Origin: a virus
Lineage: Duplodnaviria > Caudoviricetes
Virus record (IMG/VR): IMGVR_UViG_2623620512_000004
Span: 1 to 64,000 of that record
Strand: one strand, 5' to 3'
Length of the DNA stretch: 64,000 nt
Shown here: one piece after another, positions 1-64,000 of the stretch
How positions within the stretch are numbered: the first letter of the stretch is position 1
How the letters are laid out: every line of letters starts with the position of its first letter
Program-made: the position numbers and the translations under genes
Notes under the pieces: generated by a model
The model's database searches: none
What the model was told of the DNA's origin: nothing
What the model saw: only the letters and a program-made list of their open reading frames with translations

Positions 1-1248
1 ATGGCAGTTTCAATACATCTATATCTTGACAAGAGGACGATGAGAGGTGCAACGGCACAACTCAAAGTCGGAATCAACAAGAAGGGATCGTCTGCATACG
101 TCAGCCTTGGCGTGTGGATAACACCTTCCCAGTGGGATGCGGTAAGGGAGAAAGTCAGAGACCATCCGAACAAGAACAACCTCAACTCATTCATTGAAAC
201 TCGCAGGACCGAGATCCAGAACACCATCCAGAGGCTAACGACTGATGGCCAGTTGACAAAATTAACCGCAACGCAGATAAAAAACAAGGTACTTGCGGTT
301 CTGGATCCAGACACAGAGCCTAACGCTTTCGTTCCAAGGATGGAGTTGTTTACCTCCACCAGAGAGGCACAGAGTACCAAGGAGAAATACGAACTGACAT
401 TGAAACGTGTTCTGGAGTATGACAGCAAGGCAAGGACACGCACCTTCGAGGACATCAACAGGGAATGGCTTGATGGCTTCGACCGCTTCCTCATGCAGTA
501 CAATACTACCAAGAACGGCAGGAATATCCACCTGCGCAATATCAGAGCCGTGTTCAACGATGCGATTGATAATGAGGTTACGATGGCCTATCCGTTCCGA
601 AAGTTCAAGATTAGGAATGAGGCAACGGTAAAACGCTCCCTCACCCTGCAACAGCTTCGTGAACTGTTCAACTATCCTGTGGAGCCATACCAACAGCGAT
701 ACCTTGATATGTTCAAACTCTCCTTCTTCCTCATAGGCATCAACGTGACAGACCTCTGCCTGCTGTACGATGTATCTCCAGACGGCTATCTGGTCTATAA
801 GAGAGCCAAGACGAAGAAAATGTACTCCATCAAGGTAGAGCCAGAGGCACAAGAGATTATCACTCGCTACAGTGGCAAGGGCTACCTGCTTAACCTCCTT
901 GACGGAATATCCAAGCCAACGACCTTCACCAAGAAGTTCGACAGGGGGCTGAAAGAGATAGGTCCTGTCACCTATGAGCCGAATCCAAAGTGGAAACGTG
1001 GTTCCAAGAAGCACAGGCTCCACAAGGTGCATCATCCTGCCTTTCCTGGACTGTCATCATATTGGGCTCGTCACACATGGGCTACCATCGCAAGCGAACT
1101 CGACATTCCAGACGCTACCATATCAGCTGCCCTCGGTCACTCGACCACGAACAAGACTACAGCCATCTACATTGACTTCAATCGTGAGAAGATTGATAAT
1201 GCCAACAGAAAGGTCATTGACTACGTTCTCGGGTTAAACAATGATTAA
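1..1248 (+). CDS. int: Tyrosine recombinase / phage integrase (Bacteroidales type)
   Basis: 415 aa; N-terminal arm-binding-like region, SAM-like middle, catalytic-type motifs YWARHTWATIA, ALGH and TAIYI. Confidence 0.92.
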   Translation: MAVSIHLYLDKRTMRGATAQLKVGINKKGSSAYVSLGVWITPSQWDAVREKVRDHPNKNNLNSFIETRRTEIQNTIQRLTTDGQLTKLTATQIKNKVLAVLDPDTEPNAFVPRMELFTSTREAQSTKEKYELTLKRVLEYDSKARTRTFEDINREWLDGFDRFLMQYNTTKNGRNIHLRNIRAVFNDAIDNEVTMAYPFRKFKIRNEATVKRSLTLQQLRELFNYPVEPYQQRYLDMFKLSFFLIGINVTDLCLLYDVSPDGYLVYKRAKTKKMYSIKVEPEAQEIITRYSGKGYLLNLLDGISKPTTFTKKFDRGLKEIGPVTYEPNPKWKRGSKKHRLHKVHHPAFPGLSSYWARHTWATIASELDIPDATISAALGHSTTNKTTAIYIDFNREKIDNANRKVIDYVLGLNND

Positions 1249-1644
1249 CTTTTGAAAGATTGCACATTTGAACTGAAATGAGCAAAATCCTCGCTGTACT
1301 TCAAATGGCGAGAGGGTGGAATAAGTATGCAGGGGTAAAAATTGGAACGATTGTGGGCCTTTTGTGAACGAATTTAACAGGAGATTAACTTAACTTGACT
1401 TTACCAATGTCAAAATAATCTAATGTTAACGGTGTTTTAACTGCGCTTAACGGCCAGTGGACGATTTTCCCAATTAACAAGATATAACTATTATATATAG
1501 GGCCTCAACTTGCGGTTTATTTGCGGTTGGTGAGGTGGTAATCATGGATTCGATATTTGGCCGATTGCGGACGTGCTGAGACTTTTTTGTGTCTTGGGTG
1601 GGTAGTTGTTAGGGCGAACGTGAGAAAAACGCTGAGAGGACGTA

Positions 1645-1680
1645 AAAATCCGTTAGCTATCTCTCACAGACGGCTAACGG
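1645..1680 (-). terminator. Intrinsic terminator of the lysis operon
   Basis: Minus strand CCGTTAGCCGTCT-GTGAG-AGATAGCTAACGG followed by ATTTTT. Confidence 0.7.
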
Positions 1681-1770
1681 CTACTAACCTTAAATCTAAT
1701 ACTATGAAAAAAAACTACTAACCTAAAACAACGTGCTTCCGCTGAAGCAGTTTATCTACTAACAATATGT

Positions 1771-2346
1771 TCAAAACTCATAAATCACGCTGCCGCCTGC
1801 AAAGATGTCCGGCTTCTTGGTGAACACGCCATAGCCTGCACCTATTCCTATTCCGAAGTGCCAGTGCCGCTTCTTGATGATCGTGTTCGTTATCGTGATG
1901 GTCTCTACCCTCTGCATGATGGAGATACTATCCAACTTGGGGCCTACACTGTCAACTTTAGGTCCGCTGACGTAGGCGGTGTAGAGTGAATCGCCAAAAG
2001 TCCTCTGGACGATGGGGAACGTGTAAACAGAATCGGCTTTCTGTAACGTGTCCTCTGGCTCATGTAAAGAATCTGGCGTTTCCTTAACAGGTCGTGGCAG
2101 GTGAGGAACAGACACATGGCCAACAACCTTCTCGGGCTGTAGTTCCTGTGGGGTGCTGTCCTTCCATTCCACATATTCAATGATTCTGACGGTATCGCTC
2201 TTCGATGGCTCATACCTCGGCCTGTTGCACTGGTGTACGTTGAAGATGAGGCTTGCCAGAAGGAACAATACCAACAGGACTATGATGATACGCCTCTTAC
2301 TATCCTTCCAAAGCATATCCATTCTCTCGTTGTCATTCATACCCAA
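1771..2346 (-). CDS. Membrane-anchored lysis-module protein (possibly spanin-like)
   Basis: N-terminal TM helix, C-terminal amphipathic beta strands ending YEF; last gene of lysis cassette. Confidence 0.5.
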   Translation of the reverse strand: MGMNDNERMDMLWKDSKRRIIIVLLVLFLLASLIFNVHQCNRPRYEPSKSDTVRIIEYVEWKDSTPQELQPEKVVGHVSVPHLPRPVKETPDSLHEPEDTLQKADSVYTFPIVQRTFGDSLYTAYVSGPKVDSVGPKLDSISIMQRVETITITNTIIKKRHWHFGIGIGAGYGVFTKKPDIFAGGSVIYEF

Positions 2347-2621
2347 ATGATTTTATTCTCTCTGATGAAGAAATGCGCCTTGTTCGGACAGGACGTTTCC
2401 AGAACAGATGGAGAGAGTGTTACCTTGCCGTTCTCTTCCTCGTAGGTCCACCCTTCTGGGTCGTTGGGCTTCAACGGCATAACGCATTCCTCTCCGCATC
2501 CGTCTGGGCAAAGGCAGATGGCCAGTCCGAAGTACACGCTGACATACAGCACACCATACTCCTTATCTGATGGCATATAGGTAACGAACTCTACCCTGTC
2601 AAACTTCTTTAGTCTATCCAT
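2337..2621 (-). CDS. DUF6527-like Cys/His protein
   Basis: CLCPDGCG...TLSPSV...C...HFFI...IIW pattern. Confidence 0.6.
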   Translation of the reverse strand: MDRLKKFDRVEFVTYMPSDKEYGVLYVSVYFGLAICLCPDGCGEECVMPLKPNDPEGWTYEEENGKVTLSPSVLETSCPNKAHFFIRENKIIWV

Positions 2622-2623
2622 GG

Positions 2624-3283
2624 TCAGAATCGTTCTATGAAGTCAATGATACCTTCCACGTGCAGTCTGGATATGGCTTGGATGCCTGCATCTGAAGTGA
2701 GGTACGCCACATCGTCCTTGTTGTCTTGGAACAGGTTCTCTGTCAAGACGGCAGGACATTTCGTATGTGTCAAGACATACAATGCAGATTCATAGTCTGG
2801 GTCTTTGTCAGACCAGTCGGCACGTAGGGCGTTCTTGTGGTCGTTTGGCAGGTTCTTCTTGGCGGCATTCCAGATACAGGTAGCCAGATCGTCTGACTTG
2901 GTACGGCCAGGGGACGTATAGACGCTCCAACCTCTGGCATCATGCCACTTGCCATCGGCTCCTGCAGCATTGCAGTGGATGGAGATATACAGGACGTTGC
3001 TACTGCCGTTGTTCCGGCATACCTCGTTGACGTAGTTGACACGCAGGCCGAGTTCTCGAGACTGCTCCAGTTTGGCACTGGGTGTCTGCATGGACTTTGG
3101 CAGTTTGTCATCCTCATAGTCCACCAAGACCTTGTAGCCATAGCCTGTGAGGATGGACTTGATAATCTTGACCATTTCACGGCTGTAGCGGTACTCCTTG
3201 AACTTGCCGTCTGGCGAGCCTTTTCCGGGGGTCGTGGCCAGATGGGCGGTTCCTAACACGATGATAACTTTTTTCTTATCCAT
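2624..3283 (-). CDS. Endolysin, N-acetylmuramoyl-L-alanine amidase (Amidase_3)
   Basis: GTAH...E, SIHCNA, PAVLTENLF zinc-amidase motifs. Confidence 0.9.
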   Translation of the reverse strand: MDKKKVIIVLGTAHLATTPGKGSPDGKFKEYRYSREMVKIIKSILTGYGYKVLVDYEDDKLPKSMQTPSAKLEQSRELGLRVNYVNEVCRNNGSSNVLYISIHCNAAGADGKWHDARGWSVYTSPGRTKSDDLATCIWNAAKKNLPNDHKNALRADWSDKDPDYESALYVLTHTKCPAVLTENLFQDNKDDVAYLTSDAGIQAISRLHVEGIIDFIERF

Positions 3284-3286
3284 AGC

Positions 3287-3559
3287 CTAAAATATTTTGA
3301 TGACCAAGATACGAACCAAGAAACCAAGGACGGTTCCTCCGAATGTCAGAAGGAAATCTATCCAGTCTGGCTTGCCGCCCCACTGATAGTCCTTAAACTC
3401 CAGAGCACCTGCCACACCTGCACCACCATAGATGGCGCAATACAGCGTGTTTGCGAACAGTCCGAAAACCATTCCTAACAGAAGATGAAGCAAACGATGG
3501 CTGTCACCTAACCACTCAAATACCTTTTTCAGAAACTCGATAATCTTTTTCATAATCAA
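3287..3559 (-). CDS. Small membrane protein, putative holin/antiholin
   Basis: Hydrophobic segments; adjacent to endolysin. Confidence 0.5.
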   Translation of the reverse strand: MIMKKIIEFLKKVFEWLGDSHRLLHLLLGMVFGLFANTLYCAIYGGAGVAGALEFKDYQWGGKPDWIDFLLTFGGTVLGFLVRILVIKIF

Positions 3560-4092
3560 TCCTCCATATTTTGTTCTTTGTCGAATGTCTCTTCAAGGGC
3601 CTCGCCAACGTCCTCGCTCTTCTTCTTGATGAGGGCTACGGCAAAACGCTTTAGGAACTTCCATGCGTCTGATGGTCTGAACTTCCATCCATGCACTGTG
3701 CAGATATGACCCCATGCAGAAACAGCGTCACAGCCGCAGCCTATGAGGATGCCTGCCGCAGCAGTCTGTACGTGGTCGGCAAGTTCGTAAGGCTCTGTGA
3801 TGGCAAGTCCGATGACAACACCAACCAGAAGGAAAGTGAGGTAGTCAACGAACTTGACACAGGTTCTACGTACTGCCAGTGAGGTGCGCCACTCATACTT
3901 TTTCTTCTCTTTCTCTGTCTGAGCGTGCTTCAAGTGATGCTTGTTCTCGGAATAGGCCCACCAGAAGTCGAAGATGAGCATGAACACACAGCAGACTATC
4001 TGCCATCGGCAATCATGTATTGCCTGCAGGGCTTCGTTGCCAAAGGTCAGCCACATGGCACCTGCTCCTAAACTGTTTGTTGTCTTTGTCAT
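3556..4092 (-). CDS. Putative holin
   Basis: About three TM segments, RRTCVKFVDYL motif; start re-assigned to MTKTTN just after tail fibre stop. Confidence 0.65.
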   Translation of the reverse strand: MTKTTNSLGAGAMWLTFGNEALQAIHDCRWQIVCCVFMLIFDFWWAYSENKHHLKHAQTEKEKKKYEWRTSLAVRRTCVKFVDYLTFLLVGVVIGLAITEPYELADHVQTAAAGILIGCGCDAVSAWGHICTVHGWKFRPSDAWKFLKRFAVALIKKKSEDVGEALEETFDKEQNMED

Positions 4093-4094
4093 TG

Positions 4095-7000
4095 TTATAC
4101 TGTTGTTGTTGATAATGTCGGTAATACGTAGTAAGTTCCATTGATGGTGATACCTGTGTAACCAAGAAGGAACCAAGCTCCTCCAATGAATATCTTGATG
4201 CCGTTAGGAGAAATATCAAAACCATACTGATTGTTACTCTTGCATCTGGCATGGATATGGCTATTTTCATTCATCACAACAAAATTATCCATATTGTTCG
4301 TTCCGAAAGAAACGCCATTGCCAAACAATCTGTTCAGATAGATATTGCTTGTGTATTCATAACGACTACCTGTTATCTCTACTATAAATCTTGTATCGTC
4401 ATCTGAACCCATAATCATCTGGGCTTGTCCTGCGATAACGAGTTTGTTATATCCTGCAGGCGCATCAAACGTCAGATTATGAAAGTCATCAGAGAAACCA
4501 CCTGTTCCCCACCAACCTTCTTCTACATATCCTTGGCTTCCACCAAACCATAGCATAGTGTCAATCTGGTATGAGCGAATAAGCTTTCTTGAAACGAGAT
4601 TCTGGCATGATGCGTCTGAGTATGTATATAGATAAAATGCAATATCTCCAACACTGAAACATTCTGGATAGTACTGTCCAGGATTCGTAAGTGCTCCACC
4701 ACTCCAATACACGTCACCCTTGTATGCGAGGTGATAATATCCAGAAGCCTTAATTCGTCCTGGGCTTGTCAGATGGATGGCATCAGAAACAAAAACCTCC
4801 CAATCAACATAGTTATCCCATTGAACGATTTCTGATGCTCCTGCATGACAAGTGAACGATATGGATTTACTGTCTGAGCCAGATGTTTCACTGAAAAGAT
4901 TATCGATAGAGGATTCAATATTACCATCAAGAACAACACATGGAGAGCCTGTTTCATCATAAACGATGATTTTCTTGGTGGACGGATCCAACTCTATACG
5001 CTTTCCGTTCTGAATACCAAGCATCTGCATACCATTAGGCATTACTTCCCATCTATATCCGTCTGTATGAAGCAATCTTATAAGTCCTCCTACACCATCG
5101 AGTAATAAAGAACCATTCTTGCTCAACAACTGTGAAGCACTGGCCATGAATCCACCGATGTTCGCATTGGCACCAAAGATGGTGTCAGTAATGAGCGTCT
5201 TGATGCGGTTGGCCACCTCCCAATTGCTATCACCTCCTACGAGGGTTGGCGGTGTTCCTGCAGGGATAATCATACCCTTCTTCTTAACACCATAGCGATA
5301 CCAAGTGCCATCAAACTCATAGTCAATAAAGTCTCTGAAATCATCGTTCCATACGAAACTCTCTGTATCGACATATACGCCACGCTCTCTGGGATAGCCT
5401 ACGGTATCTGATGCCAGTTCCGAAATATCAGAATCATTCGTGCAGTAGTCTGTAGCAACAGTTCCCTGCTCAATCTTAGGCATACATACATAGGTCTTAT
5501 TAGAGAACATCCATAGACGCATCAAGAACGCTTGGTCTCTTGCAGGTATGTTGCTCCTTGTCTTAAACGTCATGGTATGCTTCGTCCAGACCTCAGTAAG
5601 TTGCCAGTCAACATGGTTGTCTGTTGAGTTGCCACCATTTATGACAACACCATCAACAATCTTTCCTGCGTTGAAGTCAATACAGGTGTAGTCTGTCTGG
5701 GATTCACCGCTGTTCGTATGCGGATAGAGATATGTCATGAACTTCATACCACGATTGATACGATACCAGTTCACGGTACACGTCTTTCCTTCGGCAGGTG
5801 TAACGCCTCCGCTCTTATAGACATAGGCAGTGATGAAATACTTACCTTCGGCAGGTAAAGTGAAGTTCAATGTGGCAGATGTGGCATAAGTAGAGGTAAT
5901 GGCCACTGACGTCGACCAACTCCAGTCATCATTATAGACGAATACCCTCAGTTCCTCTCCTGCGCTTCTTGCTGTGGACGAACAGTAGCCGTTCACTACC
6001 AGTTGATTCTCTATATTAGGAGCGAAATAGCAAATCTGAGTAGCGAAGCCGTAGTATATCGAAGTCTCATTCTTGTTTATCTGGATATATGGGTCTGCCT
6101 TGGCCCAGAACGACAGCGTGTACCATGTATTCGCTTGAAGTCTCTTCTCGCCATTTACCTCATACATCTTCTGCTGAAGCATTTCCTTCAACACGTCATC
6201 AATGGCAGGCTCACAGACATAACCATTTCTACCTCCTGTACCTTCTGTGGTTGCTCCGTTCTTGGTAATCCACTTATCCATTCTGGATGCGAGGAAATTA
6301 GTCTGGAGCAACTGATTCGCCTTTTGCTCTGTCGTAAAGGCCTCATCATTACCAGAGACCTTATAAGGAGTGCTCCATACTGAGACAGTGCCATCGGTAT
6401 TGAACGTAACGGCATCGGATTTCCAGAGGAACATACTGCCACAAATGAACTTAACGTAACTTGATGAGCCGCTGTTTCCTCGAACGTAAGCCACGCAAAT
6501 GAAGTGTGCGCCTGCAGTTGGGATGGTCACTGATAGGTCACCTGTATCTTGGCTCGTTCCATTGACCTTTCTGATATAATTCGCTACAGGGGCAACAGAA
6601 TCAACCTGCCCGATATATACATTGTCGTAACTGCCGACAGAACACCTCAAACGGAAATAGAATGTCTGGTTGGCCTCTGTTGTGATGAACGAGAAAGTTT
6701 CTACAGAAGTCTGGTTGTTGGCGATAGGGGGTGCAGCCATAAAGCCATCATCGGCCAATGACCAGTCACCCTGTGGCTGTACCTTAAGAGAGACCTCCGA
6801 TGGCTCTGTACTCCATCCAGAAGGGCTCGACCCTGTTGGTTTTGACGGTTTCAAGAACGAGTTCTTGTAGATGCTCTTCGCATCAGCACCCTTCGTTCCT
6901 GTGCCATTGCTGACATGGCCGATGGGTACTGTCTCTGAATCCAGAATGAGGTTTCCAGAGTTCAGCAACTCATAGCGGTAAGCGGTGTACATCGAGGCAT

Positions 7001-9170
7001 AGACGCTCTTTGTTACACCACTATTGTAGTAGCCTGCTGCCGTGCCGTCCGTAATCTCTGTAGGCCCTGCGTCAATACCATTGGTTATCCAGTAGTATCT
7101 CAGTTTCAGTCCATAGGTGCTGAGGCTCTGAACGAGTGTTCTCGCTCCGTTCTGGGCTGTTCGATAGACCTTGATGTTCACGTCCTGCTGTGCGCTCGAC
7201 CCTCCGCTTTCGTTATATGTCAATGCGGATGGAGTGCAGACAAGTTCAAACTTATCCACACCTCTCAGCTTCTTCAGAGTGAGGCGTTTCGTGTACGGTT
7301 GGCCACCATAGGTTCCTACCACGTCAACATATCCAGATGAGGCGTCTGCGCTCATACCTGTCACGGTGACAGTGTTTCCAGAGATAGATACCTGCGAACT
7401 GGCCATGCCGGAATACGAACCCAAAGCCCATGAGGTGTCAGAGGTCTTATCCTCCGCACCGACCAACAGCTTCGCATTGGAAACGACATTGCCAGAGACA
7501 AGGTTTCCTGCTCCGTCATAGAGCATGGAATCATTTTCGTTATCCAGATCTACGACAACGGCACCTTCGCCAGGACCACCGTTCTCGACCCTACCAACGA
7601 TGACCGTCTCAGTGTCTAAGACAGTCTGGTTGGTGTCATCAATACCGAGAATGAATCTGAAATAGTCGTAACTGGCAGGGTCAATACTTAACGATACATA
7701 GTCCTTGCCACTGTCAAAGGCGGTCTTTTTGGCTGAGTATGACGTAGTATTCTCTCTCTGGTACTTGACATACAGGTTGAAGTCAGACATATCAGTGACC
7801 TTGGTACGGACACCGTTCTGTCCTGTGCGCCAGATGTACACTCTGATGGTGGTAGTACTGGCCACGCCATCAGTCTCGTTATACGACACGCTGTTAGGCG
7901 AAAGTTCCAGTTCATACTTATCCTCTCCCTGTAGTCTCTTGATGGTCATGCGTGTGGTGTACGGCTCGTTATTATACGTACACTGTACGATAACATAGCC
8001 ACTGTCGGACGTGATGCCTGTGACGGTCAAGACGCTGCCAGAGATAGAGGCCGTTACTGATGCGCTCTTTTCCTGTATGCTGAAAGTGGGAGGGTTCTGC
8101 ACCCTCTGGCCGTTGCTGTACAGTCTGATGTTCGATACGGCATTGCCGCTGAGAAGTGTTCCATTGCCATCGTACAGCATGGAATCGTTCTCGTTGTCAA
8201 GGTCGAGGTATGTTGCTCCTATGCCATCGGCACCCTTGACGGCACTGACATGATAGAACACGTCTGGAGAGCCGTTGTTATAGTTCACGGTGGTCCTGTT
8301 CCACTGGTAACGCTTGGCGTTGGTGGGGGCTACTGCGTGTTGCTCATCCTGCCAGTCGCTTGACGCTATATCGGTAGGATAGGCCTGCGAGTTACTGTTA
8401 GGACTGCCATACGCACTGATGGCATAGGCCTCAACGATACTGGCAATACCCTTGGCGAAGTTACCTATACAGATAGGACGTGTGACATACTTGTTGCCTC
8501 GGCTGTCGTAACTTATCTCGAAGTTCCAGATATACGGTGCGGAGTTGTCCGCTGATGGTCTGTCCGTGCTCCATGAGCCGCTGACAGAACAGGTCTCTCC
8601 GTTGGCATAGGTGGCCACACCGTCCACAAACGACTTCGTGTTAGGATAGCCGCTTGGAGGTGTGGTGTCGCTGTTTGACGTGGCCCAGTACTCTTGACAG
8701 CCTGCATAGTACGCACCGACACCTATCTGAGAGACAGAATAGGAATCGGTAGTGTCACCATCGGAATAGACTACATGGGTCTTTGTGTACAGCCAGTAGC
8801 CGTCCGTCAATGAAGATGGGAACGCACCCCAGTTGGTGATGGTCGCAGGGTCAACAGGGCTTGCCTGCTGACTGTACGTTACTACGGAACTCTGAATACC
8901 TCTTCCGTCAATACCCATTCTCGATACGGAATAGGCATCGGTATAACTGCCATCGGAATATGCAACGTGTACCCACGTCCAGAGGTAACTACCATCTGCT
9001 ACAGTGGGAACAGTCTGCTTCCAGTCACTTGACGAATCGGCAGGATGAGTAGTGCCAGACGTACTGGCAGCATACTTCGTGAATGAGTTCATCCTGTCAA
9101 CGGTAACGCCAGTGCCAGGCTGTCCGTCCTGTGCCTGCCATCTGACAGGGAACGCTCCTTTTATCTTCAT
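4095..9170 (-). CDS. Large tail fibre / host-specificity protein
   Basis: 1691 aa, S/T/G-rich beta protein; YLWT..YSDG repeats, duplicated DLDNENDSMLYDG modules, CBM-like YTLSFWAKA...PKIEQG. Confidence 0.75.
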   Translation of the reverse strand: MKIKGAFPVRWQAQDGQPGTGVTVDRMNSFTKYAASTSGTTHPADSSSDWKQTVPTVADGSYLWTWVHVAYSDGSYTDAYSVSRMGIDGRGIQSSVVTYSQQASPVDPATITNWGAFPSSLTDGYWLYTKTHVVYSDGDTTDSYSVSQIGVGAYYAGCQEYWATSNSDTTPPSGYPNTKSFVDGVATYANGETCSVSGSWSTDRPSADNSAPYIWNFEISYDSRGNKYVTRPICIGNFAKGIASIVEAYAISAYGSPNSNSQAYPTDIASSDWQDEQHAVAPTNAKRYQWNRTTVNYNNGSPDVFYHVSAVKGADGIGATYLDLDNENDSMLYDGNGTLLSGNAVSNIRLYSNGQRVQNPPTFSIQEKSASVTASISGSVLTVTGITSDSGYVIVQCTYNNEPYTTRMTIKRLQGEDKYELELSPNSVSYNETDGVASTTTIRVYIWRTGQNGVRTKVTDMSDFNLYVKYQRENTTSYSAKKTAFDSGKDYVSLSIDPASYDYFRFILGIDDTNQTVLDTETVIVGRVENGGPGEGAVVVDLDNENDSMLYDGAGNLVSGNVVSNAKLLVGAEDKTSDTSWALGSYSGMASSQVSISGNTVTVTGMSADASSGYVDVVGTYGGQPYTKRLTLKKLRGVDKFELVCTPSALTYNESGGSSAQQDVNIKVYRTAQNGARTLVQSLSTYGLKLRYYWITNGIDAGPTEITDGTAAGYYNSGVTKSVYASMYTAYRYELLNSGNLILDSETVPIGHVSNGTGTKGADAKSIYKNSFLKPSKPTGSSPSGWSTEPSEVSLKVQPQGDWSLADDGFMAAPPIANNQTSVETFSFITTEANQTFYFRLRCSVGSYDNVYIGQVDSVAPVANYIRKVNGTSQDTGDLSVTIPTAGAHFICVAYVRGNSGSSSYVKFICGSMFLWKSDAVTFNTDGTVSVWSTPYKVSGNDEAFTTEQKANQLLQTNFLASRMDKWITKNGATTEGTGGRNGYVCEPAIDDVLKEMLQQKMYEVNGEKRLQANTWYTLSFWAKADPYIQINKNETSIYYGFATQICYFAPNIENQLVVNGYCSSTARSAGEELRVFVYNDDWSWSTSVAITSTYATSATLNFTLPAEGKYFITAYVYKSGGVTPAEGKTCTVNWYRINRGMKFMTYLYPHTNSGESQTDYTCIDFNAGKIVDGVVINGGNSTDNHVDWQLTEVWTKHTMTFKTRSNIPARDQAFLMRLWMFSNKTYVCMPKIEQGTVATDYCTNDSDISELASDTVGYPRERGVYVDTESFVWNDDFRDFIDYEFDGTWYRYGVKKKGMIIPAGTPPTLVGGDSNWEVANRIKTLITDTIFGANANIGGFMASASQLLSKNGSLLLDGVGGLIRLLHTDGYRWEVMPNGMQMLGIQNGKRIELDPSTKKIIVYDETGSPCVVLDGNIESSIDNLFSETSGSDSKSISFTCHAGASEIVQWDNYVDWEVFVSDAIHLTSPGRIKASGYYHLAYKGDVYWSGGALTNPGQYYPECFSVGDIAFYLYTYSDASCQNLVSRKLIRSYQIDTMLWFGGSQGYVEEGWWGTGGFSDDFHNLTFDAPAGYNKLVIAGQAQMIMGSDDDTRFIVEITGSRYEYTSNIYLNRLFGNGVSFGTNNMDNFVVMNENSHIHARCKSNNQYGFDISPNGIKIFIGGAWFLLGYTGITINGTYYVLPTLSTTTV

Positions 9171-9182
9171 AGACTAAACGGT

Positions 9183-9581
9183 TTAATAGTGTGTCATTAC
9201 TTCGTGAGCGGCCTGTGCGCACATATTTCTGAATGCACAGAACTCACCGAACTTCTTGATAACCTCGTTGTCGAGGGCTTCCTTGAACTTGGCCCAACTG
9301 CTTGCTCCTGCAGCAGCCTCAACGATGCTGTCAACGGCATTCATCAGCAGTCCGAACTCATCCTTCTGTGCGAAGCCTGCCTCAATCAGCTGCGACTTGA
9401 TGTGGCCGTAGTCGATTTGGTGGTCAATCTCCACAGGGATGAAGGAATAACCTTGAACCTCATTGCCCTGCTCATCGGTCTGGGCTTCTTGTTTGATGTC
9501 AAGGCTAACGATACGGTTGGCCTTGTCATAGACTGGAGGGCAAATCTCACTCCAACGTCTCTGCAAATTTCCTGTAATCAT
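9183..9581 (-). CDS. Hypothetical tail-module protein
   Basis: 132-aa ORF tightly packed between RT and tail fibre. Confidence 0.55.
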   Translation of the reverse strand: MITGNLQRRWSEICPPVYDKANRIVSLDIKQEAQTDEQGNEVQGYSFIPVEIDHQIDYGHIKSQLIEAGFAQKDEFGLLMNAVDSIVEAAAGASSWAKFKEALDNEVIKKFGEFCAFRNMCAQAAHEVMTHY

Positions 9582-9593
9582 ATCAATCAGTTT

Positions 9594-11027
9594 TTAGTGA
9601 AACAATACTTCCTGTTTGGTGTCCTCAAAGACAATCTTATCGCCATATTCAATGACCTTGCGGCCATCGACCTCGAGAATTTCCACTTGGTCAAGGTCAA
9701 CAACGTAATGCTTGTTACCGTCATCCTTGAAGGCTACCATGAGCCTTGTGACATTGTTACGAAGCATATCATCGAAGAAGTTCTTGACCTCCACGGAGTT
9801 TACTATCAGCTTATACCAGTTATCCATGAAGAGCACCCTAAGAGCATAACGGCCTTCACCATGAGAGGTCTTGATGCCTCTGAGGCAGCGGTCACACTCA
9901 ACGGCCTTGCCGAACTTCGTAAGCATTTCCATGCCTATCTTCGGTTCGTCAATGAACGGCACTCCGTTGGAATCCTTGCGCTCTGTGCGCTTGATGCCAG
10001 TGTTCTTGTATCTTACTCCCATATACTTTTTCGGTAGTTCCCTGCCTGTTTTCATGCACCAGAGACGCTTGCAGTGGGTGTTTCCCCATTTCAGCATACC
10101 CCAAGCAGCGTCATCCAGTTCCCTCAGACGCTTCTTGTTTGTAACTTTGCTACGATGTCTCAGCCAACGCTTCTTGTCTGACTTGCGCCACCACATATCG
10201 TTCTTCACACCATAGTACACGAAGCCCAGCATATCCATACCTTCGCTGATACGGTGGATTTTAGGCTCATGGGTGTTGAAGCCCAGATCGTGGAGGTACT
10301 TTATTGCCCTCTTCATCTTGCGCTTGACCTCGCCCTTGGTGGCTCCAGTGAACATGAAGTCATCAAGGTAACGCTTGTAGTCTGCGCACTTGTTCTCTTC
10401 TGTCATGAAGTGGTCGAAATCCTTCAGCGTGAGGTTGCCGATGCTCTGGCTTGGACGTATGCCGAGTGGAATACCCTTGCCCTCTGGAGCGAACCGCTCA
10501 AACGGCTCCATGAAAGTGTCAACAAACTTCTTATCCTTAAACAGGCGTTCCAAATCCTCTCTGATAAGGCTGTGAGGGATATTGTCGTAATACTTGCAGA
10601 CGTCACCCTGTCCGTACCACCGTTCTGTCCTGCGGTACTTACTCAGTGACTTCTTCATTTCAGTAGCGCACAATATCTGGCCATATCCTTTACGACTTGC
10701 GTATGTATGACGTATGAGGCTCCTGTCTATTCTCCTGTTTCCGGCCATGGTAATCAACTGGTGCTGAATGTGGGAGGGATGGAAGTGCAACTTCGCTATG
10801 TCCCTAAGTTTGTCCTGTCCGCTGACACGCTGCTCGTGCTGATATTCATCAGTGCGCATGGTGCCGTTCAAGACAAACTGCTGAATCTCGATGAGGTTGC
10901 GCCAACGGTTCCCGATATGTCTGATGACACCGGGGTTCCGCATCTTCCTGTTCGTGGATATGCGCTCTGCCTCAACGATGTTTTCCCACACCGCCATCTG
11001 TTCATATATATGGCCTTCTCTCTTCAT
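9594..11027 (-). CDS. DGR reverse transcriptase with ~140-aa C-terminal extension
   Basis: GDVCKYYDNI, GIPLGIRPSQ, YLDD (10359-10370), DMLGF motifs; adjacent TR/VR pair. Confidence 0.95.
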   Translation of the reverse strand: MKREGHIYEQMAVWENIVEAERISTNRKMRNPGVIRHIGNRWRNLIEIQQFVLNGTMRTDEYQHEQRVSGQDKLRDIAKLHFHPSHIQHQLITMAGNRRIDRSLIRHTYASRKGYGQILCATEMKKSLSKYRRTERWYGQGDVCKYYDNIPHSLIREDLERLFKDKKFVDTFMEPFERFAPEGKGIPLGIRPSQSIGNLTLKDFDHFMTEENKCADYKRYLDDFMFTGATKGEVKRKMKRAIKYLHDLGFNTHEPKIHRISEGMDMLGFVYYGVKNDMWWRKSDKKRWLRHRSKVTNKKRLRELDDAAWGMLKWGNTHCKRLWCMKTGRELPKKYMGVRYKNTGIKRTERKDSNGVPFIDEPKIGMEMLTKFGKAVECDRCLRGIKTSHGEGRYALRVLFMDNWYKLIVNSVEVKNFFDDMLRNNVTRLMVAFKDDGNKHYVVDLDQVEILEVDGRKVIEYGDKIVFEDTKQEVLFH

Positions 11028-11245
11028 TCTGTTCGCTTGCTATCGTTTCTATGTGAAGCGTTCAAATCCATTACTGGCTTACTAACGTCACGGGCGGGAC
11101 GGCTGACCGTACACCGCGCAAGGTGAATGTTGTTCCGACCCAACACGTGCTATACATACGCACACGCTGCCGAGGCTCCAGGTACTCGGGTGTTTTCCCA
11201 TGACGCAGTACTGACACCCTTATTGTTTTCTTGACTAACGTAGTT

Positions 11246-11353
11246 AGGCGAGCCGAGATGTTCGAGTTCGAGTTCGACCAAGCGTTGTTCGAGTTCGCAT
11301 AAGCGAGACCGCAATTCGCACCGTTGTTCGAGTTACCGCCAATGAGCCACAGC
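11246..11353 (-). repeat. DGR template repeat (TR)
   Basis: AAC-rich 108-bp repeat; aligns ungapped to 11533-11640 and 55735-55842. Confidence 0.95.
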
Positions 11354-11442
11354 TTCACTACCTTTATGCCTACCATCGGAGTTATGGTTTTTTCTGTTGT
11401 TGACTTACAGGGATTGTTTAACTTTCTGTTAGTGGAGTGATG

Positions 11443-11462
11443 GCAGGGGGGAAACCCCCTGC
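11443..11462. promoter_or_regulatory. DGR target-recognition hairpin/cruciform candidate
   Basis: GCAGGGGG-GAAA-CCCCCTGC perfect 8-bp GC stem with 4-nt loop just past the target stop. Confidence 0.7.
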
Positions 11463-11471
11463 ACCCCCTCC

Positions 11472-12806
11472 TTACGAATTGAGTTCAATTAGTCTCTGGA
11501 TAGACACCTTCTGCACGTTGCCATAGTATGCAAGGCGAGCCGAGAGGCGCGAGGCCGAGGCCGACCAAGCGTTGCTCGAGAGCGCATAAGCGAGACCGCA
11601 AGCCGCACCGTAGCTCGAGTCACCGCCAACGAGCCACAGCTGACCATTAGCATCATACCAGAAGTTATCGCCATAGGAGATACCAGAGATAGATTGCTTC
11701 GGAATCATATAGACACCTTGGCCTTCCTCTGAGGCGATAATGTTCATGGCCCATACGGCACTTGTAGGACGTGTCAGCTTAACATGGTCGATGTTAGCGA
11801 AGGTGTCCGCTGTAGGAGTGCCAGAAGGCATAGTGTTACCTCTCCAGAAGTAAACATCAGTACCTACAGAACACAAGCCCTGCAGCATTTCCCATTTCTG
11901 ACCCCAAGGGTTCTCGAAGCCTGCTACGCTGACGCAGTGACAGGTGTTGCTGTTGGCATCCGTTGTCGCTACGTTGCCGTCATAGTCACCAAGGCTGAGA
12001 GTGATACCAGTCTTGATGTTCTTCTGGCCATCGAAGCCACCGCTGTTCTCTGTACCGTCCAGACCGACACCCCAGACAAGGGTATTGTCAGAGCCCTTAC
12101 AGTTCTGGCTATCACGCCAAGCGTACTTAGCCATCATGTGGAACAGGAGGTGGTTACGGAAGTCCAGACCTGCGAGACCGTGGTTCTTCGAGCGTAACTG
12201 TGCCTTATCCCAGAAGCCTTTGACGGTCTGGCTGTCAGCAGTGACAACACCGGGCAACGAGCGAAGTTTGCCGTCCACGATGGAGCACTTGAACTTGCCG
12301 ACCACCAACTGAGGAATCTCATAGCCGCCAGGCAGTGGTACGAGTGACAGCCAGAGACGCTGCACGGTGGTAGCACCGATAGTCTTTGTCTGCACACGGC
12401 CATAGGTCTTAGGAACAATCTTCATGAAGTCGCAGTTGGCGAGAGAGGAAATGACAGTGCCATCGTTGTTCAAGAGAGACATACCCTCTTCCGAAAAGCG
12501 GCCGTCATTGCGGTTCAGCACAGCACAGTTGCCGTTGGCATCCATGATGACAGAGACAGCGGAATCCTCCAATAACTGCCTCATGTGCATATTACCGCCT
12601 ACGTCTACCCTTGTGCTGCCAAGGCTCGAAGCCTTGTTGACATCAATGTAGAACGCAAGGTCATTCAAAACTTCCTCATCGTTGTCGTTGAGGTGTTGAC
12701 GGAACTCTTCGATGGTCATCTGTCCGACTTTACCACCGAAGTTTCCGAAGATACTGTTTCCGTCACTCATGGAGTGAACGAAATCCGCATTGATTAACTT
12801 TTTCAT
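11472..12806 (-). CDS. DGR target 1: tail/receptor-binding protein with C-terminal C-type-lectin-like VR
   Basis: GFENPWGQKWE and GG...G..CGLAY......W......SARL motifs; VR at 3' end; inside tail module. Confidence 0.88.
   Translation of the reverse strand: MKKLINADFVHSMSDGNSIFGNFGGKVGQMTIEEFRQHLNDNDEEVLNDLAFYIDVNKASSLGSTRVDVGGNMHMRQLLEDSAVSVIMDANGNCAVLNRNDGRFSEEGMSLLNNDGTVISSLANCDFMKIVPKTYGRVQTKTIGATTVQRLWLSLVPLPGGYEIPQLVVGKFKCSIVDGKLRSLPGVVTADSQTVKGFWDKAQLRSKNHGLAGLDFRNHLLFHMMAKYAWRDSQNCKGSDNTLVWGVGLDGTENSGGFDGQKNIKTGITLSLGDYDGNVATTDANSNTCHCVSVAGFENPWGQKWEMLQGLCSVGTDVYFWRGNTMPSGTPTADTFANIDHVKLTRPTSAVWAMNIIASEEGQGVYMIPKQSISGISYGDNFWYDANGQLWLVGGDSSYGAACGLAYALSSNAWSASASRLSARLAYYGNVQKVSIQRLIELNS
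11533..11640 (-). repeat. DGR variable repeat VR1
   Basis: 16 mismatches to TR by manual count, all at TR adenines of the coding strand. Confidence 0.95.
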
Positions 12807-12817
12807 ATATCAAGGAT

Positions 12818-13855
12818 TTAGAGTGTTGCTGTTACCTGTACGTCAGCATCGGCATGGTACGCACCTTCGCCAGAGCCTACCAGACAGTGGTCTGGAGTGA
12901 TGGTGACGGTGGCTCCTGTGCCACTGGTCTTTTGCTCTCCGACAGCGTTGAACACCTGCCAAGCATACGAGACGGCTCCTGCATACGCACTGCCGTTCTT
13001 GGTCACTGAGAGGGTGTACACAGCGTTATGGCCGATACCTACGTAGTTGCTTCCTGCGTTGGTTGGCGTGTAAGCAATCTGGTACTCATCGGCAATATCG
13101 TTGATTCTCTGGCTGTCCTGTGCAACGGCATTGTTGTTCAAGAACAACTTAGCGATGAAGATACTACCGCCCTCGACCATGGCCCTTGTGACAGTGAGGG
13201 TGTTACTGGTCTGACCGGAAATCTCAGTGCCGTCTTGATACCACTTTATCGTATAGCCGTTGCTGCCGATGGTCACAGGGTCTGTACCATAGTAGCCTAC
13301 GGCTGTGAGGGTGGCCGTGGTATTGGTATCATCAATCTCTACCCTGTTGGTAGTAATCTGAAGGATATGGCTGTCAGAGCCTGCCGTCTGGATAAGCACG
13401 TCAACATTACCCTGTACCTTGTCGGTCATGGCGTTGCAGACGTAGTTCACCTCATACGTAATCTGTTGGTTGGCCACCACACTTGCGGATGCGAGGTTGG
13501 CGACAACCTTCAACTCGTAGTAGTTACCATTGATACGTGCTTGGAAGCGAGCATCATTACTTGCCGTCACCCATGTAGAGCCGTCCAGCGTGAAGTTCAA
13601 GGTCACACCTGCATAGGCCCATGTGACACTCGTAATCTCTGCCGTATAGCCTGCCGAGGAACGGACGCCTAACTGTACGATAGGCTGATTGGCCGCAACA
13701 CTCCAGTCTGGCGATACCGCTCCACTCGTTGGGTCTACGACTTGGAACAAAGCGGCACCATTACCGTTCTGGTCAATGACATTGCGGACAACAAACACTT
13801 GGTCTCCGTTACGAAGGAAGCGGACGGAGAAAGCCGCACCTGCTGTCTTACTCAT
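12818..13855 (-). CDS. Tail structural protein with Ig-like domains
   Basis: Beta-rich, YTIKWYQDG Ig-like motif, tail context. Confidence 0.6.
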   Translation of the reverse strand: MSKTAGAAFSVRFLRNGDQVFVVRNVIDQNGNGAALFQVVDPTSGAVSPDWSVAANQPIVQLGVRSSAGYTAEITSVTWAYAGVTLNFTLDGSTWVTASNDARFQARINGNYYELKVVANLASASVVANQQITYEVNYVCNAMTDKVQGNVDVLIQTAGSDSHILQITTNRVEIDDTNTTATLTAVGYYGTDPVTIGSNGYTIKWYQDGTEISGQTSNTLTVTRAMVEGGSIFIAKLFLNNNAVAQDSQRINDIADEYQIAYTPTNAGSNYVGIGHNAVYTLSVTKNGSAYAGAVSYAWQVFNAVGEQKTSGTGATVTITPDHCLVGSGEGAYHADADVQVTATL

Positions 13856-14058
13856 TTCTTATGCTTTTTCATATAGTTAATAACCTCTGATTCCTCCATG
13901 AGTTCTCCACCAAGCAACTGTGCAGCATCTTCAATGTCTGCATCCACAAGGCGCAATTCGTTCTCATTGACAATCATCTTATTGTCGATGGTGATGTGCA
14001 GGGCAGGAACCAAGCCGTACTGCTCACCTTTCTTCGTGACTATGATAGCGTACTTCAT
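13852..14058 (-). CDS. Hypothetical protein
   Basis: 68-aa ORF coupled to neighbours. Confidence 0.55.
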   Translation of the reverse strand: MKYAIIVTKKGEQYGLVPALHITIDNKMIVNENELRLVDADIEDAAQLLGGELMEESEVINYMKKHKK

Positions 14059-14061
14059 AAC

Positions 14062-15321
14062 TTATCCTATTAGCGGTTCGTCATTCTCATCAGTAAATAC
14101 CACATCGTTCTCATCAGTCAGCAGTTCGTCCTTGCCGTGAGCATCAACGTTGAACCAGAGGTCGAAGAAACTGTCATTGACGGTAAGGCCGATGTCAAGG
14201 CCCTCGATGGCTGCAAGGAGGTGTTCGCCTCTCTGCCAAGACTTCTCGGCTGCATACTTCCATGTGCCGTTATCGTTGTACTTGGCCTGCGTCATCCACT
14301 GGATGAGATAGAAGCACTCTGGGTACTCAATCATCCTGTCTGCGAGATTCAGCAGGACGTTGTTCTCATAGACCTGCTGTGATGGCGAAATATCGGCATT
14401 TCTCAGAGGCTTGCCAAAGGACGGCATGGTAGTGGACGTATGCAGGCCGATGGTAGCCTGTGCCACTACGGCACTGTTCTTGATGAACTGCACATCGTAT
14501 TCTGCCTTGTCAATCTGGCGCATATCGAACTTGATGGTGGGATAGGTTGCCAACATCAGTTCTGGGCTTGCCTCGCTGTTTGGCGTGAGGGCTGTTGACT
14601 GGCCATGACGCACAACACGCATGGTAACGCCTGCAGACAACGAGTTCTGGAGTGATGTTCCAGAGACCAGAATGACATTCACGGACTGCTCATAGCACTT
14701 GCCAGAGACATAATCAGCCCTTGTGCCTTGCACGGTGATTCCTCTGGCCACCTTGTATTCGTACAGCAGGAGGTCATCAAACAAGGGATCGTATTCCACC
14801 AGAGGCTTGTCAACGGAGCATGACAGGGAATCGTCACCCTTGTCAGTGCAGGTGAGCGACATTTCATCACTCTCCACGTTATACACGATGCCTGTACGCC
14901 AGTCAAGAAACGAGCCCTTGAAACGGAGCACGGCCTTTGACGATGCAGGGAGGTTCTTGTTGATGGTCAACGCACCTCGGAGGTCTGTAGCAGTAGTGTT
15001 GATGGTGTAGTCAGTAGTGACAGTCCACACATCTTCGATAGGCTCACCGTCCACATACCACTGAATGGTGTCAAGAGAGAGATACGAGTTCGCAGGGCCA
15101 TGATGGAAAACGTTGTCTGGGTCTGCTGCCCTCACATCTGGGAATATCACCGTAGGGGTCAGCGCCCTGTTCGGCTCATACTGAGGTGTGCCAGACAGAA
15201 CGTTGATGCTCTGGGTGGCAGGAGAGAGAGGCGTGAGACATACCAACGAACAGCTGACGGTCAGCGGCTCAAACTTCACTCTGGTATGTGACCTCTGTGA
15301 TGCAAATTGATTCTCGTTCAT
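14062..15321 (-). CDS. Tail/baseplate structural protein
   Basis: 419-aa ORF in tail operon. Confidence 0.6.
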   Translation of the reverse strand: MNENQFASQRSHTRVKFEPLTVSCSLVCLTPLSPATQSINVLSGTPQYEPNRALTPTVIFPDVRAADPDNVFHHGPANSYLSLDTIQWYVDGEPIEDVWTVTTDYTINTTATDLRGALTINKNLPASSKAVLRFKGSFLDWRTGIVYNVESDEMSLTCTDKGDDSLSCSVDKPLVEYDPLFDDLLLYEYKVARGITVQGTRADYVSGKCYEQSVNVILVSGTSLQNSLSAGVTMRVVRHGQSTALTPNSEASPELMLATYPTIKFDMRQIDKAEYDVQFIKNSAVVAQATIGLHTSTTMPSFGKPLRNADISPSQQVYENNVLLNLADRMIEYPECFYLIQWMTQAKYNDNGTWKYAAEKSWQRGEHLLAAIEGLDIGLTVNDSFFDLWFNVDAHGKDELLTDENDVVFTDENDEPLIG

Positions 15322-15324
15322 ATC

Positions 15325-18129
15325 TTAACTGTTATAGTTTGCCTGTGCCTGTGCTACATTGTTCGCTGCATCCGTAGCAACAACACTGAAAACAGCGGCT
15401 ATCTTGTGGATGCCGTCTATTCCCAAGTCATTGAAACTTATCTGGAAGGGGTTCTGCACACTCGTATGCTGTGCGTTCCATACCGCATCGGAGGCGGCAT
15501 CACCTGTGTTCCTCGTTACCGAGAAGTGAGTAAACTCATCCGTGACATTGACACCATAGCCGTTGAGGATGGTACATGACACATCTTCCGTCTCGCCAGG
15601 AGCCAACGTACCGCCAAGAGACTGCTCGATGAACATTCTGTAGTCGATACGCTCAAAGGTGTCTAACTGTCCGAAGATATACGCATTGCCGAATACCTGT
15701 CCGTAGCCGTGGAAAGTTTTGGTATAGGGCTGTCCGCTTGAATCTATGGCAGGCATCGAGAAACCTTCTATATGGCCTCGAATCTCATAGTAGTTGGCAG
15801 GCTGAAATTCCCAAGTGGAAACGCCTGTGAGAGCCAAGGAATACTCCGTTGTCGTATAGATGAACGCCTGACGCTGAGTGTTGCTGACATTGCCACGCCC
15901 TGCGAACGTCATGCCTACGAACGGATGGAAACCGTTACCACCGTCCAACTGGCTTCTGAGAATGTAGGTGAAGTTCTGGTTGTTCTGGCCGCTGACAGAC
16001 GTTATCTGGAAATACACGGTCTTGAAGCCTGCGAACGTGAAGTTACCGACATTATCATCAGTGTTCGCATTCGCATTGCCAGAGAGGTCATGCCAGATAC
16101 CCATGCACAAGTCACCGACAGCGATAGCACCTACCTCACCATCCTCCAGTTTCAGTGTGCCGGAGCCTATCTCCGCTCCCTGTGCGTCTGGTGTGACAGA
16201 TTCGATGATACCACCTCCGAAGGTGTCCCATCTGATACCTGTGTAGATGGATATGCGGTTATACCTCAGTTCTGGCACCTCCAACCACTCCCACAGCTTC
16301 AGAGAGCGCATTTCTCCGTTACCGTTGCCGTCAATGTTACCACCACGGCCAACAAGGCCAGGAACGAACTGAGCACCGAACTGAGCACCCTTCTTGTGGA
16401 TGGACTTCTCTTCAAAGGTTATCTGGCCAATGGCGGTGTCTGCCCTGTCCCTGCGAAGGAACTGCTTGTCAGAGCGTTTTGCCGAATATACGTTGTAGTC
16501 ACTGGCAGGGGTCTGAGAGGTGGTTGTGATGACATACACGCCAGAGCCTCCAGAACCCTCGCTCTGGTAGGTCACACCGTTGTACGTAAGGCTGTCAACC
16601 TTTCCCTGCAGGTCCTTGAAGTGAGAATACACCTGCGCCTCACCGACAGTATATTTCGGAGTGTCGTAAGGTATATCCAGTTTCATTTCAAAGCCAATGA
16701 TTCTGGAACTGCGTCCGTTCGGGAAATACGTTGGGTTGAGCAACTGCACCTTCTGACCGAGGCTGTAGCAGACGAAAACTTCCGTGTCCATCTTGTTCGA
16801 GTACCAGTCAGAGCGCATCGTACACTCATACGTGTTGGGGTCAACCTTCATATCTTCCAACTTGTTACAGACGGCATTGTACAGTTCCATTTCTGCGTCA
16901 TCAATGATGCCTGTCTCTGCTATCTGGGTAGCGTCCCAGTTGTACAGTACGAAATGGTCGTTCACGGATGGATGCAGGTCTGGGTCTGGCAGGAAACGGC
17001 CATAGTCCTCGTTGGCTACCACCTCATAGTAGTGGTCAGTATTGTCGTACTGGCACTCGAAGTCCATGCCGTTCATACTACCGCTTGTGAACTGGATATG
17101 CAGGGTCTCGCCTTCAAGAATCATGTTGGTATTGAAGTTGAAGCCGCTGCCATCGTACAGACGATAGAACGTTCTTGTGATGGTCTCGCCAGTCTCTTCG
17201 TCCTCAACAGTTTTCTGGTAGGTCTCTATCCTGCTGATATAACAGTCCACTTTCGGATAGATGTTCTCATCAATGACTACAGCCTCGACAGCTTCCGTCT
17301 CGTTCTGGATCGTAGCGTCCTGCACATAACCATAGGGGCAAAGGGAGAGAGGAAGCATCAATCGCTTCTGGACTACGCCATTGTGAATGATGTCCGCTCC
17401 TTGGTCCTCTCTGTAATTCGATGGCAGGTTGCGAGTAGAGCCAAAGGCAATGATACGTGTAGCAAACTCCTTACTGCTCTTTGAACTACTCATTTCCTCG
17501 ACATTCTCATCCAGTTCGAAGTCTATCTCTTCACCGCTGAGTTCGCACTTGCCGAAATAGATGACGTTGGCCTCTACCCACCATTCACACTCATAGGCCG
17601 TTGCCAGTTCGTTCAGTGCCGAGATAAAGTCAATATCTTGGTACTGTACCAACTTAGCGGCATCAATCTTGTCAGCAGGGAAATTCACCAACTGGAACGT
17701 AAAACTCTGGGTCAGATTGTACCTGTAGTTCGTATCAAGATTACCGAGGGCATTGATGCCTGCGACAATGAGCGTCAGATGGGTAGAAATGGTGGCCGTG
17801 AGGTTGAACGATGTCTCACTGGCACTGGATGCAGGGTTGTACCTGCACTTCTTGTTCTTCCACTTGATGTAGTACGCATCCAACTGGAGTTCGTACTTGT
17901 ATGCTCCGCTGTCAACATCGAACTTGGGGGCATAAGGGTAGGTGAGTTCGAAGTGGCCGAAGTCTGGCAGTTCAATGTAGTCACCGACTTTCAGATAGAT
18001 AGGCTCATCCAGTGAGAATGGCAACTTCACATAGTGGTCTGCCATCAGTTCCCTGTGAACCAATGAACCCTCTGGCACTGCGTCAAAGGTGTGGATGGTG
18101 TTTCCGTTGAGCCTCTTTATCTGTATCAT
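15325..18129 (-). CDS. Tail tip / baseplate hub (Tal-like) protein
   Basis: 934 aa after Dit-like gene; ATRIIAFGSTRNLP motif typical of Bacteroidales prophage tail proteins. Confidence 0.7.
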   Translation of the reverse strand: MIQIKRLNGNTIHTFDAVPEGSLVHRELMADHYVKLPFSLDEPIYLKVGDYIELPDFGHFELTYPYAPKFDVDSGAYKYELQLDAYYIKWKNKKCRYNPASSASETSFNLTATISTHLTLIVAGINALGNLDTNYRYNLTQSFTFQLVNFPADKIDAAKLVQYQDIDFISALNELATAYECEWWVEANVIYFGKCELSGEEIDFELDENVEEMSSSKSSKEFATRIIAFGSTRNLPSNYREDQGADIIHNGVVQKRLMLPLSLCPYGYVQDATIQNETEAVEAVVIDENIYPKVDCYISRIETYQKTVEDEETGETITRTFYRLYDGSGFNFNTNMILEGETLHIQFTSGSMNGMDFECQYDNTDHYYEVVANEDYGRFLPDPDLHPSVNDHFVLYNWDATQIAETGIIDDAEMELYNAVCNKLEDMKVDPNTYECTMRSDWYSNKMDTEVFVCYSLGQKVQLLNPTYFPNGRSSRIIGFEMKLDIPYDTPKYTVGEAQVYSHFKDLQGKVDSLTYNGVTYQSEGSGGSGVYVITTTSQTPASDYNVYSAKRSDKQFLRRDRADTAIGQITFEEKSIHKKGAQFGAQFVPGLVGRGGNIDGNGNGEMRSLKLWEWLEVPELRYNRISIYTGIRWDTFGGGIIESVTPDAQGAEIGSGTLKLEDGEVGAIAVGDLCMGIWHDLSGNANANTDDNVGNFTFAGFKTVYFQITSVSGQNNQNFTYILRSQLDGGNGFHPFVGMTFAGRGNVSNTQRQAFIYTTTEYSLALTGVSTWEFQPANYYEIRGHIEGFSMPAIDSSGQPYTKTFHGYGQVFGNAYIFGQLDTFERIDYRMFIEQSLGGTLAPGETEDVSCTILNGYGVNVTDEFTHFSVTRNTGDAASDAVWNAQHTSVQNPFQISFNDLGIDGIHKIAAVFSVVATDAANNVAQAQANYNS

Positions 18130-18133
18130 GCGA

Positions 18134-18167
18134 CAAAATTACGAAATTCTATTTGAATAACAAATAC
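18134..18167 (-). promoter_or_regulatory. Class B promoter/operator
   Basis: GTATTTGTTATTCAAAT-N9-TAATTTTG; Bacteroidetes -33 TTTG / -7 TAnnTTTG. Confidence 0.7.
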
Positions 18168-18179
18168 ATTTAACTGTTT

Positions 18180-18629
18180 TTATTCATTCTGGCTGTTATT
18201 AGTCTCGACTGGCAGTGCCCTGTTCGTGGGGTCTGGCTCGTTCAGCTTCAGCGAGAACGTGGCGCACTCAGTGATAAATTCATCAAACTGGGTGCATGAA
18301 AGATAGTTGCAACGGTACATGACTGTCGGCTGATACCTTGTCTTGATTTCCAGATAGCCAGTAGCGAGAATCTGGGTACAGAAGTTAGCATACTTCGTGA
18401 AGAAATCATTCGTATTCCGAGCATACAGTTGGATGGGAAGGGTCAAGTCCCTCTCATCGTACTTGGGGTCTTTATTGACCACCTTCTTACCATGTTGCTG
18501 ACGACTCTTACTGCTGATGACCGCTTTCATGGGCGGTGGAGCCATAAGGGCTGACAAGCCTTTCTGCGTCATACTGATTCCGTAGTCAGTAAAGACATCG
18601 TGGTTATTGATTATCAAATCTCCTTGCAT
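18180..18629 (-). CDS. Distal tail protein (Dit)-like
   Basis: Size and position after tape measure; ERDLTL and LKLNEPDP motifs. Confidence 0.6.
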   Translation of the reverse strand: MQGDLIINNHDVFTDYGISMTQKGLSALMAPPPMKAVISSKSRQQHGKKVVNKDPKYDERDLTLPIQLYARNTNDFFTKYANFCTQILATGYLEIKTRYQPTVMYRCNYLSCTQFDEFITECATFSLKLNEPDPTNRALPVETNNSQNE

Positions 18630-18739
18630 TGCGAGTGATATTTGGTTACTTATTTTCTTCGTAGAACATCATTGCGTCCGCTGTGTGCTCGTTTTATCCT
18701 CTGGATGGATAGTTATAAGGGTGCAACAGGAAAAGACGC

Positions 18740-19267
18740 TTATTTCCGCTCTGTGTGCAGGTGGTATCCCTTGCCGTGGAACTTGGCTTTGCCGAAGGTC
18801 TCACAGCCGCATTTGTCTGATTTGCCGATGAAGGTGCTTTCATCATCCATGATGGCATCTGCAGCACCCTTGCCGACAACCCATGCCTTGCCGTAGCCCC
18901 AGACGTGGTTATCGCCAACAGTGACCACCATATCCTTCACGACAACCTTACACTTGGTGCCTGTGAAGTCGAGGCCGCTGACCTCATCTACCAGGACAAT
19001 ATCTGTTGGCAGGCTGTCAGAGGGTACTTCATTGAAGAACAGCCTTACACCGCTCTCCGCTACCAGTTCCCTGTACTTCTTGAACATGAAGGTAGGCATA
19101 CTGCCCTTGCCCCATACCCATAGCATGAGATTGGTACCAAGGCCGACAAACTTTAGGAAGTCTATCGTGGAAACATTATCGTCAAGGACCATAGCCCTAA
19201 CCTTTCCGCAGTACGTCTCTGGATGCTTATCCAGAATCTCGTGTATCTCTTCTCTGAACTTATCCAT
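18740..19267 (-). CDS. Hypothetical protein
   Basis: 175-aa ORF directly after TMP. Confidence 0.55.
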   Translation of the reverse strand: MDKFREEIHEILDKHPETYCGKVRAMVLDDNVSTIDFLKFVGLGTNLMLWVWGKGSMPTFMFKKYRELVAESGVRLFFNEVPSDSLPTDIVLVDEVSGLDFTGTKCKVVVKDMVVTVGDNHVWGYGKAWVVGKGAADAIMDDESTFIGKSDKCGCETFGKAKFHGKGYHLHTERK

Positions 19268-19270
19268 ATC

Positions 19271-22200
19271 TTATAGATTTTTGGTGTTGTTGACAATATC
19301 ATCAAGTTTCTCTCCGAACTCGTTATACAACAGCTTCGCATACTTCACGACATCCTCCAGATAGGAGTTGGTCATGATCATCAAATTGCGAATCTCTATA
19401 ACGGCTCCGTTGGTGCTTCCAGAGAAGGCTGCGAGGCTGTTCATGGTAGCCACAACAACGAGCATCTGAGCACTGATGTTCTCACCTGCTATCTGGACGG
19501 CAGTGAAGCGTCCGCTCAGTTCCTCGCCCAAGTCCTGCGACATAGCATTGAAGCCCTTAGAACTGGCTTCCTGCTCATAGGTGTCCGCATAGCCTGTAAT
19601 CTGGGCGGCTTGGTCACGGACTTCCATAGCCTGCTTGACAAGGGCCTCATACTCTCTCTGGAGGTCTGCCAGTTCTGTTTCGCTGAGAGTGTTGTCATTC
19701 TCCAGATACTTACCCCACTTAATCTGCCACTTCTTGATAGCATCGTTCAGTCCAGAGGTGGCCATGAAGGAATCCATCAAGGAATCAGTCATCATCTTGG
19801 CAAAGTCATTGGTGAAGTCCTTGGCATCACTCTTCATATCCATCATCTTGCTCTTGAAGTCGCTACGCAAGTCATCGAAGGACATATTCGTCAGAGTGGC
19901 ATAGAACTCTGAAATGATTTCGGTGTCTCTCTCAGCAAGGTCACCGATGGCCTCCAGATAGTTCTTGACCTCGGTAGGATTCCTCTCTGAATCCACGTCA
20001 CCGAAGTAGTCAGCCCAAGCGTTACCTGCATAGGTACGGAGTATCTGAATATCCTTGGCAGAGAGACCTACTACATCACCTGCGCTGCCTACCATTGTGG
20101 TTGAGCCGTGCTGTGCCAGGACACTGTTGAAACGGTTATAGTCGAAGCCGGAATCATTTCGCTTGTAGTACCAAGAGTGATAGCCCTTATCAGAATCTCC
20201 TGCTATCAAGTCTGCAGAACCTCTGTTGGACGCTATCTGTCCTTGCAGAGCGGAGAGGGCGGCATCACGTTCTCTGGCCGCATCGGATGGAGATTTGGTC
20301 TTATCCTTCATCTTCTCGGTCAACTGCTGAACAGCATACGTGTTGGCCTCGATTTTGGTTTTCCAATCCTCCAGTTCCTTCTTATACTCTTCCTCATGGC
20401 TCTTACCTCCGAAGATGCTTCCTGCAAGTCCGAAAGTAACGAGGTTGGCCACACCGTCTATGACTGAGCCGATGATGTTGGCAACACCCTCCAGGACGGC
20501 AGGGACTATATCAGTAAGGAGTTGACTGAGTATCTTATCAATGACGTCAGCTATCTTGTCAAGAATGTTGGTGATGAATCCTGCGGGGTCATCACCAAGG
20601 GCATCAACAATCTGTAGGATGGCACCGATAAGACCACCTGTCTTTCCTCCTATGGCTCCTACAAGGCCATCTGCTGCCTTGCCTGTCTTACTGGTGAGCG
20701 AGTTTATCACTCCTGCAACACCGTTGGCGAATCCAGAGAGCGTTCCAGAGGTGAGGTTTCCAAGGGTGGTCTGGAAGTCCTGCAGGCCCTTCGTGGCTGC
20801 ATCAGTAGCCGTGTGGAGGTTCTGGTTAGCCTCATCCTTGGCTGCACCAGTGCTCTCGACTGTTCCTGCACTCTCTTCAACTGCTTGCTTGGCCAGATCT
20901 ACCTTCATCTGCGCTACAGCCTGTGCAGTAGGAGTGGTAGCCTCTGCCAGTTCCTTCTCGGCACTGATGAGTATATCAACGGCATTCTTATGGGTCTCTT
21001 GGGCTGCAAGGAAATCCTTGACCCTCTGTTTGTACTGCTCCGTGAGTTTGCCGATGTCATTCCATGTGGATGCAGCGAGAGGTGACTTACCTTCAATGCC
21101 TCCTGCCTGCTGCAACTGAGAGACAAGGTCTTGGTATGACTTCTTATCAGCAGCACCCAAACCTTTGTACTCATCGGTTTTCATGTACTCCTTGACCTTG
21201 GAGAGTCTTTCCTTGGCGATACCTTCCAGTACGTTGCCGATGCCGGAGAAAGTCTGGTTCCAGTCTATGCTCATTGCGAGGGACTGAGCGTTGACAGACG
21301 AAAGAGCACTCTTCTTTTCTGCTTCGAGGGCCTTCTTGCGTATATCGCTCTTTTCCTTGGCAATCTTCTCATCGTATTCCTTGGTGATGGCGTAACGCTG
21401 TTGCTCTATCGTGCCGTATTCCTTAAGGTAGTTGTACAAGTCCTGCAACTCCGATGCGGCCAGTTCTGCCTTGGAGCGTTTGTACTGCTCCAGATTGGCG
21501 TTCAACTGTGCTTCGTAGTTCTGGGTCTCTGCGTCAGAGTATGAGGTGTCAACAGTGGATTCATCGAATACCTTGTTATTGTTGGCAGGATTGGCTTCCC
21601 AGAGTTTTCGGGCTTCGTCAATCTTCTTCTGCTTCAAGTCCTCATAGGCACGTTCTATCTCAGTCTTACGCTTCTCGAAGTCGAGTTGGATTTGGCGCAT
21701 GGTCTTATCATTGCCATCCTCCATAGCGTCAATCTCGGCCTGTGTGGTCGAGTGCTGAATATCAACAGCAGCCCTCGCATTATCCTGCTTCTGCTTTTCA
21801 AGGAGGTCATTGAACTTCTGGAGGGCTTTCATTCTACGGATGCGCTCGTTCTCTTCCTTGTTCTCCCTCTTAGTGGGGTCTGAACCAAGGGCTTTCTTTG
21901 CAGCACTGACAGCGGCATCAAGTCTCTTGCGCTCATTGTCACGCTCTTCCTTGGTGTACTTCTTGTCTTTGTACTTACCCTTGCCCTGCTCGAAGTCAGA
22001 GAGTTCCTTCTTGGCGGCTGTGAGGTTTTTCCTTAGTTCCTTCTGCCACTCCGCAGAAGTCTTGACGATGGTAGGTGTATCGGCTTCCCAATGGCCACCT
22101 GCCAGAGATACCATATCCTCTACCCAGTGCATACCATCCTTGCCTTCCTTGGCGGCATCTGCCCCATTCTTGGCCTTTTCATAGTTCATGCGGATGGTGA

Positions 22201-24058
22201 AGGGTATTTGAGTAACACCCATACTGATGAAGCCGTTACGCATCTGGATAAGTTCATCCAACATCTTCTGCTTCTCTTCAGCAGCGAGTTTCAGCTTCAT
22301 GTCGATAGGATTCTGCTCAGACTTTTCCTTTAAGTCCTTGACCTCCTTCTCGATGGTTGCTACATAGTCATCGAAGTTCTGGACGGCTTTCGAGTAGTCC
22401 TGCTCATTGATGGCAGTCTCTACTTCATGGGCCAGAGAGATAGCCCTGTCATAGAAATTCAAGATGGCTTGCTTGGATTCAGTATTTTCGTTGGCCTCCT
22501 TGACACGGATTTCTATAGGCTTGTTCTTCTCGGCAATCTCCTTGCGTCTGTTCTCTATCTCTTCAAGGGCTTTCCTTGCCTCCCTAAGTCCTGCGATGGC
22601 TGCGTTAAGGTCTTTCTCTTGGAATACCTTCGTCAGCTTCTCGATGAGGCCACCACCGCCAAAGGCGTTGAGGGTATCGTTAGCCTTCTTGACCTCTGCC
22701 TCCCATTGCTTAACCTGCTGAATGGTTTGACTATATTCAGCCTCATCCATGATGTCATTGATGTGCTTCTGAGCGTCACCAAAGTCCATAACGGCTACCT
22801 CTGCCTGTGTGTAGGCATTTGTCAGCGTAGGTGCTTCCTTGCTCAGATTCTCCCAAGCAAGGGCTTTCTCATAGTCCGTAGCGTTGGCATCCTGTACAGT
22901 CTGGATATATGAGGTGATACGGCTTTTCTGCTCTTCCAACTTGCCCTTGAACTCATCCATCTGTTCATTGGCTCTGCGTCTGGCCGCTGTCTCTGCATCC
23001 TCGGCTGTTGCCAACTTATAGATACCAAATGCCAGTCCAGCTACTGCCATCGTTGCAAGAACGTATGGGTTGGCCATGATGGTTTTATTCAAGAGGGCCT
23101 GTGCCTTTTCCTCTAATACGAGTGCTCCGTAATGAACTTTCTCGGCAGTTGTGAGGGCAAACAGGCCGACAGTCCTTGCCTTGTCAAGTGCGTTGGCTGT
23201 CATGAGGGCTGTTTTGTACAGGCCATAGGCTACAACGGCATCCTGTATGTACTTGGCCAACGTCTGGTAGTTATCAATAATCTCTGAGCCAATCTTGATA
23301 CCGCTGATAATCGTATCTTGGTACTTCTCGCCAATCTCATTCAGCATGGCATTGAAGTTATCCTCGAACTGGCCAATCTCAGCAGAAATATTCTCCATCA
23401 TCTCCAACTGGAGGTCATGGAACATACCACCTTCACCTGTAACATGGTCAAGTACCTTGTTCAGTTGCTCGAAGGTGACGGCAGTACCGCTTGCCTCTTC
23501 GCCCATCTGTTTCAGCACGTCCTTGATGACAACACCCTTGACGGCCCAACTCTGGATTCCCTGTGCGTCAACAACACCTGTACTCTTGGCTTTATTGTAG
23601 ATGGCCACCAAGTCCATGAGGTTTCCATGGGTGCCGACTGCGATATTCGATAACTGGTCAAGTTTGGGAATGATGGTGTCTATATCATGTCCGTAGGCTA
23701 TCATCTGCTGACTGGCATCAGCAAGGTCTTTAAACTCGAACATATTATAGTACGCATAGTCTTTCAACTGCTGTGTGAACTCAGCGGCTTTCTTCTCGTT
23801 GCCAAGGAACACCTTCATGCTCGATTCTATGTCTTGGAAGAAGGAGCGCATTTCTACGACCTTGCCAACAAATGCCTTAGCCTCTTGGAATGAGAAAGCG
23901 ATACCTGCAGCCGCTCCGATACGCTTGAACATATCTTCAATGCTCGCTCCGCTGTCCTCAACTTGACGCTGCATCTGCTTCACACCGCTCTGTACCTCGC
24001 CAAAGGATTGCAGAACGTTCCTGTTGTCACCTGTGATGTCAAACTTGATACCTGCCAT
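19271..24058 (-). CDS. Tape measure protein
   Basis: 1595 aa, coiled-coil A/K/E-rich, tape-measure N-terminal domain, position after chaperone. Confidence 0.9.
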   Translation of the reverse strand: MAGIKFDITGDNRNVLQSFGEVQSGVKQMQRQVEDSGASIEDMFKRIGAAAGIAFSFQEAKAFVGKVVEMRSFFQDIESSMKVFLGNEKKAAEFTQQLKDYAYYNMFEFKDLADASQQMIAYGHDIDTIIPKLDQLSNIAVGTHGNLMDLVAIYNKAKSTGVVDAQGIQSWAVKGVVIKDVLKQMGEEASGTAVTFEQLNKVLDHVTGEGGMFHDLQLEMMENISAEIGQFEDNFNAMLNEIGEKYQDTIISGIKIGSEIIDNYQTLAKYIQDAVVAYGLYKTALMTANALDKARTVGLFALTTAEKVHYGALVLEEKAQALLNKTIMANPYVLATMAVAGLAFGIYKLATAEDAETAARRRANEQMDEFKGKLEEQKSRITSYIQTVQDANATDYEKALAWENLSKEAPTLTNAYTQAEVAVMDFGDAQKHINDIMDEAEYSQTIQQVKQWEAEVKKANDTLNAFGGGGLIEKLTKVFQEKDLNAAIAGLREARKALEEIENRRKEIAEKNKPIEIRVKEANENTESKQAILNFYDRAISLAHEVETAINEQDYSKAVQNFDDYVATIEKEVKDLKEKSEQNPIDMKLKLAAEEKQKMLDELIQMRNGFISMGVTQIPFTIRMNYEKAKNGADAAKEGKDGMHWVEDMVSLAGGHWEADTPTIVKTSAEWQKELRKNLTAAKKELSDFEQGKGKYKDKKYTKEERDNERKRLDAAVSAAKKALGSDPTKRENKEENERIRRMKALQKFNDLLEKQKQDNARAAVDIQHSTTQAEIDAMEDGNDKTMRQIQLDFEKRKTEIERAYEDLKQKKIDEARKLWEANPANNNKVFDESTVDTSYSDAETQNYEAQLNANLEQYKRSKAELAASELQDLYNYLKEYGTIEQQRYAITKEYDEKIAKEKSDIRKKALEAEKKSALSSVNAQSLAMSIDWNQTFSGIGNVLEGIAKERLSKVKEYMKTDEYKGLGAADKKSYQDLVSQLQQAGGIEGKSPLAASTWNDIGKLTEQYKQRVKDFLAAQETHKNAVDILISAEKELAEATTPTAQAVAQMKVDLAKQAVEESAGTVESTGAAKDEANQNLHTATDAATKGLQDFQTTLGNLTSGTLSGFANGVAGVINSLTSKTGKAADGLVGAIGGKTGGLIGAILQIVDALGDDPAGFITNILDKIADVIDKILSQLLTDIVPAVLEGVANIIGSVIDGVANLVTFGLAGSIFGGKSHEEEYKKELEDWKTKIEANTYAVQQLTEKMKDKTKSPSDAARERDAALSALQGQIASNRGSADLIAGDSDKGYHSWYYKRNDSGFDYNRFNSVLAQHGSTTMVGSAGDVVGLSAKDIQILRTYAGNAWADYFGDVDSERNPTEVKNYLEAIGDLAERDTEIISEFYATLTNMSFDDLRSDFKSKMMDMKSDAKDFTNDFAKMMTDSLMDSFMATSGLNDAIKKWQIKWGKYLENDNTLSETELADLQREYEALVKQAMEVRDQAAQITGYADTYEQEASSKGFNAMSQDLGEELSGRFTAVQIAGENISAQMLVVVATMNSLAAFSGSTNGAVIEIRNLMIMTNSYLEDVVKYAKLLYNEFGEKLDDIVNNTKNL

Positions 24059-24362
24059 GATCTATTTTTACTTCAATTTTCTATTCAGTGCCAAAAATTG
24101 GCTTCGTGTAGTTCGCTGTGTTCGCCGTTTAACATTTGCTTGGATAAGTTATATGTTTGGACGTGCGAAAATCGCGTAGCGGACTTTAAAATTCGTTTTG
24201 AACCTTGGAGCAACGTGCGAAGTGTTAAAATGGTGCTTTGACCACCTTTTTGACTGCCATTTTCACGGCCATCCTTTTTTAGTGTCACTTTTGTCACACG
24301 CTGCCACCCCCACCTGCATCAGTTTTTATCGTATTATTATGGCAAAGTGGTGGGGGCGGCTG

Positions 24363-25076
24363 TTAACTCCAATTGCCCTCTCTGATGATGTCATCCATCT
24401 GCTGTGCATCATTGCCGTCAATGGACTTACCATCAATGGGTACGTGGCATCTTTTTGCCTCTTCATCCGTGAGGTATATGGACTTGACGCTATCTCTCAG
24501 CATCATCTGGAGGTTGGTGTAGGATATTTCCCAAACCACATAGTCAAACGTCCATCCGTAGCGTTCACACGCCTGGTCAATGATGGAGCCATACACGCTC
24601 ACGCCTCCGAACTGATAAGTATTCTTATTCTTCTTGCACCTGTTGACCTCCTTCATGCGTTCCAGTTCCTTGTCAATCTTGGTATGCTTCATGAAGTCGG
24701 CCAGTTTCTCCCATGTGAGACAGAGAATGAGCAGGGTGGCCATGTCCTCTTTTCCAAGTTCCTTTTCGAGAAGGTTCTTTCTGGTGGTCACTACTCTAGA
24801 ATCATTGACTTCCTTCTTTGTCTTTAGGGTGTGATAGGTAAGGAGCAACAGGCAGTCATCCTTGTGTATCTCTACCAGACGCAGGGCTTCCGCAAAGGGG
24901 TTTATTTGGAGGTTTCTTGCGTTTATCTCCAACTGCTCTACGATTCTCTGGGTTAGGAACATCTTACCCAAGGTGACAGGCCATAAATAGAAATGTCGGT
25001 GCCCTGCTGTAAATCCTTTCGGACGGTCTAACACGGCATCGACAATATCATATACTATGTTGTCTTTCTCGTTCAT
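24363..25076 (-). CDS. Tail assembly chaperone
   Basis: Between major tail protein and TMP; GWTFDYVVWEISYTNL motif. Confidence 0.65.
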   Translation of the reverse strand: MNEKDNIVYDIVDAVLDRPKGFTAGHRHFYLWPVTLGKMFLTQRIVEQLEINARNLQINPFAEALRLVEIHKDDCLLLLTYHTLKTKKEVNDSRVVTTRKNLLEKELGKEDMATLLILCLTWEKLADFMKHTKIDKELERMKEVNRCKKNKNTYQFGGVSVYGSIIDQACERYGWTFDYVVWEISYTNLQMMLRDSVKSIYLTDEEAKRCHVPIDGKSIDGNDAQQMDDIIREGNWS

Positions 25077-25099
25077 ATTGTCAGCATCTTTGGTTTTTG

Positions 25100-25172
25100 T
25101 TGCGGTGAGTGGACTCGAACCACTGACCTGTAGTGTATGAGGCTACCGCGCTACCATCTGCGCCACACCGCG
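25100..25172 (-). tRNA. tRNA-Met (CAT), initiator-like acceptor stem
   Basis: Cloverleaf CGCGGTG...CACCGCAA, D arm GCGC/GCGC, loop CTCATAC, T arm AGTGG-TTCGAGT-CCACT; no encoded CCA. Confidence 0.85.
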
Positions 25173-25218
25173 ATATTTGCCGCCTGTTGACCCAAGGCGG
25201 CAGGAGGGATAGGAGAGA

Positions 25219-25893
25219 CTACGAACGAGCGTAGTAGGTGGTTCCTTCGACAACAGCGGTGTCCTCGGCCAACAGGTAGCGAGTACCGTTCTTGATATAC
25301 CAGCCTTCCGCAGAAGGATTCTTACTGGAATATCCAGTGCTTTCGGGGTCAACTGCTGTGAATGTTGCAGAGGTTGATTCAGTGTCAACGTCCGTAAAGA
25401 CGATGGCATTGTCAGCAATCTCGGCACCTTCCTCATACGTAGAGAGGTCGATGTTAATCTTGGCCCACTTAACAGTGTTGCCGCTTGCGGGCTTCAGTGC
25501 ATCGTGGGTGTAGGTCAACTGACCACCGTCCGTAGTATCGAAGGGGTCCTCCAGAGTGACAACGGTGAGGTCGAGTTTCGGACCAGGAACATTGACGTTC
25601 TCGGGCTGCACAAAGACAGCATAACGGTGAGCGACAACACCATCAACATCAGTGAAGGGCTTCTTACGCTCAGTGTTTCTGCGGATAGTGTAGGCGAGTT
25701 CGTACTTGTTCTTGCCGTACTTCACGTCCTCGTTCTCACCACCTTCGATGGTGGCTTCCTTCTTGTCACCCTTGGTAGGTGTCAACTGCGTGGAATCTTC
25801 TTTCGGGGTGGGGAGCAGAATCCACTTTGCTCCAACAGTATCAAGGTCCTTGACGATGATAAAACATTTACCCCAACCAATCGGCTTATTCAT
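25219..25893 (-). CDS. Major tail protein
   Basis: IGWGK...TPKEDSTQLTPTKGDKKEA.IEGGE pattern and synteny. Confidence 0.75.
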   Translation of the reverse strand: MNKPIGWGKCFIIVKDLDTVGAKWILLPTPKEDSTQLTPTKGDKKEATIEGGENEDVKYGKNKYELAYTIRRNTERKKPFTDVDGVVAHRYAVFVQPENVNVPGPKLDLTVVTLEDPFDTTDGGQLTYTHDALKPASGNTVKWAKINIDLSTYEEGAEIADNAIVFTDVDTESTSATFTAVDPESTGYSSKNPSAEGWYIKNGTRYLLAEDTAVVEGTTYYARS

Positions 25894-25897
25894 TGTA

Positions 25898-26311
25898 CTA
25901 TTCGTTTATGATTTGATACAACAGCTTGTTATTGATGATGTGGCACTGAGAGCCGGAATCCTCAATGACCCTCTGGCCACACTCATACTTAGAATCTGAT
26001 ATGGAAAGGCGAAAGTCATTGCCCCTAACGTTCTCGAAGAGACTGAAGGACTTCTCGCAGAGCGTTCGCAGTCTGGGAGAATCTTCCTCCAGTTGCCCAT
26101 TGATATTCTTATCGGGAACATAGACGTTGACGTTTACATAAGCCATCTGGGCCTGCTTGGTCTCGTTGGCGAGGATGGAAATGACAATATCCTCCTTCTT
26201 CGAGTTGTGCGGTCTCTTACGCTTGCTCAACTCCCCATTAACAGCCAAATGCAAGGGGGTGTCGAGAATGACATTGTAAATATCGTCTTTGATGTCGATG
26301 TCTGATTTCAT
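25898..26311 (-). CDS. Tail terminator / completion protein
   Basis: Synteny; EDIVIS...VNVNVYVPD. Confidence 0.6.
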   Translation of the reverse strand: MKSDIDIKDDIYNVILDTPLHLAVNGELSKRKRPHNSKKEDIVISILANETKQAQMAYVNVNVYVPDKNINGQLEEDSPRLRTLCEKSFSLFENVRGNDFRLSISDSKYECGQRVIEDSGSQCHIINNKLLYQIINE

Positions 26312-26790
26312 AACTTTAGGGCATTTATCTTCTTGATGGCTGATTCCTTGGCTCTCTGGAGGCGTTTTTCAACCTCGGCCTTAGCCCAGAGTTCAGTAGA
26401 GGCGAGAACGTCCTTGCCTTCTATCGCTTCAACATACTCCGCATAGTTCATGGCTGCGATAACGACCAGAGCAAACACATTGGAATACTCCTTGGCCAGT
26501 TCCTTCACCATCCGCTTACCTTCCTGTGAACCAGTGCTGCCGCCCTTGATCGTCTCGAAAGCAGAGGAAATCTGCTCAAAGCCGTAGTCGTAGATGGCAT
26601 AGCCGATAGATGAGCGCAGGTTGGACGTGTGGTCATACCAACTTTCGTCCTGTGAGCGGTCTCGGATTTTTACCACACATTCCTCACCAAGTTTGGCGAA
26701 GGCCATGAAAATCTCCCTCTGGATAATCTCGAAAGACTTCTTGAAAAAGGCTTCGATGGCGGCTTGTGGAGTGGTCATCCTTACACCCAT
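26308..26790 (-). CDS. HK97 gp10-like neck protein
   Basis: DHTSNLRSSIGY and AAMNYAEYVE motifs. Confidence 0.7.
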   Translation of the reverse strand: MGVRMTTPQAAIEAFFKKSFEIIQREIFMAFAKLGEECVVKIRDRSQDESWYDHTSNLRSSIGYAIYDYGFEQISSAFETIKGGSTGSQEGKRMVKELAKEYSNVFALVVIAAMNYAEYVEAIEGKDVLASTELWAKAEVEKRLQRAKESAIKKINALKL

Positions 26791-27125
26791 ATCTTACACT
26801 GCATCTGGTAGCGGTGAAATCCCTTTACGGTAAACTCTCTCACATCGTCATTGCTGCCGAACATCTTGACACGGATTCTATCTCCGTACTTGAAGTCCCT
26901 GCATGACCTTGGCAGTCCATAGATGGTGTATGAATATGTCTCTACCTGTCCGTCTGGAATGGGAATGGTGTTGGCCTGTCCTGCAGGTACGATGTCGCAC
27001 TTACAGTAGTCCGTTACCCATTGTTCCGTTCCTGCCACCCAGTCACCAGTAGTACGGTCATTGTGACCTTCCGAAACGGCTTCAAGGTATTCAAGGACGT
27101 GTGCAGATAAATCCAGTACTGCCAT
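26781..27125 (-). CDS. Head closure protein
   Basis: Synteny and size. Confidence 0.55.
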   Translation of the reverse strand: MAVLDLSAHVLEYLEAVSEGHNDRTTGDWVAGTEQWVTDYCKCDIVPAGQANTIPIPDGQVETYSYTIYGLPRSCRDFKYGDRIRVKMFGSNDDVREFTVKGFHRYQMQCKIWV

Positions 27126-27129
27126 CTTA

Positions 27130-27456
27130 TCAGCCTCCTATATAGACCATCGGTGCGCCTTGAACAGGCTCTTCACCGATGGCTTCATAAAGGTTATTGA
27201 TGCGGAAGAGCAGCCGTTCCTTATCCTTGTCAGTCAGTGTGCCTACGCTCTTATCTGATTCGTGAACGGAGACGGCTTGCAGAAGCGAGTAGAGACAGTC
27301 AGCCAGAGCACCCTTGAACTCCTTTGACTGAGAGACCTCATAGGTGTATTCATCCGTCTCAGTCAGCTGTCGCTCAATGATGGTGTTCTCTACGAACCCA
27401 ATGGGTATCGGGTAGTGGATGGCATCTATCAGTGCCTGTTTGACTGTCTTTGCCAT
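27130..27456 (-). CDS. Head-tail adaptor
   Basis: Synteny directly after MCP. Confidence 0.55.
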   Translation of the reverse strand: MAKTVKQALIDAIHYPIPIGFVENTIIERQLTETDEYTYEVSQSKEFKGALADCLYSLLQAVSVHESDKSVGTLTDKDKERLLFRINNLYEAIGEEPVQGAPMVYIGG

Positions 27457-27461
27457 ATCAA

Positions 27462-29039
27462 TTACGCATTAGCGGCCTGCTCAACTGCGATGGTAGCAGT
27501 CTTGGTGCCGACAGTTACGGTTACTACGCCAGTACGCTTAGGAGCACTGTCTGCGCTGTTAGCAGCGACCTTGACGGTCACCTTACCACTTGCATAGGAT
27601 GGAGTAATCCAAGCCTCATCAGCGGCTACAGTGGGCGTGTTGGTCTTATCGTTGGTGTCAACGACTACCTGCTGACCTGTGCTGTCAGCCTCCTTGGCGA
27701 AGGTCAGACTTGCAGGGGTGCAAACAGGGAAGTAGACAACCTTCTTCAACAGCTTCTTCTCATCAGCATCACTCAGAGAGTTAATGGCTGCGACAACCTT
27801 GTTATCGGAATCGGTAGCCTTCAACTTCTTGCCGAATGTGTTCAGAGCGGTAACCATTTCAGACTTGTTGTACTTCTTACCCTCGTAGTTTACGGTAACG
27901 TCCTGTGTATCGGCTTCCTCTGCGTCCTCATCGACCTCACCAGACTTGGTTTCGGTGCAGTCCAGAACGTAAATCTGGTCAACGTCCTCGATAACAGGAG
28001 CGACAAGAGCCTGACCGTTGGTGAACTCCTGCAGCGGGTCTGTCTTAGAGTACTTGCTAATCAGCTTGTAATCGTCAACAGTCGCATACTTGACACCGGG
28101 GACAGGACGTGAAGCCTCTGCCAGAGTACCCCAGACAAGAGAGCCAACTTCCTCGTTGCAGAGGAAAATGATACGCTCTGCGTTCCAAGGCTTGATGGAC
28201 TTCTGCTTACCATTCTTCTCGATGGTAACGGAACGGTCGACCTCTTCGAGTTTCATATCAAACTCATCCTCGAAGGCGGCAATGAACTTCTTCTTGCCAG
28301 GAACTTTGAGGGTAGTTGAATCGGTATAGACCTTATCCTCGGCATCAGCAACCAGTTCGCGAGCCCAACGCTCCTTGCGGATTTCGTTCAGCTTCGAGGT
28401 GGCCATCATGACCTTAACGATGGTGTTACCATCATCATCGGCCTTCTTCTTGATGTTCTCGAAGTCCTCGTAACTGACGTGACCCTTGACGATAGTACCG
28501 AAGGTGTTCTCTTCGAAGTAACCATAGTCAAGACGCAGACCAGTACCAGTGTTCTCTTCATCCTCGACAACTACGACACCTTCTGAAAGGGCGGTAAGGA
28601 AGTTAGCCTCGTTCTTCTCATCAATACCTACAGAGCAAGCGACAGCATCCTCAGTGAGGTTCTTGATGATACGAGCCTTCTCAGCCTTGCGGGCCTCATC
28701 AGTGGTTGCGGAGAGGTAGTGAGCCTTCATGATGTCGATGGTGTTCATTTCGGTCTCACGCATCTGCTTCTTCATACCTACCTTCGGCAGTTTGCCGTTC
28801 GAGGTAGCCAGACTACCACGCTTCTTGATGGGCAGTGGAGAATCCATAGCCACCATGTCAGCGGCTACATACGTAGTCTTAGCACTTGTGCCCTCCCACT
28901 TCTGGTCTGGAGAGTACACCTTGCGAAGCATCGTCTTGTGGAGATAGGTGCGCTTCTTAGGCTCAACTTTCTCCTTCACATACAGAGACAGCTTATTCCA
29001 AAGCCCTCTGATAAACTCAATGTAAAGTGATTCGTTCAT
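27462..29039 (-). CDS. Major capsid protein with C-terminal BACON/Ig-like domain
   Basis: VAADMVAMDSPLP.K.R capsid motif; C-terminus W.....VTVKVAAN....RTGVVTVTV.....I.VEQ. Confidence 0.8.
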   Translation of the reverse strand: MNESLYIEFIRGLWNKLSLYVKEKVEPKKRTYLHKTMLRKVYSPDQKWEGTSAKTTYVAADMVAMDSPLPIKKRGSLATSNGKLPKVGMKKQMRETEMNTIDIMKAHYLSATTDEARKAEKARIIKNLTEDAVACSVGIDEKNEANFLTALSEGVVVVEDEENTGTGLRLDYGYFEENTFGTIVKGHVSYEDFENIKKKADDDGNTIVKVMMATSKLNEIRKERWARELVADAEDKVYTDSTTLKVPGKKKFIAAFEDEFDMKLEEVDRSVTIEKNGKQKSIKPWNAERIIFLCNEEVGSLVWGTLAEASRPVPGVKYATVDDYKLISKYSKTDPLQEFTNGQALVAPVIEDVDQIYVLDCTETKSGEVDEDAEEADTQDVTVNYEGKKYNKSEMVTALNTFGKKLKATDSDNKVVAAINSLSDADEKKLLKKVVYFPVCTPASLTFAKEADSTGQQVVVDTNDKTNTPTVAADEAWITPSYASGKVTVKVAANSADSAPKRTGVVTVTVGTKTATIAVEQAANA

Positions 29040-29051
29040 GATCTAAAACTT

Positions 29052-29474
29052 TTAATCGTGTTCGAAAATGAGGTTAGGCAGAGCGGCCAGAACGGCTGCA
29101 CGCTGAGTGGCATCGGCAAACTGGTAAGGCATAGCCTCATCATTTACACGACCATCATCCATAATGCCGACCATTGCTTCATCGGCAGGCTTAGAGGCAA
29201 CTACGACACCTGCATACGAGTGGCTTGCAGGCAGCGAAGCGTAGTGAATACCGTCATCGGCAACAGGCATGGGCTTGAACGTGTAGTTCTTGCCGTCCTC
29301 ATCAAGGACTTTGATGACCAGATGGCCAGCCTTGATGGCGGTTCCTGTGAAGCCAGTCATATCGAGTGAGCGGCCACCAGTGATACCAGAACCATAATGA
29401 CGGATAACAACAGAATCAAGTTCAGCGACAACATTCATGCCGTTGAACTTTCCGAGATTGGTTTTTGCTCCCAT
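29052..29474 (-). CDS. Head decoration protein
   Basis: Position between scaffold and MCP; GGRSLD...IKAGH...YAGV pattern. Confidence 0.6.
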   Translation of the reverse strand: MGAKTNLGKFNGMNVVAELDSVVIRHYGSGITGGRSLDMTGFTGTAIKAGHLVIKVLDEDGKNYTFKPMPVADDGIHYASLPASHSYAGVVVASKPADEAMVGIMDDGRVNDEAMPYQFADATQRAAVLAALPNLIFEHD

Positions 29475-29509
29475 TGTTTCTTTTGGTTTTAATGTTTAAC
29501 TTAGGATGG

Positions 29510-30253
29510 TTAGCCTTTAGCCAGAGCCTTGACTTCCTCATCCGACATTTCTTCTTCGTCATCATGGACGGTGTCTGCTCCCTTGCTTCTTACGGCAGGA
29601 GGTGTGCCGAGTTTCTCGAGACCCTTTTCCTGTCTCTCCTTGTTCTCAGCGTCAAGGTCGTTCTGAATCTCGTCCAGATAGTCCTCGAACTCTTCATCAT
29701 CCTTGAATGACATACGGGCGAAAGATTTGAGAGTACGTTCACCGAACTTGCCTGTGTTCTTGACAAGTGCCTCCACCTTGGCCTTGCGGCTGTTGGCAGT
29801 GTTGCCTTGCTTCAGTTCCGTAATTTCGGATTTGAGACCCTTGATGGTTTCGGTCATCTCGCCAAGAAGTTTCTCAATACCAGACTGGTTCTTGTTGCCC
29901 TTACCCTTCTTGTCTTTCTTGGACGGACTCTTACGTGTCGTGGTGGTGTCTGGCTCGTCATCATCATCGTCATCGTCATCATCGTCATCGTCTGAATCGG
30001 CAGGATGGGTGTTAATGTACTCTTGGAGGCGGCGGTCTGCCATTGTCTGAGCAAACTGCAACATAGACGTGGCGGCATCAATCTCATCGTCAATCGCCTT
30101 TGTTACATCTTCGTCAGTGGCATCATCTTCGAGGTCAAGTTTATCGGCAACTTTGGCAGCGATACCCTTTAACTCCTTACGGCTGAACCCGAGTGCCTTA
30201 ATCTCCTTTCTCGTTTTCAGCACTTCCAGAACTTTTTTAAAATACTTGTTCAT
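29510..30253 (-). CDS. Capsid scaffolding protein
   Basis: Highly charged with poly-Asp tract; upstream of decoration/MCP; start re-assigned to MNKYFKK. Confidence 0.65.
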   Translation of the reverse strand: MNKYFKKVLEVLKTRKEIKALGFSRKELKGIAAKVADKLDLEDDATDEDVTKAIDDEIDAATSMLQFAQTMADRRLQEYINTHPADSDDDDDDDDDDDDEPDTTTTRKSPSKKDKKGKGNKNQSGIEKLLGEMTETIKGLKSEITELKQGNTANSRKAKVEALVKNTGKFGERTLKSFARMSFKDDEEFEDYLDEIQNDLDAENKERQEKGLEKLGTPPAVRSKGADTVHDDEEEMSDEEVKALAKG

Positions 30254-30380
30254 TGTGTATAAAATTTTGTTGTTTAAATGGTCTGCGAGTGGGGAACACA
30301 GGCAGACCATCAACAAAAGCACTTCGAGCAAAGTATCATTTGTTCAGTTCTGTCACGTGCACAACACACGCTTTCAGCCG

Positions 30381-30414
30381 CAAAGATAGTTAAACTTATT
30401 TGAAAAACAAATAC
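30381..30414 (-). promoter_or_regulatory. Class B promoter/operator
   Basis: GTATTTGTTTTTCAAAT-N9-TATCTTTG upstream of scaffold/capsid operon. Confidence 0.7.
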
Positions 30415-30504
30415 TTTTCACATTTTTTTTGAGAAAAACATAAAAAAAGGGGCAAAAGTGCCTAAAACACCCTGCTCCTTTGTGCGCTGTGAGGGAAAAT
30501 GTAC

Positions 30505-30828
30505 TTAGCGTTTCGTTTGAGGCCGTTTGCGTTCGCTGTGAGACGTTTTTGGCTCTGAGGTGGCAAATAGGTTGCGGATGGCTTTTTGATTCGCTCTGTG
30601 CTTCGTTAAAAGGACACGGAGAAAAACACGATCGTTGCAGGATGATAGCAATTCATTAAGACTGTCATCATCCAGATTGTCAAACAGGCTGTGGTCGGTA
30701 AAGAAGGCAACGTCCTCTTTCTGGGTTCTGAGGTTCTTCCTTACAACCTTGAAAGTCTGAGGCTCCGATGCGAAGTCATATACGCTGTACTCTGAGCCGT
30801 AGGTGGTGGTCTGTGCTAACAGTGTCAT
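30505..30828 (-). CDS. Hypothetical protein
   Basis: ORF coupled to upstream gene. Confidence 0.5.
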   Translation of the reverse strand: MTLLAQTTTYGSEYSVYDFASEPQTFKVVRKNLRTQKEDVAFFTDHSLFDNLDDDSLNELLSSCNDRVFLRVLLTKHRANQKAIRNLFATSEPKTSHSERKRPQTKR

Positions 30829-31361
30829 CGTATTTCCTCCACATCGTTTAGGGTTGCCTCACCAACGAGGAAAAGGACATCACCATCGTGGGTCTGCCAG
30901 TCGCTCATGAGCACCTTGACCTCATGCTCAATGAAATCGGCCTCTGCCTCTTCCTCAGTACATTCACTCTCTCGCCATTCCCAGTGCTTGAAATTATCCT
31001 TCAGACGGTTCTTGACAAGTTCCTCGGCACCTTTCTCCAAAGCCTGTAGGCTGTTGAAAATACCCATCAGCACCAGACTGTCATTGGAGAGGTGGCTGTC
31101 ACCCTCCCAGATAAGGTACACCTTGTCTTTCTTGGCCATGTCTGCGAACTCCGATGCCAGGACATTGAAGAACATACTCTTGACTTCTTCCTCATTGGCA
31201 TCTGGGTAGTCCGTTCCGATAATCAGCTGACAGTTGCCTGCATTGTTCGACCAGTCAATCATGAAACTGTAGAAACTCCTACCTTCCAGTTTGTCCTTGA
31301 TGGCCTTGCAGTCACTCTCACACAGGTAGCCTAAATCGTTTCCTAAAAATACTTCTATCAT
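30825..31361 (-). CDS. Hypothetical protein
   Basis: 178 aa; AGAGCA-ATG start. Confidence 0.6.
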   Translation of the reverse strand: MIEVFLGNDLGYLCESDCKAIKDKLEGRSFYSFMIDWSNNAGNCQLIIGTDYPDANEEEVKSMFFNVLASEFADMAKKDKVYLIWEGDSHLSNDSLVLMGIFNSLQALEKGAEELVKNRLKDNFKHWEWRESECTEEEAEADFIEHEVKVLMSDWQTHDGDVLFLVGEATLNDVEEIR

Positions 31362-31373
31362 TGCTCTTACAGT

Positions 31374-31568
31374 TTAAAGTTCATCATCATCATAGTCATC
31401 TGATTCTTCCTCTATTTCCTCATCGGCTACCAGACCATCGTATATCTCATCTATTGAATCTGATGGCAGATAGTTACACACTGCGATAGCAACCTTCTCG
31501 CTACCATTCTCTGTGAGCCAGTTATATACTGCCTCTTCCTTCTCACTGTTGAAACCGTTTCTTGTCAT
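31374..31568 (-). CDS. Small acidic hypothetical protein
   Basis: AGAGCA-ATG start; very D/E rich. Confidence 0.6.
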   Translation of the reverse strand: MTRNGFNSEKEEAVYNWLTENGSEKVAIAVCNYLPSDSIDEIYDGLVADEEIEEESDDYDDDEL

Positions 31569-31587
31569 TGCTCTATTCTTTTAAGGG

Positions 31588-31839
31588 TTAATCTTTCAAT
31601 TCTACTGCGGTCATTCCTCCATCCTTGATGTCAAATGCTCTGTTCAGTGCATTCACAAGAGACTTGATCGTTTTCGGGTGCTCTGGGATGGAGGCTTTGT
31701 AGGAGTGGCCAACCTTCAGCGTGTAACTGAAATACTCGGTCAGTTCCTCTACTGTTCCTGTAACTTCCTTAGTCTCTGTGGGGCGGCTACCGAAGAACAT
31801 TCTTGTTCTGGTAAGGGTATAGACTTTCTTCTCTTTCAT
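31588..31839 (-). CDS. Hypothetical protein
   Basis: 83-aa ORF in cassette. Confidence 0.55.
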   Translation of the reverse strand: MKEKKVYTLTRTRMFFGSRPTETKEVTGTVEELTEYFSYTLKVGHSYKASIPEHPKTIKSLVNALNRAFDIKDGGMTAVELKD

Positions 31840-31841
31840 AA

Positions 31842-32147
31842 TCAGATTCGCTTTACTGAGTTAGACATTACGTAGGTCTTAACGGCCAGAGGCAAACAGG
31901 TGTCGTAACTGATGCGAGTGTTGTTCTTTATCTCCCAGACATCTGCTGCATTGCTGCCTTCCAAATCCAGAACGAGCACAAGGAATCCTGCCTGTGCCTT
32001 GTTCATCATCTCCTGCAGGGCATCCAGACAGTTCAATCCTGTGTAGGCTGATTCACGTACCTTTGTGTCTCTGTTGAACGCATAGACGCAAAACTCTCCC
32101 TTGGTCTGCTTGTAATAGTCAAGCACTTTCTTCTGACTGTAATTCAT
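31842..32147 (-). CDS. Hypothetical protein
   Basis: AGAGCA-ATG start. Confidence 0.6.
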   Translation of the reverse strand: MNYSQKKVLDYYKQTKGEFCVYAFNRDTKVRESAYTGLNCLDALQEMMNKAQAGFLVLVLDLEGSNAADVWEIKNNTRISYDTCLPLAVKTYVMSNSVKRI

Positions 32148-32164
32148 TGCTCTTATTCTTTTGG

Positions 32165-32503
32165 TTAAAAATCAATCTTCTCAAATCCGTAGTCATCTAC
32201 GTAGTAGGCTGTTCCGTCCAGAACCACTACGTCTGATACTGAAAGACTGTGGCCAGTGTAACCTTCTGGCTTCTCTCCTTGGAACTTCATGTACAGGTAT
32301 TCGAGAGTGACGATGGCTTCCTCATTCTCACCTACCTCTGTCTGTCCCTCATAGACTTTCTCATACAGGTCGCTGTCGAGTTTGCAGAGGTCACCGCTCA
32401 TGGTGCAAAGGTCATTCTCCTTTACGAAGTCCAAACTTGAAAACATGATGTAACGTCCATTGGGGGCGTCATCCTTAATCTGATAAATGCTGTACGATTT
32501 CAT
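32165..32503 (-). CDS. YodL-domain protein
   Basis: YSIYQI...YEKVYEG...GHSLSVSDVVVL...YYVD..GF. Confidence 0.8.
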   Translation of the reverse strand: MKSYSIYQIKDDAPNGRYIMFSSLDFVKENDLCTMSGDLCKLDSDLYEKVYEGQTEVGENEEAIVTLEYLYMKFQGEKPEGYTGHSLSVSDVVVLDGTAYYVDDYGFEKIDF

Positions 32504-32544
32504 TGCTCTTATACTTTTATATTATTATATGCGGTTTGCACTGG

Positions 32545-32579
32545 CAAAGTTAGCCAATAATTTCTGAATATCAAAACGA
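32545..32579 (-). promoter_or_regulatory. Class A promoter/operator
   Basis: TCGTTTTGATATTCAGAA-N9-TAACTTTG. Confidence 0.75.
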
Positions 32580-32830
32580 TAAAACATTTAATTTCAGTAC
32601 ATTACAGAAGTTTAACGATTGACTTCAAAAGGCCAAATTCATAATTTCTTACAGGATTTTGACAAGAAAATCGAAATTCGCAAGGTGGCCGAAATTTCTT
32701 GCTTGTGGATAAGTATAAAGGGGGTTCGTTTGCGAACTGGCAGGGAACTTTATATTAAGAATTTAACAGGAGGTTAACTTAACTGAGCCTTAACAAAGTT
32801 AATGGGTGTCAAAATGGCCTTTCAGCAGCA
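32580..32830. repeat. Dispersed intergenic repeat copy (core GGATAAGTATAAAGGGGGT)
   Basis: 19-bp core identical at 32707, 43699 and 57362; similar flanks; degenerate copy near 1260-1450. Confidence 0.75.
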
Positions 32831-32871
32831 TCTTGGCACCCATTTATGGTACAGTAAAAATTTTCAACTTG

Positions 32872-33060
32872 CTATTTCTTATTCGAGAATCCGTATGTAC
32901 TATTGATGACAGTTCCTTCCTTGTCATATTCATTGATGGTGAATCTGTAAGCGTCCTTCTCTTCACACGGCTTACCTTCCCTGTCAGTGAAGGAAATCTC
33001 GGCATACTCACCACCATTTGGCGTAGGGCCATCTATTCGTTTTATTAACTTCTTCTCCAT
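32872..33060 (-). CDS. Small protein downstream of MuF fusion (candidate immunity protein)
   Basis: 62 aa; own TAACTTTG promoter box near 33080-33087. Confidence 0.55.
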   Translation of the reverse strand: MEKKLIKRIDGPTPNGGEYAEISFTDREGKPCEEKDAYRFTINEYDKEGTVINSTYGFSNKK

Positions 33061-33127
33061 GAGATATAGTATTTCGTTGCAAAGTTACGATGAATTTTCT
33101 TAAGTTCCAAACGTTTAACGAAGTTTA

Positions 33128-35317
33128 TCAATTATCCAGAATTTCCTTCAAAATCTTGTATCTGTTGGGGAACATCTTCTTGAACCATCCTCTGTCTAAG
33201 TGATACCATTCCATTGATTCAGCAAAGTCCTCGGATGCAGAGTTTTCTCCATAGACAGTAGGAGAAGCGAGGTTACTTTTCTTCTGGTCGAGAGACATAG
33301 CTTCACTCCACCTTTTTCTTCCGCTTACAGAGTGCATCATCCTGTCAATATTGTGGCCTGTCTCATGGTAGAGAGTATTCCTTGCTGTCGTAACCTCTCC
33401 AACGCTGCCTGCCGCTTCTGATGCAGTGTTGCGATAGAAGGTAACAACACCATCACCTCCAGTTGCAAATGAATTGGTGAAATCCTTATAAACTTTCTTC
33501 CAATACACATCGTCTGGATTCTCGAAGTCTGCCAGATGCACCTCCTTGATGGATGCCTGCAACTTATTTGGCAACTGTTCGATTGCTTCTGCTATCTGAT
33601 ATGGTGTGAAGTGTTGGCCATCAGTATTCAAGTCCTCTGGAACGTATATCTTAATACCTCCCCTTGTCTCATATATTGTGCAGTTTCTCTTTGTTCCTTT
33701 TATAGAGAAACCATCAACACGACCAACATTTCTGGCAGTATCTTCGTTGGCATTCTTGGAAACCTTCTTGGTATAAGACTTAGTAGTGCTGTTGATAGTC
33801 TTGACGTCAGAAGTAAAGATGTAACTCTCCCATTTGTCTTTGAGGCCGCTTACAGTTTTCTTCATCTGGGTAATAGCGGTTTTCTTTATTGCCATTACGT
33901 CTATAGGCTTGGCTTTGTACCATTCGTCTAACACTGAGATTGTTTCCTTGCCAACTTCACTATACAGCTTCGCCTGTGACCTCAACTGGCCAATCGTTCT
34001 GATTTTAGAGTTATACGCTTCTGCCTTTTCTATTACCTTTGCTTTGGCGGCTTCGTATTTCTCTTCCCATCCAACAATATCATAGACTTTGTTTATCTTC
34101 AAATCAGATGTGGCAATCCATGTTTCAAAGTCGGATATGTTGACACCGTACTCCTTGGCATTTCGTCTGAGACTTGACAGGGACCAGTTTTCTCCTGTTT
34201 CGTATATTATCCTTCTGTTATTCGCTGCTCTGGTGATTCTTTCAATATCCTCCTTTGTCCTTGCAGCATGGCGTATGGCCGCTGCATCCTTTGGCGTATA
34301 TTTCAAATACTGAGGGTTGTCCTTGATGAAGTAGGGAAGCGTACCTCTATCCTCTGCATCCTCAATTCGTTTCCTATTACTTACTATCCATTCCTTGTAG
34401 TTCTTGGGAACATCAGTAATCATGTCCGGCTTCTCTCCTTCATCCTCCATGTTCCAGTACTCATCCTCGCTCATGATGATGGGGATGGCATAGCACATAT
34501 CGTTAGGGTGCCAACCAGTCCAGACAAAATCCTTCGGGTACTTGCCTGCCAATGAATCACAGATGTCATGTGCAGGATGGCTACCACTCAACTTTATCTC
34601 ATAGCCTGTGATGAAGTCAAACTGCTTCCAACGCTCCTGCTCGGCAGTGCGATAGGCCATGTTGATTTCAGATCGTGCCAGACGGATGCTTCGATACTCG
34701 CAGTCATGGATATTCGCTGCCTTGCCGTAGGTTTCCCAATAGTCATGCTGTAGTGAAGGGTAGTCCTGCAGGTACTTTGAGAGACGTTTTGACAACGTTA
34801 TAGCCGACATTCCCTTCTCGATGGCATTGCTGATGGTGCAGGAAATTGCGGCCTCTGTTTCCCTCGTATATTCGTCAGCCTGTCCCCAGAGTTTGGCAGA
34901 CAGATTCATTCCTCTGTCTCTGCGGTTCTGGAAGGCTTTGAGGGCATCACTGTTCGTCTGGTAGTACTTCTTGAAACGCTTGCCGTGTACCTGCGCCCGA
35001 TAGTGCTTCAATACCTTGTTGGCCAACATATCCTGTATGAGGTTGGACTGCCGCCATTCCTCACCAGTGCCACGCATGATGACAGTCTGCAACTCACCAA
35101 CGAACTGCGCCTGTATGTCCTTGACAGTCTCTCCTAACTCTGGATAGTTGCGGAAGAAAAATTCCGATGAGCCATCATAACCAGAATCAATGGCCAACTC
35201 TGCTACTCGCCTGTTGGCAATATCATATATGCTCTGAACCTGCATGACATATTGTGTCAATCTGGAGTTCAGAGCATTATACGCTTTCTTCTGGTTCGGT
35301 GTCCTTACTCTTGCCAT
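33128..35317 (-). CDS. MuF-like minor head protein with C-terminal zincin metallopeptidase domain
   Basis: RLARSEINMAY, CDSLAGKYPK, WHPNDMC (MuF); YHETGH and YG..SASEDFAES (zincin). Confidence 0.8.
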   Translation of the reverse strand: MARVRTPNQKKAYNALNSRLTQYVMQVQSIYDIANRRVAELAIDSGYDGSSEFFFRNYPELGETVKDIQAQFVGELQTVIMRGTGEEWRQSNLIQDMLANKVLKHYRAQVHGKRFKKYYQTNSDALKAFQNRRDRGMNLSAKLWGQADEYTRETEAAISCTISNAIEKGMSAITLSKRLSKYLQDYPSLQHDYWETYGKAANIHDCEYRSIRLARSEINMAYRTAEQERWKQFDFITGYEIKLSGSHPAHDICDSLAGKYPKDFVWTGWHPNDMCYAIPIIMSEDEYWNMEDEGEKPDMITDVPKNYKEWIVSNRKRIEDAEDRGTLPYFIKDNPQYLKYTPKDAAAIRHAARTKEDIERITRAANNRRIIYETGENWSLSSLRRNAKEYGVNISDFETWIATSDLKINKVYDIVGWEEKYEAAKAKVIEKAEAYNSKIRTIGQLRSQAKLYSEVGKETISVLDEWYKAKPIDVMAIKKTAITQMKKTVSGLKDKWESYIFTSDVKTINSTTKSYTKKVSKNANEDTARNVGRVDGFSIKGTKRNCTIYETRGGIKIYVPEDLNTDGQHFTPYQIAEAIEQLPNKLQASIKEVHLADFENPDDVYWKKVYKDFTNSFATGGDGVVTFYRNTASEAAGSVGEVTTARNTLYHETGHNIDRMMHSVSGRKRWSEAMSLDQKKSNLASPTVYGENSASEDFAESMEWYHLDRGWFKKMFPNRYKILKEILDN

Positions 35318-35703
35318 TAACTTTCTTCCTTTATAAAGTCTGGTTCCGGCATCGTCTGGAGCCTGTAGGCGAGAACGCTTGTCTTACCATCCAGAATGGC
35401 ATGGCAGATGCGATGGTTGCCATCAGCAACATTGCCGTAGTTATCCAGAATGATAGGATATTTCTCATAGTCAGTTTCCAGAACTCTCTTCATCTGCCAG
35501 ACGAAATCATCCATATTATCCAGAGGGAAATACTTGCTTGCCATATCATAGCAGGCAACAGGGTACTCGAACGGTTCCAGTTCTGCTTCATGGCAGGCAC
35601 GTAGAAGGGTGGAGGCATACCACCACTTGTCACCTCTCTGGTAGCGGCTCTCTTCAAACGTCAGTTTGCCATAGGCGATGGCAGGGTATTTACTTGACTT
35701 CAT
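35317..35703 (-). CDS. ParB/Srx-like domain protein
   Basis: YPIILD....ADGNHR motif. Confidence 0.65.
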   Translation of the reverse strand: MKSSKYPAIAYGKLTFEESRYQRGDKWWYASTLLRACHEAELEPFEYPVACYDMASKYFPLDNMDDFVWQMKRVLETDYEKYPIILDNYGNVADGNHRICHAILDGKTSVLAYRLQTMPEPDFIKEES

Positions 35704-35914
35704 TCCTTGGTTTGAAATTGATGCAACTTCTATCACTTAACAGGACGCAGAACTTTCCTTCCTTATAGTGGGGACATCTGCCCATTGTCGGCTCTCCTTT
35801 AAGGTTGAGAGTGTGGAACTTGGTTTCTTCAACCACGTTCGCACACTCCCTACACCTGTGGTTTCCTACATCTTGGCCTTTAGGCTTCCTCGGTATCGGC
35901 TTTCGTGGGGACAT
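35690..35914 (-). CDS. Small Cys-rich hypothetical protein
   Basis: CxxC...C...C pattern; overlaps neighbours. Confidence 0.45.
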   Translation of the reverse strand: MSPRKPIPRKPKGQDVGNHRCRECANVVEETKFHTLNLKGEPTMGRCPHYKEGKFCVLLSDRSCINFKPRNEVK

Positions 35915-36251
35915 AGACGTTCAGCCTTGATTCTACAATGGTCTGGCCGTGCTTGTTGTACGTCCGATACTCTATCAGCTTGGAGGCCGTTTCAAAGATG
36001 GCCTTCTTCTGCTCTTCAAGGATAAGTTCAATGGTTCCAATCCTTGCAGCTTCATGGTTCTTCTCGTTGAACTCTTCCTTATAGCGGTTGATGTCTTTCT
36101 TAGTGATACCCCAAGCAGTACCAATCTGCTGTGCCTTGTAGTGCTTCAACTGCTGAACAAGACGCTTCTGAGCCTCTGGAGTGAGTTTGACGGCAAGCCA
36201 AATCAGCATATTGGCCATTGCCACTCTGATACGTTTGATGAACTTCTTCAT
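35880..36251 (-). CDS. Hypothetical protein
   Basis: 123-aa ORF. Confidence 0.55.
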   Translation of the reverse strand: MKKFIKRIRVAMANMLIWLAVKLTPEAQKRLVQQLKHYKAQQIGTAWGITKKDINRYKEEFNEKNHEAARIGTIELILEEQKKAIFETASKLIEYRTYNKHGQTIVESRLNVYVPTKADTEEA

Positions 36252-36256
36252 AATGC

Positions 36257-37435
36257 TTACTCTTTATCGTACAACTTAACAATCTCTTTGAGGGTGATGT
36301 TATGGTCAAACACCTCAGTAATCATGCTCATGGCATCCTCTCCGAAGATAGGACCATTACACAACTGATGGAAATCCAACTCTCCAAACGAGATATTCAT
36401 TTCAATCAACGTGGGCTCACCATTCTCATTGATAGCGAAGTCCCAAGAGATAAGACGTGAGGCACCATAGAAGCGATAGGCCAGTTTCTCGGCCAGAGCA
36501 ACACACTCCTTGAAGCCAGGAACCTCCATGCCTGCGAACTCGAAGCCCTGCGGATGGCGGTAGTACTTGTTAGCCGCTCCGTCATAGGCAACATCTTTCA
36601 AGTGGCCGTCATCAGTGATACCACAGACGATACCACCACTACTGCAGTTGTCAACACGGCTTCCGTCAACACCCATTCTGAGCACCGATGACAGGGCTTT
36701 CACCTTGCAGTCTCGGAACATGGTCATCACACGGACGGTATTCACACTGGAGCCGTTAATCTTATAGAGTGCAGGGTGCTGTTTGAACACCTCCTGTACA
36801 ATATACTGCTTATAGACGTTCGAGCCTTTGTAGTTCTCTGCGTTCTGGGTGTAGATGTAGTCAAGGAGCGATTCAACGCTGTCCGTCTCTGCATTCCAGA
36901 ACTTGACACCATGGCCACCCCAAGAGCCGATAGCAGATTTGACGATGACTTCCTTCGCATCCTTGCAAATCTTGATGAACTCTTCCAGAGAGATAGGCGA
37001 ATAGTCAGCACCGAGATATACACCGTCCATCTTACGAGCGAGGGTCTTAGGACGGTTCACGTCTGGGAAATACATATCGTACAGGTTCTTGTCATCAAGG
37101 GCTGTACTGCGCTGTGGATTGGTGAGGTATTCGTCAATGAACGCATAGAAGAAACTGTCTGGAATGTAGTACTTCAACTTCGACTTGTCTTTCTCGACAG
37201 CGTTATACACATCGTAATACTTCATGTTCAGAAGGCCATCGTGCCACATCAGCTTCTTTTCCCAGAAGGCCTTGATTTCCTTGGCCTGCTCTGCACTGAT
37301 GGGTGCGAGGTTGTTACGCTTCTGCTCTACTAAGGTGTCATAGGTTGCCAATCTCTGGATGGCGATTTTCTCAGAAAAGTCCTGCCGTGACACATAAGAC
37401 AGTTCCTCTGAGTTGATGATGTCTTTTACATTCAT
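36257..37435 (-). CDS. Sugar-transfer-associated ATP-grasp protein
   Basis: LDDKN, GSWGGHGV, QHP...SVNTVRVMT, VDNCSSGG, ISWDFAI, LIEMN. Confidence 0.8.
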   Translation of the reverse strand: MNVKDIINSEELSYVSRQDFSEKIAIQRLATYDTLVEQKRNNLAPISAEQAKEIKAFWEKKLMWHDGLLNMKYYDVYNAVEKDKSKLKYYIPDSFFYAFIDEYLTNPQRSTALDDKNLYDMYFPDVNRPKTLARKMDGVYLGADYSPISLEEFIKICKDAKEVIVKSAIGSWGGHGVKFWNAETDSVESLLDYIYTQNAENYKGSNVYKQYIVQEVFKQHPALYKINGSSVNTVRVMTMFRDCKVKALSSVLRMGVDGSRVDNCSSGGIVCGITDDGHLKDVAYDGAANKYYRHPQGFEFAGMEVPGFKECVALAEKLAYRFYGASRLISWDFAINENGEPTLIEMNISFGELDFHQLCNGPIFGEDAMSMITEVFDHNITLKEIVKLYDKE

Positions 37436-37471
37436 ACTTAACTTCGTTTAATTTAACAATATCATTGCTCT

Positions 37472-38923
37472 TTACATTACTTGCTCTCCAATGGAGAAAG
37501 CGGTGGCCCTGTTTTCAGAGGCGGTCTTTTCCTCCTTCTGAATCTGTTCAAGGGTGGCCTGTGCATCGTCACTCTCACCGAAACGCTGAATAGATTCAAG
37601 TTGGCTCTCGATAGCCTTACCACCGTTGGCCTTCATGCGTCTGTTAATCTCGGCCATCTCATCATTCTGGATAAATGGAGTGATGACGTGCTCAACGTCA
37701 ATATTATCAATATCGTTCTTCCACTCCTTGGGACCGAATACTTTGAGGAAAGCCTTGATGACGTTGCACTCACGCTCCAAAAACTCGATCCATGCGCCAG
37801 CCTCATCACCTATCTTCAAGTGGGCATCGGTCAACATGGTCTGACGTGCATCAAAGCCGATATTACCAAGGCCCTTCATGTTCTCAAACGAAATGTCCGG
37901 CATCTGAGCCTGCATCCAGTAGAGTTTGAGCATGGTATCAACATGATACTTCAAAGCCTCGATAGCCTGCGACCAAGAGACGTAGGACACATCACCGCCA
38001 TTCTCTGTACGGAATATCCTTCGGCTCTCACCCTTATCCTCACTGCCCTTGATGCCACCAGAGATTTTCAGTACTGGTGCGCTGTTGTAGGCAATAACAT
38101 TCGAGTTACGAGAGAGGGTGTATTCTATCTCTTCTCTGAGGCCAGTCAGTCCGTCATAGGCAGGAACATTACGATAGGCATAAACGCCAGGAATCTTCAT
38201 CAGAACGATTTCCTCACCAGAAACCTCACCTTCCTCTGATTCCTCATGAAGCACCTCTACCCATCCACCGTCTGAAAGTTCCTGCTTCCAGATGTAGTGG
38301 CGGTTATCGGTATAAGTCTCAAAGAAGGTTACTTCCTCTCCGTTGGCATCTTTCTTCTTATACTCTAACGACATGGCCAACATATCGTCAAGTTCGTCAA
38401 TGAGAGGGTACAGTTTCACACCGTCCATCGGTGAGTACGTCTTGCACTTCAACTTGAAGTTGCTTTCAAAGCCATAGAGCGTGTTCTTCTGCTTGACGGC
38501 ATACCAGACAGTGAATATCTCACAGGATGCGTAGTAGGACAGCGCACGTTTCAAGTTCACACTGTCTATACGAACATTCTTGTAGATGGCTTCAATGGCC
38601 TTGACAATGGCCTGCTTCTTATCGTCTGGCTTGCCATCCTCCTTGGTGACGTTCGAATAGACACGCTTAACAGGGATGGCGAAGGTAAACTCAGCCATGC
38701 GTCTCGACAACAGCTTTTCAAGTCCGATGTAGATTCTGGAGGACTTTTCAAGACCCTTATCCTTCAACGCGATCGTATCACTACAAACCTTGTGCATGGT
38801 AGGCTCATAGTCCTTGATACAATCCTTCCAATCCTTGACAGGAACGGTTTTCTGCTTCAACGCAGTTACTATGGCTCCGTTATCGCCACTCGTAAAGTCT
38901 ATGTACTTCGATATATCGCCCAT
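37472..38923 (-). CDS. Portal protein (SPP1 gp6-like)
   Basis: Size and position in head module; start re-assigned to MGDISKY downstream of promoter. Confidence 0.8.
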   Translation of the reverse strand: MGDISKYIDFTSGDNGAIVTALKQKTVPVKDWKDCIKDYEPTMHKVCSDTIALKDKGLEKSSRIYIGLEKLLSRRMAEFTFAIPVKRVYSNVTKEDGKPDDKKQAIVKAIEAIYKNVRIDSVNLKRALSYYASCEIFTVWYAVKQKNTLYGFESNFKLKCKTYSPMDGVKLYPLIDELDDMLAMSLEYKKKDANGEEVTFFETYTDNRHYIWKQELSDGGWVEVLHEESEEGEVSGEEIVLMKIPGVYAYRNVPAYDGLTGLREEIEYTLSRNSNVIAYNSAPVLKISGGIKGSEDKGESRRIFRTENGGDVSYVSWSQAIEALKYHVDTMLKLYWMQAQMPDISFENMKGLGNIGFDARQTMLTDAHLKIGDEAGAWIEFLERECNVIKAFLKVFGPKEWKNDIDNIDVEHVITPFIQNDEMAEINRRMKANGGKAIESQLESIQRFGESDDAQATLEQIQKEEKTASENRATAFSIGEQVM

Positions 38924-38949
38924 CTTTGTGACTTTTGTAATTACGGTCG

Positions 38950-38983
38950 CAAAGTTAGTTAAAATCATTTGAAAAACAAATAC
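38950..38983 (-). promoter_or_regulatory. Class B promoter/operator
   Basis: GTATTTGTTTTTCAAAT-N9-TAACTTTG upstream of portal. Confidence 0.7.
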
Positions 38984-39370
38984 TTTTCACACTTTTTTTG
39001 AAAAAGCCGTTTAAATTCGCTGTGAGACGTTTGTTTTTCTGGGGTGGGTAGTTATAAGGATGAAGGGGTAAAAACTCGCTGTGGACTTCGGAATCCTTTT
39101 TATTTCCTGCGTTTTCTGTAAGGTAATAAGAGTGCGCTTTGGATATTCGAGGTTTTCGCCCTCCTGCTTTGCAGTTTCGCTCTGCCACACTGTGTCGCTT
39201 GTGGATGCGGATAGTCTCTGGCTAACCATCAATGCCTGCGCTTTCAAGTGCCTTTTGTTTATGGAGAGAGCCACTTCAAAGGCTACCGAAAATACGGATA
39301 ACTCTCCTTGCTGATTTCTCAGCCGAACGTTCGTTGTGGATGGCCAGAACGTTGAATCTGGCCGTACCGC

Positions 39371-39700
39371 CTATACGGATTCACCCTTCTTCAAATTCTT
39401 TGGGCTTTCTAACTGGTCGCAGATGGCAACCCTCTTACCTACACGTATCAGTTTAGGCAGGTAAACGTCTAACGCATGATGAGGAAACGCTGTCTCTTTC
39501 CTGCCATTGTGCATGGAGAGCGTTATTCCGAGAATCTTTTCACAGGCCTCTGCATCCTGCTCATACGCCTCATAGTAGTCACCGCAACGGAACAGTAAAA
39601 CTGCGTCTGGATATTTCTCCTTGAACTCATAGAACTGCTTCAATGCAGGTGTCAGTTCTATCTTGATGTTCGACTTGCTGATATTGATTTTCTCTGCCAT
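39371..39700 (-). CDS. Stand-alone MutS domain I (mismatch-binding domain) protein
   Basis: [26 protein letters not shown]...[26 protein letters not shown]. Confidence 0.85.
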
Positions 39701-39703
39701 AAC

Positions 39704-39850
39704 TTAACCTACCAGATGTTCTTCAACCTTCACTCCTTTGTAATCAAATCTCCTGTACTCTTTCGCTTCCCTGTTTGCGTCTGCTCTGTTAGCATAGACA
39801 CCGAGTACTCCTGCATTGTACGATAGTACATAAACGTGTTCACCTTTCAT
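39704..39850 (-). CDS. Hypothetical protein
   Basis: MKGEHVY... small ORF in cassette. Confidence 0.45.
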   Translation of the reverse strand: MKGEHVYVLSYNAGVLGVYANRADANREAKEYRRFDYKGVKVEEHLVG

Positions 39851-39852
39851 AA

Positions 39853-40005
39853 TCAATAACCCTTTACTTCCATTCTGAACTTTTTGAATAGCGGCCAAGC
39901 GATTTCGTTAGCCTCCTTCTCTCCAACCTCGCAGTAGTGCGTTCTGTCAGTCAGATTGTCTAAGACATCTAACAGGAACTCCTTTTCTTTCTTCGTCAGT
40001 TTCAT
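39853..40005 (-). CDS. Hypothetical protein (50 aa, not in ORF track)
   Basis: MKLTKKEKEFLLDVLDNL... fills the gap exactly. Confidence 0.5.
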   Translation of the reverse strand: MKLTKKEKEFLLDVLDNLTDRTHYCEVGEKEANEIAWPLFKKFRMEVKGY

Positions 40006-40009
40006 ACCT

Positions 40010-40294
40010 CTACTTGTTTACGACTAACGGCTGACCTACCCAGAACAGCAGGTACTCGCCTAACTTGTGATTGTTTCTGACACTATCAAGCACCTTCTCT
40101 GACAAGGAGGCACGTTCTGTTACCTCCTTGCCGAAGAGTGGGCTGTGAGAGACAGCCTTTGCAATACGCTTACTGTTGGCCATTGCATAGGCTATCTCCT
40201 TGGCACCACCGATGGTCATTCCGATTTCGTTGTCTGATGCGTCAAACAGCTTAACGACCACCCTTGCACTGAACAATCTACCTTCGTTTGCCAT
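40010..40294 (-). CDS. Hypothetical protein
   Basis: Coupled ORF. Confidence 0.55.
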   Translation of the reverse strand: MANEGRLFSARVVVKLFDASDNEIGMTIGGAKEIAYAMANSKRIAKAVSHSPLFGKEVTERASLSEKVLDSVRNNHKLGEYLLFWVGQPLVVNK

Positions 40295-40647
40295 TACTCT
40301 TCCTCCGAATACAGGTTATTCAAGAAGTTCTTCAAGTAGGTGTCATCTATCTCCGAGAGTTTCACAGGGTCAAAGTGAATGTCTCTCTCCACTCCAAGAC
40401 CCCATGAGTTCTTGACAGTCTGGAGTTCTGCAAGGCTGACGTAGCCGTACTCACCTTCACCTGCAGGATTGATGGTGATACCGTAGCCTATCTTGTTTTC
40501 AAGATCCGCCTCCAGAATGTACCACGTCCAGTTGACACCGCACATGAAGAACTTCACAACACAGATTGCATCCTTCTTCTTACCATCTTGGCTGTAGAGG
40601 GGATATTCCTGCAACCGTTTCTCTACTTCTTTCGTAATCAATTTCAT
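40294..40647 (-). CDS. DUF2958-like protein
   Basis: LYSQDG...VKFF...WTWYILE...EYGYVSLAEL...VERDIHF. Confidence 0.75.
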   Translation of the reverse strand: MKLITKEVEKRLQEYPLYSQDGKKKDAICVVKFFMCGVNWTWYILEADLENKIGYGITINPAGEGEYGYVSLAELQTVKNSWGLGVERDIHFDPVKLSEIDDTYLKNFLNNLYSEEE

Positions 40648-40665
40648 TGCTCTTCTGTTTTAGGG

Positions 40666-40869
40666 TTACTTCTTCAATTCATATCTGCTCTTAGGATTCA
40701 ATCTCTGGAGGCGAGCCAGAACATCTTCTTGTGTGTTCTCGCCATACAGAGCCTCGTACCATACTGGATGAGCGTATAACTCACCATTCTTCTTCACCGA
40801 GTAGATGTAAGCACCACGCTTCACATACTCCTTACCATTCTTTCTGTGTTTGATTTCGACTAATTTCAT
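40666..40869 (-). CDS. Hypothetical protein
   Basis: AGAGCA-ATG start. Confidence 0.6.
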   Translation of the reverse strand: MKLVEIKHRKNGKEYVKRGAYIYSVKKNGELYAHPVWYEALYGENTQEDVLARLQRLNPKSRYELKK

Positions 40870-40888
40870 TGCTCTTATACTTTAGGGG

Positions 40889-41272
40889 TTAATTCATTCT
40901 GTTTACAACTTCCTCGACAAAATCTAACTGAGCATCGAAGTTCTTCCAGACTTTGCGATTAACATCTATCAGTTCTCTGTGACCATGCTCCAACTGAAGC
41001 ATCATGTCATCAAACCAGTCACCTGTGTACTTGTAGCCATCATCCAGAACTATGACTTCCTTCTTCTTGGGCTGATGGAGGCGCAATGTTCTCATCATCC
41101 AGTTAGCCATCTCGATATTCTGCTTCGTACCTGTAAAGATGGCGAAGATGGTAGTTCTGATACCATTGGTCGTGATGTCATCACCTTCCTCCCAATCGAA
41201 GTGGTGCTCACGAATACCAATCAGATTCTTACTCTCATTGTAATAAACTAAAAATTTCTTTGACGTTTCCAT
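40889..41272 (-). CDS. Hypothetical protein
   Basis: AGAGCA-ATG start; first gene after class A promoter. Confidence 0.6.
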   Translation of the reverse strand: METSKKFLVYYNESKNLIGIREHHFDWEEGDDITTNGIRTTIFAIFTGTKQNIEMANWMMRTLRLHQPKKKEVIVLDDGYKYTGDWFDDMMLQLEHGHRELIDVNRKVWKNFDAQLDFVEEVVNRMN

Positions 41273-41302
41273 TGCTCTTTACGTTTAATTGATTTGCACT
41301 GG

Positions 41303-41337
41303 CAAAGTTAGCCAAATAATTCTGAATATCAAAACGA
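41303..41337 (-). promoter_or_regulatory. Class A promoter/operator
   Basis: TCGTTTTGATATTCAGAA-N9-TAACTTTG. Confidence 0.75.
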
Positions 41338-41374
41338 ATGTTCCAGAGATTTTCGCTACATAAACTAAGATTAA

Positions 41375-41614
41375 CTATAGGACTTTCATGTACTTCTGCT
41401 TGATAACAGTTATTGACTTTTGCACCTCCAGAGTGGTATCAATGCCTAACATCTGGTAGAAACGTCCGCTTCCGTTCAATGTCTCACTGGCTATCTGGAG
41501 CGTCCTGCGCTCTTCCTTCGAGAATCCAATCTTGAAGGTTTTGAAGATGGCAAGCGCATCCCGCAGCCTGCCATCCTTGAACAATCCTATAGCCTTATCG
41601 GTTTTCGTCATCAT
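41375..41614 (-). CDS. Hypothetical protein
   Basis: MMTKTDKA... ORF. Confidence 0.55.
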   Translation of the reverse strand: MMTKTDKAIGLFKDGRLRDALAIFKTFKIGFSKEERRTLQIASETLNGSGRFYQMLGIDTTLEVQKSITVIKQKYMKVL

Positions 41615-41786
41615 CCTTGACCTCTCCTTGAACATATATTTCGTGTCCGTCAAAATCTCCGTCATCTAAGACTATCTCTGATTCCTCCCACTGTGCTTGC
41701 ACCTTGTTCCAAGCATCATCCTTGTCCTCTGCCTCCACCTCGACAATGCGAGAGAGGGTTTCTATTATCTTAACTTTGTACTTCAT
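41595..41786 (-). CDS. DpnD/PcfM-like protein
   Basis: YKVKIIETLSRIVEVEAE...A...V...W...EIVLD..DF. Confidence 0.7.
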   Translation of the reverse strand: MKYKVKIIETLSRIVEVEAEDKDDAWNKVQAQWEESEIVLDDGDFDGHEIYVQGEVKDDDENR

Positions 41787-41787
41787 A

Positions 41788-42789
41788 TCATGCCATCTTT
41801 ACGAGTTCAACCTTTTCCTTACTTACCACTTCGAGAATCATCTGCACGGCCTTGTTGACATCTGCCAGGACAGAGACGATAAACTTTGGCTCCTTGTGGA
41901 GCGCACTTATCCATGAATCCAGATAACAGGCATTGTTATCCATCAGCTTCGGGTCGAAGCCTAACACCTGACCGATGATGGCCGCTGACAGTTCGGCAAC
42001 CAGTTCTTCCTTCGCATACTCCTTGGAGGCGAAAGCGTTTCCCTTACCTCTGGCCAGTCGGCTTTCATGGCCAGTGGAGTGAGCCATTTCGTGTAGCAGG
42101 ACATCATAGAATCGCATTCCGCTGAGATACTTAGCCTCATCACTGGAACTGTCATAGAACTGTGTTTTCATGGGAACGTGTATCTCATCCTTTGACGGAC
42201 GGTAGAACGCTTCGTTGGACGGCTTCTGGTAGTGGATAGGGCAAAGCCACTTCTGACCAGAGAGCATATCATCTATATCTGCATTCTCATACATTCCGAA
42301 CGTGTCCGTTGGCGGTTCTGCGACTTGGAACTTCTTTTTCAGTTTCTCGATAACCTTGGGTGCTGCCTCTTCAAGGTTGGTCTGGCTGATGTTAAACACG
42401 TTGTACGACTTCAACACAGGGTAGTACGTACACTGCTTTCTCTCTTCCATTGACATGTCATCAATGTTCTCTACCTTGGTACCATCGGCCTTCTTATAGA
42501 TAAGCCTCCAGTACAGTACTGGGAATGATTCTGCACCCTTGTTGATATTGCCTCCGAGTTCCTTAATCTGGTGGAACGTGGCGAACACTGGGTACTTCCA
42601 GTCATTCATGCTTGACAGCAGGAGCAGAAGGAACGAGTTCGTGCCGTTGTACTCACTGCCTCTGAGGTTGATAGGCATATCACCGAAGGTCGTACCTATC
42701 CAACCTTTCTTCCAGTCAGATGCTTTCATCTGCTTCATTCGCTCGATAATCATATCTGCGAACTTCTCTACTACTAATTCCGATTTCAT
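41788..42789 (-). CDS. ardC: ArdC-like antirestriction ssDNA-binding protein with zincin-like domain
   Basis: WKKGW, Y.GTN, ATFHQI..LGG.I.KG, YNVFN..QT, AFYRPS.D.I..P, HEMAHSTGH, YAKEELVAE. Confidence 0.85.
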   Translation of the reverse strand: MKSELVVEKFADMIIERMKQMKASDWKKGWIGTTFGDMPINLRGSEYNGTNSFLLLLLSSMNDWKYPVFATFHQIKELGGNINKGAESFPVLYWRLIYKKADGTKVENIDDMSMEERKQCTYYPVLKSYNVFNISQTNLEEAAPKVIEKLKKKFQVAEPPTDTFGMYENADIDDMLSGQKWLCPIHYQKPSNEAFYRPSKDEIHVPMKTQFYDSSSDEAKYLSGMRFYDVLLHEMAHSTGHESRLARGKGNAFASKEYAKEELVAELSAAIIGQVLGFDPKLMDNNACYLDSWISALHKEPKFIVSVLADVNKAVQMILEVVSKEKVELVKMA

Positions 42790-42801
42790 TGCTCTATACT
42801 T

Positions 42802-43044
42802 TTATGGTTTGTAAAAATCTGCATCTACTACGTTGGTCGGCAAGCCAAATTCTGGCACTGGCGAGAAGTACGGCTCATGCTCTGGTTCGTTAGTATGCCA
42901 ATCAACTACATATCCATTGGGAAACTCTCTGATGAGGAAATTCTTAATCTCCTGCTCATCCTCATCAGAGATACCGCTATAGTCACCATACTCGATGGCA
43001 CAGATAGCGTATTCTGGTATCTTATACGTTCCTATCAGTTCCAT
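42802..43044 (-). CDS. Hypothetical protein
   Basis: 80-aa acidic ORF. Confidence 0.55.
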   Translation of the reverse strand: MELIGTYKIPEYAICAIEYGDYSGISDEDEQEIKNFLIREFPNGYVVDWHTNEPEHEPYFSPVPEFGLPTNVVDADFYKP

Positions 43045-43055
43045 AGACTTTCCTC

Positions 43056-43289
43056 CTACGATAAGACATACACCATTGTCACGCCTCGCTTCTGAGCCTC
43101 TTTCTTAGCTTCCTTGACTGCATCCGAGTACATGGTGTATGGCTTGGACCAGAACACCTTGTCTGGGTCATTCTCTGCCTCCTGTCTGTTGCCGATGGCG
43201 AAAGCCCATGTGCCTTTGCCTTTGGGAGCGTGACCATGCGCCCAACGATAACCTGCAGTACTCACTTCAATCTGATTCATTGCTACCAT
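43056..43289 (-). CDS. Hypothetical protein
   Basis: 77-aa ORF, HG..PKG.G.WAF motif. Confidence 0.55.
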   Translation of the reverse strand: MVAMNQIEVSTAGYRWAHGHAPKGKGTWAFAIGNRQEAENDPDKVFWSKPYTMYSDAVKEAKKEAQKRGVTMVYVLS

Positions 43290-43302
43290 AATCGTTTCCT
43301 CC

Positions 43303-43518
43303 TTACTTTACGCTAAAAACTAACATTCTGTAGTCATCACCACATCTGAACTGCTTCTTGCCGTTGGTAAGAACGCAGAACTGTTTCTGACTGGCTCTTC
43401 TGTGAAGGTATGCCAGATACTCCATTGCAGCCTCGATCGTGCTGAAGGTCTTTAACACGCACTTTTCGGTTCTGATGCCGAGGTGCTGAATCTCTTTCAT
43501 TACTTTGTACGATTTCAT
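43303..43518 (-). CDS. Hypothetical protein
   Basis: AGAGCA-ATG start after class A promoter. Confidence 0.6.
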   Translation of the reverse strand: MKSYKVMKEIQHLGIRTEKCVLKTFSTIEAAMEYLAYLHRRASQKQFCVLTNGKKQFRCGDDYRMLVFSVK

Positions 43519-43557
43519 TGCTCTTATACTTTATATTGTTAATGCTGTTTGCTCTGG

Positions 43558-43592
43558 CAAAGTTACACATAAAATTCTGAATATCAAAACGA
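43558..43592 (-). promoter_or_regulatory. Class A promoter/operator
   Basis: TCGTTTTGATATTCAGAA-N9-TAACTTTG. Confidence 0.75.
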
Positions 43593-43599
43593 TGCAACT

Positions 43600-43860
43600 T
43601 TTTATTTTCTATACATTGACTAAGTTTAACTGTTGACTTTTTGCACAGAAAACACGTTTTGAGCAAAATCCTCATGGTGGCCATAATTTCATGCGGATGG
43701 ATAAGTATAAAGGGGGTTCAATTTGAAACTGGCAGGGAACTTTAGAATCAGTATTTAACATTGGGTTAACTTAACTGGACTTTATCAATGTCAAAGGAAT
43801 CTAAATTTAACGGTTGCTTAACGGAGATTTGCCCTGTGGTGGCCGTCAGTGGCCATTAAC
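43600..43860. repeat. Dispersed intergenic repeat copy
   Basis: 35-bp block 43613-43647 identical to 57276-57310; 19-bp core at 43699-43717. Confidence 0.75.
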
Positions 43861-43871
43861 GGTTTATAACA

Positions 43872-43942
43872 GAAAAAAGTGCTCCTATTCGTCACGAACC
43901 GAAGCACTAAGAGCAATGAAATCGTCAAAAGAAACGATTTCG
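43872..43942 (-). ncRNA. Candidate trans-acting antisense sRNA complementary to AGAGCAAUG start regions
   Basis: TAACTTTG -7 box at 43946-43953; 5' hairpin GAAATCGT/ACGATTTC; linker ATTGCTCTT; terminator AGTGCTTC...GGAGCACT plus T run. Confidence 0.7.
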
Positions 43943-43991
43943 CTGCAAAGTTACAAAACTTTTTCTAATTACAATTATTACAGCAATATAT

Positions 43992-44519
43992 TTAGCAACT
44001 TTTATGTCTCCACTTGTAGCCTCCTGCAGTTTTGTATCGTCCATTACAGCAGGCAGCAATGTTACCATGATGCACTCCTGTCTTTCTTTCTGCATCGTTC
44101 GCAGATTCAAACTCATCAATGTATTCTCCTGTCAACGTGTAACGCACAACAGGCTTTGAATAAGCATTTGGGCGTGTACCGTAATTCATATTGTAATCTC
44201 TTGTGCACCATTCAAGATTGTCAACATGGTTATTTGTCTTGTTCTCATCTTTATGGTTCACTTCGTTTTCGTTTCCACACTTTACCAAGAATGCTTCGGC
44301 TACAAGACGATGAACAAGACAGAACTTTGCTTTTCCAGATTTTGCCAGATAAACATATTCATAGCCTATTTTGTCTATTCGCTTTTTCAAAAGACACCCT
44401 TTCTTTAATACTTCTGAATAACGGTTCTTTCTATATCTCGGCAAAGAACGTACATTGCCAAAATTACTCACTTGGTATTCATTTTCATACCCTTCTATAT
44501 CTTTCCAAATCTCAATCAT
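43992..44519 (-). CDS. NUMOD4-HNH-NUMOD1 homing endonuclease
   Basis: EIWKDIEGYE..YQVSNFGNVRS, VHRLVAEAF, VNHKDENKTNN...NLEWCT. Confidence 0.9.
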   Translation of the reverse strand: MIEIWKDIEGYENEYQVSNFGNVRSLPRYRKNRYSEVLKKGCLLKKRIDKIGYEYVYLAKSGKAKFCLVHRLVAEAFLVKCGNENEVNHKDENKTNNHVDNLEWCTRDYNMNYGTRPNAYSKPVVRYTLTGEYIDEFESANDAERKTGVHHGNIAACCNGRYKTAGGYKWRHKSC

Positions 44520-46030
44520 AACATTTCATTTAAAAGTTTTTCGTCATTACTGTAATCCCAATCGTAAGGATAGAATGTCATCGCCAGAGCATCGAAACGG
44601 TCTGGTGAGCGTTTGAGACGTTTCTTGATTTCTTCCTTCTTTTCTATGATGATGCTGCCGTTACTGAGGAACGACCAGTGTATGTCACAGGCCTCTTCTA
44701 CCAAGAAGTCATCTGGAGGCAGGGCAGGGTTGAAGCCGTTCTTGGGGTCAAGCCACTCCCTAACAGCCCAGAACAGGTAGGCTCGCATATTGGCAAACGA
44801 ATACTGCCCTGTGAGGTCATGCAGGCCCTTTGTGCCTTCCGAGTTCTTGCATGAGTATGCGTTGTAGTAGTCCTGCTCCTGTAGCCTTGAATAGACACCT
44901 GCGCCCTCACCGATGGTATCAATGAAAGCCTTGGCCTTCTCATCCTTCAGATATTGGAGGGTCTTTCCTGCTATCTTCATGTGGTCAGCAGAGCCGCCAG
45001 ACTGGTGAACCTCTATCTTCGGCACCCATGAGCCATAACGAGGGATGAGCACAGAACAGTCACGACCCATACCTGCAACGTCCACACCAACCCTTGCGTG
45101 TTTCTTGGTGGTGTAGCCATCATCGTTGAGTTCCTTCCAACGGTTGACTGCGAGTTCCAACCATTCGTAAGGGATAAGGATGTCCTCAGACACTTTCGGG
45201 AACATTCCGAGCACCTTGACACGGAACAGATCGTTAGGACGGTAGTAGTTACCTTCCCAATAGAAGTCACCCATTCCTTCGTTGACCTCATCCTTGCGGA
45301 TGGGTGTGCACCAGTTCTCGACCTTATCCTTGACCCATTCATAGTCAACCTGTCCGGGAATGACATTCTTTTTCTTCTTGACGTTCTCTGCGTTGAGGCT
45401 GTTTAGTCTGAACTTCTTGAAACGTGCAGACTTCATGGCCTTGGCGGCATAGCCAGTGGTGACGTTCGGGTTGAACACCAACAACAAACGAGAGTTACCC
45501 TGCAAGTTACCTTCGATGGCGTTGTAGGTAGCCTCTGGAATACCAGATGCCTCAGTGACTATGAACATGGTGTTGACTGCATGGAAACCAGACCAAGCCT
45601 CGGTATTGTCTGCCGATGACTTAAAGCCTGTCAGATACCATTCCTCATAGTTGGTACGGATGCCGTTTGACAACAGACGGCCAGGAAGGAACTGCGCATT
45701 ACGGTAAAGACGTGACACCTCTGGAATCATAATATCCTTGACCTGTCGGCCTGTAGGTGCAGTCATGGCAATCTTCGTATTCTTGACCAGTTTACCTTCC
45801 TTGTTGAATCGTGGAGTAAGATACATGAAACAGATGGCAGCGACAGCAGCGATATAGTCTTTACCTCTGGCAGTACCAGAGGCAACAGCAACCATCCTTT
45901 CGTTCTGGACGGCTCTGAGAATCGCTTTCTGTTCGTTGTCAAGTCGGGCATGGAGCACTTCTTTGGCAAAGAGGCACCAGTCAGCCCGCCATGCTTTCAT
46001 CTTGTTCTTTCTCTTACTGTCACTATTCAT
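44516..46030 (-). CDS. terL: Terminase large subunit
   Basis: Walker A-like SGTARGKD, TAPTGRQV, VTEASG, nuclease GVDVAGMGRD and SPDRFDAL. Confidence 0.88.
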   Translation of the reverse strand: MNSDSKRKNKMKAWRADWCLFAKEVLHARLDNEQKAILRAVQNERMVAVASGTARGKDYIAAVAAICFMYLTPRFNKEGKLVKNTKIAMTAPTGRQVKDIMIPEVSRLYRNAQFLPGRLLSNGIRTNYEEWYLTGFKSSADNTEAWSGFHAVNTMFIVTEASGIPEATYNAIEGNLQGNSRLLLVFNPNVTTGYAAKAMKSARFKKFRLNSLNAENVKKKKNVIPGQVDYEWVKDKVENWCTPIRKDEVNEGMGDFYWEGNYYRPNDLFRVKVLGMFPKVSEDILIPYEWLELAVNRWKELNDDGYTTKKHARVGVDVAGMGRDCSVLIPRYGSWVPKIEVHQSGGSADHMKIAGKTLQYLKDEKAKAFIDTIGEGAGVYSRLQEQDYYNAYSCKNSEGTKGLHDLTGQYSFANMRAYLFWAVREWLDPKNGFNPALPPDDFLVEEACDIHWSFLSNGSIIIEKKEEIKKRLKRSPDRFDALAMTFYPYDWDYSNDEKLLNEML

Positions 46031-46419
46031 TAGTCATCGTCATCCTCATCATCTTCCGCATCGACTTCCTGCATCAACTTCTCGAAAGAGTTGGTGACAT
46101 TGGTATCTATCTGCTCTACATAGCCACGCTTCCTACCCTTGGTCTTTAGATAGAAAATGATGGCTGTGATGTTGTCATCATTGATGGCCTCCAACAGCTT
46201 ACCTTCAACCCTGTCAAGGGTAGCCTCCGTGATGTCATCAACCTTTTCGGCAAAATCTGGATCGTCTTTCTTCCATTCATAGAAGGTCTTTCTTGTGATT
46301 CCTGCAGCCTCGCAGGCATACGCAACGATGCCCTTGCTTTCAACAAGGGCTTTCAGAACTTTACTCTTCTTACGTTCCGTTTTCGCTGCAAGTTTGGCTA
46401 ACGTATCTTCCTTACTCAT
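46030..46419 (-). CDS. terS: Terminase small subunit (HTH)
   Basis: ACEAAGITRKTFYEWKK.DPDF, AIIFYLKTKG..RGY; directly upstream of terL. Confidence 0.8.
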   Translation of the reverse strand: MSKEDTLAKLAAKTERKKSKVLKALVESKGIVAYACEAAGITRKTFYEWKKDDPDFAEKVDDITEATLDRVEGKLLEAINDDNITAIIFYLKTKGRKRGYVEQIDTNVTNSFEKLMQEVDAEDDEDDDD

Positions 46420-47417
46420 TCACCAAATAGATTTAGTTGTACGGTTCCTGTTTCGAGTTCCTTCATCCGCTCCTTGTCTGGATGCGGTGTGTAGTCCTCT
46501 CTGTAGAATCCGTTATCGCACAACCAGAAGAAATGCTCCCAACTGGCATCATCGTACTCCCCTTGAATGTGGGGCGTGAGTGCTGCCTGTTCGTCACGTA
46601 TAAACTCCTGCTTTGTGCGCTTGCGAATTTTCCCTAAGTAGGTATGACAGTCATATACATACTCTGGTATCTGATACTGAACATTGTCGAGCAGTCTGAG
46701 GTCTATCTTATCATTGTAGATGAAGTGAGGCAAGAAGAATCGCGTGTGACCCCATTTGCGGACTTTTAGCAACGTTGTTATCGCCTTGGAGTAGTAGAGT
46801 ATAGTTGACTGCTTCGTTATTTCGTCTGCGGCCTTTAAATTACGTATTTCCTTGACCACTGGCTCAAAGCCCATTTCCTGCGCTTTCATGATGAGCGTTT
46901 TCCAAGCGAACTTCCTGTAGTACACCAACAACTCATTGCAGGCGTACCCTGCATAGACATCATCACCTGCGTCTATCGCATTGCGTAGGCAGATGGCGAG
47001 GTCAAACATACAGTGTCCGTTCTTGGTTGCACAGGACTTGTCATCGACTGGCTCTGGGCAATACTTACTGATGTCTAACGTATCTCTGGAGTTCAAGAGG
47101 TTGCAGGCGAAGTAGTCTGCATCCCTGTTCTTTCTCGCATTCAGCAACGTAGAGACAGCAACAGCGATATTCTTGTCATCCTGCCTTACTGCATCCTGCT
47201 CATGGAGTTCAACTATCCTTCCAGTAATCATATCGAAACAGTCCTCTGCCGATACGGTGAGCAACCTCTTCCAGAGATAGTTCCTGTACTTCGGTATCAA
47301 CTCGTTAGCGGCATAGTAGGCGAGATTTGCATCCCTCCTTCTCAACGCTTTCTGAATGAGTGAAGATACCTCAAACATATTATGTCCGTGTCTTGTGTAA
47401 CCACCTTTTTGTGCCAT
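46416..47417 (-). CDS. Protein resembling RarA/MgsA C-terminal helical domain (duplicated, no ATPase)
   Basis: SSLIQKALRR.D...LWKRLLTVSAED; second copy TKNGH.MFD; IPEYVYDCHT..GK. Confidence 0.55.
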   Translation of the reverse strand: MAQKGGYTRHGHNMFEVSSLIQKALRRRDANLAYYAANELIPKYRNYLWKRLLTVSAEDCFDMITGRIVELHEQDAVRQDDKNIAVAVSTLLNARKNRDADYFACNLLNSRDTLDISKYCPEPVDDKSCATKNGHCMFDLAICLRNAIDAGDDVYAGYACNELLVYYRKFAWKTLIMKAQEMGFEPVVKEIRNLKAADEITKQSTILYYSKAITTLLKVRKWGHTRFFLPHFIYNDKIDLRLLDNVQYQIPEYVYDCHTYLGKIRKRTKQEFIRDEQAALTPHIQGEYDDASWEHFFWLCDNGFYREDYTPHPDKERMKELETGTVQLNLFGE

Positions 47418-47502
47418 ATTCCTTGTATATTGGTTTATAGTGCAAAGGTAACTATTATTTATGAGAATAACGAACGTTTATCAGAGTTTAACGCTTTGAC
47501 TA

Positions 47503-48237
47503 TCAGCGTTTTATGTTTATCTTCGCTTGGTTCTTGCGAACGTCATACGAGTAGTACTTACCCCATTTGTTTTCCATAGCCAGACGGCCTTGATAGGTCT
47601 CTTCTCTGGTGTTGGTCTCTCCACCGCTGTTGACCTCCATCTGACCTGCATCAGACAGGAAATACTTTGGCTGTAGAGTGATGCGGTTGAGCAACATTTC
47701 CTGCATGGCCATATCAATATCCGATGAGGCCATATCCTTGCAGTCGTACTTGGCTTTGAGGCAATTCTTGTTGACCCATCGACAATGACCGGGCATTCCT
47801 TTGAAGTTCCACTCCTTGTCATAGGCGAAGAGCGTTTTCTGGGGGCCGTCATACGCAAGACCGAGATCCAAATCAACTAACATCTGGGCTATTCGCTCCA
47901 CCTCCGCTGTGACGGTCTCTACAGGATTGATGAAGTTTGCGCTGTCTATCGGCAACCAGTTATTCATCCTGTAGATGAAGCGAGTGATGTCATCATCCGC
48001 AATGAATATAACATCTTCTGGGGTGTTCCAGATAGTCCACCATAGCGTATCCATGAAGTTCCAGACAGGACAATCCTTGGGAATGATGAGCAGGTTATCC
48101 ACTCCTGCCTCCCTGTACTTGTCTGCCTCTTCCTCTCTGACCACATACGTACAGTACTCGAACAAGTCCTTGGTAACGATGCGGTCATACCTCTGGTAGG
48201 ACATGACGTAGATGTTAAAGGAAATACCTGCTGTCAT
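47503..48237 (-). CDS. GT-A fold glycosyltransferase (GREB1/TET-associated-like)
   Basis: IYVMSYQR, VVREEE...Y, IADDDI (DxD), C-terminal N.GG motif. Confidence 0.65.
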   Translation of the reverse strand: MTAGISFNIYVMSYQRYDRIVTKDLFEYCTYVVREEEADKYREAGVDNLLIIPKDCPVWNFMDTLWWTIWNTPEDVIFIADDDITRFIYRMNNWLPIDSANFINPVETVTAEVERIAQMLVDLDLGLAYDGPQKTLFAYDKEWNFKGMPGHCRWVNKNCLKAKYDCKDMASSDIDMAMQEMLLNRITLQPKYFLSDAGQMEVNSGGETNTREETYQGRLAMENKWGKYYSYDVRKNQAKINIKR

Positions 48238-49249
48238 AGAACTTCTTCATCTTAAGTCCAAACTCGATTTTCTGGAACTGGCCAATATCAGAATAGTCAC
48301 CCAACAGGTTCTTGCAGCGAAGGTAGAGCATATTCACTCCTGCCTTCCAGACGAACGGCAGCGAGGCGTTCACTCTGGGGTTCACCTCCAACAGTACAAC
48401 CCATCCTTCTGGAGTGATGCGGAAGTCGAAACAGGCGTTTCCGTCAAGGTCGAGTTCCTTAACCAGTTTCTCCACTATCTCGTAGGCTTGCTGATTGTAG
48501 GCTATCTCTCCGTCAATGATGGCACCATAGGACATCTGATGACCGATGTAGCCAACGATATGAGTAACCTTTCCCTTGACTGCCAGGACGCTTACTGAAT
48601 AGTCCTTACCATCAACGTACTCCTGCAGGATAACAGTTGTCTTTCTCTGACAAAGGACTTCACAGAGGTCATCCATGCTGATATATCGGTTCTCTCCTAA
48701 CTTGTTGAAGAGCGTGATGTCTCTGGCCTTCTCATCATCAACGATGGCGAAGCCGTTACCTCCTGCATGGTCTGACAGCTTACAGCACATCTTATTACCA
48801 ATGCGGATGGTTCGCAGGAAATCTACTGCGTCCGCATAACAGGTAGGTATCATCTGCTTCGGCATGAGCGAGGAATAATGCTTCTGGAGTTCAATCTTAT
48901 TATTCGCAACGGCAATACACTCTGGAGAGGCTACAGACACCATGATTCCTTGGTTCTCGAAGAAAGGCTTGTATTTAGCCATCAGTTCAAGTTCTACGGT
49001 GGCCGTAGGGATAATGATGTCAATCTTCCACAATTCGCAGTAGTGCCGCAACAATTCCAGATACTTGCTGTCTGTAATCGGAGGAACTACAGCGCACCCT
49101 TCAACCATACCGACTGGCGGCAGGTTGTGAGGGTTGCAGTTGACGGCATACACATTGACGTTTACACCATCCTCATTCTGTTTGAGGCTATCTATACGCT
49201 CCTTGACGTGGTTAGCACAACAAGTCAGCAGAACATTGAAATCTCTCAT
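48215..49249 (-). CDS. ATP-grasp ligase
   Basis: DIIIPT...EL, NNK, GGNGF, LQEYVDGKDYSV, LLEVNPR. Confidence 0.85.
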   Translation of the reverse strand: MRDFNVLLTCCANHVKERIDSLKQNEDGVNVNVYAVNCNPHNLPPVGMVEGCAVVPPITDSKYLELLRHYCELWKIDIIIPTATVELELMAKYKPFFENQGIMVSVASPECIAVANNKIELQKHYSSLMPKQMIPTCYADAVDFLRTIRIGNKMCCKLSDHAGGNGFAIVDDEKARDITLFNKLGENRYISMDDLCEVLCQRKTTVILQEYVDGKDYSVSVLAVKGKVTHIVGYIGHQMSYGAIIDGEIAYNQQAYEIVEKLVKELDLDGNACFDFRITPEGWVVLLEVNPRVNASLPFVWKAGVNMLYLRCKNLLGDYSDIGQFQKIEFGLKMKKFYDSRYFL

Positions 49250-49250
49250 A

Positions 49251-49865
49251 TCACTTCTTCTTTTTGGGTACTATCTTGGCTTTCATGTCATCATACCAGA
49301 TGGCACGTGCCTTAATCTTTCTATCCTTATCTCTGGTATGCGCTATCAGCACCTTCTTATCTTCAATGCCGAGAGCACGAATGAGGTTGTTATAGTCCAC
49401 CTCATTACGGCAGACAATCATCACATAGTCATACTTCTCATAGCGTATCAACTCCATGTCCTTAATCTTTGGCTCCTTGGTGGTCAATACGGTCAAATCA
49501 GTAGAGAGGTCAATATGGAGGCTTCCAGTCCATTCAGCCAGTTTCTTCATGTCCCATTCTCCTGCATGGGTGTTGGCTTTGATGTTAACGGCTTTCTTCT
49601 CTCCATCAGAGTAGCCTATCAGACGTTTGCAGAGCACTGTCCTGTTGGGGTCTATGGCATACAGTATCTTCACTCTCTGGTTACCAGACAGAATACTGTT
49701 CTTCTCATCAATGACGATGACGCCAAAATCACCCAACTTTTCCAAGGATTCCTCCAAGGCCTGCTTACGCTTTGGAGTGAGAGGCTTACGAGGGTTCTCA
49801 AACTCGAAGTTCAAATCCTTCACTTTGAGTTCTACTACTTCAATTCGTTTTTCTTGCTGTTCCAT
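49251..49865 (-). CDS. ParB-like N-terminal domain protein
   Basis: ENPRK...LEESLEKLG...IVIDE...ILSGNQR...N...GEWD. Confidence 0.8.
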   Translation of the reverse strand: MEQQEKRIEVVELKVKDLNFEFENPRKPLTPKRKQALEESLEKLGDFGVIVIDEKNSILSGNQRVKILYAIDPNRTVLCKRLIGYSDGEKKAVNIKANTHAGEWDMKKLAEWTGSLHIDLSTDLTVLTTKEPKIKDMELIRYEKYDYVMIVCRNEVDYNNLIRALGIEDKKVLIAHTRDKDRKIKARAIWYDDMKAKIVPKKKK

Positions 49866-50338
49866 ACGGTCTTTGTCATTTCAAATCTATGCACATTGGT
49901 ATTCGTAAAGGACAGCCCTACACTGTAGAATCCAAGCGAACGTGCCACTCTGAATGATGGCAGGTTGTCCGAGTTTACCCAGATATACAGCAGGTCAAGG
50001 CCGAGCACGTCAAAGCCTATTTCCATAGCCTGTATGACGGCACGTTTGCAGATGCCCTTTCCCCACATATCCTTCCTCAGAATGTAGTAGCCGATGGCGG
50101 CTGTTCCGAAGCCAATCTGCTTCAAACTGACAACTCCAACAGCTACATTGTCTGCCATAATGGCAAACATTCGGTTCCTTGCGTCCTGCCCTCTGAATAT
50201 GTAGCACTGCTCTTCTGTCTGGAGCGTTGCAGGTAAGGGAGTGTCGCAACTGGTGAACTTCCAGATTTCTGGATCGTTCCTGTACTGCCATGTATCGGCA
50301 GCGTGTCGTTTCTCTAACGGTTCAATTCTGACTTCCAT
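49835..50338 (-). CDS. GNAT acetyltransferase (RimJ/RimL-like)
   Basis: IGYYI....WGKGI, N..S.RV...LGF. Confidence 0.85.
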   Translation of the reverse strand: MEVRIEPLEKRHAADTWQYRNDPEIWKFTSCDTPLPATLQTEEQCYIFRGQDARNRMFAIMADNVAVGVVSLKQIGFGTAAIGYYILRKDMWGKGICKRAVIQAMEIGFDVLGLDLLYIWVNSDNLPSFRVARSLGFYSVGLSFTNTNVHRFEMTKTVWNSKKNELK

Positions 50339-51417
50339 AATTCCATTGCTCTTAAGATTATATCGTCCATATCGTAATACTTGTATTCTGCCAGCCTACC
50401 CCCAAAGATGACCTTCTCTTCTTTGTCGGCCAGTGCCTTGTATTGCTGATAGATGGCATTGTTCTTCTCATCATTGACAGGGTAGTACGGCTCTCCTGTT
50501 TCCTTGATGGATGCAGGGTACTCTTCCGTGATGACTGTTTTCTTGACTGGCTCCTTGGGCTGTTGGAAATGGCGGTGCTCAACACGTCTGGTATAAGGTA
50601 TTCCTCCCCAAGTCTCATTGACTACTGCCACTCCTTGATAGTTCTCTTCATCCAAGGTAAACTGATTGAAGCGAAGGGAACGGTATTCGAGTTCTCCAAA
50701 CCTGTAGTCATAGAACTGGTCAATACGTCCTGTGAAAAGCACTCTGTCACACATATCAAAGACCTTTCCTTTTGCATCGAATAGGTCCAGTCCAGGAATG
50801 GCCTCTGAGCCTTCAAGAAGTTTGTTGATGAGGGAATTATATCCCCCATCGGGAATAAACTCGTAGCGGTCGTTAAAATAACGGTTATTGAACGTGAATC
50901 TGACTGGCAGGCGAGTAATGATGTTGGCAGGGAGTTTCGTACATGGCCGTCCCCATTGTTTCTCCGTGTAGCCCTTTATCAGCTTACGGTAGATGTCCTT
51001 GCCTACGAGCGAGATTGCCTTATCCTCCAAGTTCCGAATTTCCTTGATGCACTTGCTCTGTTCGGCTATCTTCTGCATTGCTTCCTGTGGAGTGACCACA
51101 CCCCACATCTGGCAGAACGTGTTCATGTTGAACGGCATATTGTACATCTTACCCTTGTAGTGGGCCATCGGAGTATTCACATAAGGATTGACCTTTACCA
51201 GAGAGGTGACAAACTTGAACACTTCCTCGCTGTCTGTGTGGAAAATGTGTGGGCCGTACTTATGCACAATGATACCATCAACATTCTCACAATAGACATT
51301 GCCTCCGAGGTGCTGCCGCTTGTCAATGACAAGGCACGTCCTACCAGAATCCGTGGCCAGACGTGCGAAGGTGCTTCCGAAGAGACCTGCCCCTACTATC
51401 AGATAATCATATTTCAT
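50314..51417 (-). CDS. glf: UDP-galactopyranose mutase
   Basis: YDYLIVGAGLFG, HLGGNVY, HKYGPHIFHT, YTEKQWG, LEYRSLRF, EPYYPVN, GRLAEYKYYDMD. Confidence 0.95.
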   Translation of the reverse strand: MKYDYLIVGAGLFGSTFARLATDSGRTCLVIDKRQHLGGNVYCENVDGIIVHKYGPHIFHTDSEEVFKFVTSLVKVNPYVNTPMAHYKGKMYNMPFNMNTFCQMWGVVTPQEAMQKIAEQSKCIKEIRNLEDKAISLVGKDIYRKLIKGYTEKQWGRPCTKLPANIITRLPVRFTFNNRYFNDRYEFIPDGGYNSLINKLLEGSEAIPGLDLFDAKGKVFDMCDRVLFTGRIDQFYDYRFGELEYRSLRFNQFTLDEENYQGVAVVNETWGGIPYTRRVEHRHFQQPKEPVKKTVITEEYPASIKETGEPYYPVNDEKNNAIYQQYKALADKEEKVIFGGRLAEYKYYDMDDIILRAMELWKSELNR

Positions 51418-51435
51418 AGTTCTGTAACTTTGCTG

Positions 51436-51469
51436 CAAAGATAGGCATTTTTATTTGAATAACAAATAC
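51436..51469 (-). promoter_or_regulatory. Class B promoter/operator
   Basis: GTATTTGTTATTCAAAT-N9-TATCTTTG upstream of glf cluster. Confidence 0.7.
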
Positions 51470-51490
51470 TTTTCACACTTTTTGAGTTAT

Positions 51491-51715
51491 TCAGAGGTCA
51501 AACAGCCATCCTTCGACTGCTTTTGGCTTGGGTGGATGGGTGCAAGAGACTCAACCATCATGCTCATTACACCATTCGTAACGGATGAAGTAAGGACACT
51601 TATTCTGTCCGCTTCCAGAGTAACATTCATCATGTTCCAAGTCTCTTTCTCCAAAAGGACACACCATCACTTTCGGATGGCTTTTGTGATGTATTGTCGG
51701 CACATACGTAATCAT
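51491..51715 (-). pseudogene. Small Cys-rich ORF with one in-frame TGA
   Basis: MITYVPT...NEHDG*VSCTHPPKPKAVEGWLFDL; TGA at 51551-51553. Confidence 0.35.
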
Positions 51716-51732
51716 ATTTCAAAAATTTAGCG

Positions 51733-51930
51733 TCAACTGTATTGGTCTGGCAGGATGGGCGGCTTTCGTCCTCGCATAGATGGGACACTCATTCCTGTAT
51801 GCACAGTTCCCTGCCTTTGCCTCAGAGAAACGCAACACCCGAACAACATTCCTATTGTCTTGTATGTTATTCCTGCGCCTTTCAATACGAAGAATGACAC
51901 AAAATCATCTTGCTCTAATTTCCTATACAT
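51733..51930 (-). CDS. Hypothetical protein
   Basis: ORF overlapping upstream stop. Confidence 0.4.
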   Translation of the reverse strand: MYRKLEQDDFVSFFVLKGAGITYKTIGMLFGCCVSLRQRQGTVHTGMSVPSMRGRKPPILPDQYS

Positions 51931-52390
51931 AGTCTTTGATTTTGTTGATGTATTCTGGAAACTCGCTTATCGGGTATGTATCTTTGACAAGCGCATCTAT
52001 CTCAGCACTGACTTTTGCTTTCTTTGCCTCGTTATCTTGGCTTTTGAATCCGAAGAGGTCATCATCCACAACAGGCATATTGAGTTGTTTCAGTTTCCTT
52101 TGTCGAGACTTTAATAGTACCTCCCTACGATAATCATGCCACTCCTTACCTAACAAGATGTCCTGTCGGCCTCCACTCAGAAAGACTGCCCTTTTGGGGT
52201 TGCGGACTTTTACAAGAGCGGCCAGATACTCAAAATACCACGACCACCTTACTGCGAAGTCTGGTGACATTCCAGAACGGTAATAAACAACATCGTCAAC
52301 ATGATAGCGGTCAGTCTCAGATGTAACACTTATCTTCACGACACAGACATACTTACCAGGACCATCAATCGTTGTTTCTTTTTGTTTCAT
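51923..52390 (-). CDS. Hypothetical protein
   Basis: AGAGCA-ATG start. Confidence 0.6.
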   Translation of the reverse strand: MKQKETTIDGPGKYVCVVKISVTSETDRYHVDDVVYYRSGMSPDFAVRWSWYFEYLAALVKVRNPKRAVFLSGGRQDILLGKEWHDYRREVLLKSRQRKLKQLNMPVVDDDLFGFKSQDNEAKKAKVSAEIDALVKDTYPISEFPEYINKIKDYV

Positions 52391-52396
52391 TGCTCT

Positions 52397-52609
52397 TTAC
52401 TTCTTTGAATAAGGGTTGTGTTCTTTGTACCGATTCCAGTCTGCTACTGTCCTATAACGGATGATGTGCTTATCAACACCATAACGCTCACCAACGATAG
52501 CCGTTCTCTCATGCTTCTGGATGAAACGGATAATGTCTTTGGCGGTGAGGCCCTTAAACTGTTCTGGGTCAAAGATGACCTCGATTCCATTGCTCTTCTT
52601 GCTACTCAT
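52397..52609 (-). CDS. Hypothetical protein
   Basis: Coupled ORF. Confidence 0.5.
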   Translation of the reverse strand: MSSKKSNGIEVIFDPEQFKGLTAKDIIRFIQKHERTAIVGERYGVDKHIIRYRTVADWNRYKEHNPYSKK

Positions 52610-52883
52610 TTTGTTTCAGCTTTTCGGTTATCATATTCAATTTCTCTTGATATGCCTGCAACTGGCCGCTCAGTCGAGCAACAGCCAGTTCAGCCCTTGT
52701 TACATCTTCTTGGCTTCTGGCGAAGAAAGATGTTCCAGATTCAACCAACTTCATGCGCTTCTTCAGTGATGCGATAACTTTCTTGAAGCCCTTGACGTTT
52801 GGCATGGCACCAGAGGCGAAAGCCTTTTCAAGTTCATCCTTGATGCTCTGGTATGAGGATTGCTTCATTTCTTCTGTAGTCAT
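52602..52883 (-). CDS. Hypothetical coiled-coil protein
   Basis: AGAGCA-ATG start. Confidence 0.6.
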   Translation of the reverse strand: MTTEEMKQSSYQSIKDELEKAFASGAMPNVKGFKKVIASLKKRMKLVESGTSFFARSQEDVTRAELAVARLSGQLQAYQEKLNMITEKLKQNE

Positions 52884-52895
52884 TGCTCTTTTCGT

Positions 52896-53189
52896 TTAGT
52901 CATACATACGTGCGAGTGCTTCACTCTCAAATCTATCATAGATGCGCCAGAGTACATTTCCTGTGTTTTCAGAATCCGTTGCCTCTGGATGCGAACAGAG
53001 GGTAAAGAACGTATCTTCAAGGTCTCGTGCCTGCCAGTCAAATTCTGTACCCTTATTGTAAGGACACTTTTTACAGCGGTCACCACCTACCTTTGCAGGC
53101 AAACCACTCAAACGACACTTTTCATCGTGCCGTCTGATGTGCCAGTCACGTGTTATCTTACGTGTGGAGTAGTCATAGGTCATTGCCAT
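52896..53189 (-). CDS. Hypothetical Cys-containing protein
   Basis: ORF in cassette. Confidence 0.5.
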   Translation of the reverse strand: MAMTYDYSTRKITRDWHIRRHDEKCRLSGLPAKVGGDRCKKCPYNKGTEFDWQARDLEDTFFTLCSHPEATDSENTGNVLWRIYDRFESEALARMYD

Positions 53190-53341
53190 AGTCAATCATC
53201 CTTTTCCTTATAACCATCCTCACACTCTTCACTTCCTGCATTTCTGGGAGCACCTTTCCAGTAGCACCAACCACGATTGCGAGAGAAGTCTGGTTCGAAA
53301 TAGCCACAGGTACGACATTTCCGATTTACTACTGCCATAAT

Positions 53342-53596
53342 TCAGTCATCAAGAGAGTAACCAAGTTCATTCAGTGCAGCGACAACTTCCTCTGGCAGTT
53401 CAAAACAGCCATCGTAGTCCTCAATCTGCTTGCCGTCAAACCAGATTCCACCTTCCATGTAGGTTTCCTCATCATCCTCATCTTCTTGGTACTCCCAAGA
53501 ACCATACTCGCCATCAATATCGAGTTTTACCCATGCACCGTTATCAAACTTGTATTCACGTGCACCATCCTTAACGTTCTTTTCTACGATTTCCAT
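53342..53596 (-). CDS. Acidic hypothetical protein
   Basis: AGAGCA-ATG start; DYDG.FELP.EV motif. Confidence 0.6.
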   Translation of the reverse strand: MEIVEKNVKDGAREYKFDNGAWVKLDIDGEYGSWEYQEDEDDEETYMEGGIWFDGKQIEDYDGCFELPEEVVAALNELGYSLDD

Positions 53597-53641
53597 TGCT
53601 CTATCTTTTAGATGGCAGGGTGGTTAGCCCTGCCGTTACCT

Positions 53642-54025
53642 TTACTTCTTGTTCGCTACAGTGACCAGCCAGTCTATCTCTGCTTCTGTGAGCGGATATT
53701 CCTGCTGACGCTTCCAGTTGATGATGAACAGCTTTCCAACTGCATCTTCCAGTCTGTCGTAAATCTCGGATGGGATATGACCGTCAAAGTCATCTATCAA
53801 ACCACGGACGAAGTTCTCCTTCTGCTCCTTGGCCTTCTTCTCGGTGTCCTTGACCTGCTTCTGGTAGATTTCAGCCTTCTGGTAGAAGTTACAACCTAAC
53901 TCCAGACCGAAGTCATTCTTGATGTTCTCACACATCTGGTCGATGTCGTGCTCTCCGAAGAAGTCCGCAAAATAGGTATCACCTTTGAGGGACTGTAAAT
54001 TCTGAATTTCTTCTGCTCGTTTCAT
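53642..54025 (-). CDS. Hypothetical protein
   Basis: AGAGCA-ATG start after class A promoter. Confidence 0.6.
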   Translation of the reverse strand: MKRAEEIQNLQSLKGDTYFADFFGEHDIDQMCENIKNDFGLELGCNFYQKAEIYQKQVKDTEKKAKEQKENFVRGLIDDFDGHIPSEIYDRLEDAVGKLFIINWKRQQEYPLTEAEIDWLVTVANKK

Positions 54026-54054
54026 TGCTCTTTACTTTTAGGGGTTTGCTCTGG

Positions 54055-54089
54055 CAAAGTTAGTCAAAGGTTTCTGAAAATCAAAACGA
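54055..54089 (-). promoter_or_regulatory. Class A promoter/operator
   Basis: TCGTTTTGATTTTCAGAA-N9-TAACTTTG. Confidence 0.75.
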
Positions 54090-54121
54090 ATAATCATTGA
54101 ATTTCAGCACATTACAGTTGT

Positions 54122-54382
54122 TTAACTGTTGACTTCTGGAGGCTTAACAGAGGATAACTTTTTATTCTTATAGTTCTCCCTACGCTTCTGCAAACGTGCC
54201 TGACGTTCCTCTGGTGTCTCACGTTCCTTCTTGCGCCTGTAGTAATTCCGTGAGGCTTCACGATGAGCCTCTTGGCTTGCAGGTGTAAGAGTAGAGGGAG
54301 AAAGACGCTGTGCGGCCTTGATTTGGCCCTTGTGCGTCTCGTAATACTTGCGGTTATAGATGCGCTTTGCTTCCTTATCCAT
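54122..54382 (-). CDS. Basic hypothetical protein
   Basis: R/K-rich 86-aa ORF. Confidence 0.5.
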   Translation of the reverse strand: MDKEAKRIYNRKYYETHKGQIKAAQRLSPSTLTPASQEAHREASRNYYRRKKERETPEERQARLQKRRENYKNKKLSSVKPPEVNS

Positions 54383-54779
54383 TACTCTTCAATGCTTTTT
54401 GTAAGACTTCATCAATACATTCAGCAGCCCATCCAACGAGGTATGAGTGCATTTCATCATCACCAGTATCTAAACCTTGGCCACAGGCCTTAAAGATGGC
54501 GTTCGCTACATGATCGGCTTCGTGGGCTATCGTCCCTACGGTCATTACCTCTGGCTTGTGCAACCAGACCAGAATACCTCTCCAAGCATCCTTCTTCTCG
54601 ATGACATACGGCAGCGTGATACAGTTGGAATCTTCCAGTTCGCTTTCGCTTATCTGGTAGTTGTCACAGTCTGGGTCTAAGAAGGTGTTTTCAATATCAT
54701 CCTTGCAACCACCAAAGGCAACAAACAGCTTCCTTGGGAATGGCGTTGGCTTGAACTCAAACAATCTGAACTTTCCCAT
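54375..54779 (-). CDS. HExxH-containing hypothetical protein
   Basis: TIAHEADHVA...DE..SYLVGW. Confidence 0.6.
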   Translation of the reverse strand: MGKFRLFEFKPTPFPRKLFVAFGGCKDDIENTFLDPDCDNYQISESELEDSNCITLPYVIEKKDAWRGILVWLHKPEVMTVGTIAHEADHVANAIFKACGQGLDTGDDEMHSYLVGWAAECIDEVLQKALKSNG

Positions 54780-55387
54780 CAGTCAACCCTTTCTATACCG
54801 TAAACGTAAACATAGCCGTTCCTGTCCCATGTACCTTTGCCACACGTCTTATCAATGAGAGAGGCGAAAGCGTCTCTGGGTGTGGCAAACATTTCCGGAG
54901 TTCCGTAGTACTGGTATCGGACAACAGGATTCATATTGCAATCTATTACATCGTCTCTCCTGTAGATACCTTCTTCCAGGCACTCTTCATCAGAGATACA
55001 TTTCAGCTGCTCAAACCTCACCTCCGTTATGCGGACATGATGAGGCATCAACTCAGCCTTGACATACATCTTGTTCGTGCAGCCGATGTGGTTCTGCTCG
55101 ACCATTATGATGACCTCGTTCTCGATGCTCGTTGGCATATACTCTTCCTCCAACAGTTCCTTGTAACTCTGTTGGATGGCAACAATATCACCAACATTAT
55201 AAGGACTTTTGCTGATGGCAAACTCTTCAAGGGAAAGGTAATCTTCCTTACCCTTCATTTCGTTGGCCACAACGTAGATGGCATACTGTTTCTCAACCTT
55301 CTTACCATCACGTCTGGTTTTCGTTTTGGTGCGAGAGAGTACGGCCCTTTGCAGACCGTACTTCTCATTGAACATCATCTTCTTCAT
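54779..55387 (-). CDS. ASCH/PUA-like phage protein
   Basis: MMFN..YGL..AVL..TKTKTRR...RITEVRFEQL..IS.EEC..EGI...W..N.YV.VY. Confidence 0.6.
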   Translation of the reverse strand: MKKMMFNEKYGLQRAVLSRTKTKTRRDGKKVEKQYAIYVVANEMKGKEDYLSLEEFAISKSPYNVGDIVAIQQSYKELLEEEYMPTSIENEVIIMVEQNHIGCTNKMYVKAELMPHHVRITEVRFEQLKCISDEECLEEGIYRRDDVIDCNMNPVVRYQYYGTPEMFATPRDAFASLIDKTCGKGTWDRNGYVYVYGIERVD

Positions 55388-55635
55388 TTCAGCTTACTTA
55401 TTGCATCGTCAAACACACCTCTCAGTCCGTTGCTGTAGCGATGGTTAAAGACGTGCTTTCTGAAATACTCAGATACGTCCTTATCCCAATAGCCGCTGTT
55501 GATAACAACCTTGACCCTTTTCTCCAGTTCTCGAATGACATTGGCATTATGCTTGTTCCTTCTGCTGACGTGTTCGTTCCAAAGTCTCTTCACGTCTTTC
55601 CATGAGCAGGGGATTTTGATTACAACCTCTTTCAT
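55384..55635 (-). CDS. Hypothetical protein
   Basis: Coupled ORF. Confidence 0.5.
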   Translation of the reverse strand: MKEVVIKIPCSWKDVKRLWNEHVSRRNKHNANVIRELEKRVKVVINSGYWDKDVSEYFRKHVFNHRYSNGLRGVFDDAISKLK

Positions 55636-56240
55636 TTCTCTGCCTCCTTACGGTTGAATGGTCCTACATAGTCAGCCCAGATGGAAATGAACTGCTTGCC
55701 GAAGTAAACGGCCAGTTCCTCTGACTTGACAGCAAGGCGAGCCGAGACGCTCGAGTACGAGAACGACCAAGCGTCGTTCGAGTTCGCACAAGCGAGACCG
55801 CCATTCGCACCGTAGTACGAGCTACCGCCACCGAGCCACAGCGCACGGTCTTTCTTCCATTGCTCTGACTTGCCTTTCAGTTCCTCTTCCGTCCAGAGAG
55901 TAAACCAAGGGTACCAACGGTATTCATCAGTAGTAAACTGAGGCTCCCATCCTTCGTTGAGGGCGGCAGCGATAGTCTTTAACTTGATGTAGGCTACCTC
56001 ATCTTTTTCCAAGAAGCATCGACTACCATCAATGGGTGACGAATAACGTAACTTGTAGAAATCTACAGGCTCGAAGCCGAGTACATGACAGGCATCCTCA
56101 TAGGTCTTTACTCTCTCTGTGATGGGTAGCAAGGTGTCAATACCTTTAACCTTAACATCATACTTCTCTGCGAGTGCAATCATTTCTTTTGCGAACTCCT
56201 GTGCCTTTTCCTGTGGCACATCTAACTTTAACTCTTTCAT
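55632..56240 (-). CDS. DGR target 2 (remote, non-tail protein with VR)
   Basis: 202 aa from AGAGCA-ATG start; VR2 encodes LWLGGGSSYYGANGGLACANSNDAWSFSYSSVSARL. Confidence 0.85.
   Translation of the reverse strand: MKELKLDVPQEKAQEFAKEMIALAEKYDVKVKGIDTLLPITERVKTYEDACHVLGFEPVDFYKLRYSSPIDGSRCFLEKDEVAYIKLKTIAAALNEGWEPQFTTDEYRWYPWFTLWTEEELKGKSEQWKKDRALWLGGGSSYYGANGGLACANSNDAWSFSYSSVSARLAVKSEELAVYFGKQFISIWADYVGPFNRKEAEK
55735..55842 (-). repeat. DGR variable repeat VR2
   Basis: Ungapped 108-bp match to TR; 13 mismatches by manual count, 11 at TR adenines. Confidence 0.92.
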
Positions 56241-56292
56241 TGCTCTATATTGGTTTAAACGTGCAGGGCGGTTACTCCTGCGAATCCTATAA

Positions 56293-56661
56293 CTATCCAA
56301 ACTGCTTTCTGGCTTCGACATATTCCTTATGCCATTGCTTACGTATCTTCTCACCGTCAACCTCTTTCAAGGCTCTGGTGAACAATCCAGTCAGTACGGC
56401 ACCAAAGAGGATCGTGTTCTTATTCAGCTTCACGCCTCCTTGGCAGAGAGCGAGTTGGCCATAACGTCCATAGTGGTAGCCCTTGATGTCTGATACTCGC
56501 TGATGGTCTTTCAGCATTTCAACGCTCCAACAGGCACCAGAGTAGATTTTCTTCGTGCCGTAGTAGTCATTCGAATAGCCGTTCTGCTGTGATACCAGAC
56601 GTGCCTTTATCTCATAGTGGCCACAGTCGCTCAACAGGTAGATGTATCTGGGCTTAATCAT
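56293..56661 (-). CDS. Hypothetical protein
   Basis: 122-aa ORF. Confidence 0.55.
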   Translation of the reverse strand: MIKPRYIYLLSDCGHYEIKARLVSQQNGYSNDYYGTKKIYSGACWSVEMLKDHQRVSDIKGYHYGRYGQLALCQGGVKLNKNTILFGAVLTGLFTRALKEVDGEKIRKQWHKEYVEARKQFG

Positions 56662-56941
56662 TTCTTCTGGCCTTTAGGTAAGCATCTATTGTATCAAATC
56701 CAAGCGACTGCACGTAGGCTTTACGCTTCTCAACAGTAGAGGCACACCGAGCACACACCATACAATCTGGCGTGAGTTTCTTCGGACTGCAAGGCTCATA
56801 CATCTGGCTTTCGTCAATGACGATGACGCTGTGCCGTCTGCACTTGAAGGCGGCTTCATATTCAGCATCATCCTTGTTCTCGAAGGTGGGGCAGTGACAT
56901 ACACCGCCTAACTCATCGTTTCTTAATACATACAATTCCAT
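56654..56941 (-). CDS. Hypothetical Cys-rich protein
   Basis: AGAGCA-ATG start. Confidence 0.6.
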   Translation of the reverse strand: MELYVLRNDELGGVCHCPTFENKDDAEYEAAFKCRRHSVIVIDESQMYEPCSPKKLTPDCMVCARCASTVEKRKAYVQSLGFDTIDAYLKARRND

Positions 56942-56953
56942 TGCTCTGATACT

Positions 56954-57190
56954 TTATAGTAAACTTTCTATTGTCAACGCATCAAGTTCCTTCTGGTCGA
57001 GAGTGTAGCCAACCTGTGCCATCTGGCGAACAGCTTGCTTCTTGGCATTCTTCAGCGTCTTATACATTCCGATTTGGAACCAGTACTCACCATCTTGGAT
57101 GGCAGTAACAATAATCTGGTCTGTCTCATGTCCGTTGAGGCAGAACCGCACAGTCTTTCTTTCCGAGTTCGTACATTTAACCGATTTCAT
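56954..57190 (-). CDS. Hypothetical protein
   Basis: AGAGCA-ATG start after class A promoter. Confidence 0.6.
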   Translation of the reverse strand: MKSVKCTNSERKTVRFCLNGHETDQIIVTAIQDGEYWFQIGMYKTLKNAKKQAVRQMAQVGYTLDQKELDALTIESLL

Positions 57191-57220
57191 TGCTCTTTAC
57201 GTTTAATTGATTTGCACTGG

Positions 57221-57255
57221 CAAAGTTACTGCTTTATTTCTGAATATCAAAACGA
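57221..57255 (-). promoter_or_regulatory. Class A promoter/operator
   Basis: TCGTTTTGATATTCAGAA-N9-TAACTTTG. Confidence 0.75.
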
Positions 57256-57259
57256 TAAA

Positions 57260-57530
57260 ACGAAAAGTTTCATGCACATTGACTAAGTTTAACTGTTGAC
57301 TTTTTGCACATTTTGGACGTTTTGTGAAAAATCCGCAAGGTGCTCGAAATTTCAAGTGAGCGGATAAGTATAAAGGGGGTGGAATTTGAAACGCATGGTG
57401 AACTTTATATTAAGAATTTAACTTTTCATTTACTTAACTGAACCTTAACAATGTTAACTGCTGTCAAAATGCTCCATTTTTGAACTTGTTTGCTTACTAT
57501 CTGGTACTGATGAGGCCATTAACAGAGTAT
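57260..57530. repeat. Dispersed intergenic repeat copy
   Basis: Shares blocks with 43613-43647 and 32707-32815. Confidence 0.75.
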
Positions 57531-57534
57531 AACG

Positions 57535-58092
57535 TTAGTACTTCTTGTTTCCATGACGGTATTCCCTCATGGCGTTGTAGTGCATCTTCGCATCAATGTG
57601 CCAGTCCAGATCTATTTCGAGCGATTCAGACCAAGCATACATGAACTGTACGAACAAGGTTATCTCACTCATACCCATGTTGCCACAGGTAATCCATCTT
57701 AGCAGTGAGAAGGCTTTCTCAGTGAAGGTAGTCTTATCGGAAACCTTTCTGATACTCCATCCGTTCCACTCCATGCTATCACCGTACTTCTCATAGGCGA
57801 AGTCCAGTATTCTTGTTACGATGTCGGCAAACTCTTCTTCCAGACTACCTTTGATGAAGTCACCATAGCACACCTTCCAGTATGCGTCCGGCACATCACC
57901 GATTCTAACGAGCCGATGGAAATCCTTCATGTTCGCTCTCTTGCCCTTACGGTCAGCCTCAACAGCTTCGGCTATCTCGGTCATCACCATGCAGAGCCAA
58001 TGGGCATCCGATTTCTTCTCTTCATGCCATCCGTGAGTAGTGGCTATCTCATGGATGCTTCTGGCTAATTCATTCAATCTCTCCTTGTTCAT
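57535..58092 (-). CDS. MazG-like nucleotide pyrophosphohydrolase
   Basis: EIAEAVEADR, EEEFADIV.RILD, KMHYN..R...HG.KY. Confidence 0.75.
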   Translation of the reverse strand: MNKERLNELARSIHEIATTHGWHEEKKSDAHWLCMVMTEIAEAVEADRKGKRANMKDFHRLVRIGDVPDAYWKVCYGDFIKGSLEEEFADIVTRILDFAYEKYGDSMEWNGWSIRKVSDKTTFTEKAFSLLRWITCGNMGMSEITLFVQFMYAWSESLEIDLDWHIDAKMHYNAMREYRHGNKKY

Positions 58093-58246
58093 CGTATTCA
58101 AGTTTAATATCCATTGTGCGGATATGGTTTAACTCATCATGGCAGTTACCGATGTTCAACCTATCCAATTCTTCTTTTGCGTTCTCTACGTGTGTCATAA
58201 TCTCATTGATTAGACGCACAACCTGTTTACTCGCCCTGTACTTCAT
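58070..58246 (-). CDS. Hypothetical protein (58 aa, not in ORF track)
   Basis: MKYRASKQ... ATGA overlap with HNH stop. Confidence 0.45.
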   Translation of the reverse strand: MKYRASKQVVRLINEIMTHVENAKEELDRLNIGNCHDELNHIRTMDIKLEYDEQGEIE

Positions 58247-58533
58247 TTCTTCGATTGTTTTCTTGTCTCAGCCCTGTGCTTCGCATCATACCTGTTATGG
58301 CAGGCTTGGCACAGTGCTCTTAGGTTCTCTGGGTCACAATTCTCTGGTGTGTGGTCAAGATGGGCGATAGTGAGCACCACCTGTACCAACTTACCTGTTT
58401 TCTCATTCCAGAAGTGGGAATGATTCTTCCTGCCACAGAACTCACAGCAGTTGTGAGCACGTTCAAGGATAGCAGCACGTATCTCTTTCCAGTTCTTGGG
58501 GTATCTGGCTCTGTTCTCTGGCTTAATAGGCAT
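58243..58533 (-). CDS. HNH endonuclease-like protein
   Basis: MPIKPEN..RYP.NW, CEFCG, LTIAHLDH.PEN....NLRALCQACH. Confidence 0.8.
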   Translation of the reverse strand: MPIKPENRARYPKNWKEIRAAILERAHNCCEFCGRKNHSHFWNEKTGKLVQVVLTIAHLDHTPENCDPENLRALCQACHNRYDAKHRAETRKQSKK

Positions 58534-58681
58534 AACGCTCCTTCTTTTTCTTCTTGTATTGTCTTTGGAACTTTTTCTTCTTGTTGTTCTTCTCGATGTC
58601 ACATGGCCTAACGCCAGGACAGTTGCATCCTTGGCCATAGGCCTTGCTGTTGAACCAGTATTTGCAGTCTGAACATTTCAT
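58523..58681 (-). CDS. Small Cys/Lys-rich protein (52 aa, not in ORF track)
   Basis: MKCSDCKYW...; its ATG overlaps the TGA at 58678-58680. Confidence 0.45.
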   Translation of the reverse strand: MKCSDCKYWFNSKAYGQGCNCPGVRPCDIEKNNKKKKFQRQYKKKKKERYAY

Positions 58682-59507
58682 AGGTCGAATAGTGATTTTT
58701 CTGTTTCAAAATTATATACCAAAACCTCTAACTTTCTTCTTTTACCCCCCCCCCATTTCTATCGAAATTCGCTACATTCATGTTCATATCGACAGACTTG
58801 TAGTTCCAATGATTTTTCTCAATGTACTTTTCAAGTGTAGCCGTCATGAATTGCGAGAGGATAAACTTTCCCTTTATACTTTCCAATCTATGGAGGAGTT
58901 CCTCCAGATTTTCTTCAGTGAATCCATGATAGTGCTTCTGTTCACTTCCGGGGTACGGAGGGTCGAGATAGAAGAACGTCTCTGGCGTGTCTCTCTGCTC
59001 TATGCACAACAGGGCATCACGGCAACTTATCTGAACGTCTTTCAATCTTTCATACAGAGCATCGGTAAAACTATCTCTCTTATTTCTCATAACTCTGCCG
59101 GAATGTGAGCCTCCAGAACCGTTGCACCATTTCCAACCTCCATCTGGAGAACCAGAGAATGATACGTTTGTAAGCATCCATACAGCCCAAGCCTTATCAA
59201 TATCTTGGCAGTCCGCTCCAAGCCATATCTTCCTTGCCTTCTTCCATTCTGTTTCACTATGAAGGGTATTCTTGATACGTTCCTCCAGAGCATCATAGTT
59301 TGTCTGTACTTGCTTGTAGAACGTGATGAGGTTGTCATTTATATCATTGATGGCTTCCAGATACGATGGACCTTTGGCAAAGAAAACTGCACCGCCACCA
59401 AAGAACGGCTCACAATAAATCCTGTGAGGTGGTATCATAGGCAGTATCGTTTTAATCATCTGCTGTTTTCCACCATAGTATGTGATAGGCGTCTTTACTG
59501 GTCTCAT
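58678..59507 (-). CDS. Dam-like DNA adenine methyltransferase, C-terminus frameshifted at G10 tract
   Basis: YYGGKQ, EPFFGGGAVFF, NDIN, YLDPPY; current frame stops at 58728, shifted frame gives KRRKLEVLVYNF...LFDL. Confidence 0.85.
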
Positions 59508-60334
59508 TTCTTTTCTTGCTTTACGTACTCTTCTGGTGTGCAGCCCATCTTTTCCTTGAACAGGTCTTTGAGCATTTTCAAGTCATCTGGCTTATAGCGT
59601 TGGGTGTTATTGATGAGGGAATACGCCATAGACTTCATGTGGTCCTCTTGGTAACGTTTGTAGCCCTTGGGCTTGGTAGTTGCAGGGGTGGCAACATTTG
59701 AGCCGCTTAGAGGACTTGATTTTACTGGCAGTCCGTTCAGTCTGCAATACTCTTCATAGGTGACGGCCGTTTTCGCATATTCAGCATCAGCCTTTTCCTT
59801 TAACTTTCTGTCGTGCTCTTCATATTCATTGGCACGTTCCCTCAGAAACGTCCTCAACGATGTCGTGATAACGATGGGGTCAACAGAGCCATAGAACCTG
59901 CCATACCTTCCAGACTTGAAGCGGTGCAGGAAAAGCATTATCTCCGTGACCTTCAGAAAGCCAAACTCGGTGCTTATCACACTGGCGCATTGCTGTAGTG
60001 CATGGCCAGATAACTTATCCCTGCAGCCGCAGTATTCTGACAGATCGTGCAGATGAGCCATGAGCCACGCAACAGGGAACTTGCCGTCAAAGTCAGTCTT
60101 TAACTGAATAAGGGTGGGGTACTCTCCGAACATACAGGCATCATCATCCAACTGCTTCTTGAACAGGTAGTCTGCATGATAGGTGTCAAGGACTTCCACG
60201 CCCTTGCTACCATATTTCTGCATCACTCCGTTTCTTAACTGAGACAGTTCAATCGTCAGAGAGGAAAGCGGAGATTGTTCTGGCCGCATCAGCTGTTCGC
60301 TGTTCCGTTGTATTATTTCCGTTACTGATTCCAT
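59504..60334 (-). CDS. Replication-associated protein (putative helicase loader)
   Basis: Follows initiator; EIMLFL.RFKSG.YGRFYG motif; AGAGCA-ATG start. Confidence 0.55.
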   Translation of the reverse strand: MESVTEIIQRNSEQLMRPEQSPLSSLTIELSQLRNGVMQKYGSKGVEVLDTYHADYLFKKQLDDDACMFGEYPTLIQLKTDFDGKFPVAWLMAHLHDLSEYCGCRDKLSGHALQQCASVISTEFGFLKVTEIMLFLHRFKSGRYGRFYGSVDPIVITTSLRTFLRERANEYEEHDRKLKEKADAEYAKTAVTYEEYCRLNGLPVKSSPLSGSNVATPATTKPKGYKRYQEDHMKSMAYSLINNTQRYKPDDLKMLKDLFKEKMGCTPEEYVKQEKK

Positions 60335-61013
60335 TGCTCTTAGTGCTATATGATTTTTCGTTTCTGCTCCAATACCGTATCCTCTTTTCAAGAACCCACG
60401 TCTTTTCCATTTCCCAACGCATCCTGCTACCAGACTTATTCGTCTGGCTCCACCAATCATAGAAATTACGCACCATTTCCTTTCCATATATCTGTACGTA
60501 AGGAATGAGGGAGTTATAGAACGCTGCCATACGCTTCTTGGTGTCAGCTGCCACATCTTCCTTGGTTTTCTTTGGGCGTGTTATATTTGTTTTGTTTGAT
60601 TCTTCGCCAGAAGAATCTATAATATTACCTTCTTTAGATGTGGACGTTTGTTGGTCGTTAGTTGGACTTTGGTTGGACGTTTGCTGGACGCTTTCTGGAT
60701 TTACATCTTGATAACTTTCATAATTACAGATAGTTATAAGCGAAAATCGGTTGGACGCTTGGACTATAATTTCACCTGTTTCCTGTAGTTTCTGGATGCA
60801 GGTGCGGATAACTCTTTCCGATATACCTGTCTCTGCCATAAGCCTGTTCCTTCCAGTGATAAGTTGGCCTCGCTTGATTTCCACGCCCTGCCACCGTCCA
60901 TCCTTTACATTGGCATTGAGAAGCAAATGCAGAAACAGATGAACCATTTCAGATTTGCCGTACCATTCCCAATCTTGGAACCTGCGGTATATCTTTACCC
61001 AACTTTCAGACAT
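60249..61013 (-). CDS. Phage replication initiator protein
   Basis: WVKIYR...WEWY, HLLLNAN, RGQLITGR..L, ITICNYESYQ, FYDWW...MRWE. Confidence 0.75.
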   Translation of the reverse strand: MSESWVKIYRRFQDWEWYGKSEMVHLFLHLLLNANVKDGRWQGVEIKRGQLITGRNRLMAETGISERVIRTCIQKLQETGEIIVQASNRFSLITICNYESYQDVNPESVQQTSNQSPTNDQQTSTSKEGNIIDSSGEESNKTNITRPKKTKEDVAADTKKRMAAFYNSLIPYVQIYGKEMVRNFYDWWSQTNKSGSRMRWEMEKTWVLEKRIRYWSRNEKSYSTKSNGISNGNNTTEQRTADAARTISAFLSDD

Positions 61014-61151
61014 AATCTCACATACTGATAATAAAAACTGCCCCGTCTTTCGTGTTCCTCTCCAAGTGTGGAGGTGGCATAGGAATACTACTCGACAGAG
61101 CATTTATATTTCGTTCCAACTGATGCCACTCAGTTGATTGTGTTACGTTTG

Positions 61152-61185
61152 CAAAGGTAACGAATATTATTTGAATAACAAATAC
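61152..61185 (-). promoter_or_regulatory. Class B promoter/operator
   Basis: GTATTTGTTATTCAAAT-N9-TACCTTTG upstream of replication leader. Confidence 0.7.
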
Positions 61186-61209
61186 TATTAACATCATTTT
61201 TAACGAAGT

Positions 61210-61701
61210 TTACAGATTTACCTTGATGCCTTTCAGTGTGCTCAGACGCTTCACCTCCAGAGTGTACCGCTTAATCATCTGCTCCAGTTCGCTATCCAGA
61301 TAATGCTTCGTGCCATGTGCCTTGACGTTGAGCCATTCGACCTTCTGAGGTCCTATCTTCTTGATAAGGTTCTCCCTGTACTTGATGAGGTGGTCGGCAC
61401 TGATGCGGTTGCAGTAGTGGCACTCCCCATGACAGTTATCCTCATCAAACCTTGTGGCCATGTGGATTCTGGAATGGAAGTGTCCGCAATCGACCTCTTC
61501 AAAGGGCTTGATTCGTCCGCAACTGATACATCTGATATAGCCGTTAGGCATTGCGTCTCTCAGTCGGATATACAGGGCAAAGACCCTATCCAGTTTCGCT
61601 ACCAAATTGGGCTTGCTGCGAGGCTTCTTGGTTTTCTCCGTATTTGCCTCTTTGCTTCCTTTTTTAGCCTTCTTTGGCCAGTGGCGCATATAGTAGGGCA
61701 T
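61210..61701 (-). CDS. ninG: NinG/Rap-like junction endonuclease
   Basis: LDRVFALYIRLRD, CISCG, DCGHF, TRFDEDNCHGEC..CN. Confidence 0.85.
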   Translation of the reverse strand: MPYYMRHWPKKAKKGSKEANTEKTKKPRSKPNLVAKLDRVFALYIRLRDAMPNGYIRCISCGRIKPFEEVDCGHFHSRIHMATRFDEDNCHGECHYCNRISADHLIKYRENLIKKIGPQKVEWLNVKAHGTKHYLDSELEQMIKRYTLEVKRLSTLKGIKVNL

Positions 61702-61703
61702 GG

Positions 61704-62075
61704 CTACACGAATTTAACTTTGTGAACCATTTTTCCGTTCTCACTCTCTACCTTGCCGAAGAACGTTGATGGCGTGGTGTCACACACCTCAAAGATGAAC
61801 TCCAGACCTATTGCCGTTGCAACCAGAAATTCTGTCTGGCATCCGGCACTGTGGTTCCACTTCTTCATCATGTAGATGCAGTCGCATTCCAACAGGGCCT
61901 TGATGTCAACCTTCATGTGCTCTGCTGTGGTGCTCTCTGGCGGCAGTCCGTTGGCCATGGGGTTGAACACTTCGTAACCTAACTTTTCCAGATATTCCTG
62001 TATTCTGGCAAAGTCCGCTTTTCTCTCTTCGTAGTTATGGCCACTGATGGGGCCGCTGATATATACTTTCTTCAT
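61704..62075 (-). CDS. DUF4406 / nucleoside deoxyribosyltransferase-like protein
   Basis: KVYISGPISG, FNP, CDCIYM...W..S.GC..E. Confidence 0.75.
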   Translation of the reverse strand: MKKVYISGPISGHNYEERKADFARIQEYLEKLGYEVFNPMANGLPPESTTAEHMKVDIKALLECDCIYMMKKWNHSAGCQTEFLVATAIGLEFIFEVCDTTPSTFFGKVESENGKMVHKVKFV

Positions 62076-63250
62076 TGGAACATTACATTTGTGAGTTGTT
62101 TTCCGTGTGACATAATGCACCATCTACTGGAGTTAGGTGCTTCCAGATCTATTTTCAAGTCGGCCACATTGCCGAAGCGTCTGTAGGTTCCGCACAAGTC
62201 CACTACCCAACCGTCCTTGCCTTTGAACGGACGGATGGCACGGCCTACCATCTGATAGTAGAGAGCGAGGGATTTTGTCGGACGGCCAAGGATAATCGTA
62301 TCTAACTCTGGGTAGTCGAATCCAGTAGTCAGCGTACCTACGTTGGCCACGACCTTGATACTTCCTGCCTTGAACTCTTCAAGGATTTCCTCTCGGTCTC
62401 TCTTAGGGGTCTCTCCTGTGACGATACCTGCATTGATACCTACAGACTGTAACTTGTTGACAAGGCTCTCTGCTTCCTCGATGTATCTGGTGAATACCAG
62501 GACACCGTTTCTGGGTATGCCACTCTTTGGCTTCAATACTCGGATGGTAGTCTGGGACAGCTTATCATAAAAGCCGCTTCTCTTATACTCTTCCTTCAGC
62601 GACTTGTCATCATAATCTGCACCTGTGGAGTTGGAACGTACCCTGCTCATGTCAACAGCCGTACAGTCATAGTAGTGGAGGTTTGCGAGATAGCCCTTGG
62701 CCAGAAGGTCTGAAATCTGACAGTAGTACAGGACGGATGAGAATATTCTTGGGTTCGTCCTTGTGAGGAACTTCAAGGTGCTGCCACCTCTGAATGAGCA
62801 CAGTCTGTACGGTGTGGCCGTAAGACCTACCACCCTTCGCTCTGTAGCCTCGATGAACTGCTTATACTGTCCTGCCTTGGAGTTGACGTAATGGCACTCA
62901 TCAATCATGACGTTCTTGAAGTGCTCGAAGTCCTCCATGTGATTCATGACGCTTCCGATGGTGGCGAAGGTGATGCGGTTTATATCCTTCCTGCCTACCG
63001 ATGCCGAATAGACTGAGGCATCCCAACAGCCGTAACTCTGCAACTTGGCGAAGTTCTGTTCCAGAATCTCCTTCTGGGGCTGTAGAATCAGAAGCGGACC
63101 ATCTAACTTAGAGGCTATGTCGGCAATAACGAGGCTCTTACCTGCTCCTGTCGGCAGGATAAGCAAGCCGTTACGTGCTCCCTTGGACTGGAAGCATCTT
63201 ACAGCTGCCGTGCTTGCATCCCTCTGATAGTCTCTTAAAACGTATTTCAT
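62072..63250 (-). CDS. SF2 DEAD/DEAH-box helicase
   Basis: LRDYQ, LPTGAGKS, IDECH, GLTATP, TGFD.P, QMVGRAIR. Confidence 0.92.
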   Translation of the reverse strand: MKYVLRDYQRDASTAAVRCFQSKGARNGLLILPTGAGKSLVIADIASKLDGPLLILQPQKEILEQNFAKLQSYGCWDASVYSASVGRKDINRITFATIGSVMNHMEDFEHFKNVMIDECHYVNSKAGQYKQFIEATERRVVGLTATPYRLCSFRGGSTLKFLTRTNPRIFSSVLYYCQISDLLAKGYLANLHYYDCTAVDMSRVRSNSTGADYDDKSLKEEYKRSGFYDKLSQTTIRVLKPKSGIPRNGVLVFTRYIEEAESLVNKLQSVGINAGIVTGETPKRDREEILEEFKAGSIKVVANVGTLTTGFDYPELDTIILGRPTKSLALYYQMVGRAIRPFKGKDGWVVDLCGTYRRFGNVADLKIDLEAPNSSRWCIMSHGKQLTNVMFQ

Positions 63251-63307
63251 TGCTCTTAGTGCTTAAAGGGTAGAGAGGTCGAAGCCTCCCTACCTGTTGT
63301 CATTGTC

Positions 63308-63973
63308 TTAATCGTCTGGATTGTCATCGTCACCATCACCGCCAAATGGCAGGTCATCATCACCTTCGTCATCGTCTGCATCAGCAGGCTTCTTGACTTC
63401 TGGGAACTCGATGCCGAACACTTCCTTCATGGCCCTGCGGTTCCAGTCCTCTTGGCTCCAGAGAGAGTTTCTGTCCCAATCGGGAATCTCAGTGACCTTG
63501 ACCAGTTGCATCTGGCCATCCACCCATGCGAAGAAACAGAAGTTGCCGTTCAGAGCGACACGGATGGTCTCTGTTGCAGGCAGGGCAAAGTCGGTAGTGC
63601 CTTTCTTCACTCTGGCCGCAAGGTCTGCAATCTCCAGAAGGGCAGAGTTGTAGGCTTCCTCGGCCTTCTTCTTCATGGCCTTAATACGCTCCAGAGTGGT
63701 TTCCAACTCTTCCTTGCGCTTGGGAACTTCGTTCTCCTGCTTCAGACAGTACTCTTCGCGAATCTCTTGGATTTCGTGCTCATCGTACTTACGAGTGGCC
63801 AACTCACCCTCTGGGAACAGGCAGTTGAACTTCTCTTCAAATACCTTGATGGCTTCCTTACTGGTCTTGGCACCATTGCATACTACCAAGATTTCCTTGA
63901 ACATTTCCTTCTGTGCCTCAGTCAAGACGAAATCAATCTTCTCTGGGCGATAATCTAACAGATTTGCTAACAT
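63308..63973 (-). CDS. Hypothetical protein with acidic DDLPF tail
   Basis: 221-aa ORF. Confidence 0.6.
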   Translation of the reverse strand: MLANLLDYRPEKIDFVLTEAQKEMFKEILVVCNGAKTSKEAIKVFEEKFNCLFPEGELATRKYDEHEIQEIREEYCLKQENEVPKRKEELETTLERIKAMKKKAEEAYNSALLEIADLAARVKKGTTDFALPATETIRVALNGNFCFFAWVDGQMQLVKVTEIPDWDRNSLWSQEDWNRRAMKEVFGIEFPEVKKPADADDDEGDDDLPFGGDGDDDNPDD

Positions 63974-64000
63974 AAAACTTAACTTTGATGGTTTAAAAAA

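Follow-up and report, generated by a model that had tools for sequence, protein, structure and literature searches.

What is the role of a short sequence that recurs, letter for letter, at the start codons of many genes in a single phage genome, and what could recognize it there? A preliminary description of the DNA studied here, a window of 64,000 nucleotides (the whole stretch that was analysed) from a virus of the class Caudoviricetes, had noted that the 9-mer AGAGCAATG includes the start codon of 18 genes and lies close to three further starts, and had suggested that it is a shared target of a small RNA (sRNA) or an RNA-binding protein and not a Shine-Dalgarno sequence. Counting the 9-mer on both strands confirms that it is strongly overrepresented, with 23 copies in the window compared to 1.22 expected (sd 1.00, largest 4) from 100 dinucleotide shuffles, none of which (0/100) reached 23. 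The minus strand, which is the coding strand of nearly all genes in the region, carries 22 of the copies, and a single copy lies on the plus strand (43910-43918). Among the minus-strand copies, 18 open real ORFs, 3 adjoin starts and 1 is internal. All 18 listed starts contain the exact AGAGCAATG, and the ORFs they open are 64-392 aa long; single coordinates of starts, here as in the preliminary description, refer to the A of the ATG on the minus strand.

All of the following sites are on the minus strand, with the ORF in parentheses. The motif stands at the start of a helicase gene at 63248..63256 (62072-63250, 392 aa; ResIII/Helicase_C), a gene for a DUF6633 protein at 60332..60340 (59504-60334, 276 aa), an ArdC-N plus zincin peptidase gene at 42787..42795 (41788-42789, 333 aa) and a gene for a DUF2958 protein at 40645..40653 (40294-40647, 117 aa). 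As had been claimed, it leads every class A promoter cassette (5/5), where it opens the first gene at 57188..57196 (56954-57190, 78 aa), 54023..54031 (53642-54025, 127 aa), 43516..43524 (43303-43518, 71 aa), 41270..41278 (40889-41272, 127 aa) and 32501..32509 (32165-32503, 112 aa, YodL-like). The other gene starts are found at 56939..56947 (56654-56941, 95 aa), 56238..56246 (55632-56240, 202 aa; phrog_11581), 53594..53602 (53342-53596, 84 aa), 52881..52889 (52602-52883, 93 aa), 52388..52396 (51923-52390, 155 aa), 40867..40875 (40666-40869, 67 aa), 32145..32153 (31842-32147, 101 aa), 31566..31574 (31374-31568, 64 aa) and 31359..31367 (30825-31361, 178 aa). Neither a Pfam nor a PHROG match was found for 13 of the 18 target proteins in the window. 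The class A cassettes are repeated as whole units, and in several repeat families the similarity around the motif reaches 25-74 nt.

The three sites described as lying close to starts (37465, 50346 and 52590) are likewise exact. The copy at 37463..37471, 30 nt 5' of the ATG (37435) of the ATP-grasp gene (36257-37435), opens a 5-codon mini-ORF in the gap that separates this gene from the portal gene (37472-38968); the copy at 50344..50352 lies 8 nt 5' of the ATG at 50338 of an acetyltransferase-like gene (49835-50338, 167 aa); and the copy at 52588..52596 lies 12 nt past the upstream stop codon, as the start of a 48-aa ORF (52444-52590) in competition with a 70-aa ORF from 52609, inside or beside which it lies. 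Apart from the plus-strand copy, two sites extend the earlier list. One is an out-of-frame copy at 55858..55866 (55860) within the 202-aa gene, which opens a 12-codon ORF and is probably a product of chance or a vestige, about one chance copy being expected per window. The other is a 19th motif-led gene start at 68547, outside the window in the same 72,374-bp genome, which belongs to a Sak4-like gene.

The distribution of the motif among genes is highly selective. The gene set was our own greedy ORF call, in which three starts were moved to the motif ATG, and uncoupled genes were defined by a gap of at least 6 nt. Within the early/accessory region, taken as the span from 31361 to 68547, the motif is found at 19 of 35 uncoupled, that is, independently translated, genes compared to 0 of 34 coupled or overlapping ones (p = 1.3e-7). 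The earlier observation that capsid, tail and lysis starts do not have it also holds, since a scan of the window found no copy below coordinate 31359, and the motif occurs at 0 of 29 predicted late-region genes compared to 19 of 79 genes elsewhere in the genome (Fisher p = 0.0016). The motif is not a general host signal: the genome of a Prevotella vespertina isolate contains 11 copies within 38 kb of the prophage and 37 across the remaining 2.76 Mb, where the reversed control gives 20 copies, a modest excess. Around the start the consensus extends to roughly TAAA-N5-(A)AGAGCAAUG-AAA, in which only 9 letters are invariant; the second conserved block is the TAAA at -15 to -12, with an A also at -6. 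The TAAA block has no complementarity to the predicted sRNA described below and fits the A-tract that promotes initiation in Bacteroidia, which suggests a role in translation itself for part of the extended motif.

The single plus-strand copy leads to a candidate for the molecule that reads the motif. Read on the minus strand, it is the sequence CAUUGCUCUU (43909..43918), the exact complement of AGAGCAAUG, and it lies within a predicted sRNA gene of ~67-73 nt (43873..43945, minus strand) located just downstream of terL, with an HNH endonuclease gene on one side and a class A cassette on the other. The predicted RNA consists of a 5' hairpin (GAAAUCGU...ACGAUUUC; 43918..43941, minus strand), the segment CAUUGCUCUU, to which we refer as the seed, and a terminator hairpin whose inner loop reads GUGA, with a U6 run behind it (43873..43908, minus strand). 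Its folding energy of -31.1 kcal/mol corresponds to z = -5.41, and none of 200 shuffled sequences folds as well. In the predicted folds the mean accessibility of the seed is 0.45-0.89, and the C of its CAU frequently forms a base pair at the foot of the 5' hairpin. Immediately upstream, the sequence TAACTTTG (43946..43953, minus strand) reads as a -7 box of the Bacteroidota TAnnTTTG type, and by its match to that consensus it is the putative promoter of the predicted gene; in 77 of the 79 loci that the model detects, a T[AT]nnTTTG box precedes the seed by 25-45 nt. The minus-strand neighbour of the element encodes an HNH/NUMOD endonuclease, and the plus-strand ORF that overlaps the element has no Pfam match. 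Rfam, which holds a C4 family, gave no match to the predicted sRNA, and our literature search found no paper that describes this phage RNA. The element is presumably transcribed. The only RNA-library data are contigs assembled from two runs of one study, which span the locus but do not reveal transcript ends or strand and may derive from DNA.

The element is widely conserved. Model R1 matches positions 43873-43921 in the window at E 1.2e-10. Besides the window, it detects the element in 10 of 37 genome loci (all of these matches, with that in the window, at E 9.5e-7 or better) and, immediately behind terL, in 68 of 80 viral loci (E 2.3e-7 or better); altogether the syntenic element is kept in 79 related loci, directly downstream of terL in relatives. 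The order of hairpin, seed and terminator is common to the folds of 30 of 31 distinct full-length sequences, whose stem sequences differ, the exception being L007, where no clean 3' hairpin forms. The stem of the 5' hairpin varies in sequence by clade while its pairing is kept. In the terminator helix, 87.5% of the cells are paired among 25 distinct sequences and 9 of 10 pairs have changed on both sides in a compensatory manner, and the covariation score of 0.935 compares to 0.279 for shuffles, of which 0/500 reach it, and to 0.10-0.29 for slid controls. The seed, like the GUGA loop, is invariant in alignments A1 and A2 and reads CATTGCTCTT in 76 of 79 loci. The same seed is also carried by an unrelated scaffold of three hairpins (51 loci, 17 distinct sequences) and by a third form of RNA at L008:13107. 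Only in L011 and L014 is the form downstream of terL decayed, and these loci have just 1 motif copy in 21 kb.

The RNA and the motif tend to be present or absent together. Of the 92 loci that have an RNA of any of these forms, 79 contain at least 3 motif-led ORFs, compared to 0 of 26 loci without one. Among the 13 RNA-positive loci with fewer than 3, five are shorter than 5 kb, yet L049 and L083 each have just 2 motif-led ORFs at a full locus length of 21.5 kb. In one lineage (L098) both partners differ from the common form, the seed being CAUUGCUUU and the gene starts AAAGCAATG. The type-1 seed of this phage is CAUUGCUUUU, and its starts read AAAGCAATG (4) or GAAGCAATG (1), never AGAGCAATG, while AAAG starts account for only 5 of 58 in four CAUUGCUCU genomes (Fisher p = 2e-4 versus L098, for what is a single evolutionary event). 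The switch of seed and target is only partial, because the L098 phage retains two more elements whose seeds, CAUUGCUCA and CAUUGCUCU, are ancestral. The start of its ArdC orthologue is without the motif. In phages with CAUUGCUCU, AAAGCAATG is tolerated at a minority of starts, so that one mismatch may not matter.

Sequences that flank the seed and its targets also vary in concert. Where the 3' arm of the 5' hairpin is GUGUUUUC, targets continue ATGAAAACA and have T at +7 in 0 of 63 cases; where it is ACGAUUUC, about a third continue ATGAAATCG, with T at +7 in 31 of 93. In four targets this arm is complementary to codons 2-3 (AAA UCG). The complementarity to the sRNA amounts to 21 contiguous nt at the helicase start and to 18 nt at the class A starts at 43516..43524 and 32501..32509. 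Among sense-strand duplexes across the genome, motif sites take all of the first 13 places, with energies from -36.9 to -25.0 kcal/mol. Duplexes of the seed only range from -14.7 to -25.2 (median -17.7) for motif genes, compared to a median of -7.5 for the 88 other genes; at 50344..50352 the value is -19.0 kcal/mol. Conservation, stem covariation, phyletic co-occurrence and one co-change of seed and target thus fit base pairing between the RNA and the motif. The earlier suggestion of a shared sRNA target distinct from Shine-Dalgarno is thereby supported by a specific candidate with an exact single-stranded complement, and the version that invokes an RNA-binding protein is not needed.

We consider it likely that the element specifies an sRNA of the phage that acts in trans and masks the start codons of a self-targeted regulon. 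According to this model, AGAGCAAUG would be a standard tag in the initiation region of independently translated early and accessory genes of a gut Bacteroidota provirus, read by an sRNA that the phage encodes with its own host-type promoter and intrinsic terminator. The sequence 5'-CAUUGCUCUU-3', exposed between two hairpins, would pair with positions -7 to +3 of the tagged mRNA, and for some targets the pairing could be extended to 16-21 bp by invasion of a hairpin arm. With the AUG covered in this way the 30S subunit could not start there, and downstream cistrons translationally coupled to a tagged gene would be silenced along with it, so that the shared tag and the coupled silencing would allow one RNA to shut off ~20 translational units at once. 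Taken by itself, the geometry of the pairing suggests repression rather than activation. The silenced set would include the Sak4-like annealing protein, the helicase, the ArdC-like, YodL-like, DUF2958 and DUF6633 proteins and many small proteins without assigned function, while capsid, tail and packaging genes would be untouched. The sRNA might work at a late stage of the lytic cycle, bringing early expression to a close, and/or in the lysogen, where it would put a second lock on lytic genes. The analysis thus points to a single phage RNA that could stop the translation of an entire group of genes belonging to the phage itself.

Other explanations account for parts of these data. The motif could be a mere start cassette, optimised, Kozak-like and independent of Shine-Dalgarno pairing, that the Bacteroidia ribosome reads and that recombination spread among early genes, with the complement beside terL regulatorily unrelated. 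Its fixed position relative to the AUG, its restriction to exactly those genes that need their own initiation, and the match of the A at -6 and the A-tract at -14 to -12 to positive determinants given for F. johnsoniae in the available part of PMC6847099 agree with such a cassette; however, the G/C core (-5, -3, -2) is not among the positive determinants reported there, and of the substitutions in the reporter G at -3 was the most harmful. Late structural genes, which need high output, have no motif, and the motif is not host-wide. This explanation also does not account for an invariant single-stranded complement in three different RNA scaffolds, for the co-loss of RNA and motif, or for the co-change of seed and target, and we regard it as unlikely.

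That a phage protein binds the motif, as a translational repressor or an endoribonuclease in the manner of RegA or RegB of phage T4, with the antisense RNA secondary (for example, an antidote or a timer), appears quite improbable. Phages do offer a precedent, in these T4 proteins, for silencing early genes through their initiation regions, and an RNA-binding protein could hide among the small genes of the region, most of which have no family match (13 of the 18 target proteins in the window). On the other hand, none of the proteins scanned matched an RNA-binding or RNase family, and such a protein would not need a complementary RNA whose seed and flanks co-vary with the target. Nor do we find it credible, save as an outside chance, that the repeat is a recombination joint ("boundary sequence") for swaps of accessory cassettes and that the copy beside terL is an inverted relic. 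The tagged genes are indeed mostly small accessory genes that vary among relatives, and the long similarities around the tag and the wholesale repetition of class A cassettes would fit such swaps, but only 9 letters are invariant, and the inverted copy occupies one syntenic place in 79 loci complete with promoter box, hairpin covariation and terminator. A relic would be expected to decay, and the decayed form is confined to L011 and L014.

The proposed trans-acting sRNA can be compared with several known systems. RegA, a translational repressor, and RegB, an endoribonuclease, are proteins. Their logic is the same, in that a common feature of initiation regions lets one phage factor silence many early mRNAs while late genes escape, but the factor proposed here is an RNA that would recognize its targets by base pairing, and nothing homologous to either protein is found here. 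Closer in kind are c4 of P1/P7 and sar of P22, which, according to the accessible part of PMC12197685, are small structured phage RNAs whose exposed segments pair around the ribosome-binding site of phage mRNA and block translation, and which work in trans and have links to immunity and lysogeny. Each of them serves one operon or gene (ant), whereas here one seed matches ~20 initiation regions over 37 kb, in a different host phylum without Shine-Dalgarno-led initiation, and several unrelated scaffolds share that seed. Trans-encoded base-pairing sRNAs of Bacteroides, such as GibS, MasB and BatR, are similar, as far as the available parts of PMC7366714, PMC10994844 and PMC10861873 describe them, in their promoters of the Bacteroidota type, their intrinsic terminator and a seed that is single-stranded and pairs with several mRNAs at or near the start codon; they are chromosomal and regulate host metabolism, in contrast to the predicted sRNA, which is phage-borne and would target the phage's own genes at a standardised 9-mer site that includes the AUG. 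Finally, the extended motif shares the A at -6 and the A-tract at -14 to -12 with the Kozak-like context of Bacteroidia (A at -3, -6, -12 and -13, in the part of PMC6847099 available), but differs from it in the G at -3 and the G/C-rich core, and it marks one class of phage genes and is absent from late and most host genes. In the F. johnsoniae reporters described in that part of the source, G at -3 was unfavourable and the A-3G substitution cost 70% of expression (PMC6847099), so that the motif is not explained by the initiation context of Bacteroidia.

The 9-nt motif AGAGCAATG, composed of AGAGCA and the ATG start codon and referred to here as the tag, occurs 23 times on the two strands of the window against 1.22 expected occurrences, and none of 100 shuffled sequences reaches this count. 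All copies except one lie on the minus strand (22), which carries almost all genes of the phage. The 18 gene starts between 31361 and 63250 at which the preliminary description had placed the tag are all exact and open reading frames of 64–392 amino acids, and the copies that it had noted close to the starts at 37465, 50346 and 52590 are as described. Absent from that account were an internal out-of-frame copy at 55860 and the single plus-strand copy; beyond the window there is a 19th tag-led start, that of a Sak4-like gene at 68547. Among the 108 minus-strand genes in our own ORF calls, none of the 29 late genes starts with the tag, against 19 of the other 79 (p = 0.0016), which bears out the earlier impression that capsid, tail and lysis starts lack it. 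Within 31361–68547, it leads 19 of the 35 genes located at least 6 nt from the upstream gene and 0 of the 34 genes that overlap or abut their upstream neighbor (p = 1.3e-7). This bias indicates that the tag sits at the first genes of translational units. Among these are the class A cassettes, a set of repeated promoter cassettes that it had been claimed to lead without exception and does lead in all five instances.

Tagged genes with a family match encode Sak4-like, helicase, ArdC-N plus zincin peptidase, YodL-like, DUF2958 and DUF6633 proteins, that is, early replication/recombination and entry-type accessory functions; the remaining tagged genes have no family match in Pfam and PHROG profile scans. 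The sequence logo of the 19 sites is invariant from −6 to +3; a further conserved stretch, TAAA, covers −15 to −12, and the second codons are rich in A. Translation in Bacteroidota starts without Shine-Dalgarno pairing, and the tag had been judged not to be a Shine-Dalgarno element. Measured by complementarity to the anti-Shine-Dalgarno sequence CCUCC 5–10 nt before the AUG, that judgment stands, as AGAGCA lacks a GGAGG core and lies directly against the AUG. A Shine-Dalgarno-like word GGAGGA, unexpected in a Bacteroidota phage, does precede the ATG by 6–9 nt at 43289, 43044, 40294, 30828, 27125 and 3553 (minus strand).

Two other repeat classes were observed near promoters. A 130–250-nt repeated block rich in GTTAA/TTAAC (e.g., CAGTTAAGTTAAC and GTTAAACTTAG) precedes three of the five class A promoters (43548–43870, 57211–57520 and 32522–32860, minus strand) and may contain operator sites for a phage regulator. 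Class B promoter-like repeats (30372–30436, 38941–39005, 51427–51491 and 61143–61207) consist of an upstream block GTATTTGTT(A/T)TTCAAAT and a TAnnTTTG box, head genes free of the tag, such as the portal gene, and may represent a middle/late promoter class.

The plus-strand copy of the tag (43910–43918), which corresponds to CATTGCTCT on the coding strand, sits in a 470-nt gap between an HNH gene and the next cassette. It could in principle open a plus-strand ORF (43814–44521), a candidate that we rejected; this ORF has no Pfam match and the minus-strand ORF that it overlaps is an HNH/NUMOD endonuclease. The gap instead appears to contain a minus-strand gene for a small RNA (sRNA) of about 70 nt (43873–43945). 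A box TAACTTTG at 43946–43953 is of the TAnnTTTG type and a candidate for the gene's own Bacteroidota-type promoter, and it is followed in the predicted fold by a 9-bp 5' hairpin (43918–43941), an unpaired stretch CAUUGCUCUU between the two hairpins, and a strong hairpin with a U6 run (43873–43908), the stable hairpin and U-run at the 3' end having the form of an intrinsic terminator. The predicted fold of the 73-nt region has an energy of −31.1 kcal/mol (z = −5.4). The unpaired stretch, which we call the seed, is invariant, has a mean unpaired probability of 0.45–0.89 in the predicted folds and is the exact complement of the 19 gene starts 6–25 kb away. A generic sigma-70 promoter/terminator scan, which does not cover Bacteroidota promoters, did not flag the promoter or the terminator, and Rfam yielded zero family matches in the window at the gathering threshold and none on 43780–44000 at E up to 1. 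Among four RNA runs, all available as contigs and compared over 40000–47999, contigs of two runs from one study, X1 (for example 41601–44023) and X2 (for example 43684–44179), span the sRNA locus; since contigs carry no information on ends, strand or level, we did not count them as evidence of transcription.

The window spans positions 1–64,000 of one 72,374-bp contig, which is classed as a provirus by IMG/VR with a CheckV completeness of 100%. Assignment to a Bacteroidota phage rests on a BACON-domain protein, the TAnnTTTG boxes and relatives in Prevotella, Bacteroidaceae and Parabacteroides genomes. A weak tyrosine-integrase-like frame (802–1182, plus strand) and, near the other end, a CI-like repressor operon on the strand opposite to most genes (genome 69483–70610, plus strand; repressor 69483–69881) fit a temperate lifestyle. 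In the sense direction, the repressor is followed by genes for a Cro-like HTH protein, a sigma-like regulator and the Sak4-like annealing protein, then by a helicase and many small genes, TerS (46030–46419), TerL (44516–46030, phrog_2), the HNH/NUMOD homing-endonuclease gene (43992–44519), an insertion that separates terL from the candidate sRNA promoter, and portal, capsid and tail genes down to ~1800. A second HNH gene is located at 67098–67613, beyond the window. A search of cultured-phage DNA returned only short unrelated matches, with a best TerL protein identity of 31%, and by this comparison the phage has no cultured free-phage relative. The genome also encodes a tRNA with anticodon CAU (25099–25172, minus strand) that has a C1 x A72 mismatch atop the acceptor stem, as is characteristic of initiator tRNAs in bacteria, and does not have the three G-C pairs of the anticodon stem; the candidates are initiator, elongator Met and Ile2. 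The C-terminus of a 729-aa protein (33128–35317, minus strand) has a sub-threshold Pfam match to the anthrax lethal factor N/C-terminal domain family (E 8.8e-4, 19.5 bits versus a cut-off of 27.4), which probably reflects a zincin-like fold.

The sRNA gene recurs in relatives of the phage. A TerL search gave 318 viral relatives, from which 80 loci were kept, plus 37 genome loci, and a covariance model built on the seed-plus-terminator domain matches directly after terL in 68 of the 80 viral loci, as well as in the window and in 10 of the 37 genome loci. In the relatives examined, the sRNA follows terL without an intervening HNH gene. A −7 box T[AT]nnTTTG is found 25–45 nt before the seed in 77 of the 79 model-positive loci, and the seed reads CATTGCTCTT in 76 of the 79. 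Variants of the seed are CAUUGCUCU, ..UUU and ..UCA. The order hairpin, seed, terminator is predicted for 30 of 31 distinct full-length sequences, with 5' stems that are unrelated in sequence (AAAUCGU/ACGAUUU, GAAAACAC/GUGUUUUC, GCUGC/GCAG and GAAGACUGU/GCAGUUUUC). A full-length MAFFT alignment of the 31 sequences analyzed with RNAalifold recovered only three pairs, as the variable 5' hairpin does not align properly, and it was replaced by per-sequence folds and an alignment of the 3' domain. In the latter (25 sequences), 87.5% of cells in the terminator helix are paired and nine of ten pairs show two-sided, compensatory changes; the covariation score is 0.935, whereas shuffles score 0.279 (none of 500 reaches the observed value) and slid controls 0.10–0.29. 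Apart from the seed and a GUGA loop, no block of the alignments is invariant.

This scaffold (type 1), the only one present in the focal genome, is not the only carrier of the seed. A second type with three hairpins, common among the relatives, carries the same seed in the loop of the middle hairpin (17 distinct sequences, 51 loci), and a third seed-bearing form is present in some relatives; neither type 1 nor type 2 matches Rfam. The seed of the second and third scaffolds is CAUUGCUC(U/A), for example at L017:16892–16995, L056:18722–18843, L086:20501–20618 and L008:~13060–13170 (labels denote related loci). A hairpin loop of the UGUGAA type recurs in all three scaffolds and might be where a shared RNA-binding protein attaches. 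In one Paraprevotella relative (L088:3820–3890), a single sRNA contains tandem seeds, CAUUGCUUUUUU and then CAUUGCUCUU.

The seed-bearing RNAs and the tag occur together. AGAGCAATG is the most frequent NNNNNNATG word in 57 of the 80 viral loci, and whole related genomes contain 12–26 copies of ARAGCAATG on the coding strand, 1–3 on the other strand and 0–2 copies of a reversed control. At least three tag-led ORFs are found in 79 of 92 loci with a seed-bearing RNA versus 0 of 26 without one, although the loci are related and do not represent 118 independent trials. Two related loci (L011 and L014) have a decayed element after terL and one tag copy, and their TerL is as similar as that of many positive loci. 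In the Prevotella vespertina isolate, 38 kb of prophage contain 11 copies and the other 2.76 Mb contain 37. In the L098 Prevotella phage, the type 1 seed is CAUUGCUUUU and gene starts read AAAGCAATG (four) or GAAGCAATG (one) with no AGAGCAATG, and two other elements retain ancestral seeds. Only four distinct start contexts were found for ArdC orthologues, three with the tag and that of L098 with GGAGG plus CTAAGT, a number too small to judge conservation. The flanks of the target sites co-vary with the predicted hairpin arm: where the 3' arm is GUGUUUUC, targets continue ATGAAAACA and T at +7 occurs in 0 of 63, and where it is ACGAUUUC, about one third continue ATGAAATCG and T at +7 occurs in 31 of 93. 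In the focal genome, the 13 strongest predicted sense-strand duplexes are all tag sites, and the median seed-only duplex energy is −17.7 kcal/mol for tagged genes versus −7.5 for 88 other genes. The best non-tagged genes by this energy are at 50338, with a tag 8 nt upstream, and 54382, a G-U variant. The latter and a gene at 40294 (ATG positions, minus strand) begin AGAGTAATG, with seed-only duplexes of −16.0 and −13.3 kcal/mol, and could still pair with the seed through G-U wobble.

The preliminary description offered an sRNA or an RNA-binding protein as the partner of the tag. The simplest reading is that a trans-acting antisense RNA blocks initiation at tagged messages. By pairing across −7 to +3, the sRNA would prevent initiation on each of these messages, and coupled downstream genes would be silenced along with the tagged gene. 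Compared to the Bacteroidia initiation context as set out in section 15 of PMC6847099, the upstream A-tract (TAAA covers −12/−13) and the A at −6 (19 of 19 sites) fit, but the GAGC core and the G at −3 (19 of 19 sites), where the Kozak-like context has A, do not. The G/C core gives stability to the 9–10-bp duplex; with the A-tract suited to initiation and the core to pairing, the tag looks like a translation start with a built-in sRNA site. The predicted sRNA might act at a late stage of lytic growth, during lysogeny, or on relatives that superinfect the host.

A wider reading, which we put forward tentatively and consider rather unlikely as a whole, is that a large family of temperate phages of Bacteroidota (Prevotella, Bacteroidaceae, Parabacteroides and Paraprevotella phages and relatives) runs an RNA master switch with a universal 9-nt tag, one to three sRNAs sharing a seed, and cross-immunity. 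Every independently translated early or accessory gene would then have an address tag that includes its start codon, and the scaffolds of the one to three sRNAs would be unrelated with the seed in common. Because tag and seed are nearly invariant in the family, the sRNA of a prophage would also silence the early genes of superinfecting relatives, making immunity family-wide and post-transcriptional, and escape would be hard since it would take simultaneous changes at ~20 sites. The lineage in which the seed is CAUUGCUUU and the tags are AAAGCAAUG would be a specificity shift caught mid-way via a G-U-tolerant intermediate.

If the simpler reading, one seed acting on many tagged starts, is confirmed, the system would provide a compact, portable on/off handle for Bacteroides and Prevotella gene sets, a new model for timing or locking of the early programme in temperate gut phages, and a natural case of co-evolution between many targets and one regulator. 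Related prophages with both RNA and tag are present in cultured isolates (Prevotella vespertina A2879, Prevotella sp. KH2C16 and Parabacteroides faecalis AGMB00274), which makes the system directly testable.

To our knowledge, Bacteroidota have no classical sRNA chaperones. Among known systems, we regard T4 RegA/RegB as comparable by logic only. Searches of the literature, covering main texts, and of Rfam gave no description of the system, and the literal motif matched only primers. The closest precedents are the c4 RNA of P1/P7 and the sar RNA of P22, as presented in the sections consulted of PMC12197685, and, as far as the accessible descriptions go, chromosomal Bacteroides sRNAs. The candidate sRNA has no Rfam match and is thus not matched to c4 as a family; c4 targets are sites in a single downstream operon (ant), whereas here ~20 separate starts are spread over 31361–68547. 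Phage sRNAs known so far target one or a few messages, and those sections of the review (PMC12197685) contain no mention of Bacteroidota. In the present phage, about one fifth of the genes appear to be addressed by one seed through a start-site tag. None of c4, sar, the Bacteroides sRNAs or RegA/RegB combines an AUG-containing tag at ~20 gene starts of the same phage with one to three same-seed RNAs. We rate the predicted system as a phage antisense sRNA, a kind already known, with the scale of the regulon and the Bacteroidota setting as what is new.

Follow-up and report, generated by a model that had tools for sequence, protein, structure and literature searches.

Phage-encoded antisense RNAs such as c4 of P1 and P7 and sar of P22 block a ribosome-binding region in the control of immunity, the CI RNA of P4 is a small immunity RNA that pairs with repeated target sequences in phage transcripts, and RegA of T4 is a translational repressor that binds the start regions of many early mRNAs. 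The locus described here, a candidate small RNA (sRNA) gene of a temperate Bacteroidales phage that faces a short tag at the start codons of about 20 phage genes, has something in common with each of these. Like c4 and sar, the predicted RNA is phage-encoded and antisense to a start region; those RNAs, however, have no more than two target sites, within a single operon (ant/icd), whereas the Bacteroidales phage carries a genome-wide tagged set, and a search of positions 43750-44050 of the window (the whole 64-kb stretch of DNA that was analysed) against Rfam 15, including C4 antisense RNA and the Bacteroides sRNA families, gave no match at E values up to 10. The P4 RNA is likewise a small phage RNA set against repeated targets in phage transcripts, but it acts by premature transcription termination at two sites and not by start-codon occlusion at about 20 genes. 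RegA resembles the proposed factor in that a single phage product shuts many early mRNAs off together, but it is a protein with a loose motif, whereas the proposed factor is an RNA that would read a fixed tag. The original prediction for this locus knew of no described equivalent. Our literature searches turned up no description of the sRNA/tag arrangement itself, but c4 and sar are partly comparable.

In Bacteroidota, the trans-encoded sRNA GibS of Bacteroides thetaiotaomicron has a conserved seed, left single-stranded, through which it pairs with target mRNAs over their start codons and represses them, and the available portion of the same source gives TAnnTTTG as the -7 box consensus of Bacteroidetes and describes Bacteroidota as doing without classical Shine-Dalgarno use (PMC7366714). 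The phage RNA resembles GibS as a Bacteroidota sRNA with a single-stranded seed and predicted pairing over start codons. As presented in that portion of the source, however, GibS is chromosomal and pairs imperfectly with two or three metabolic targets, whereas the phage RNA faces about 20 identically tagged phage genes; the two have no sequence relation, the phage sRNA being without an Rfam match at E up to 10.

The tag has its own parallel in the SAS of Cluster K mycobacteriophages, a short asymmetric repeat, not present in the host, that abuts the start codon in 13-19 non-structural genes and keeps to one orientation save for a single reversed copy off gene starts; the available part of the source leaves it unexplained (PMC3203893), and its role was still called unknown in a 2024 article of which an excerpt was available (PMC11373665). 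The Bacteroidales tag is likewise asymmetric, placed at non-structural gene starts, phage-specific and accompanied by one reversed copy, so that the SAS tags (PMC3203893) are a further partly comparable system. The two differ in that SAS, as the same excerpts give it, has the consensus GGGATAGGAGCCC with a Shine-Dalgarno core and lies 3-7 bp before the start codon, whereas the AGAGCA tag is fused to ATG, and in that those excerpts describe no partner RNA for SAS. The Bacteroidales tag is thus an analogue of SAS and not a member. In phage Anaya, SAS occurs 16 times forward and once reversed, the reversed copy falling within a gap of 385 nt, where it occupies a predicted hairpin loop; this is a lead only.

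A candidate small RNA gene downstream of terL

The sRNA unit is a conserved candidate RNA gene of about 70 bases that follows terL and, in the window, an inserted HNH gene (Table 1). No record in the phage collection exceeds 31% identity to the terL product; the DNA search matched HNH fragments only, and named phage relatives were not among its matches. The HNH gene has Pfam matches to NUMOD4 (4e-13), HNH_3 (2.1e-8), an I-HmuI NUMOD-like domain (2e-7) and NUMOD1 (4.8e-6), and is missing from this position in all 69 viral loci with a post-terL sRNA, where the sRNA lies within about 100 nt of terL.

The -7 box (TAACTTTG at 43953-43946, minus strand), RNA and terminator were found where the original prediction had placed them, and its fold, a hairpin followed by an exposed linker and a terminator, was borne out. 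A 71-nt RNA is predicted to form the hairpin, a free AUUGCUCUU and the terminator at -25.8 kcal/mol, compared with -12.7 +/- 2.4 kcal/mol for its shuffles (z = -5.52), none of 200 of which folded as well. The predicted terminator, whose six T residues occupy 43878-43873 on the minus strand, would also end the terL-HNH transcript. Predicted accessibility of the seed is only moderate, with a mean unpaired probability of 0.68 vs 0.34 for the rest, and is 0.50 in the window's RNA when its 5' nucleotides are included. A covariance model of the element, described below, matched the window's unit at 73 bits (E = 1.4e-13). A sigma-70-type promoter scan, whose scope does not extend to Bacteroidetes promoters, was also run, and only hairpin 1 was flagged as terminator-like. 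Over the 64-kb window, a single tRNA was the only feature to reach an Rfam gathering score.

We considered whether the reversed copy of the tag at this site might instead be a plus-strand gene start, as ATG 43916 opens 201 codons in frame. This was rejected: the product, rich in Cys, Leu, Ser, His and Gln, has the composition of junk and matches no Pfam family, and the frame runs antisense to the four-domain HNH gene. The RNA-library material over 36000-52000 (X1-X4; 10 runs, 4 recorded as RNA) consists of assembled contigs, with depth approximately flat across 16 kb in X1 and X2; contigs span 41601-44023 and 43997-45320, and contigs of this kind cannot show a discrete RNA or its ends, strand or level.

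Table 1. Positions of the sRNA unit, its neighbouring genes and the gene-strand tag copies in the window
Feature	Position	Strand	Remarks
terL (large terminase)	44516..46030	-	tblastn matches annotated terminase large subunit; anchor for finding relatives
HNH endonuclease gene	43992..44519	-	between terL and sRNA promoter; Pfam domains; context, outside the mechanism
Bacteroidetes-type -7 promoter box TAACTTTG	43946..43953	-	sequence signal upstream of sRNA
Predicted sRNA, ~69 nt	43873..43941	-	5' end inferred from -7 box; 3' end within T run
5' hairpin	43918..43941	-	fold prediction; 9 bp stem, 6-nt loop UUCUUU
Invariant block UUCAUUGCUCUU	43909..43920	-	unchanged columns in 27/27 aligned sequences
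Unpaired linker AUUGCUCUU, anti-tag seed	43917-43909	-	between 5' hairpin and terminator
Predicted intrinsic terminator	43873..43908	-	bulged hairpin, conserved GUGA tip (GTGA invariant in 27/27), then six U
Start tag, ATG 63250	63248..63256	-	392-aa helicase; 21 nt pairing
Start tag, ATG 60334	60332..60340	-	276-aa DUF6633 protein; 16 nt pairing
Start tag, ATG 57190	57188..57196	-	78 aa; 16 nt pairing
Start tag, ATG 56941	56939..56947	-	95 aa; 9 nt pairing
Start tag, ATG 56240	56238..56246	-	202 aa (phrog_11581); 12 nt pairing
Tag copy within 202-aa ORF	55858..55866	-	opens 12 codons only
Start tag, ATG 54025	54023..54031	-	127 aa; 13 nt pairing
Start tag, ATG 53596	53594..53602	-	84 aa; 9 nt pairing
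Start tag, ATG 52883	52881..52889	-	93 aa; 11 nt pairing
Start tag, ATG 52590	52588..52596	-	48 aa; 10 nt pairing
Start tag, ATG 52390	52388..52396	-	155 aa; 13 nt pairing
Tag copy, 8 nt upstream of ATG 50338 (167-aa ORF)	50344..50352	-	own ATG: 10 codons
Start tag, ATG 43518	43516..43524	-	71 aa; 18 nt pairing; first tagged gene downstream of sRNA
Start tag, ATG 42789	42787..42795	-	333-aa ArdC-N + zincin peptidase; 15 nt pairing
Start tag, ATG 41272	41270..41278	-	127 aa; 10 nt pairing
Start tag, ATG 40869	40867..40875	-	67 aa; 15 nt pairing
Start tag, ATG 40647	40645..40653	-	117-aa DUF2958; 14 nt pairing
Tag copy, 30 nt upstream of ATG 37435 (392-aa ORF)	37463..37471	-	own ATG: 5 codons
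Start tag, ATG 32503	32501..32509	-	112-aa YodL-like; 18 nt pairing
Start tag, ATG 32147	32145..32153	-	101 aa; 13 nt pairing
Start tag, ATG 31568	31566..31574	-	64 aa; 10 nt pairing
Start tag, ATG 31361	31359..31367	-	178 aa; 12 nt pairing

Start-codon tags and their complementarity to the RNA

The tag, AGAGCA fused to ATG, was found as AGAGCAATG 23 times in the 64-kb window against 1.22 expected, a count reached by none of 100 shuffles (shuffle maximum 4). Of these, 22 share the minus (gene) strand; the plus strand has just one, at 43910-43918, in keeping with the claim that the motif has a sole copy in the opposite orientation. Across the whole 72,374-base record there are 23 gene-strand copies and one reversed, compared with 0 and 0 for a backwards-read control, and no plus-strand GAGCAATG beyond the reversed copy. 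About 20 tagged gene starts had been predicted, and 19 of the 22 gene-strand copies begin open reading frames (ORFs) of 48-392 aa. The exceptions open 12 (55860), 10 (50346) and 5 (37465) codons, and the first of these is therefore not a gene start. The roughly 20 carriers are non-structural phage genes, including those for the helicase, a DUF6633 replication-region protein, ArdC, YodL, DUF2958 and many ORFans, and many tags sit at gene junctions, 10-15 nt past the upstream stop codon.

The tag is also phage-specific. In the 2.8-Mb genome of Prevotella vespertina, a single prophage stretch of 38 kb holds 11 of the 48 tag copies (one reversed, the other 10 on the gene strand), and the 13-mer TAAGAGCAATGAA is confined to that stretch. 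A role as a translation signal complementary to 16S rRNA was rejected, as the longest complement in P. vespertina 16S is 5 nt, compared with mostly 6 in 300 shuffles.

The invariant stretch of the RNA, (UUC)AUUGCUCUU(A), is complementary by Watson-Crick pairing to the tag (U)AAGAGCA-AUG-(AAA), and the 3' arm of the 5' hairpin lengthens the pairing where tags continue AUGAAAUCG. Contiguous Watson-Crick pairing across the 22 sites is longest at 63250 (21 nt), followed by 32503 and 43518 (18 nt each), 57190 and 60334 (16 nt) and 42789 and 40869 (15 nt), with 9-14 nt at the remaining 15; the lengths counted by hand in the original prediction were exact on recount. Predicted duplex energy averages -23.3 kcal/mol at tagged starts vs -10.5 at 77 other starts, a comparison that is partly circular, and the threshold of -14 kcal/mol used in a genome-wide duplex scan was too permissive. 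The motif AGAAAC[GA], complementary to the hairpin-1 arm and loop, occurs within 80 nt of 6 of the 22 tags, and 5.5% of the sequence holds 6 of the 22 copies that it has on the gene strand. Their positions vary, and the hint of a second seed in the window's RNA is weak.

Conservation and co-variation among relatives

Searching with terL gave 80 viral contigs and 37 genomic loci, and the arrangement is widespread among prophages of Bacteroidales from gut and rumen (Bacteroidaceae, Prevotella, Paraprevotella, Parabacteroides and relatives). Cultured strains with a related prophage include Prevotella vespertina A2879 (L093), Prevotella sp. KH2C16 (L094) and Parabacteroides faecalis AGMB00274 (L118). 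An sRNA of the window's type (type 1) lies just after terL in 69 of the 80 viral relatives; the covariance model matched 68 of these loci at E <= 0.01, and L013 at E = 0.012. At 40 of the 80 loci the same seed sits in the enclosed loop of another scaffold (type 2), unrelated to the first, and therefore 78 of the 80 have a seed-bearing sRNA of one scaffold or the other. Retention of the start motif with loss of the antisense element, which would have told against the original prediction, is not what the relatives display; the two viral loci without the sRNA have a degenerate remnant and one tag each. The type-2 sRNA gave only sub-threshold noise against Rfam, and its comparison drew on 7 of 10 distinct sequences, leaving out L023, L039 and the insertion-bearing L047. 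Five relatives have only the shorter 8-nt seed CAUUGCUC. We had at one point read G002-G005, with 2-6 tags each and no reversed 9-mer, as relatives that keep tags but lack the RNA; this was withdrawn, as all of them carry a type-2 sRNA with the 8-nt seed CATTGCTC (L050, L061, L062, L077, L088). Among the bacterial-genome prophage loci, 13 of 37 have the sRNA and tags, and the other 24 are without the sRNA and hold 6 tags between them, no more than chance would give. Distant prophages have lost the tags along with the sRNA.

Conservation is what gives the single reversed copy its significance, since a lone copy does not stand out against the roughly 0.6 that chance predicts for each strand. All 32 distinct type-1 sequences share the seed AUUGCUCUU unchanged, and all 32 distinct model-aligned sequences share ATTGCTCTT; the single change adjoining the latter, from C to U in L078, still allows a G.U pair to form with the AUG. 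Around this fixed core, 15 of 18 stem pairs have changed on both sides among relatives, comprising 5 of the 8 modelled pairs of the 5' hairpin and all 10 of those of the terminator. Pairing holds in 95.4% of pair cells across these 32 distinct sequences, compared with 67.1% when shuffled (0/500) and 38-47% when slid, in a model-guided alignment that leans towards the structure of its model, which was built from 11 of 27 hand-picked distinct elements (near-duplicates dropped). Plain MAFFT and RNAalifold on the 27 recovered 5 pairs only, because the length of hairpin 1 varies. The TAnnTTTG box stands upstream of the RNA in 36 distinct promoter/RNA combinations of the relatives, and three model matches are without the exact box.

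A concerted change of seed and start motif, which the original prediction proposed to look for in related phages, was found in one lineage. In the Prevotella RUG753 lineage (L106, L126, L127) the seed is CAUUGCUUU, and the gene strand of a 97%-complete record has six AAAGCAATG and no AGAGCAATG. In L118, the seed is CAUUGCUCAA and two of six tags are UUGAGCAAUG. With a seed and tag that hardly vary, the case for true co-variation depends on this one lineage of three near-identical records and, in part, on L118. At 153 CUCU-seed loci, defined by TAnnTTTG within 115 nt upstream of the seed and a T run 25-85 nt downstream, 662 tags have AGAG and 75 have AAAG, counting only tags that open at least 40 codons; AAAGCAATG tags mismatch the CUCU seed and make up about 10% of tags at these loci. 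Beyond the 12-14 nt core, match scores of the flanks differ slightly between own-clade and other-clade comparisons, suggesting weak co-variation.

Proposed action of the RNA and its meaning

Where the original interpretation can be tested by sequence it is supported, and the -7 box, covarying stems, invariant exposed seed and terminator support an independent conserved RNA gene. Since the exposed stretch mirrors the start-codon tag, one sRNA probably lowers translation of the tagged genes together, and we assign a probability of roughly 0.7 to the reading in which a trans-acting sRNA gene of about 70 nt turns down translation of about 20 tagged genes by start-codon pairing. A host-type -7-box promoter would start the RNA at the foot of the 5' hairpin and the intrinsic terminator would end it; the RNA would then pair with mRNA positions -8 to +6, and over up to 21 nt where the flanks match. 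As this duplex would cover the AUG, the 30S subunit would be excluded and translation of the tagged set lowered together, and cleavage of the duplex may occur besides the initiation block. We infer production of the sRNA and repression by pairing from its sequence features, and a block of initiation across the AUG would follow from established sRNA biology, as exemplified by GibS in the available portion of its source (PMC7366714). The RNA may be constitutive in the lysogen, where it would set a threshold for leaky early transcripts or be a safety against them, or may act late in infection.

Cleavage could also be the main outcome. A real tag-pairing RNA might chiefly direct RNase III-type cutting at tagged junctions, or act on incoming related phages, as the long duplexes (14-21 nt contiguous for several targets), the many tags 10-15 nt after an upstream stop codon and the identity of tag and seed across a wide phage family might suggest. 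We regard these outcomes as unlikely to predominate, but they are variants of the best explanation, and the present data do not separate them from translational repression. The dependence on conservation set out above leaves it hardly credible that an ordinary terL-operon terminator contains the reversed copy by chance: one reversed 9-mer per window is in the expected range, but not one that recurs at the same place in 69 of 80 relatives as an invariant seed between varying stems.

Promoters followed closely by a terminator are also the anatomy of antitermination-controlled modules such as lambda PR'-tR' (6S RNA). The unit might on this model be a leader or attenuator whose terminator, about 70 nt on, leaves downstream genes in need of an antiterminator, or whose anti-tag pairs in cis on read-through. 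A tagged gene does start 150-190 nt past the unit in L078, L089, L098, L104 and L118, and 394 nt past it in the window, but the window's next tagged gene has its own -7 box and that of L106 is 8 kb away; with the mirror of a tag on about 20 dispersed genes, and the same seed in a second scaffold elsewhere in the genome, also left unexplained, we consider this quite improbable. Very improbable, too, is that a phage protein, such as a cassette-exchange recombinase or a transcription factor, recognizes AGAGCAATG as double-stranded DNA, the reversed copy being a flipped site. The tags head mobile-looking accessory cassettes, and a shared DNA-binding specificity would predict what happened in the L106 lineage, where every copy, the reversed one too, changed in concert. 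The tags are, however, locked to start codons and one strand, the L078 variant breaks the DNA site yet keeps a G.U RNA pair, and the reversed copy is always unpaired in a covarying RNA, in the anti orientation between promoter and terminator, in two scaffolds.

Known start-blocking antisense RNAs have one or few targets, whereas the sRNA favoured here apparently addresses about 20 scattered, unrelated genes through one fixed tag. Reading of the tag by one dedicated sRNA, or two in relatives, would be an economical way to co-regulate mosaic accessory cassettes, and any gene gaining the tag would join the regulon. The CUUU seed and AAAG tags of the L106 lineage, a natural proxy for compensatory mutations, supply an orthogonal seed/tag pair for experiments or tools. 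For the SAS repeats of mycobacteriophages, without explanation since 2011, the arrangement offers a hypothesis.

We suggest, tentatively and as something we consider possible but doubtful, that tag and anti-tag form an RNA-based compatibility or immunity code common to a large family of temperate Bacteroidales phages. If this were true, a prophage sRNA would silence tagged early, replication and anti-defence genes in trans, both in its own leaky transcripts and in any superinfecting relative, whatever accessory genes that relative carried. Lineages would escape by changing seed and tags together, so that the CUUU/AAAG lineage would be a new immunity type. The SAS of Cluster K mycobacteriophages may be explicable in the same way. 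In the prophages of gut and rumen Bacteroidales, whose post-transcriptional control is poorly known, the predicted sRNA and its tag would give a testable handle on how phages of major gut bacteria control lysogeny and their early genes.

Start-codon tags and their single reversed copy

The window contains 23 copies of the tag AGAGCAATG, a short motif on the start codons of about 20 phage genes; 1.22 copies would be expected, and none of 100 shuffles gives as many as 23. Twenty-two copies lie on the minus strand, which carries essentially all long ORFs, and one on the plus strand (43910-43918), which has no GAGCAATG besides this reversed copy; in the full provirus record of 72,374 bases the count is 23 on the gene strand, and the reversed copy stays the only one. 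Of the 22 gene-strand copies in the window, 19 contain the start ATG of an ORF (48-392 aa). Among the one-mismatch tags at gene starts (see table), two read AGAGTAATG, with which U.G wobble to the seed, the anti-tag stretch of the predicted small RNA (sRNA), is possible, and one reads AGAGAAATG. Across 264 distinct tagged starts the consensus is UAAAAnn(U/A)A-AGAGCA-AUG-AAa, the A-rich part of which agrees with the adenine preferences reported at Bacteroidetes start regions (PMC7366714). The tag was rejected as a 16S rRNA-complementary signal, as its complement in host 16S is at most 5 nt, at or below shuffled expectation.

The tagged genes of recognisable family encode a helicase and DUF6633, ArdC-N/zincin, YodL-like and DUF2958 proteins; among ten further tagged ORFs searched, a single one has a match, to a PHROG of unknown function, which leaves nine with none. 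The tag is absent from terL and from large structural-type ORFs, so the tagged set is non-structural, comprising replication genes and accessory, anti-defence-like cassettes. Several untagged genes in the accessory cassettes (starts at 30828, 40294, 43044 and 55635) have GGAGGA or GGAGGC 6-7 nt before the ATG, a Shine-Dalgarno-like signal that is unusual in a Bacteroidetes-type host, and the cassettes thus combine two kinds of start context.

We also considered the reversed copy as a plus-strand gene start. The 201-codon product is compositional junk with no Pfam match, and its ORF runs antisense to the HNH gene, whose minus-strand product has NUMOD4, HNH_3, I-HmuI-NUMOD and NUMOD1 domains. 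The HNH gene is therefore genuine, and the plus-strand ORF is rejected.

Coordinates of features in the window and in related loci
Feature	Position	Strand	Remark
-7 box TAACTTTG	43953-43946	minus	read from window sequence
RNA segments GCGAAATCGTTTCTTTTGACGATTTC-ATTGCTCTT-AGTGCTTCGGTTCGTGACGAATAGGAGCAC, then six T		minus	downstream of -7 box; window sequence
HNH/NUMOD homing-type endonuclease gene	43992-44519	minus	between terL and sRNA promoter
Tag copy	50346	minus	8 nt upstream of ATG of long ORF
Tag copy	37465	minus	30 nt upstream of ATG of long ORF
Tag copy	55860	minus	internal to a gene
One-mismatch tags (n = 3)	40286-40294, 54374-54382, 55627-55635		at gene starts
tRNA gene	25100-25172	minus	between structural-type genes; window's sole Rfam match at gathering score
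Type-2 units, examples	L025:16890-17011, L018:19825-19946		38 further viral loci
Reversed SAS, Mycobacterium phage Anaya	L205:47871-47883 (record 59870-59882)		385-nt gap gp96/gp97

Fold and conservation of the predicted sRNA

The original prediction had described the tags together with a reversed copy inside an sRNA-like unit, an observation that we confirm: the sequence quoted for the -7 box, the RNA and the T run matches the window exactly, and the contiguous pairing counts with tagged starts (21, 18, 18, 16, 16, 15 and 15 nt, with 9-14 nt for the rest) were reproduced without change. In the predicted fold of the RNA (-25.8 kcal/mol; z = -5.52; 0 of 200 shuffles equally stable), AUUGCUCUU is left free between a 9-bp hairpin and a bulged terminator hairpin; the accessibility of the seed in silico is moderate. 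RNA-library data on the locus consist of assembled contigs only, with flat depth. No Rfam family matches the unit, even at E = 10.

Using the terL protein (44516-46030) as a query, we collected 80 viral contigs with 70-98% terL identity, in most of which CATTGCTCT lies 50-90 nt past the terL stop with no intervening HNH gene. A covariance model of the unit built from 11 sequences scores 73 bits in the window. With an E-value cut-off of 0.01 it recovers 68 of the 80 loci, and L013 follows at E = 0.012; together these 70 matches comprise 32 distinct sequences. In the alignment of the 32, which is fitted to the model and from which the pair statistics come, standard pairs fill 95.4% of pair cells versus 67.1% when partners are shuffled (0 of 500 reach the observed value), and drop to 38-47% when partners are slid 1-3 columns. 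Both sides have changed in 15 of 18 pairs, including all 10 of the terminator. Between these variable stems ATTGCTCTT is identical in 32/32 distinct sequences; the C before it is U in L078 only, and this U can still form a G.U pair with the start-codon G. In 36 distinct versions of the unit the box TAnnTTTG, the sigma-ABfr -7 consensus (PMC7366714), stands a few nucleotides ahead of the 5' hairpin; the exact box is absent in three model matches. At the terminator tip GTGA is invariant in all 27 aligned type-1 RNAs (window 43891-43894 and the same columns of relatives) above a variable stem, and may be a protein site or a tertiary-contact site.

Where an sRNA comes after terL, as it does in 69 viral loci, the two are no more than about 100 nt apart, and L009, the closest relative with 98% terL identity, has the unit directly behind terL. 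The HNH gene of the window therefore seems to have been inserted recently, leaving promoter-proximal sequence intact and sparing the sRNA promoter.

One seed on two scaffolds and its change with the tags

A second seed-bearing unit (type 2) of about 115 nt from promoter to terminator is found 5-9 kb further on in 40 of the 80 loci. It consists of a 5' hairpin, a long-range stem around the seed and a terminator (consensus fold for 7 of 10 distinct sequences); the phage of the window has type 1 only. Five tag-bearing loci in which no reversed 9-mer occurs have a type-2 unit with the 8-nt seed CAUUGCUC, and 78/80 loci possess at least one seed-bearing sRNA of either type. The exceptions, L019 and L022, carry a degenerate remnant after terL (UAUUGCUUGG plus a GUGA-tipped terminator) and one tag each. 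Since two unrelated scaffolds share this seed, it is likely to be the part on which the function of the predicted sRNAs depends. The UGUGAAG loop atop the type-2 scaffold resembles the invariant GUGA of the type-1 tip. The 52-kb contig G001 holds two different terL relatives, L019 and L055, with one intact sRNA and one degenerate remnant, and could be either a tandem of two phages or an assembly chimera.

We also compared 37 prophage loci from bacterial genomes (terL identity 56-81%). An sRNA is present in 13 (11 by the model, plus L106 and L095), as are tags, in hosts that include Bacteroidaceae, Prevotella, Paraprevotella, Parabacteroides and Gallipaludibacter. The other 24, whose hosts include Paludibacter, Marinifilaceae, Chitinophaga, Emticicia and Muribaculaceae, have no sRNA and six tags in all, about the chance level. 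As this co-occurrence tracks phylogeny, it counts as a single gain or loss and not as many. Within the Prevotella vespertina genome (2.8 Mb), a single prophage stretch of 38 kb accounts for 11 of 48 AGAGCAATG copies, one of them reversed and the other 10 in gene-strand orientation, and for all three copies of the 13-mer TAAGAGCAATGAA.

In L106, a prophage of Prevotella sp. RUG753, and in the near-identical viral records L126 and L127, the seed reads CAUUGCUUU, and a 97%-complete record of this lineage has six AAAGCAATG and no AGAGCAATG on its gene strand; among the 153 loci with a CUCU seed, tags read AGAG 662 times versus AAAG 75 times. Seed and tags changed together here, in one lineage only, where several separate tags had to change. 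L118 is a partial second case, with the seed CAUUGCUCAA and two of six tags reading UUGAGCAAUG. Outside the 12-14-nt core, co-variation of the flanks is weak. In the CUUU-seed lineage (L106:11540-11640) the sRNA also has, in its 5' part, the stretch UGUUUCUUAUUUACA, complementary to a leader element of 13-15 nt, GTAAATAAGAAAC, located 20-37 nt upstream of three tagged starts (L106:432, 19895 and 20194), a second, non-contiguous predicted pairing site; a weaker parallel in the window is AGAAAC[GA] near 6 of 22 tags.

Mode of action and described counterparts

The best reading, to which we assign a probability of about 70%, is a trans-acting antisense sRNA that would lie over positions -8 to +6 of each tagged mRNA and block initiation. 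Pairing is evident from the sequence, and repression is suggested by start-codon-covering sRNAs elsewhere, including GibS in Bacteroides; the interpretation in the original prediction is supported as far as sequence allows. An alternative in which the same RNA instead guides cleavage or gives cross-immunity, for example, is unlikely. A leader or attenuator acting in cis is less probable still. Ranked below this is a tag that serves as a double-stranded DNA site for a protein, which would account for the concerted change as well but leaves the RNA context and the G.U variant unexplained. Chance is very improbable. For the antisense sRNA, the unit's own host-type promoter fits constitutive expression in the lysogen; the unit is predicted also to end the terL(-HNH) transcript, and the RNA could be produced late.

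Among known systems, the phage antisense RNAs c4, sar and P4 CI are among the closest by mechanism, and T4 RegA is the closest by logic. GibS of Bacteroides (PMC7366714) likewise ranks among the closest by mechanism. Among described elements, the SAS repeat of Cluster K mycobacteriophages comes closest to the tags; the authors who described it left open whether its reader is RNA or protein (PMC3203893), and its role was still termed unknown in 2024 (PMC11373665). Mycobacterium phage Anaya has 16 forward SAS sites and one reversed, the latter within a predicted gene-strand hairpin whose loop of 10 nt contains it; the site may encode an anti-SAS RNA analogous to the sRNA of the window, a likeness that is suggestive only, and we found no mention of such an RNA at this site in the available text of the Cluster K SAS literature. 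Searches by topic and by sequence string found no literature on the tag motif or the sRNA, the latter returning unrelated oligonucleotides only. Judged on sequence, the predicted RNA is a new sRNA family, and the tag-addressed regulon that it would control is a new form of antisense control.

Follow-up and report, generated by a model that had tools for sequence, protein, structure and literature searches.

A probable second, remote target of a single diversity-generating retroelement in a replication-module gene of a ruminant-gut prophage

Introduction

Does the single diversity-generating retroelement (DGR) of a prophage rewrite only the tail-module gene beside its reverse transcriptase (RT), or also a small gene that lies about 44 kb away? 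Phage DGRs are mostly regarded as host-receptor switching devices, and a second target among replication and DNA-modification genes suggests that a hypermutated protein is at work inside the cell or otherwise outside the virion. A role beyond receptor switching has already been pointed out for Quimbyviridae and for LoVEphage-type prophages. The locus considered here lies in the window, a stretch of 64,000 nucleotides that makes up positions 1 to 64,000 of the IMG/VR virus record IMGVR_UViG_2623620512_000004 (Duplodnaviria; Caudoviricetes). An earlier note, made from these letters alone, had proposed that one template repeat (TR) serves two variable repeats (VRs), one in a tail-module gene and the other in a remote gene. 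Our analysis upholds this arrangement, and bears out each sequence feature that the note had listed, with VR1 in a gene that matches phrog_5302 and VR2 in a gene 44 kb away. Here, we describe the repeats, their variation between strains, the protein that carries VR2 and the family to which it belongs, and ask what such a protein may do.

Results

The DGR cassette is encoded on the minus strand and consists of the following features.

9594-11027, minus strand: DGR reverse transcriptase, a single intact 477-aa ORF (Pfam RVT_1, E 1.2e-11; phrog_1423, E 5.5e-46)
11243-11353 (core 11246-11353), minus strand: template repeat (TR), non-coding, 3' end ...CTCGGCTCGCCTAAC (IMH*-like)
11434-11471, minus strand: GC-rich stem-loop, 8-bp GC stem and 4-nt loop, right after the target-1 stop codon
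11472-12806, minus strand: target 1, a 444-aa tail-module protein (phrog_5302 'tail protein', E 2.7e-17)
11530-11640 (core 11533-11640), minus strand: VR1, near the 3' end of target 1, with 16/16 mismatches to the TR at adenines

The RT carries the motifs LGIRPSQ (residue 188; LGxxxSQ) and YLDD (residue 220), and the intact RTs of two relatives, G003 and G005, are 72-73% identical to it; the RVT_1 match takes in only residues 112-269 of 477, so that about 200 C-terminal residues lie outside it. The TR, whose core holds 23 adenines in 108 nt, is placed 118 nt past the target-1 stop codon and 218 nt ahead of the RT start. The stem-loop past target 1 was found as an inverted repeat with a DNA fold z-score of -2.48, about 75 nt after VR1, and could be a DGR target hairpin or a terminator. 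An Avd-like gene was not detected: a search of the provirus with PF05635 came up empty, and none of the ORFs next to the RT, including the 132-aa ORF that follows it (region 9183-11027), could be placed in a Pfam or PHROG family. [quoted passage not shown] Downstream of the RT, beyond the 132-aa ORF, a 1691-aa ORF spans 4095-9170 on the minus strand; it could encode a large tail fibre or a host-interaction protein.

The second, remote set of features is also on the minus strand.

55632-56240, minus strand: target 2 (P0001), a 202-aa protein (ORF translation; phrog_11581)
55732-55842 (core 55735-55842), minus strand: VR2, residues 133-168 of target 2, about 44 kb from the cassette

Read on the coding strand, the VR2 core (55735-55842) aligns without gaps to the TR core (11246-11353) with 13 mismatches in 108 positions, 11 of which fall on TR adenines. 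The binomial chance that at least 11 of 13 mismatches hit an adenine, given 23 adenines in 108 positions, is 2.1e-6, which confirms the adenine bias that had been noticed by eye; the other two mismatches, at core positions 11 and 40, are the T>G changes that had likewise been flagged as atypical. An ungapped scan of both strands of the window with the 108-nt VR2 segment at 60% identity or more returns three places, namely the segment itself, 11246 (95/108) and 11533 (89/108), and the full provirus record of 72,374 nt holds the same three places only, with no fourth copy. The two VRs carry distinct sets of changes: at the 23 adenine sites of the TR, VR1 and VR2 share the same substitution at 3 and differ in their substitution at 4, while 4 sites are changed in VR2 only, 9 in VR1 only and 3 in neither.

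The 3' ends of the repeats divide them in a manner that had also been seen before, the VRs sharing an end from which the TR departs. Within the window the 15-mer CTCGGCTCGCCTTGC is confined to VR1 and VR2, where it forms the 3' end (11530 and 55732-55746, respectively), and CTCGGCTCGCCTAAC is confined to the TR (11243); thus both VRs end in ...CGCCTTGC and the TR in ...CGCCTAAC, a TG versus AA distinction that is kept in G003 and G005. Judged by this pattern, the VR-specific end is IMH-like and its TR counterpart IMH*-like. The homology of VR2 begins sharply at 55842 and ends in the 15-mer common to VR1. Outside the repeat the two targets appear unrelated, as the earlier note had stated: BLASTP aligns target 2 to target 1 over residues 134-170 only, and hhalign of the target-2 family profile against a five-sequence target-1 alignment covers 41 columns only. 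Both VRs are read in one frame, in which 13 TR codons contain an adenine (10 are AAY) and changes at adenines cannot create a stop codon; the 13 recodable codons of VR2 allow about 4e13 protein variants.

Three near-identical 108-nt copies in one genome might also have arisen without reverse transcription, by ordinary paralogy or by gene conversion between two genes with lectin-like ends. We find this hardly credible. Measured against one of the copies, which is non-coding and sits beside an RT, the mismatches have a direction and are specific to adenines, the homology stops sharply at the VR borders, and the same adenine-specific pattern recurs in 9/9 other phages, each with a TR of its own (see below).

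The sequence of VR2 differs from strain to strain. In a close relative, the IMG/VR contig L004 is 98% identical to the window upstream of the gene and nearly identical to it in the 3' half of the gene. The flanks of VR2 differ at 0/77 positions on the 5' side and 3/60 on the 3' side, whereas inside VR2 16/23 TR-adenine sites differ as against 2/85 other sites. Both of these non-adenine differences are the private T>G changes of the window, at which L004 retains the TR base, and the VR of L004 accordingly shows 16 mismatches to the TR of the window, 16/16 at adenines. The cluster representative P0005 carries a third VR2 allele between identical flanks, and across eight related sequences 23/23 adenine sites are variable compared with 30/85 non-adenine sites (Fisher p 3e-9). 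Contigs that match the window at about 97% identity, from 4 metagenome runs (bovine or gut), point the same way: they show at least 6 differences in VR2, and among those listed 5 are at TR-adenine sites, while the sixth is the T>G site 55802, where 4/4 runs have the TR base. This comparison draws on Logan contigs rather than raw reads, the listed part of VR2 is without 55803-55842, and some of the contigs aligned to VR2 are in fact the relatives' own VR1 or TR regions. In run X4 two contigs end inside VR2, which is compatible with VR heterogeneity and proves nothing.

From these comparisons we conclude that the lineage rewrites VR2. The earlier note had held that VR2 would appear to be a relic if strains lacked adenine-specific polymorphism there; since such differences do exist between strains (16/23 against 2/85 in L004), VR2 is not a relic at the level of the lineage. 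Whether this particular prophage still rewrites VR2 is less certain. Its copy could have been written by the DGR once and now be an inefficient homing site subject to ordinary drift. The record is an integrated provirus; the private non-adenine changes in VR2 (2/85) occur at about the rate of flank divergence from L004 (3/137), which fits the absence of a recent homing reset, or else rare RT errors; and no hairpin follows VR2, again as noted earlier (no inverted repeat, fold z-score -0.86), whereas a GC stem-loop follows target 1. We nevertheless consider decay in this prophage rather improbable, as VR2 has kept an intact IMH-like 15-mer with no difference from the one in VR1, the ORF of the RT is uninterrupted, and close relatives carry different alleles at the adenine sites. 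Moreover, 2 versus 0 non-adenine changes in 85 positions (VR2 versus VR1) is not a significant difference, and two other phages, G002 and G007, each show one non-adenine change in VRs that are otherwise adenine-specific.

The same relatives differ from the window at the other end of the gene. In L004 and in contigs of X3 and X5, window positions 56007-56223 (minus strand; about residues 6-78) are replaced by an unrelated segment of 631-673 nt. The N-terminal module of target 2 is thus swapped in front of a constant VR-bearing half, with the upstream sequence 98% identical in L004. Near-identical relatives of the whole protein were not found: the best match in the phage collection has 39.5% amino acid identity, the best in IMG/VR has 63% over the whole protein, the best in JGI metagenome contigs 63%, and GTDB genomes gave 2 loci, at 63% and 45%.

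What kind of protein carries VR2? Target 2 matches phrog_11581, a PHROG of unknown function, over nearly its whole length (E 4.6e-48; residues 23-192 on profile positions 27-191 of 200), and has no match in Pfam. It lacks a hydrophobic segment (maximum Kyte-Doolittle value over 19 residues 0.67) and a signal-like N-terminus, and is by these predictions a small soluble protein with neither signal peptide nor membrane segment. When 1.84 billion cluster representatives were searched with a profile, 3741 matched at E<=1e-3; of these, 2162 also passed E<=1e-10 and 399 passed E<=1e-30. The best 150 of the 3741 are mostly 150-260 aa long, and some family members have additional N-terminal domains. 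Four members (P0042, P0087, P0131 and P0146) are tandem duplications of the core of about 130 aa, with a VR-like segment in each copy.

Neither target 2 nor any of the 150 family members has a Pfam lectin or FGE match. Scattered Pfam matches among the 150, each in one member at E 0.001-0.01, were treated as chance, as was a Tad2-like match in a single member (E 0.0011), which was absent when the 10 longest members were scanned again. Two AlphaFold2 models, built from 30 and 150 sequences, reach pLDDT 73.4 and 81.5 and show a confident, largely helical scaffold in which residues 135-162, that is the VR, are disordered at pLDDT <50. With the VR part disordered in this way, a Foldseek search of the PDB with both models gave no match at E<=1e-3; VIA-align of the two models gave best Z values of 3.5 and 3.0. 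Neither model thus matched a solved structure, C-type lectin folds included. Sequence and profile searches of the PDB with target 2 yielded nothing usable, the ESM Atlas returned clusters from phages or Bacteroidota only, and BFVD returned uncharacterised family members only. A C-type lectin domain is reported for the Quimbyvirus homologue in passages of the paper by Benler et al. (Benler et al. 2021, PMC8008677).

Nearly all window ORFs that could be assigned are on the minus strand, and target 2 lies downstream of the following block.

57535-63250, minus strand: genes for a pyrophosphatase, an HNH endonuclease, a DNA methyltransferase, an unknown ORF, a DnaD-like loader, NinG/Rap, a nucleoside deoxyribosyltransferase-like protein and a DNA helicase (PHROG matches)

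Going downstream on the minus strand, this block runs from the helicase to the pyrophosphatase and is followed by small ORFs, target 2 and more small ORFs; past these come a ParB-like protein, the small and large terminase, the remaining genes, the tail module and the DGR cassette. The genes between the terminase and the tail module are presumably structural. The homologue in LoVEphage sits between methyltransferases, near a Lar-like restriction-alleviation gene, and that in Bacteroides phage Versailles (L002 4863-5444) between NinB and replisome-organizer genes, yet it is annotated 'tail protein'. Target 2 itself matches phrog_5302 at residues 135-174 only, and the label in Versailles probably stems from such VR-only similarity.

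The earlier note had placed target 2 in an early-type cassette and had pointed to the AGAGCA that precedes its ATG. The replication and DNA-modification neighbours agree with the first part and the motif is indeed present, but it does not mark early genes. The string AGAGCAATG is present at 23 places in the window, where about 1.2 would be expected, and 22 of the 23 are on the minus strand (for instance at 56238-56246, 52881-52889 and 40645-40653). Its sites are found in a block at 31-43 kb, downstream of the terminase genes, as well as in the 50-63 kb replication block. AGAGCA-ATG appears to be a general context of start codons in this phage.

This setting also bears on whether target 2 might be an adhesin after all, that is an extracellular or virion-associated protein (a minor tail, decoration or lysis-released protein) that is encoded outside the structural module and, with target 1, broadens the range of receptors recognised. 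Receptor-binding proteins make up most of the phage DGR targets known so far, the VR peptides of target 2 and of the tail protein are alike in kind, and the Versailles homologue bears a tail label. We consider an adhesin unlikely, since that label is probably due to the VR alone, the gene lies among replication or recombination genes in 3/3 annotated or annotatable genomes (window, LoVEphage, Versailles), target 2 has no signal peptide or membrane segment, and outside the VR it shows no similarity to target 1. The main texts of the literature searched yielded no virion proteomics for these phages; the term 'mass spectrometry' occurs 0 times in PMC12694917.

We compared the VR of family members with the TR of their own genome, and in 9/9 other phages tested the member is a DGR target, with 112/114 mismatches at adenines; the survey leaves out about 35 further loci as well as G001 and G004, the 2 of 11 relatives' records in which an RT probe found no RT and which are contig fragments about 47-50% complete.

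LoVEphage OY725593: 9/9 mismatches at A
G005: 19/19 mismatches at A
G003: 12/12 mismatches at A
G002: 15/16 mismatches at A
Bacteroides phage Versailles: 14/14 mismatches at A
crAss-like phage cr56_1: 15/15 mismatches at A
G006: 8/8 mismatches at A
G007: 10/11 mismatches at A
BT-TP2: 10/10 mismatches at A

Variation within a narrow group has the same signature: in seven near-identical human-gut genes, 21/22 TR-adenine sites vary, compared with 7/87 other VR sites and 15/506 sites outside the VR.

Some members of the family deserve separate mention. The one in crAss-like phage cr56_1, gp09 (L054 2480-2887), is a hypothetical protein of 135 aa, and its TR lies near the RT of that phage, the reading frame of which contains 4 TAG codons. 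G007, an IMG/VR record (L015 / L060), encodes a minimal member of 126 aa directly upstream of the TR and RT, with a further VR copy upstream; in G007 the member is therefore a cassette-adjacent target. A member on a metagenome contig (L034 811-1377) has six X residues in its translation, all of them in the VR and none elsewhere in the protein, and these ambiguous bases suggest heterogeneity within the sample at its VR.

Discussion

We consider VR2 to be a genuine second, remote VR of the prophage's single DGR, situated in a replication-module gene, with a probability of roughly 0.88. By analogy with established DGR biology, the RT (9594-11027) would use the RNA of the TR as template for a cDNA in which bases are placed at random opposite adenines, and this cDNA would replace those VRs that have the matching 3' recognition end (...CTCGGCTCGCCTTGC), namely VR1 and VR2. 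Replacement of VR2 would recode 13 codons of a soluble protein of 202 aa.

What could such a protein bind? We tentatively propose, as its most likely role, that target 2 acts inside the cell as a variable binder in conflicts of the phage with its host or with other phages. Its cytoplasmic site, and its binding of host or defence proteins, are what we infer from the gene context and from the lack of a signal peptide or membrane segment. The family to which it belongs is a large one; its members are small proteins of Bacteroidota phages, repeatedly targeted by DGRs and encoded in replication or DNA-modification modules, not in the virion module. Its thousands of clusters, and its occurrence in siphovirus-like prophages as well as crAss-like phages, suggest that the family is very large and that DGRs target it in phages with unrelated backbones. 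At a still more speculative level, proteins of the phrog_11581 type might conceivably be very widespread DGR-diversified intracellular binders, acting as a pre-adaptive, 'antibody-like' counter-defence or as a superinfection-exclusion sensor, in which the TR that retargets the tail also rewrites the variable face of the binder and swappable N-terminal modules lead to different outputs; we regard this wider picture as possible but doubtful. A limited literature search found no prior report that this small target forms a very large family with DGR targeting in several backbones, a crAss-like phage among them. Because of its size and the recurrence of DGR targeting across backbones, the family is a good entry point to what non-structural DGR targets bind.

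The prototype of these elements is the DGR of Bordetella phage BPP-1, with the tail-fibre protein Mtd as its one, adjacent and structural target, an Avd protein and a hairpin after the VR. The window shares with it the adenine-specific transfer from TR to VR, the position of the VR at the 3' end of the target, VR and TR 3' elements that differ, and a TR rich in AAY. It departs from BPP-1 in having a second target 44 kb off, no Avd-like gene and no hairpin after VR2. Many DGRs have an Avd protein and some have a hairpin or cruciform just past the VR, but neither is universal. Remote targets are known from cellular DGRs as well: a 2018 survey by Wu and colleagues reportedly described multi-target and remote-target systems in which a single RT and TR serve, in trans, VRs that lie away from the cassette. 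Cellular remote targets are chromosomal and often surface or signalling proteins, whereas the target in the window is a small soluble protein encoded by a phage.

Among gut phages with two VRs and one TR, one report describes second DGR targets termed tentaclins, in which an N-terminal C-lectin domain is followed by immunoglobulin-like domains and which are proposed to bind receptors (Baykov et al. 2023, PMC10743442). Target 2 differs from tentaclins so described, being 202 aa long with its VR near the C-terminus and without an Ig-like domain according to Pfam or the AlphaFold2 models.

Much closer are Quimbyvirus, for which one TR with two VRs and a distal second target is described in passages of Benler et al. 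(Benler et al. 2021, PMC8008677), and LoVEphage-type prophages, for which passages of a later report likewise describe a second, distal DGR target (Nature 2025, PMC12629997). We infer that the two represent the same phage group. In both, as these passages present them and as in the window, one VR is in a tail-module gene beside the RT and the other in a small distant gene; that gene lies among methyltransferase, nuclease and replication genes, and was read by the authors as non-structural and related to conflict. For the homologous Quimbyvirus gene, such a conflict-related role is proposed in the cited passages of Benler et al. (PMC8008677). The LoVEphage homologue (OY725593, 57015-57599) is 39.5% identical to target 2 over 75% of its length. 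The two phages differ in that the annotated RT ORF of LoVEphage is short and followed by small overlapping ORFs, whereas the RT of the window is one ORF of 477 aa, and in that target 2 is on the opposite strand in LoVEphage and on the strand of the RT in the window. The phage of the window occurs in bovine and sheep gut metagenomes, and thereby adds to this group a ruminant-gut member with an intact RT and clear variation between strains at adenine sites.

In conclusion, the window is a divergent addition to an arrangement that has already been published, distinguished by a single-ORF RT, by the location of both targets on one strand and by its origin in the ruminant gut.
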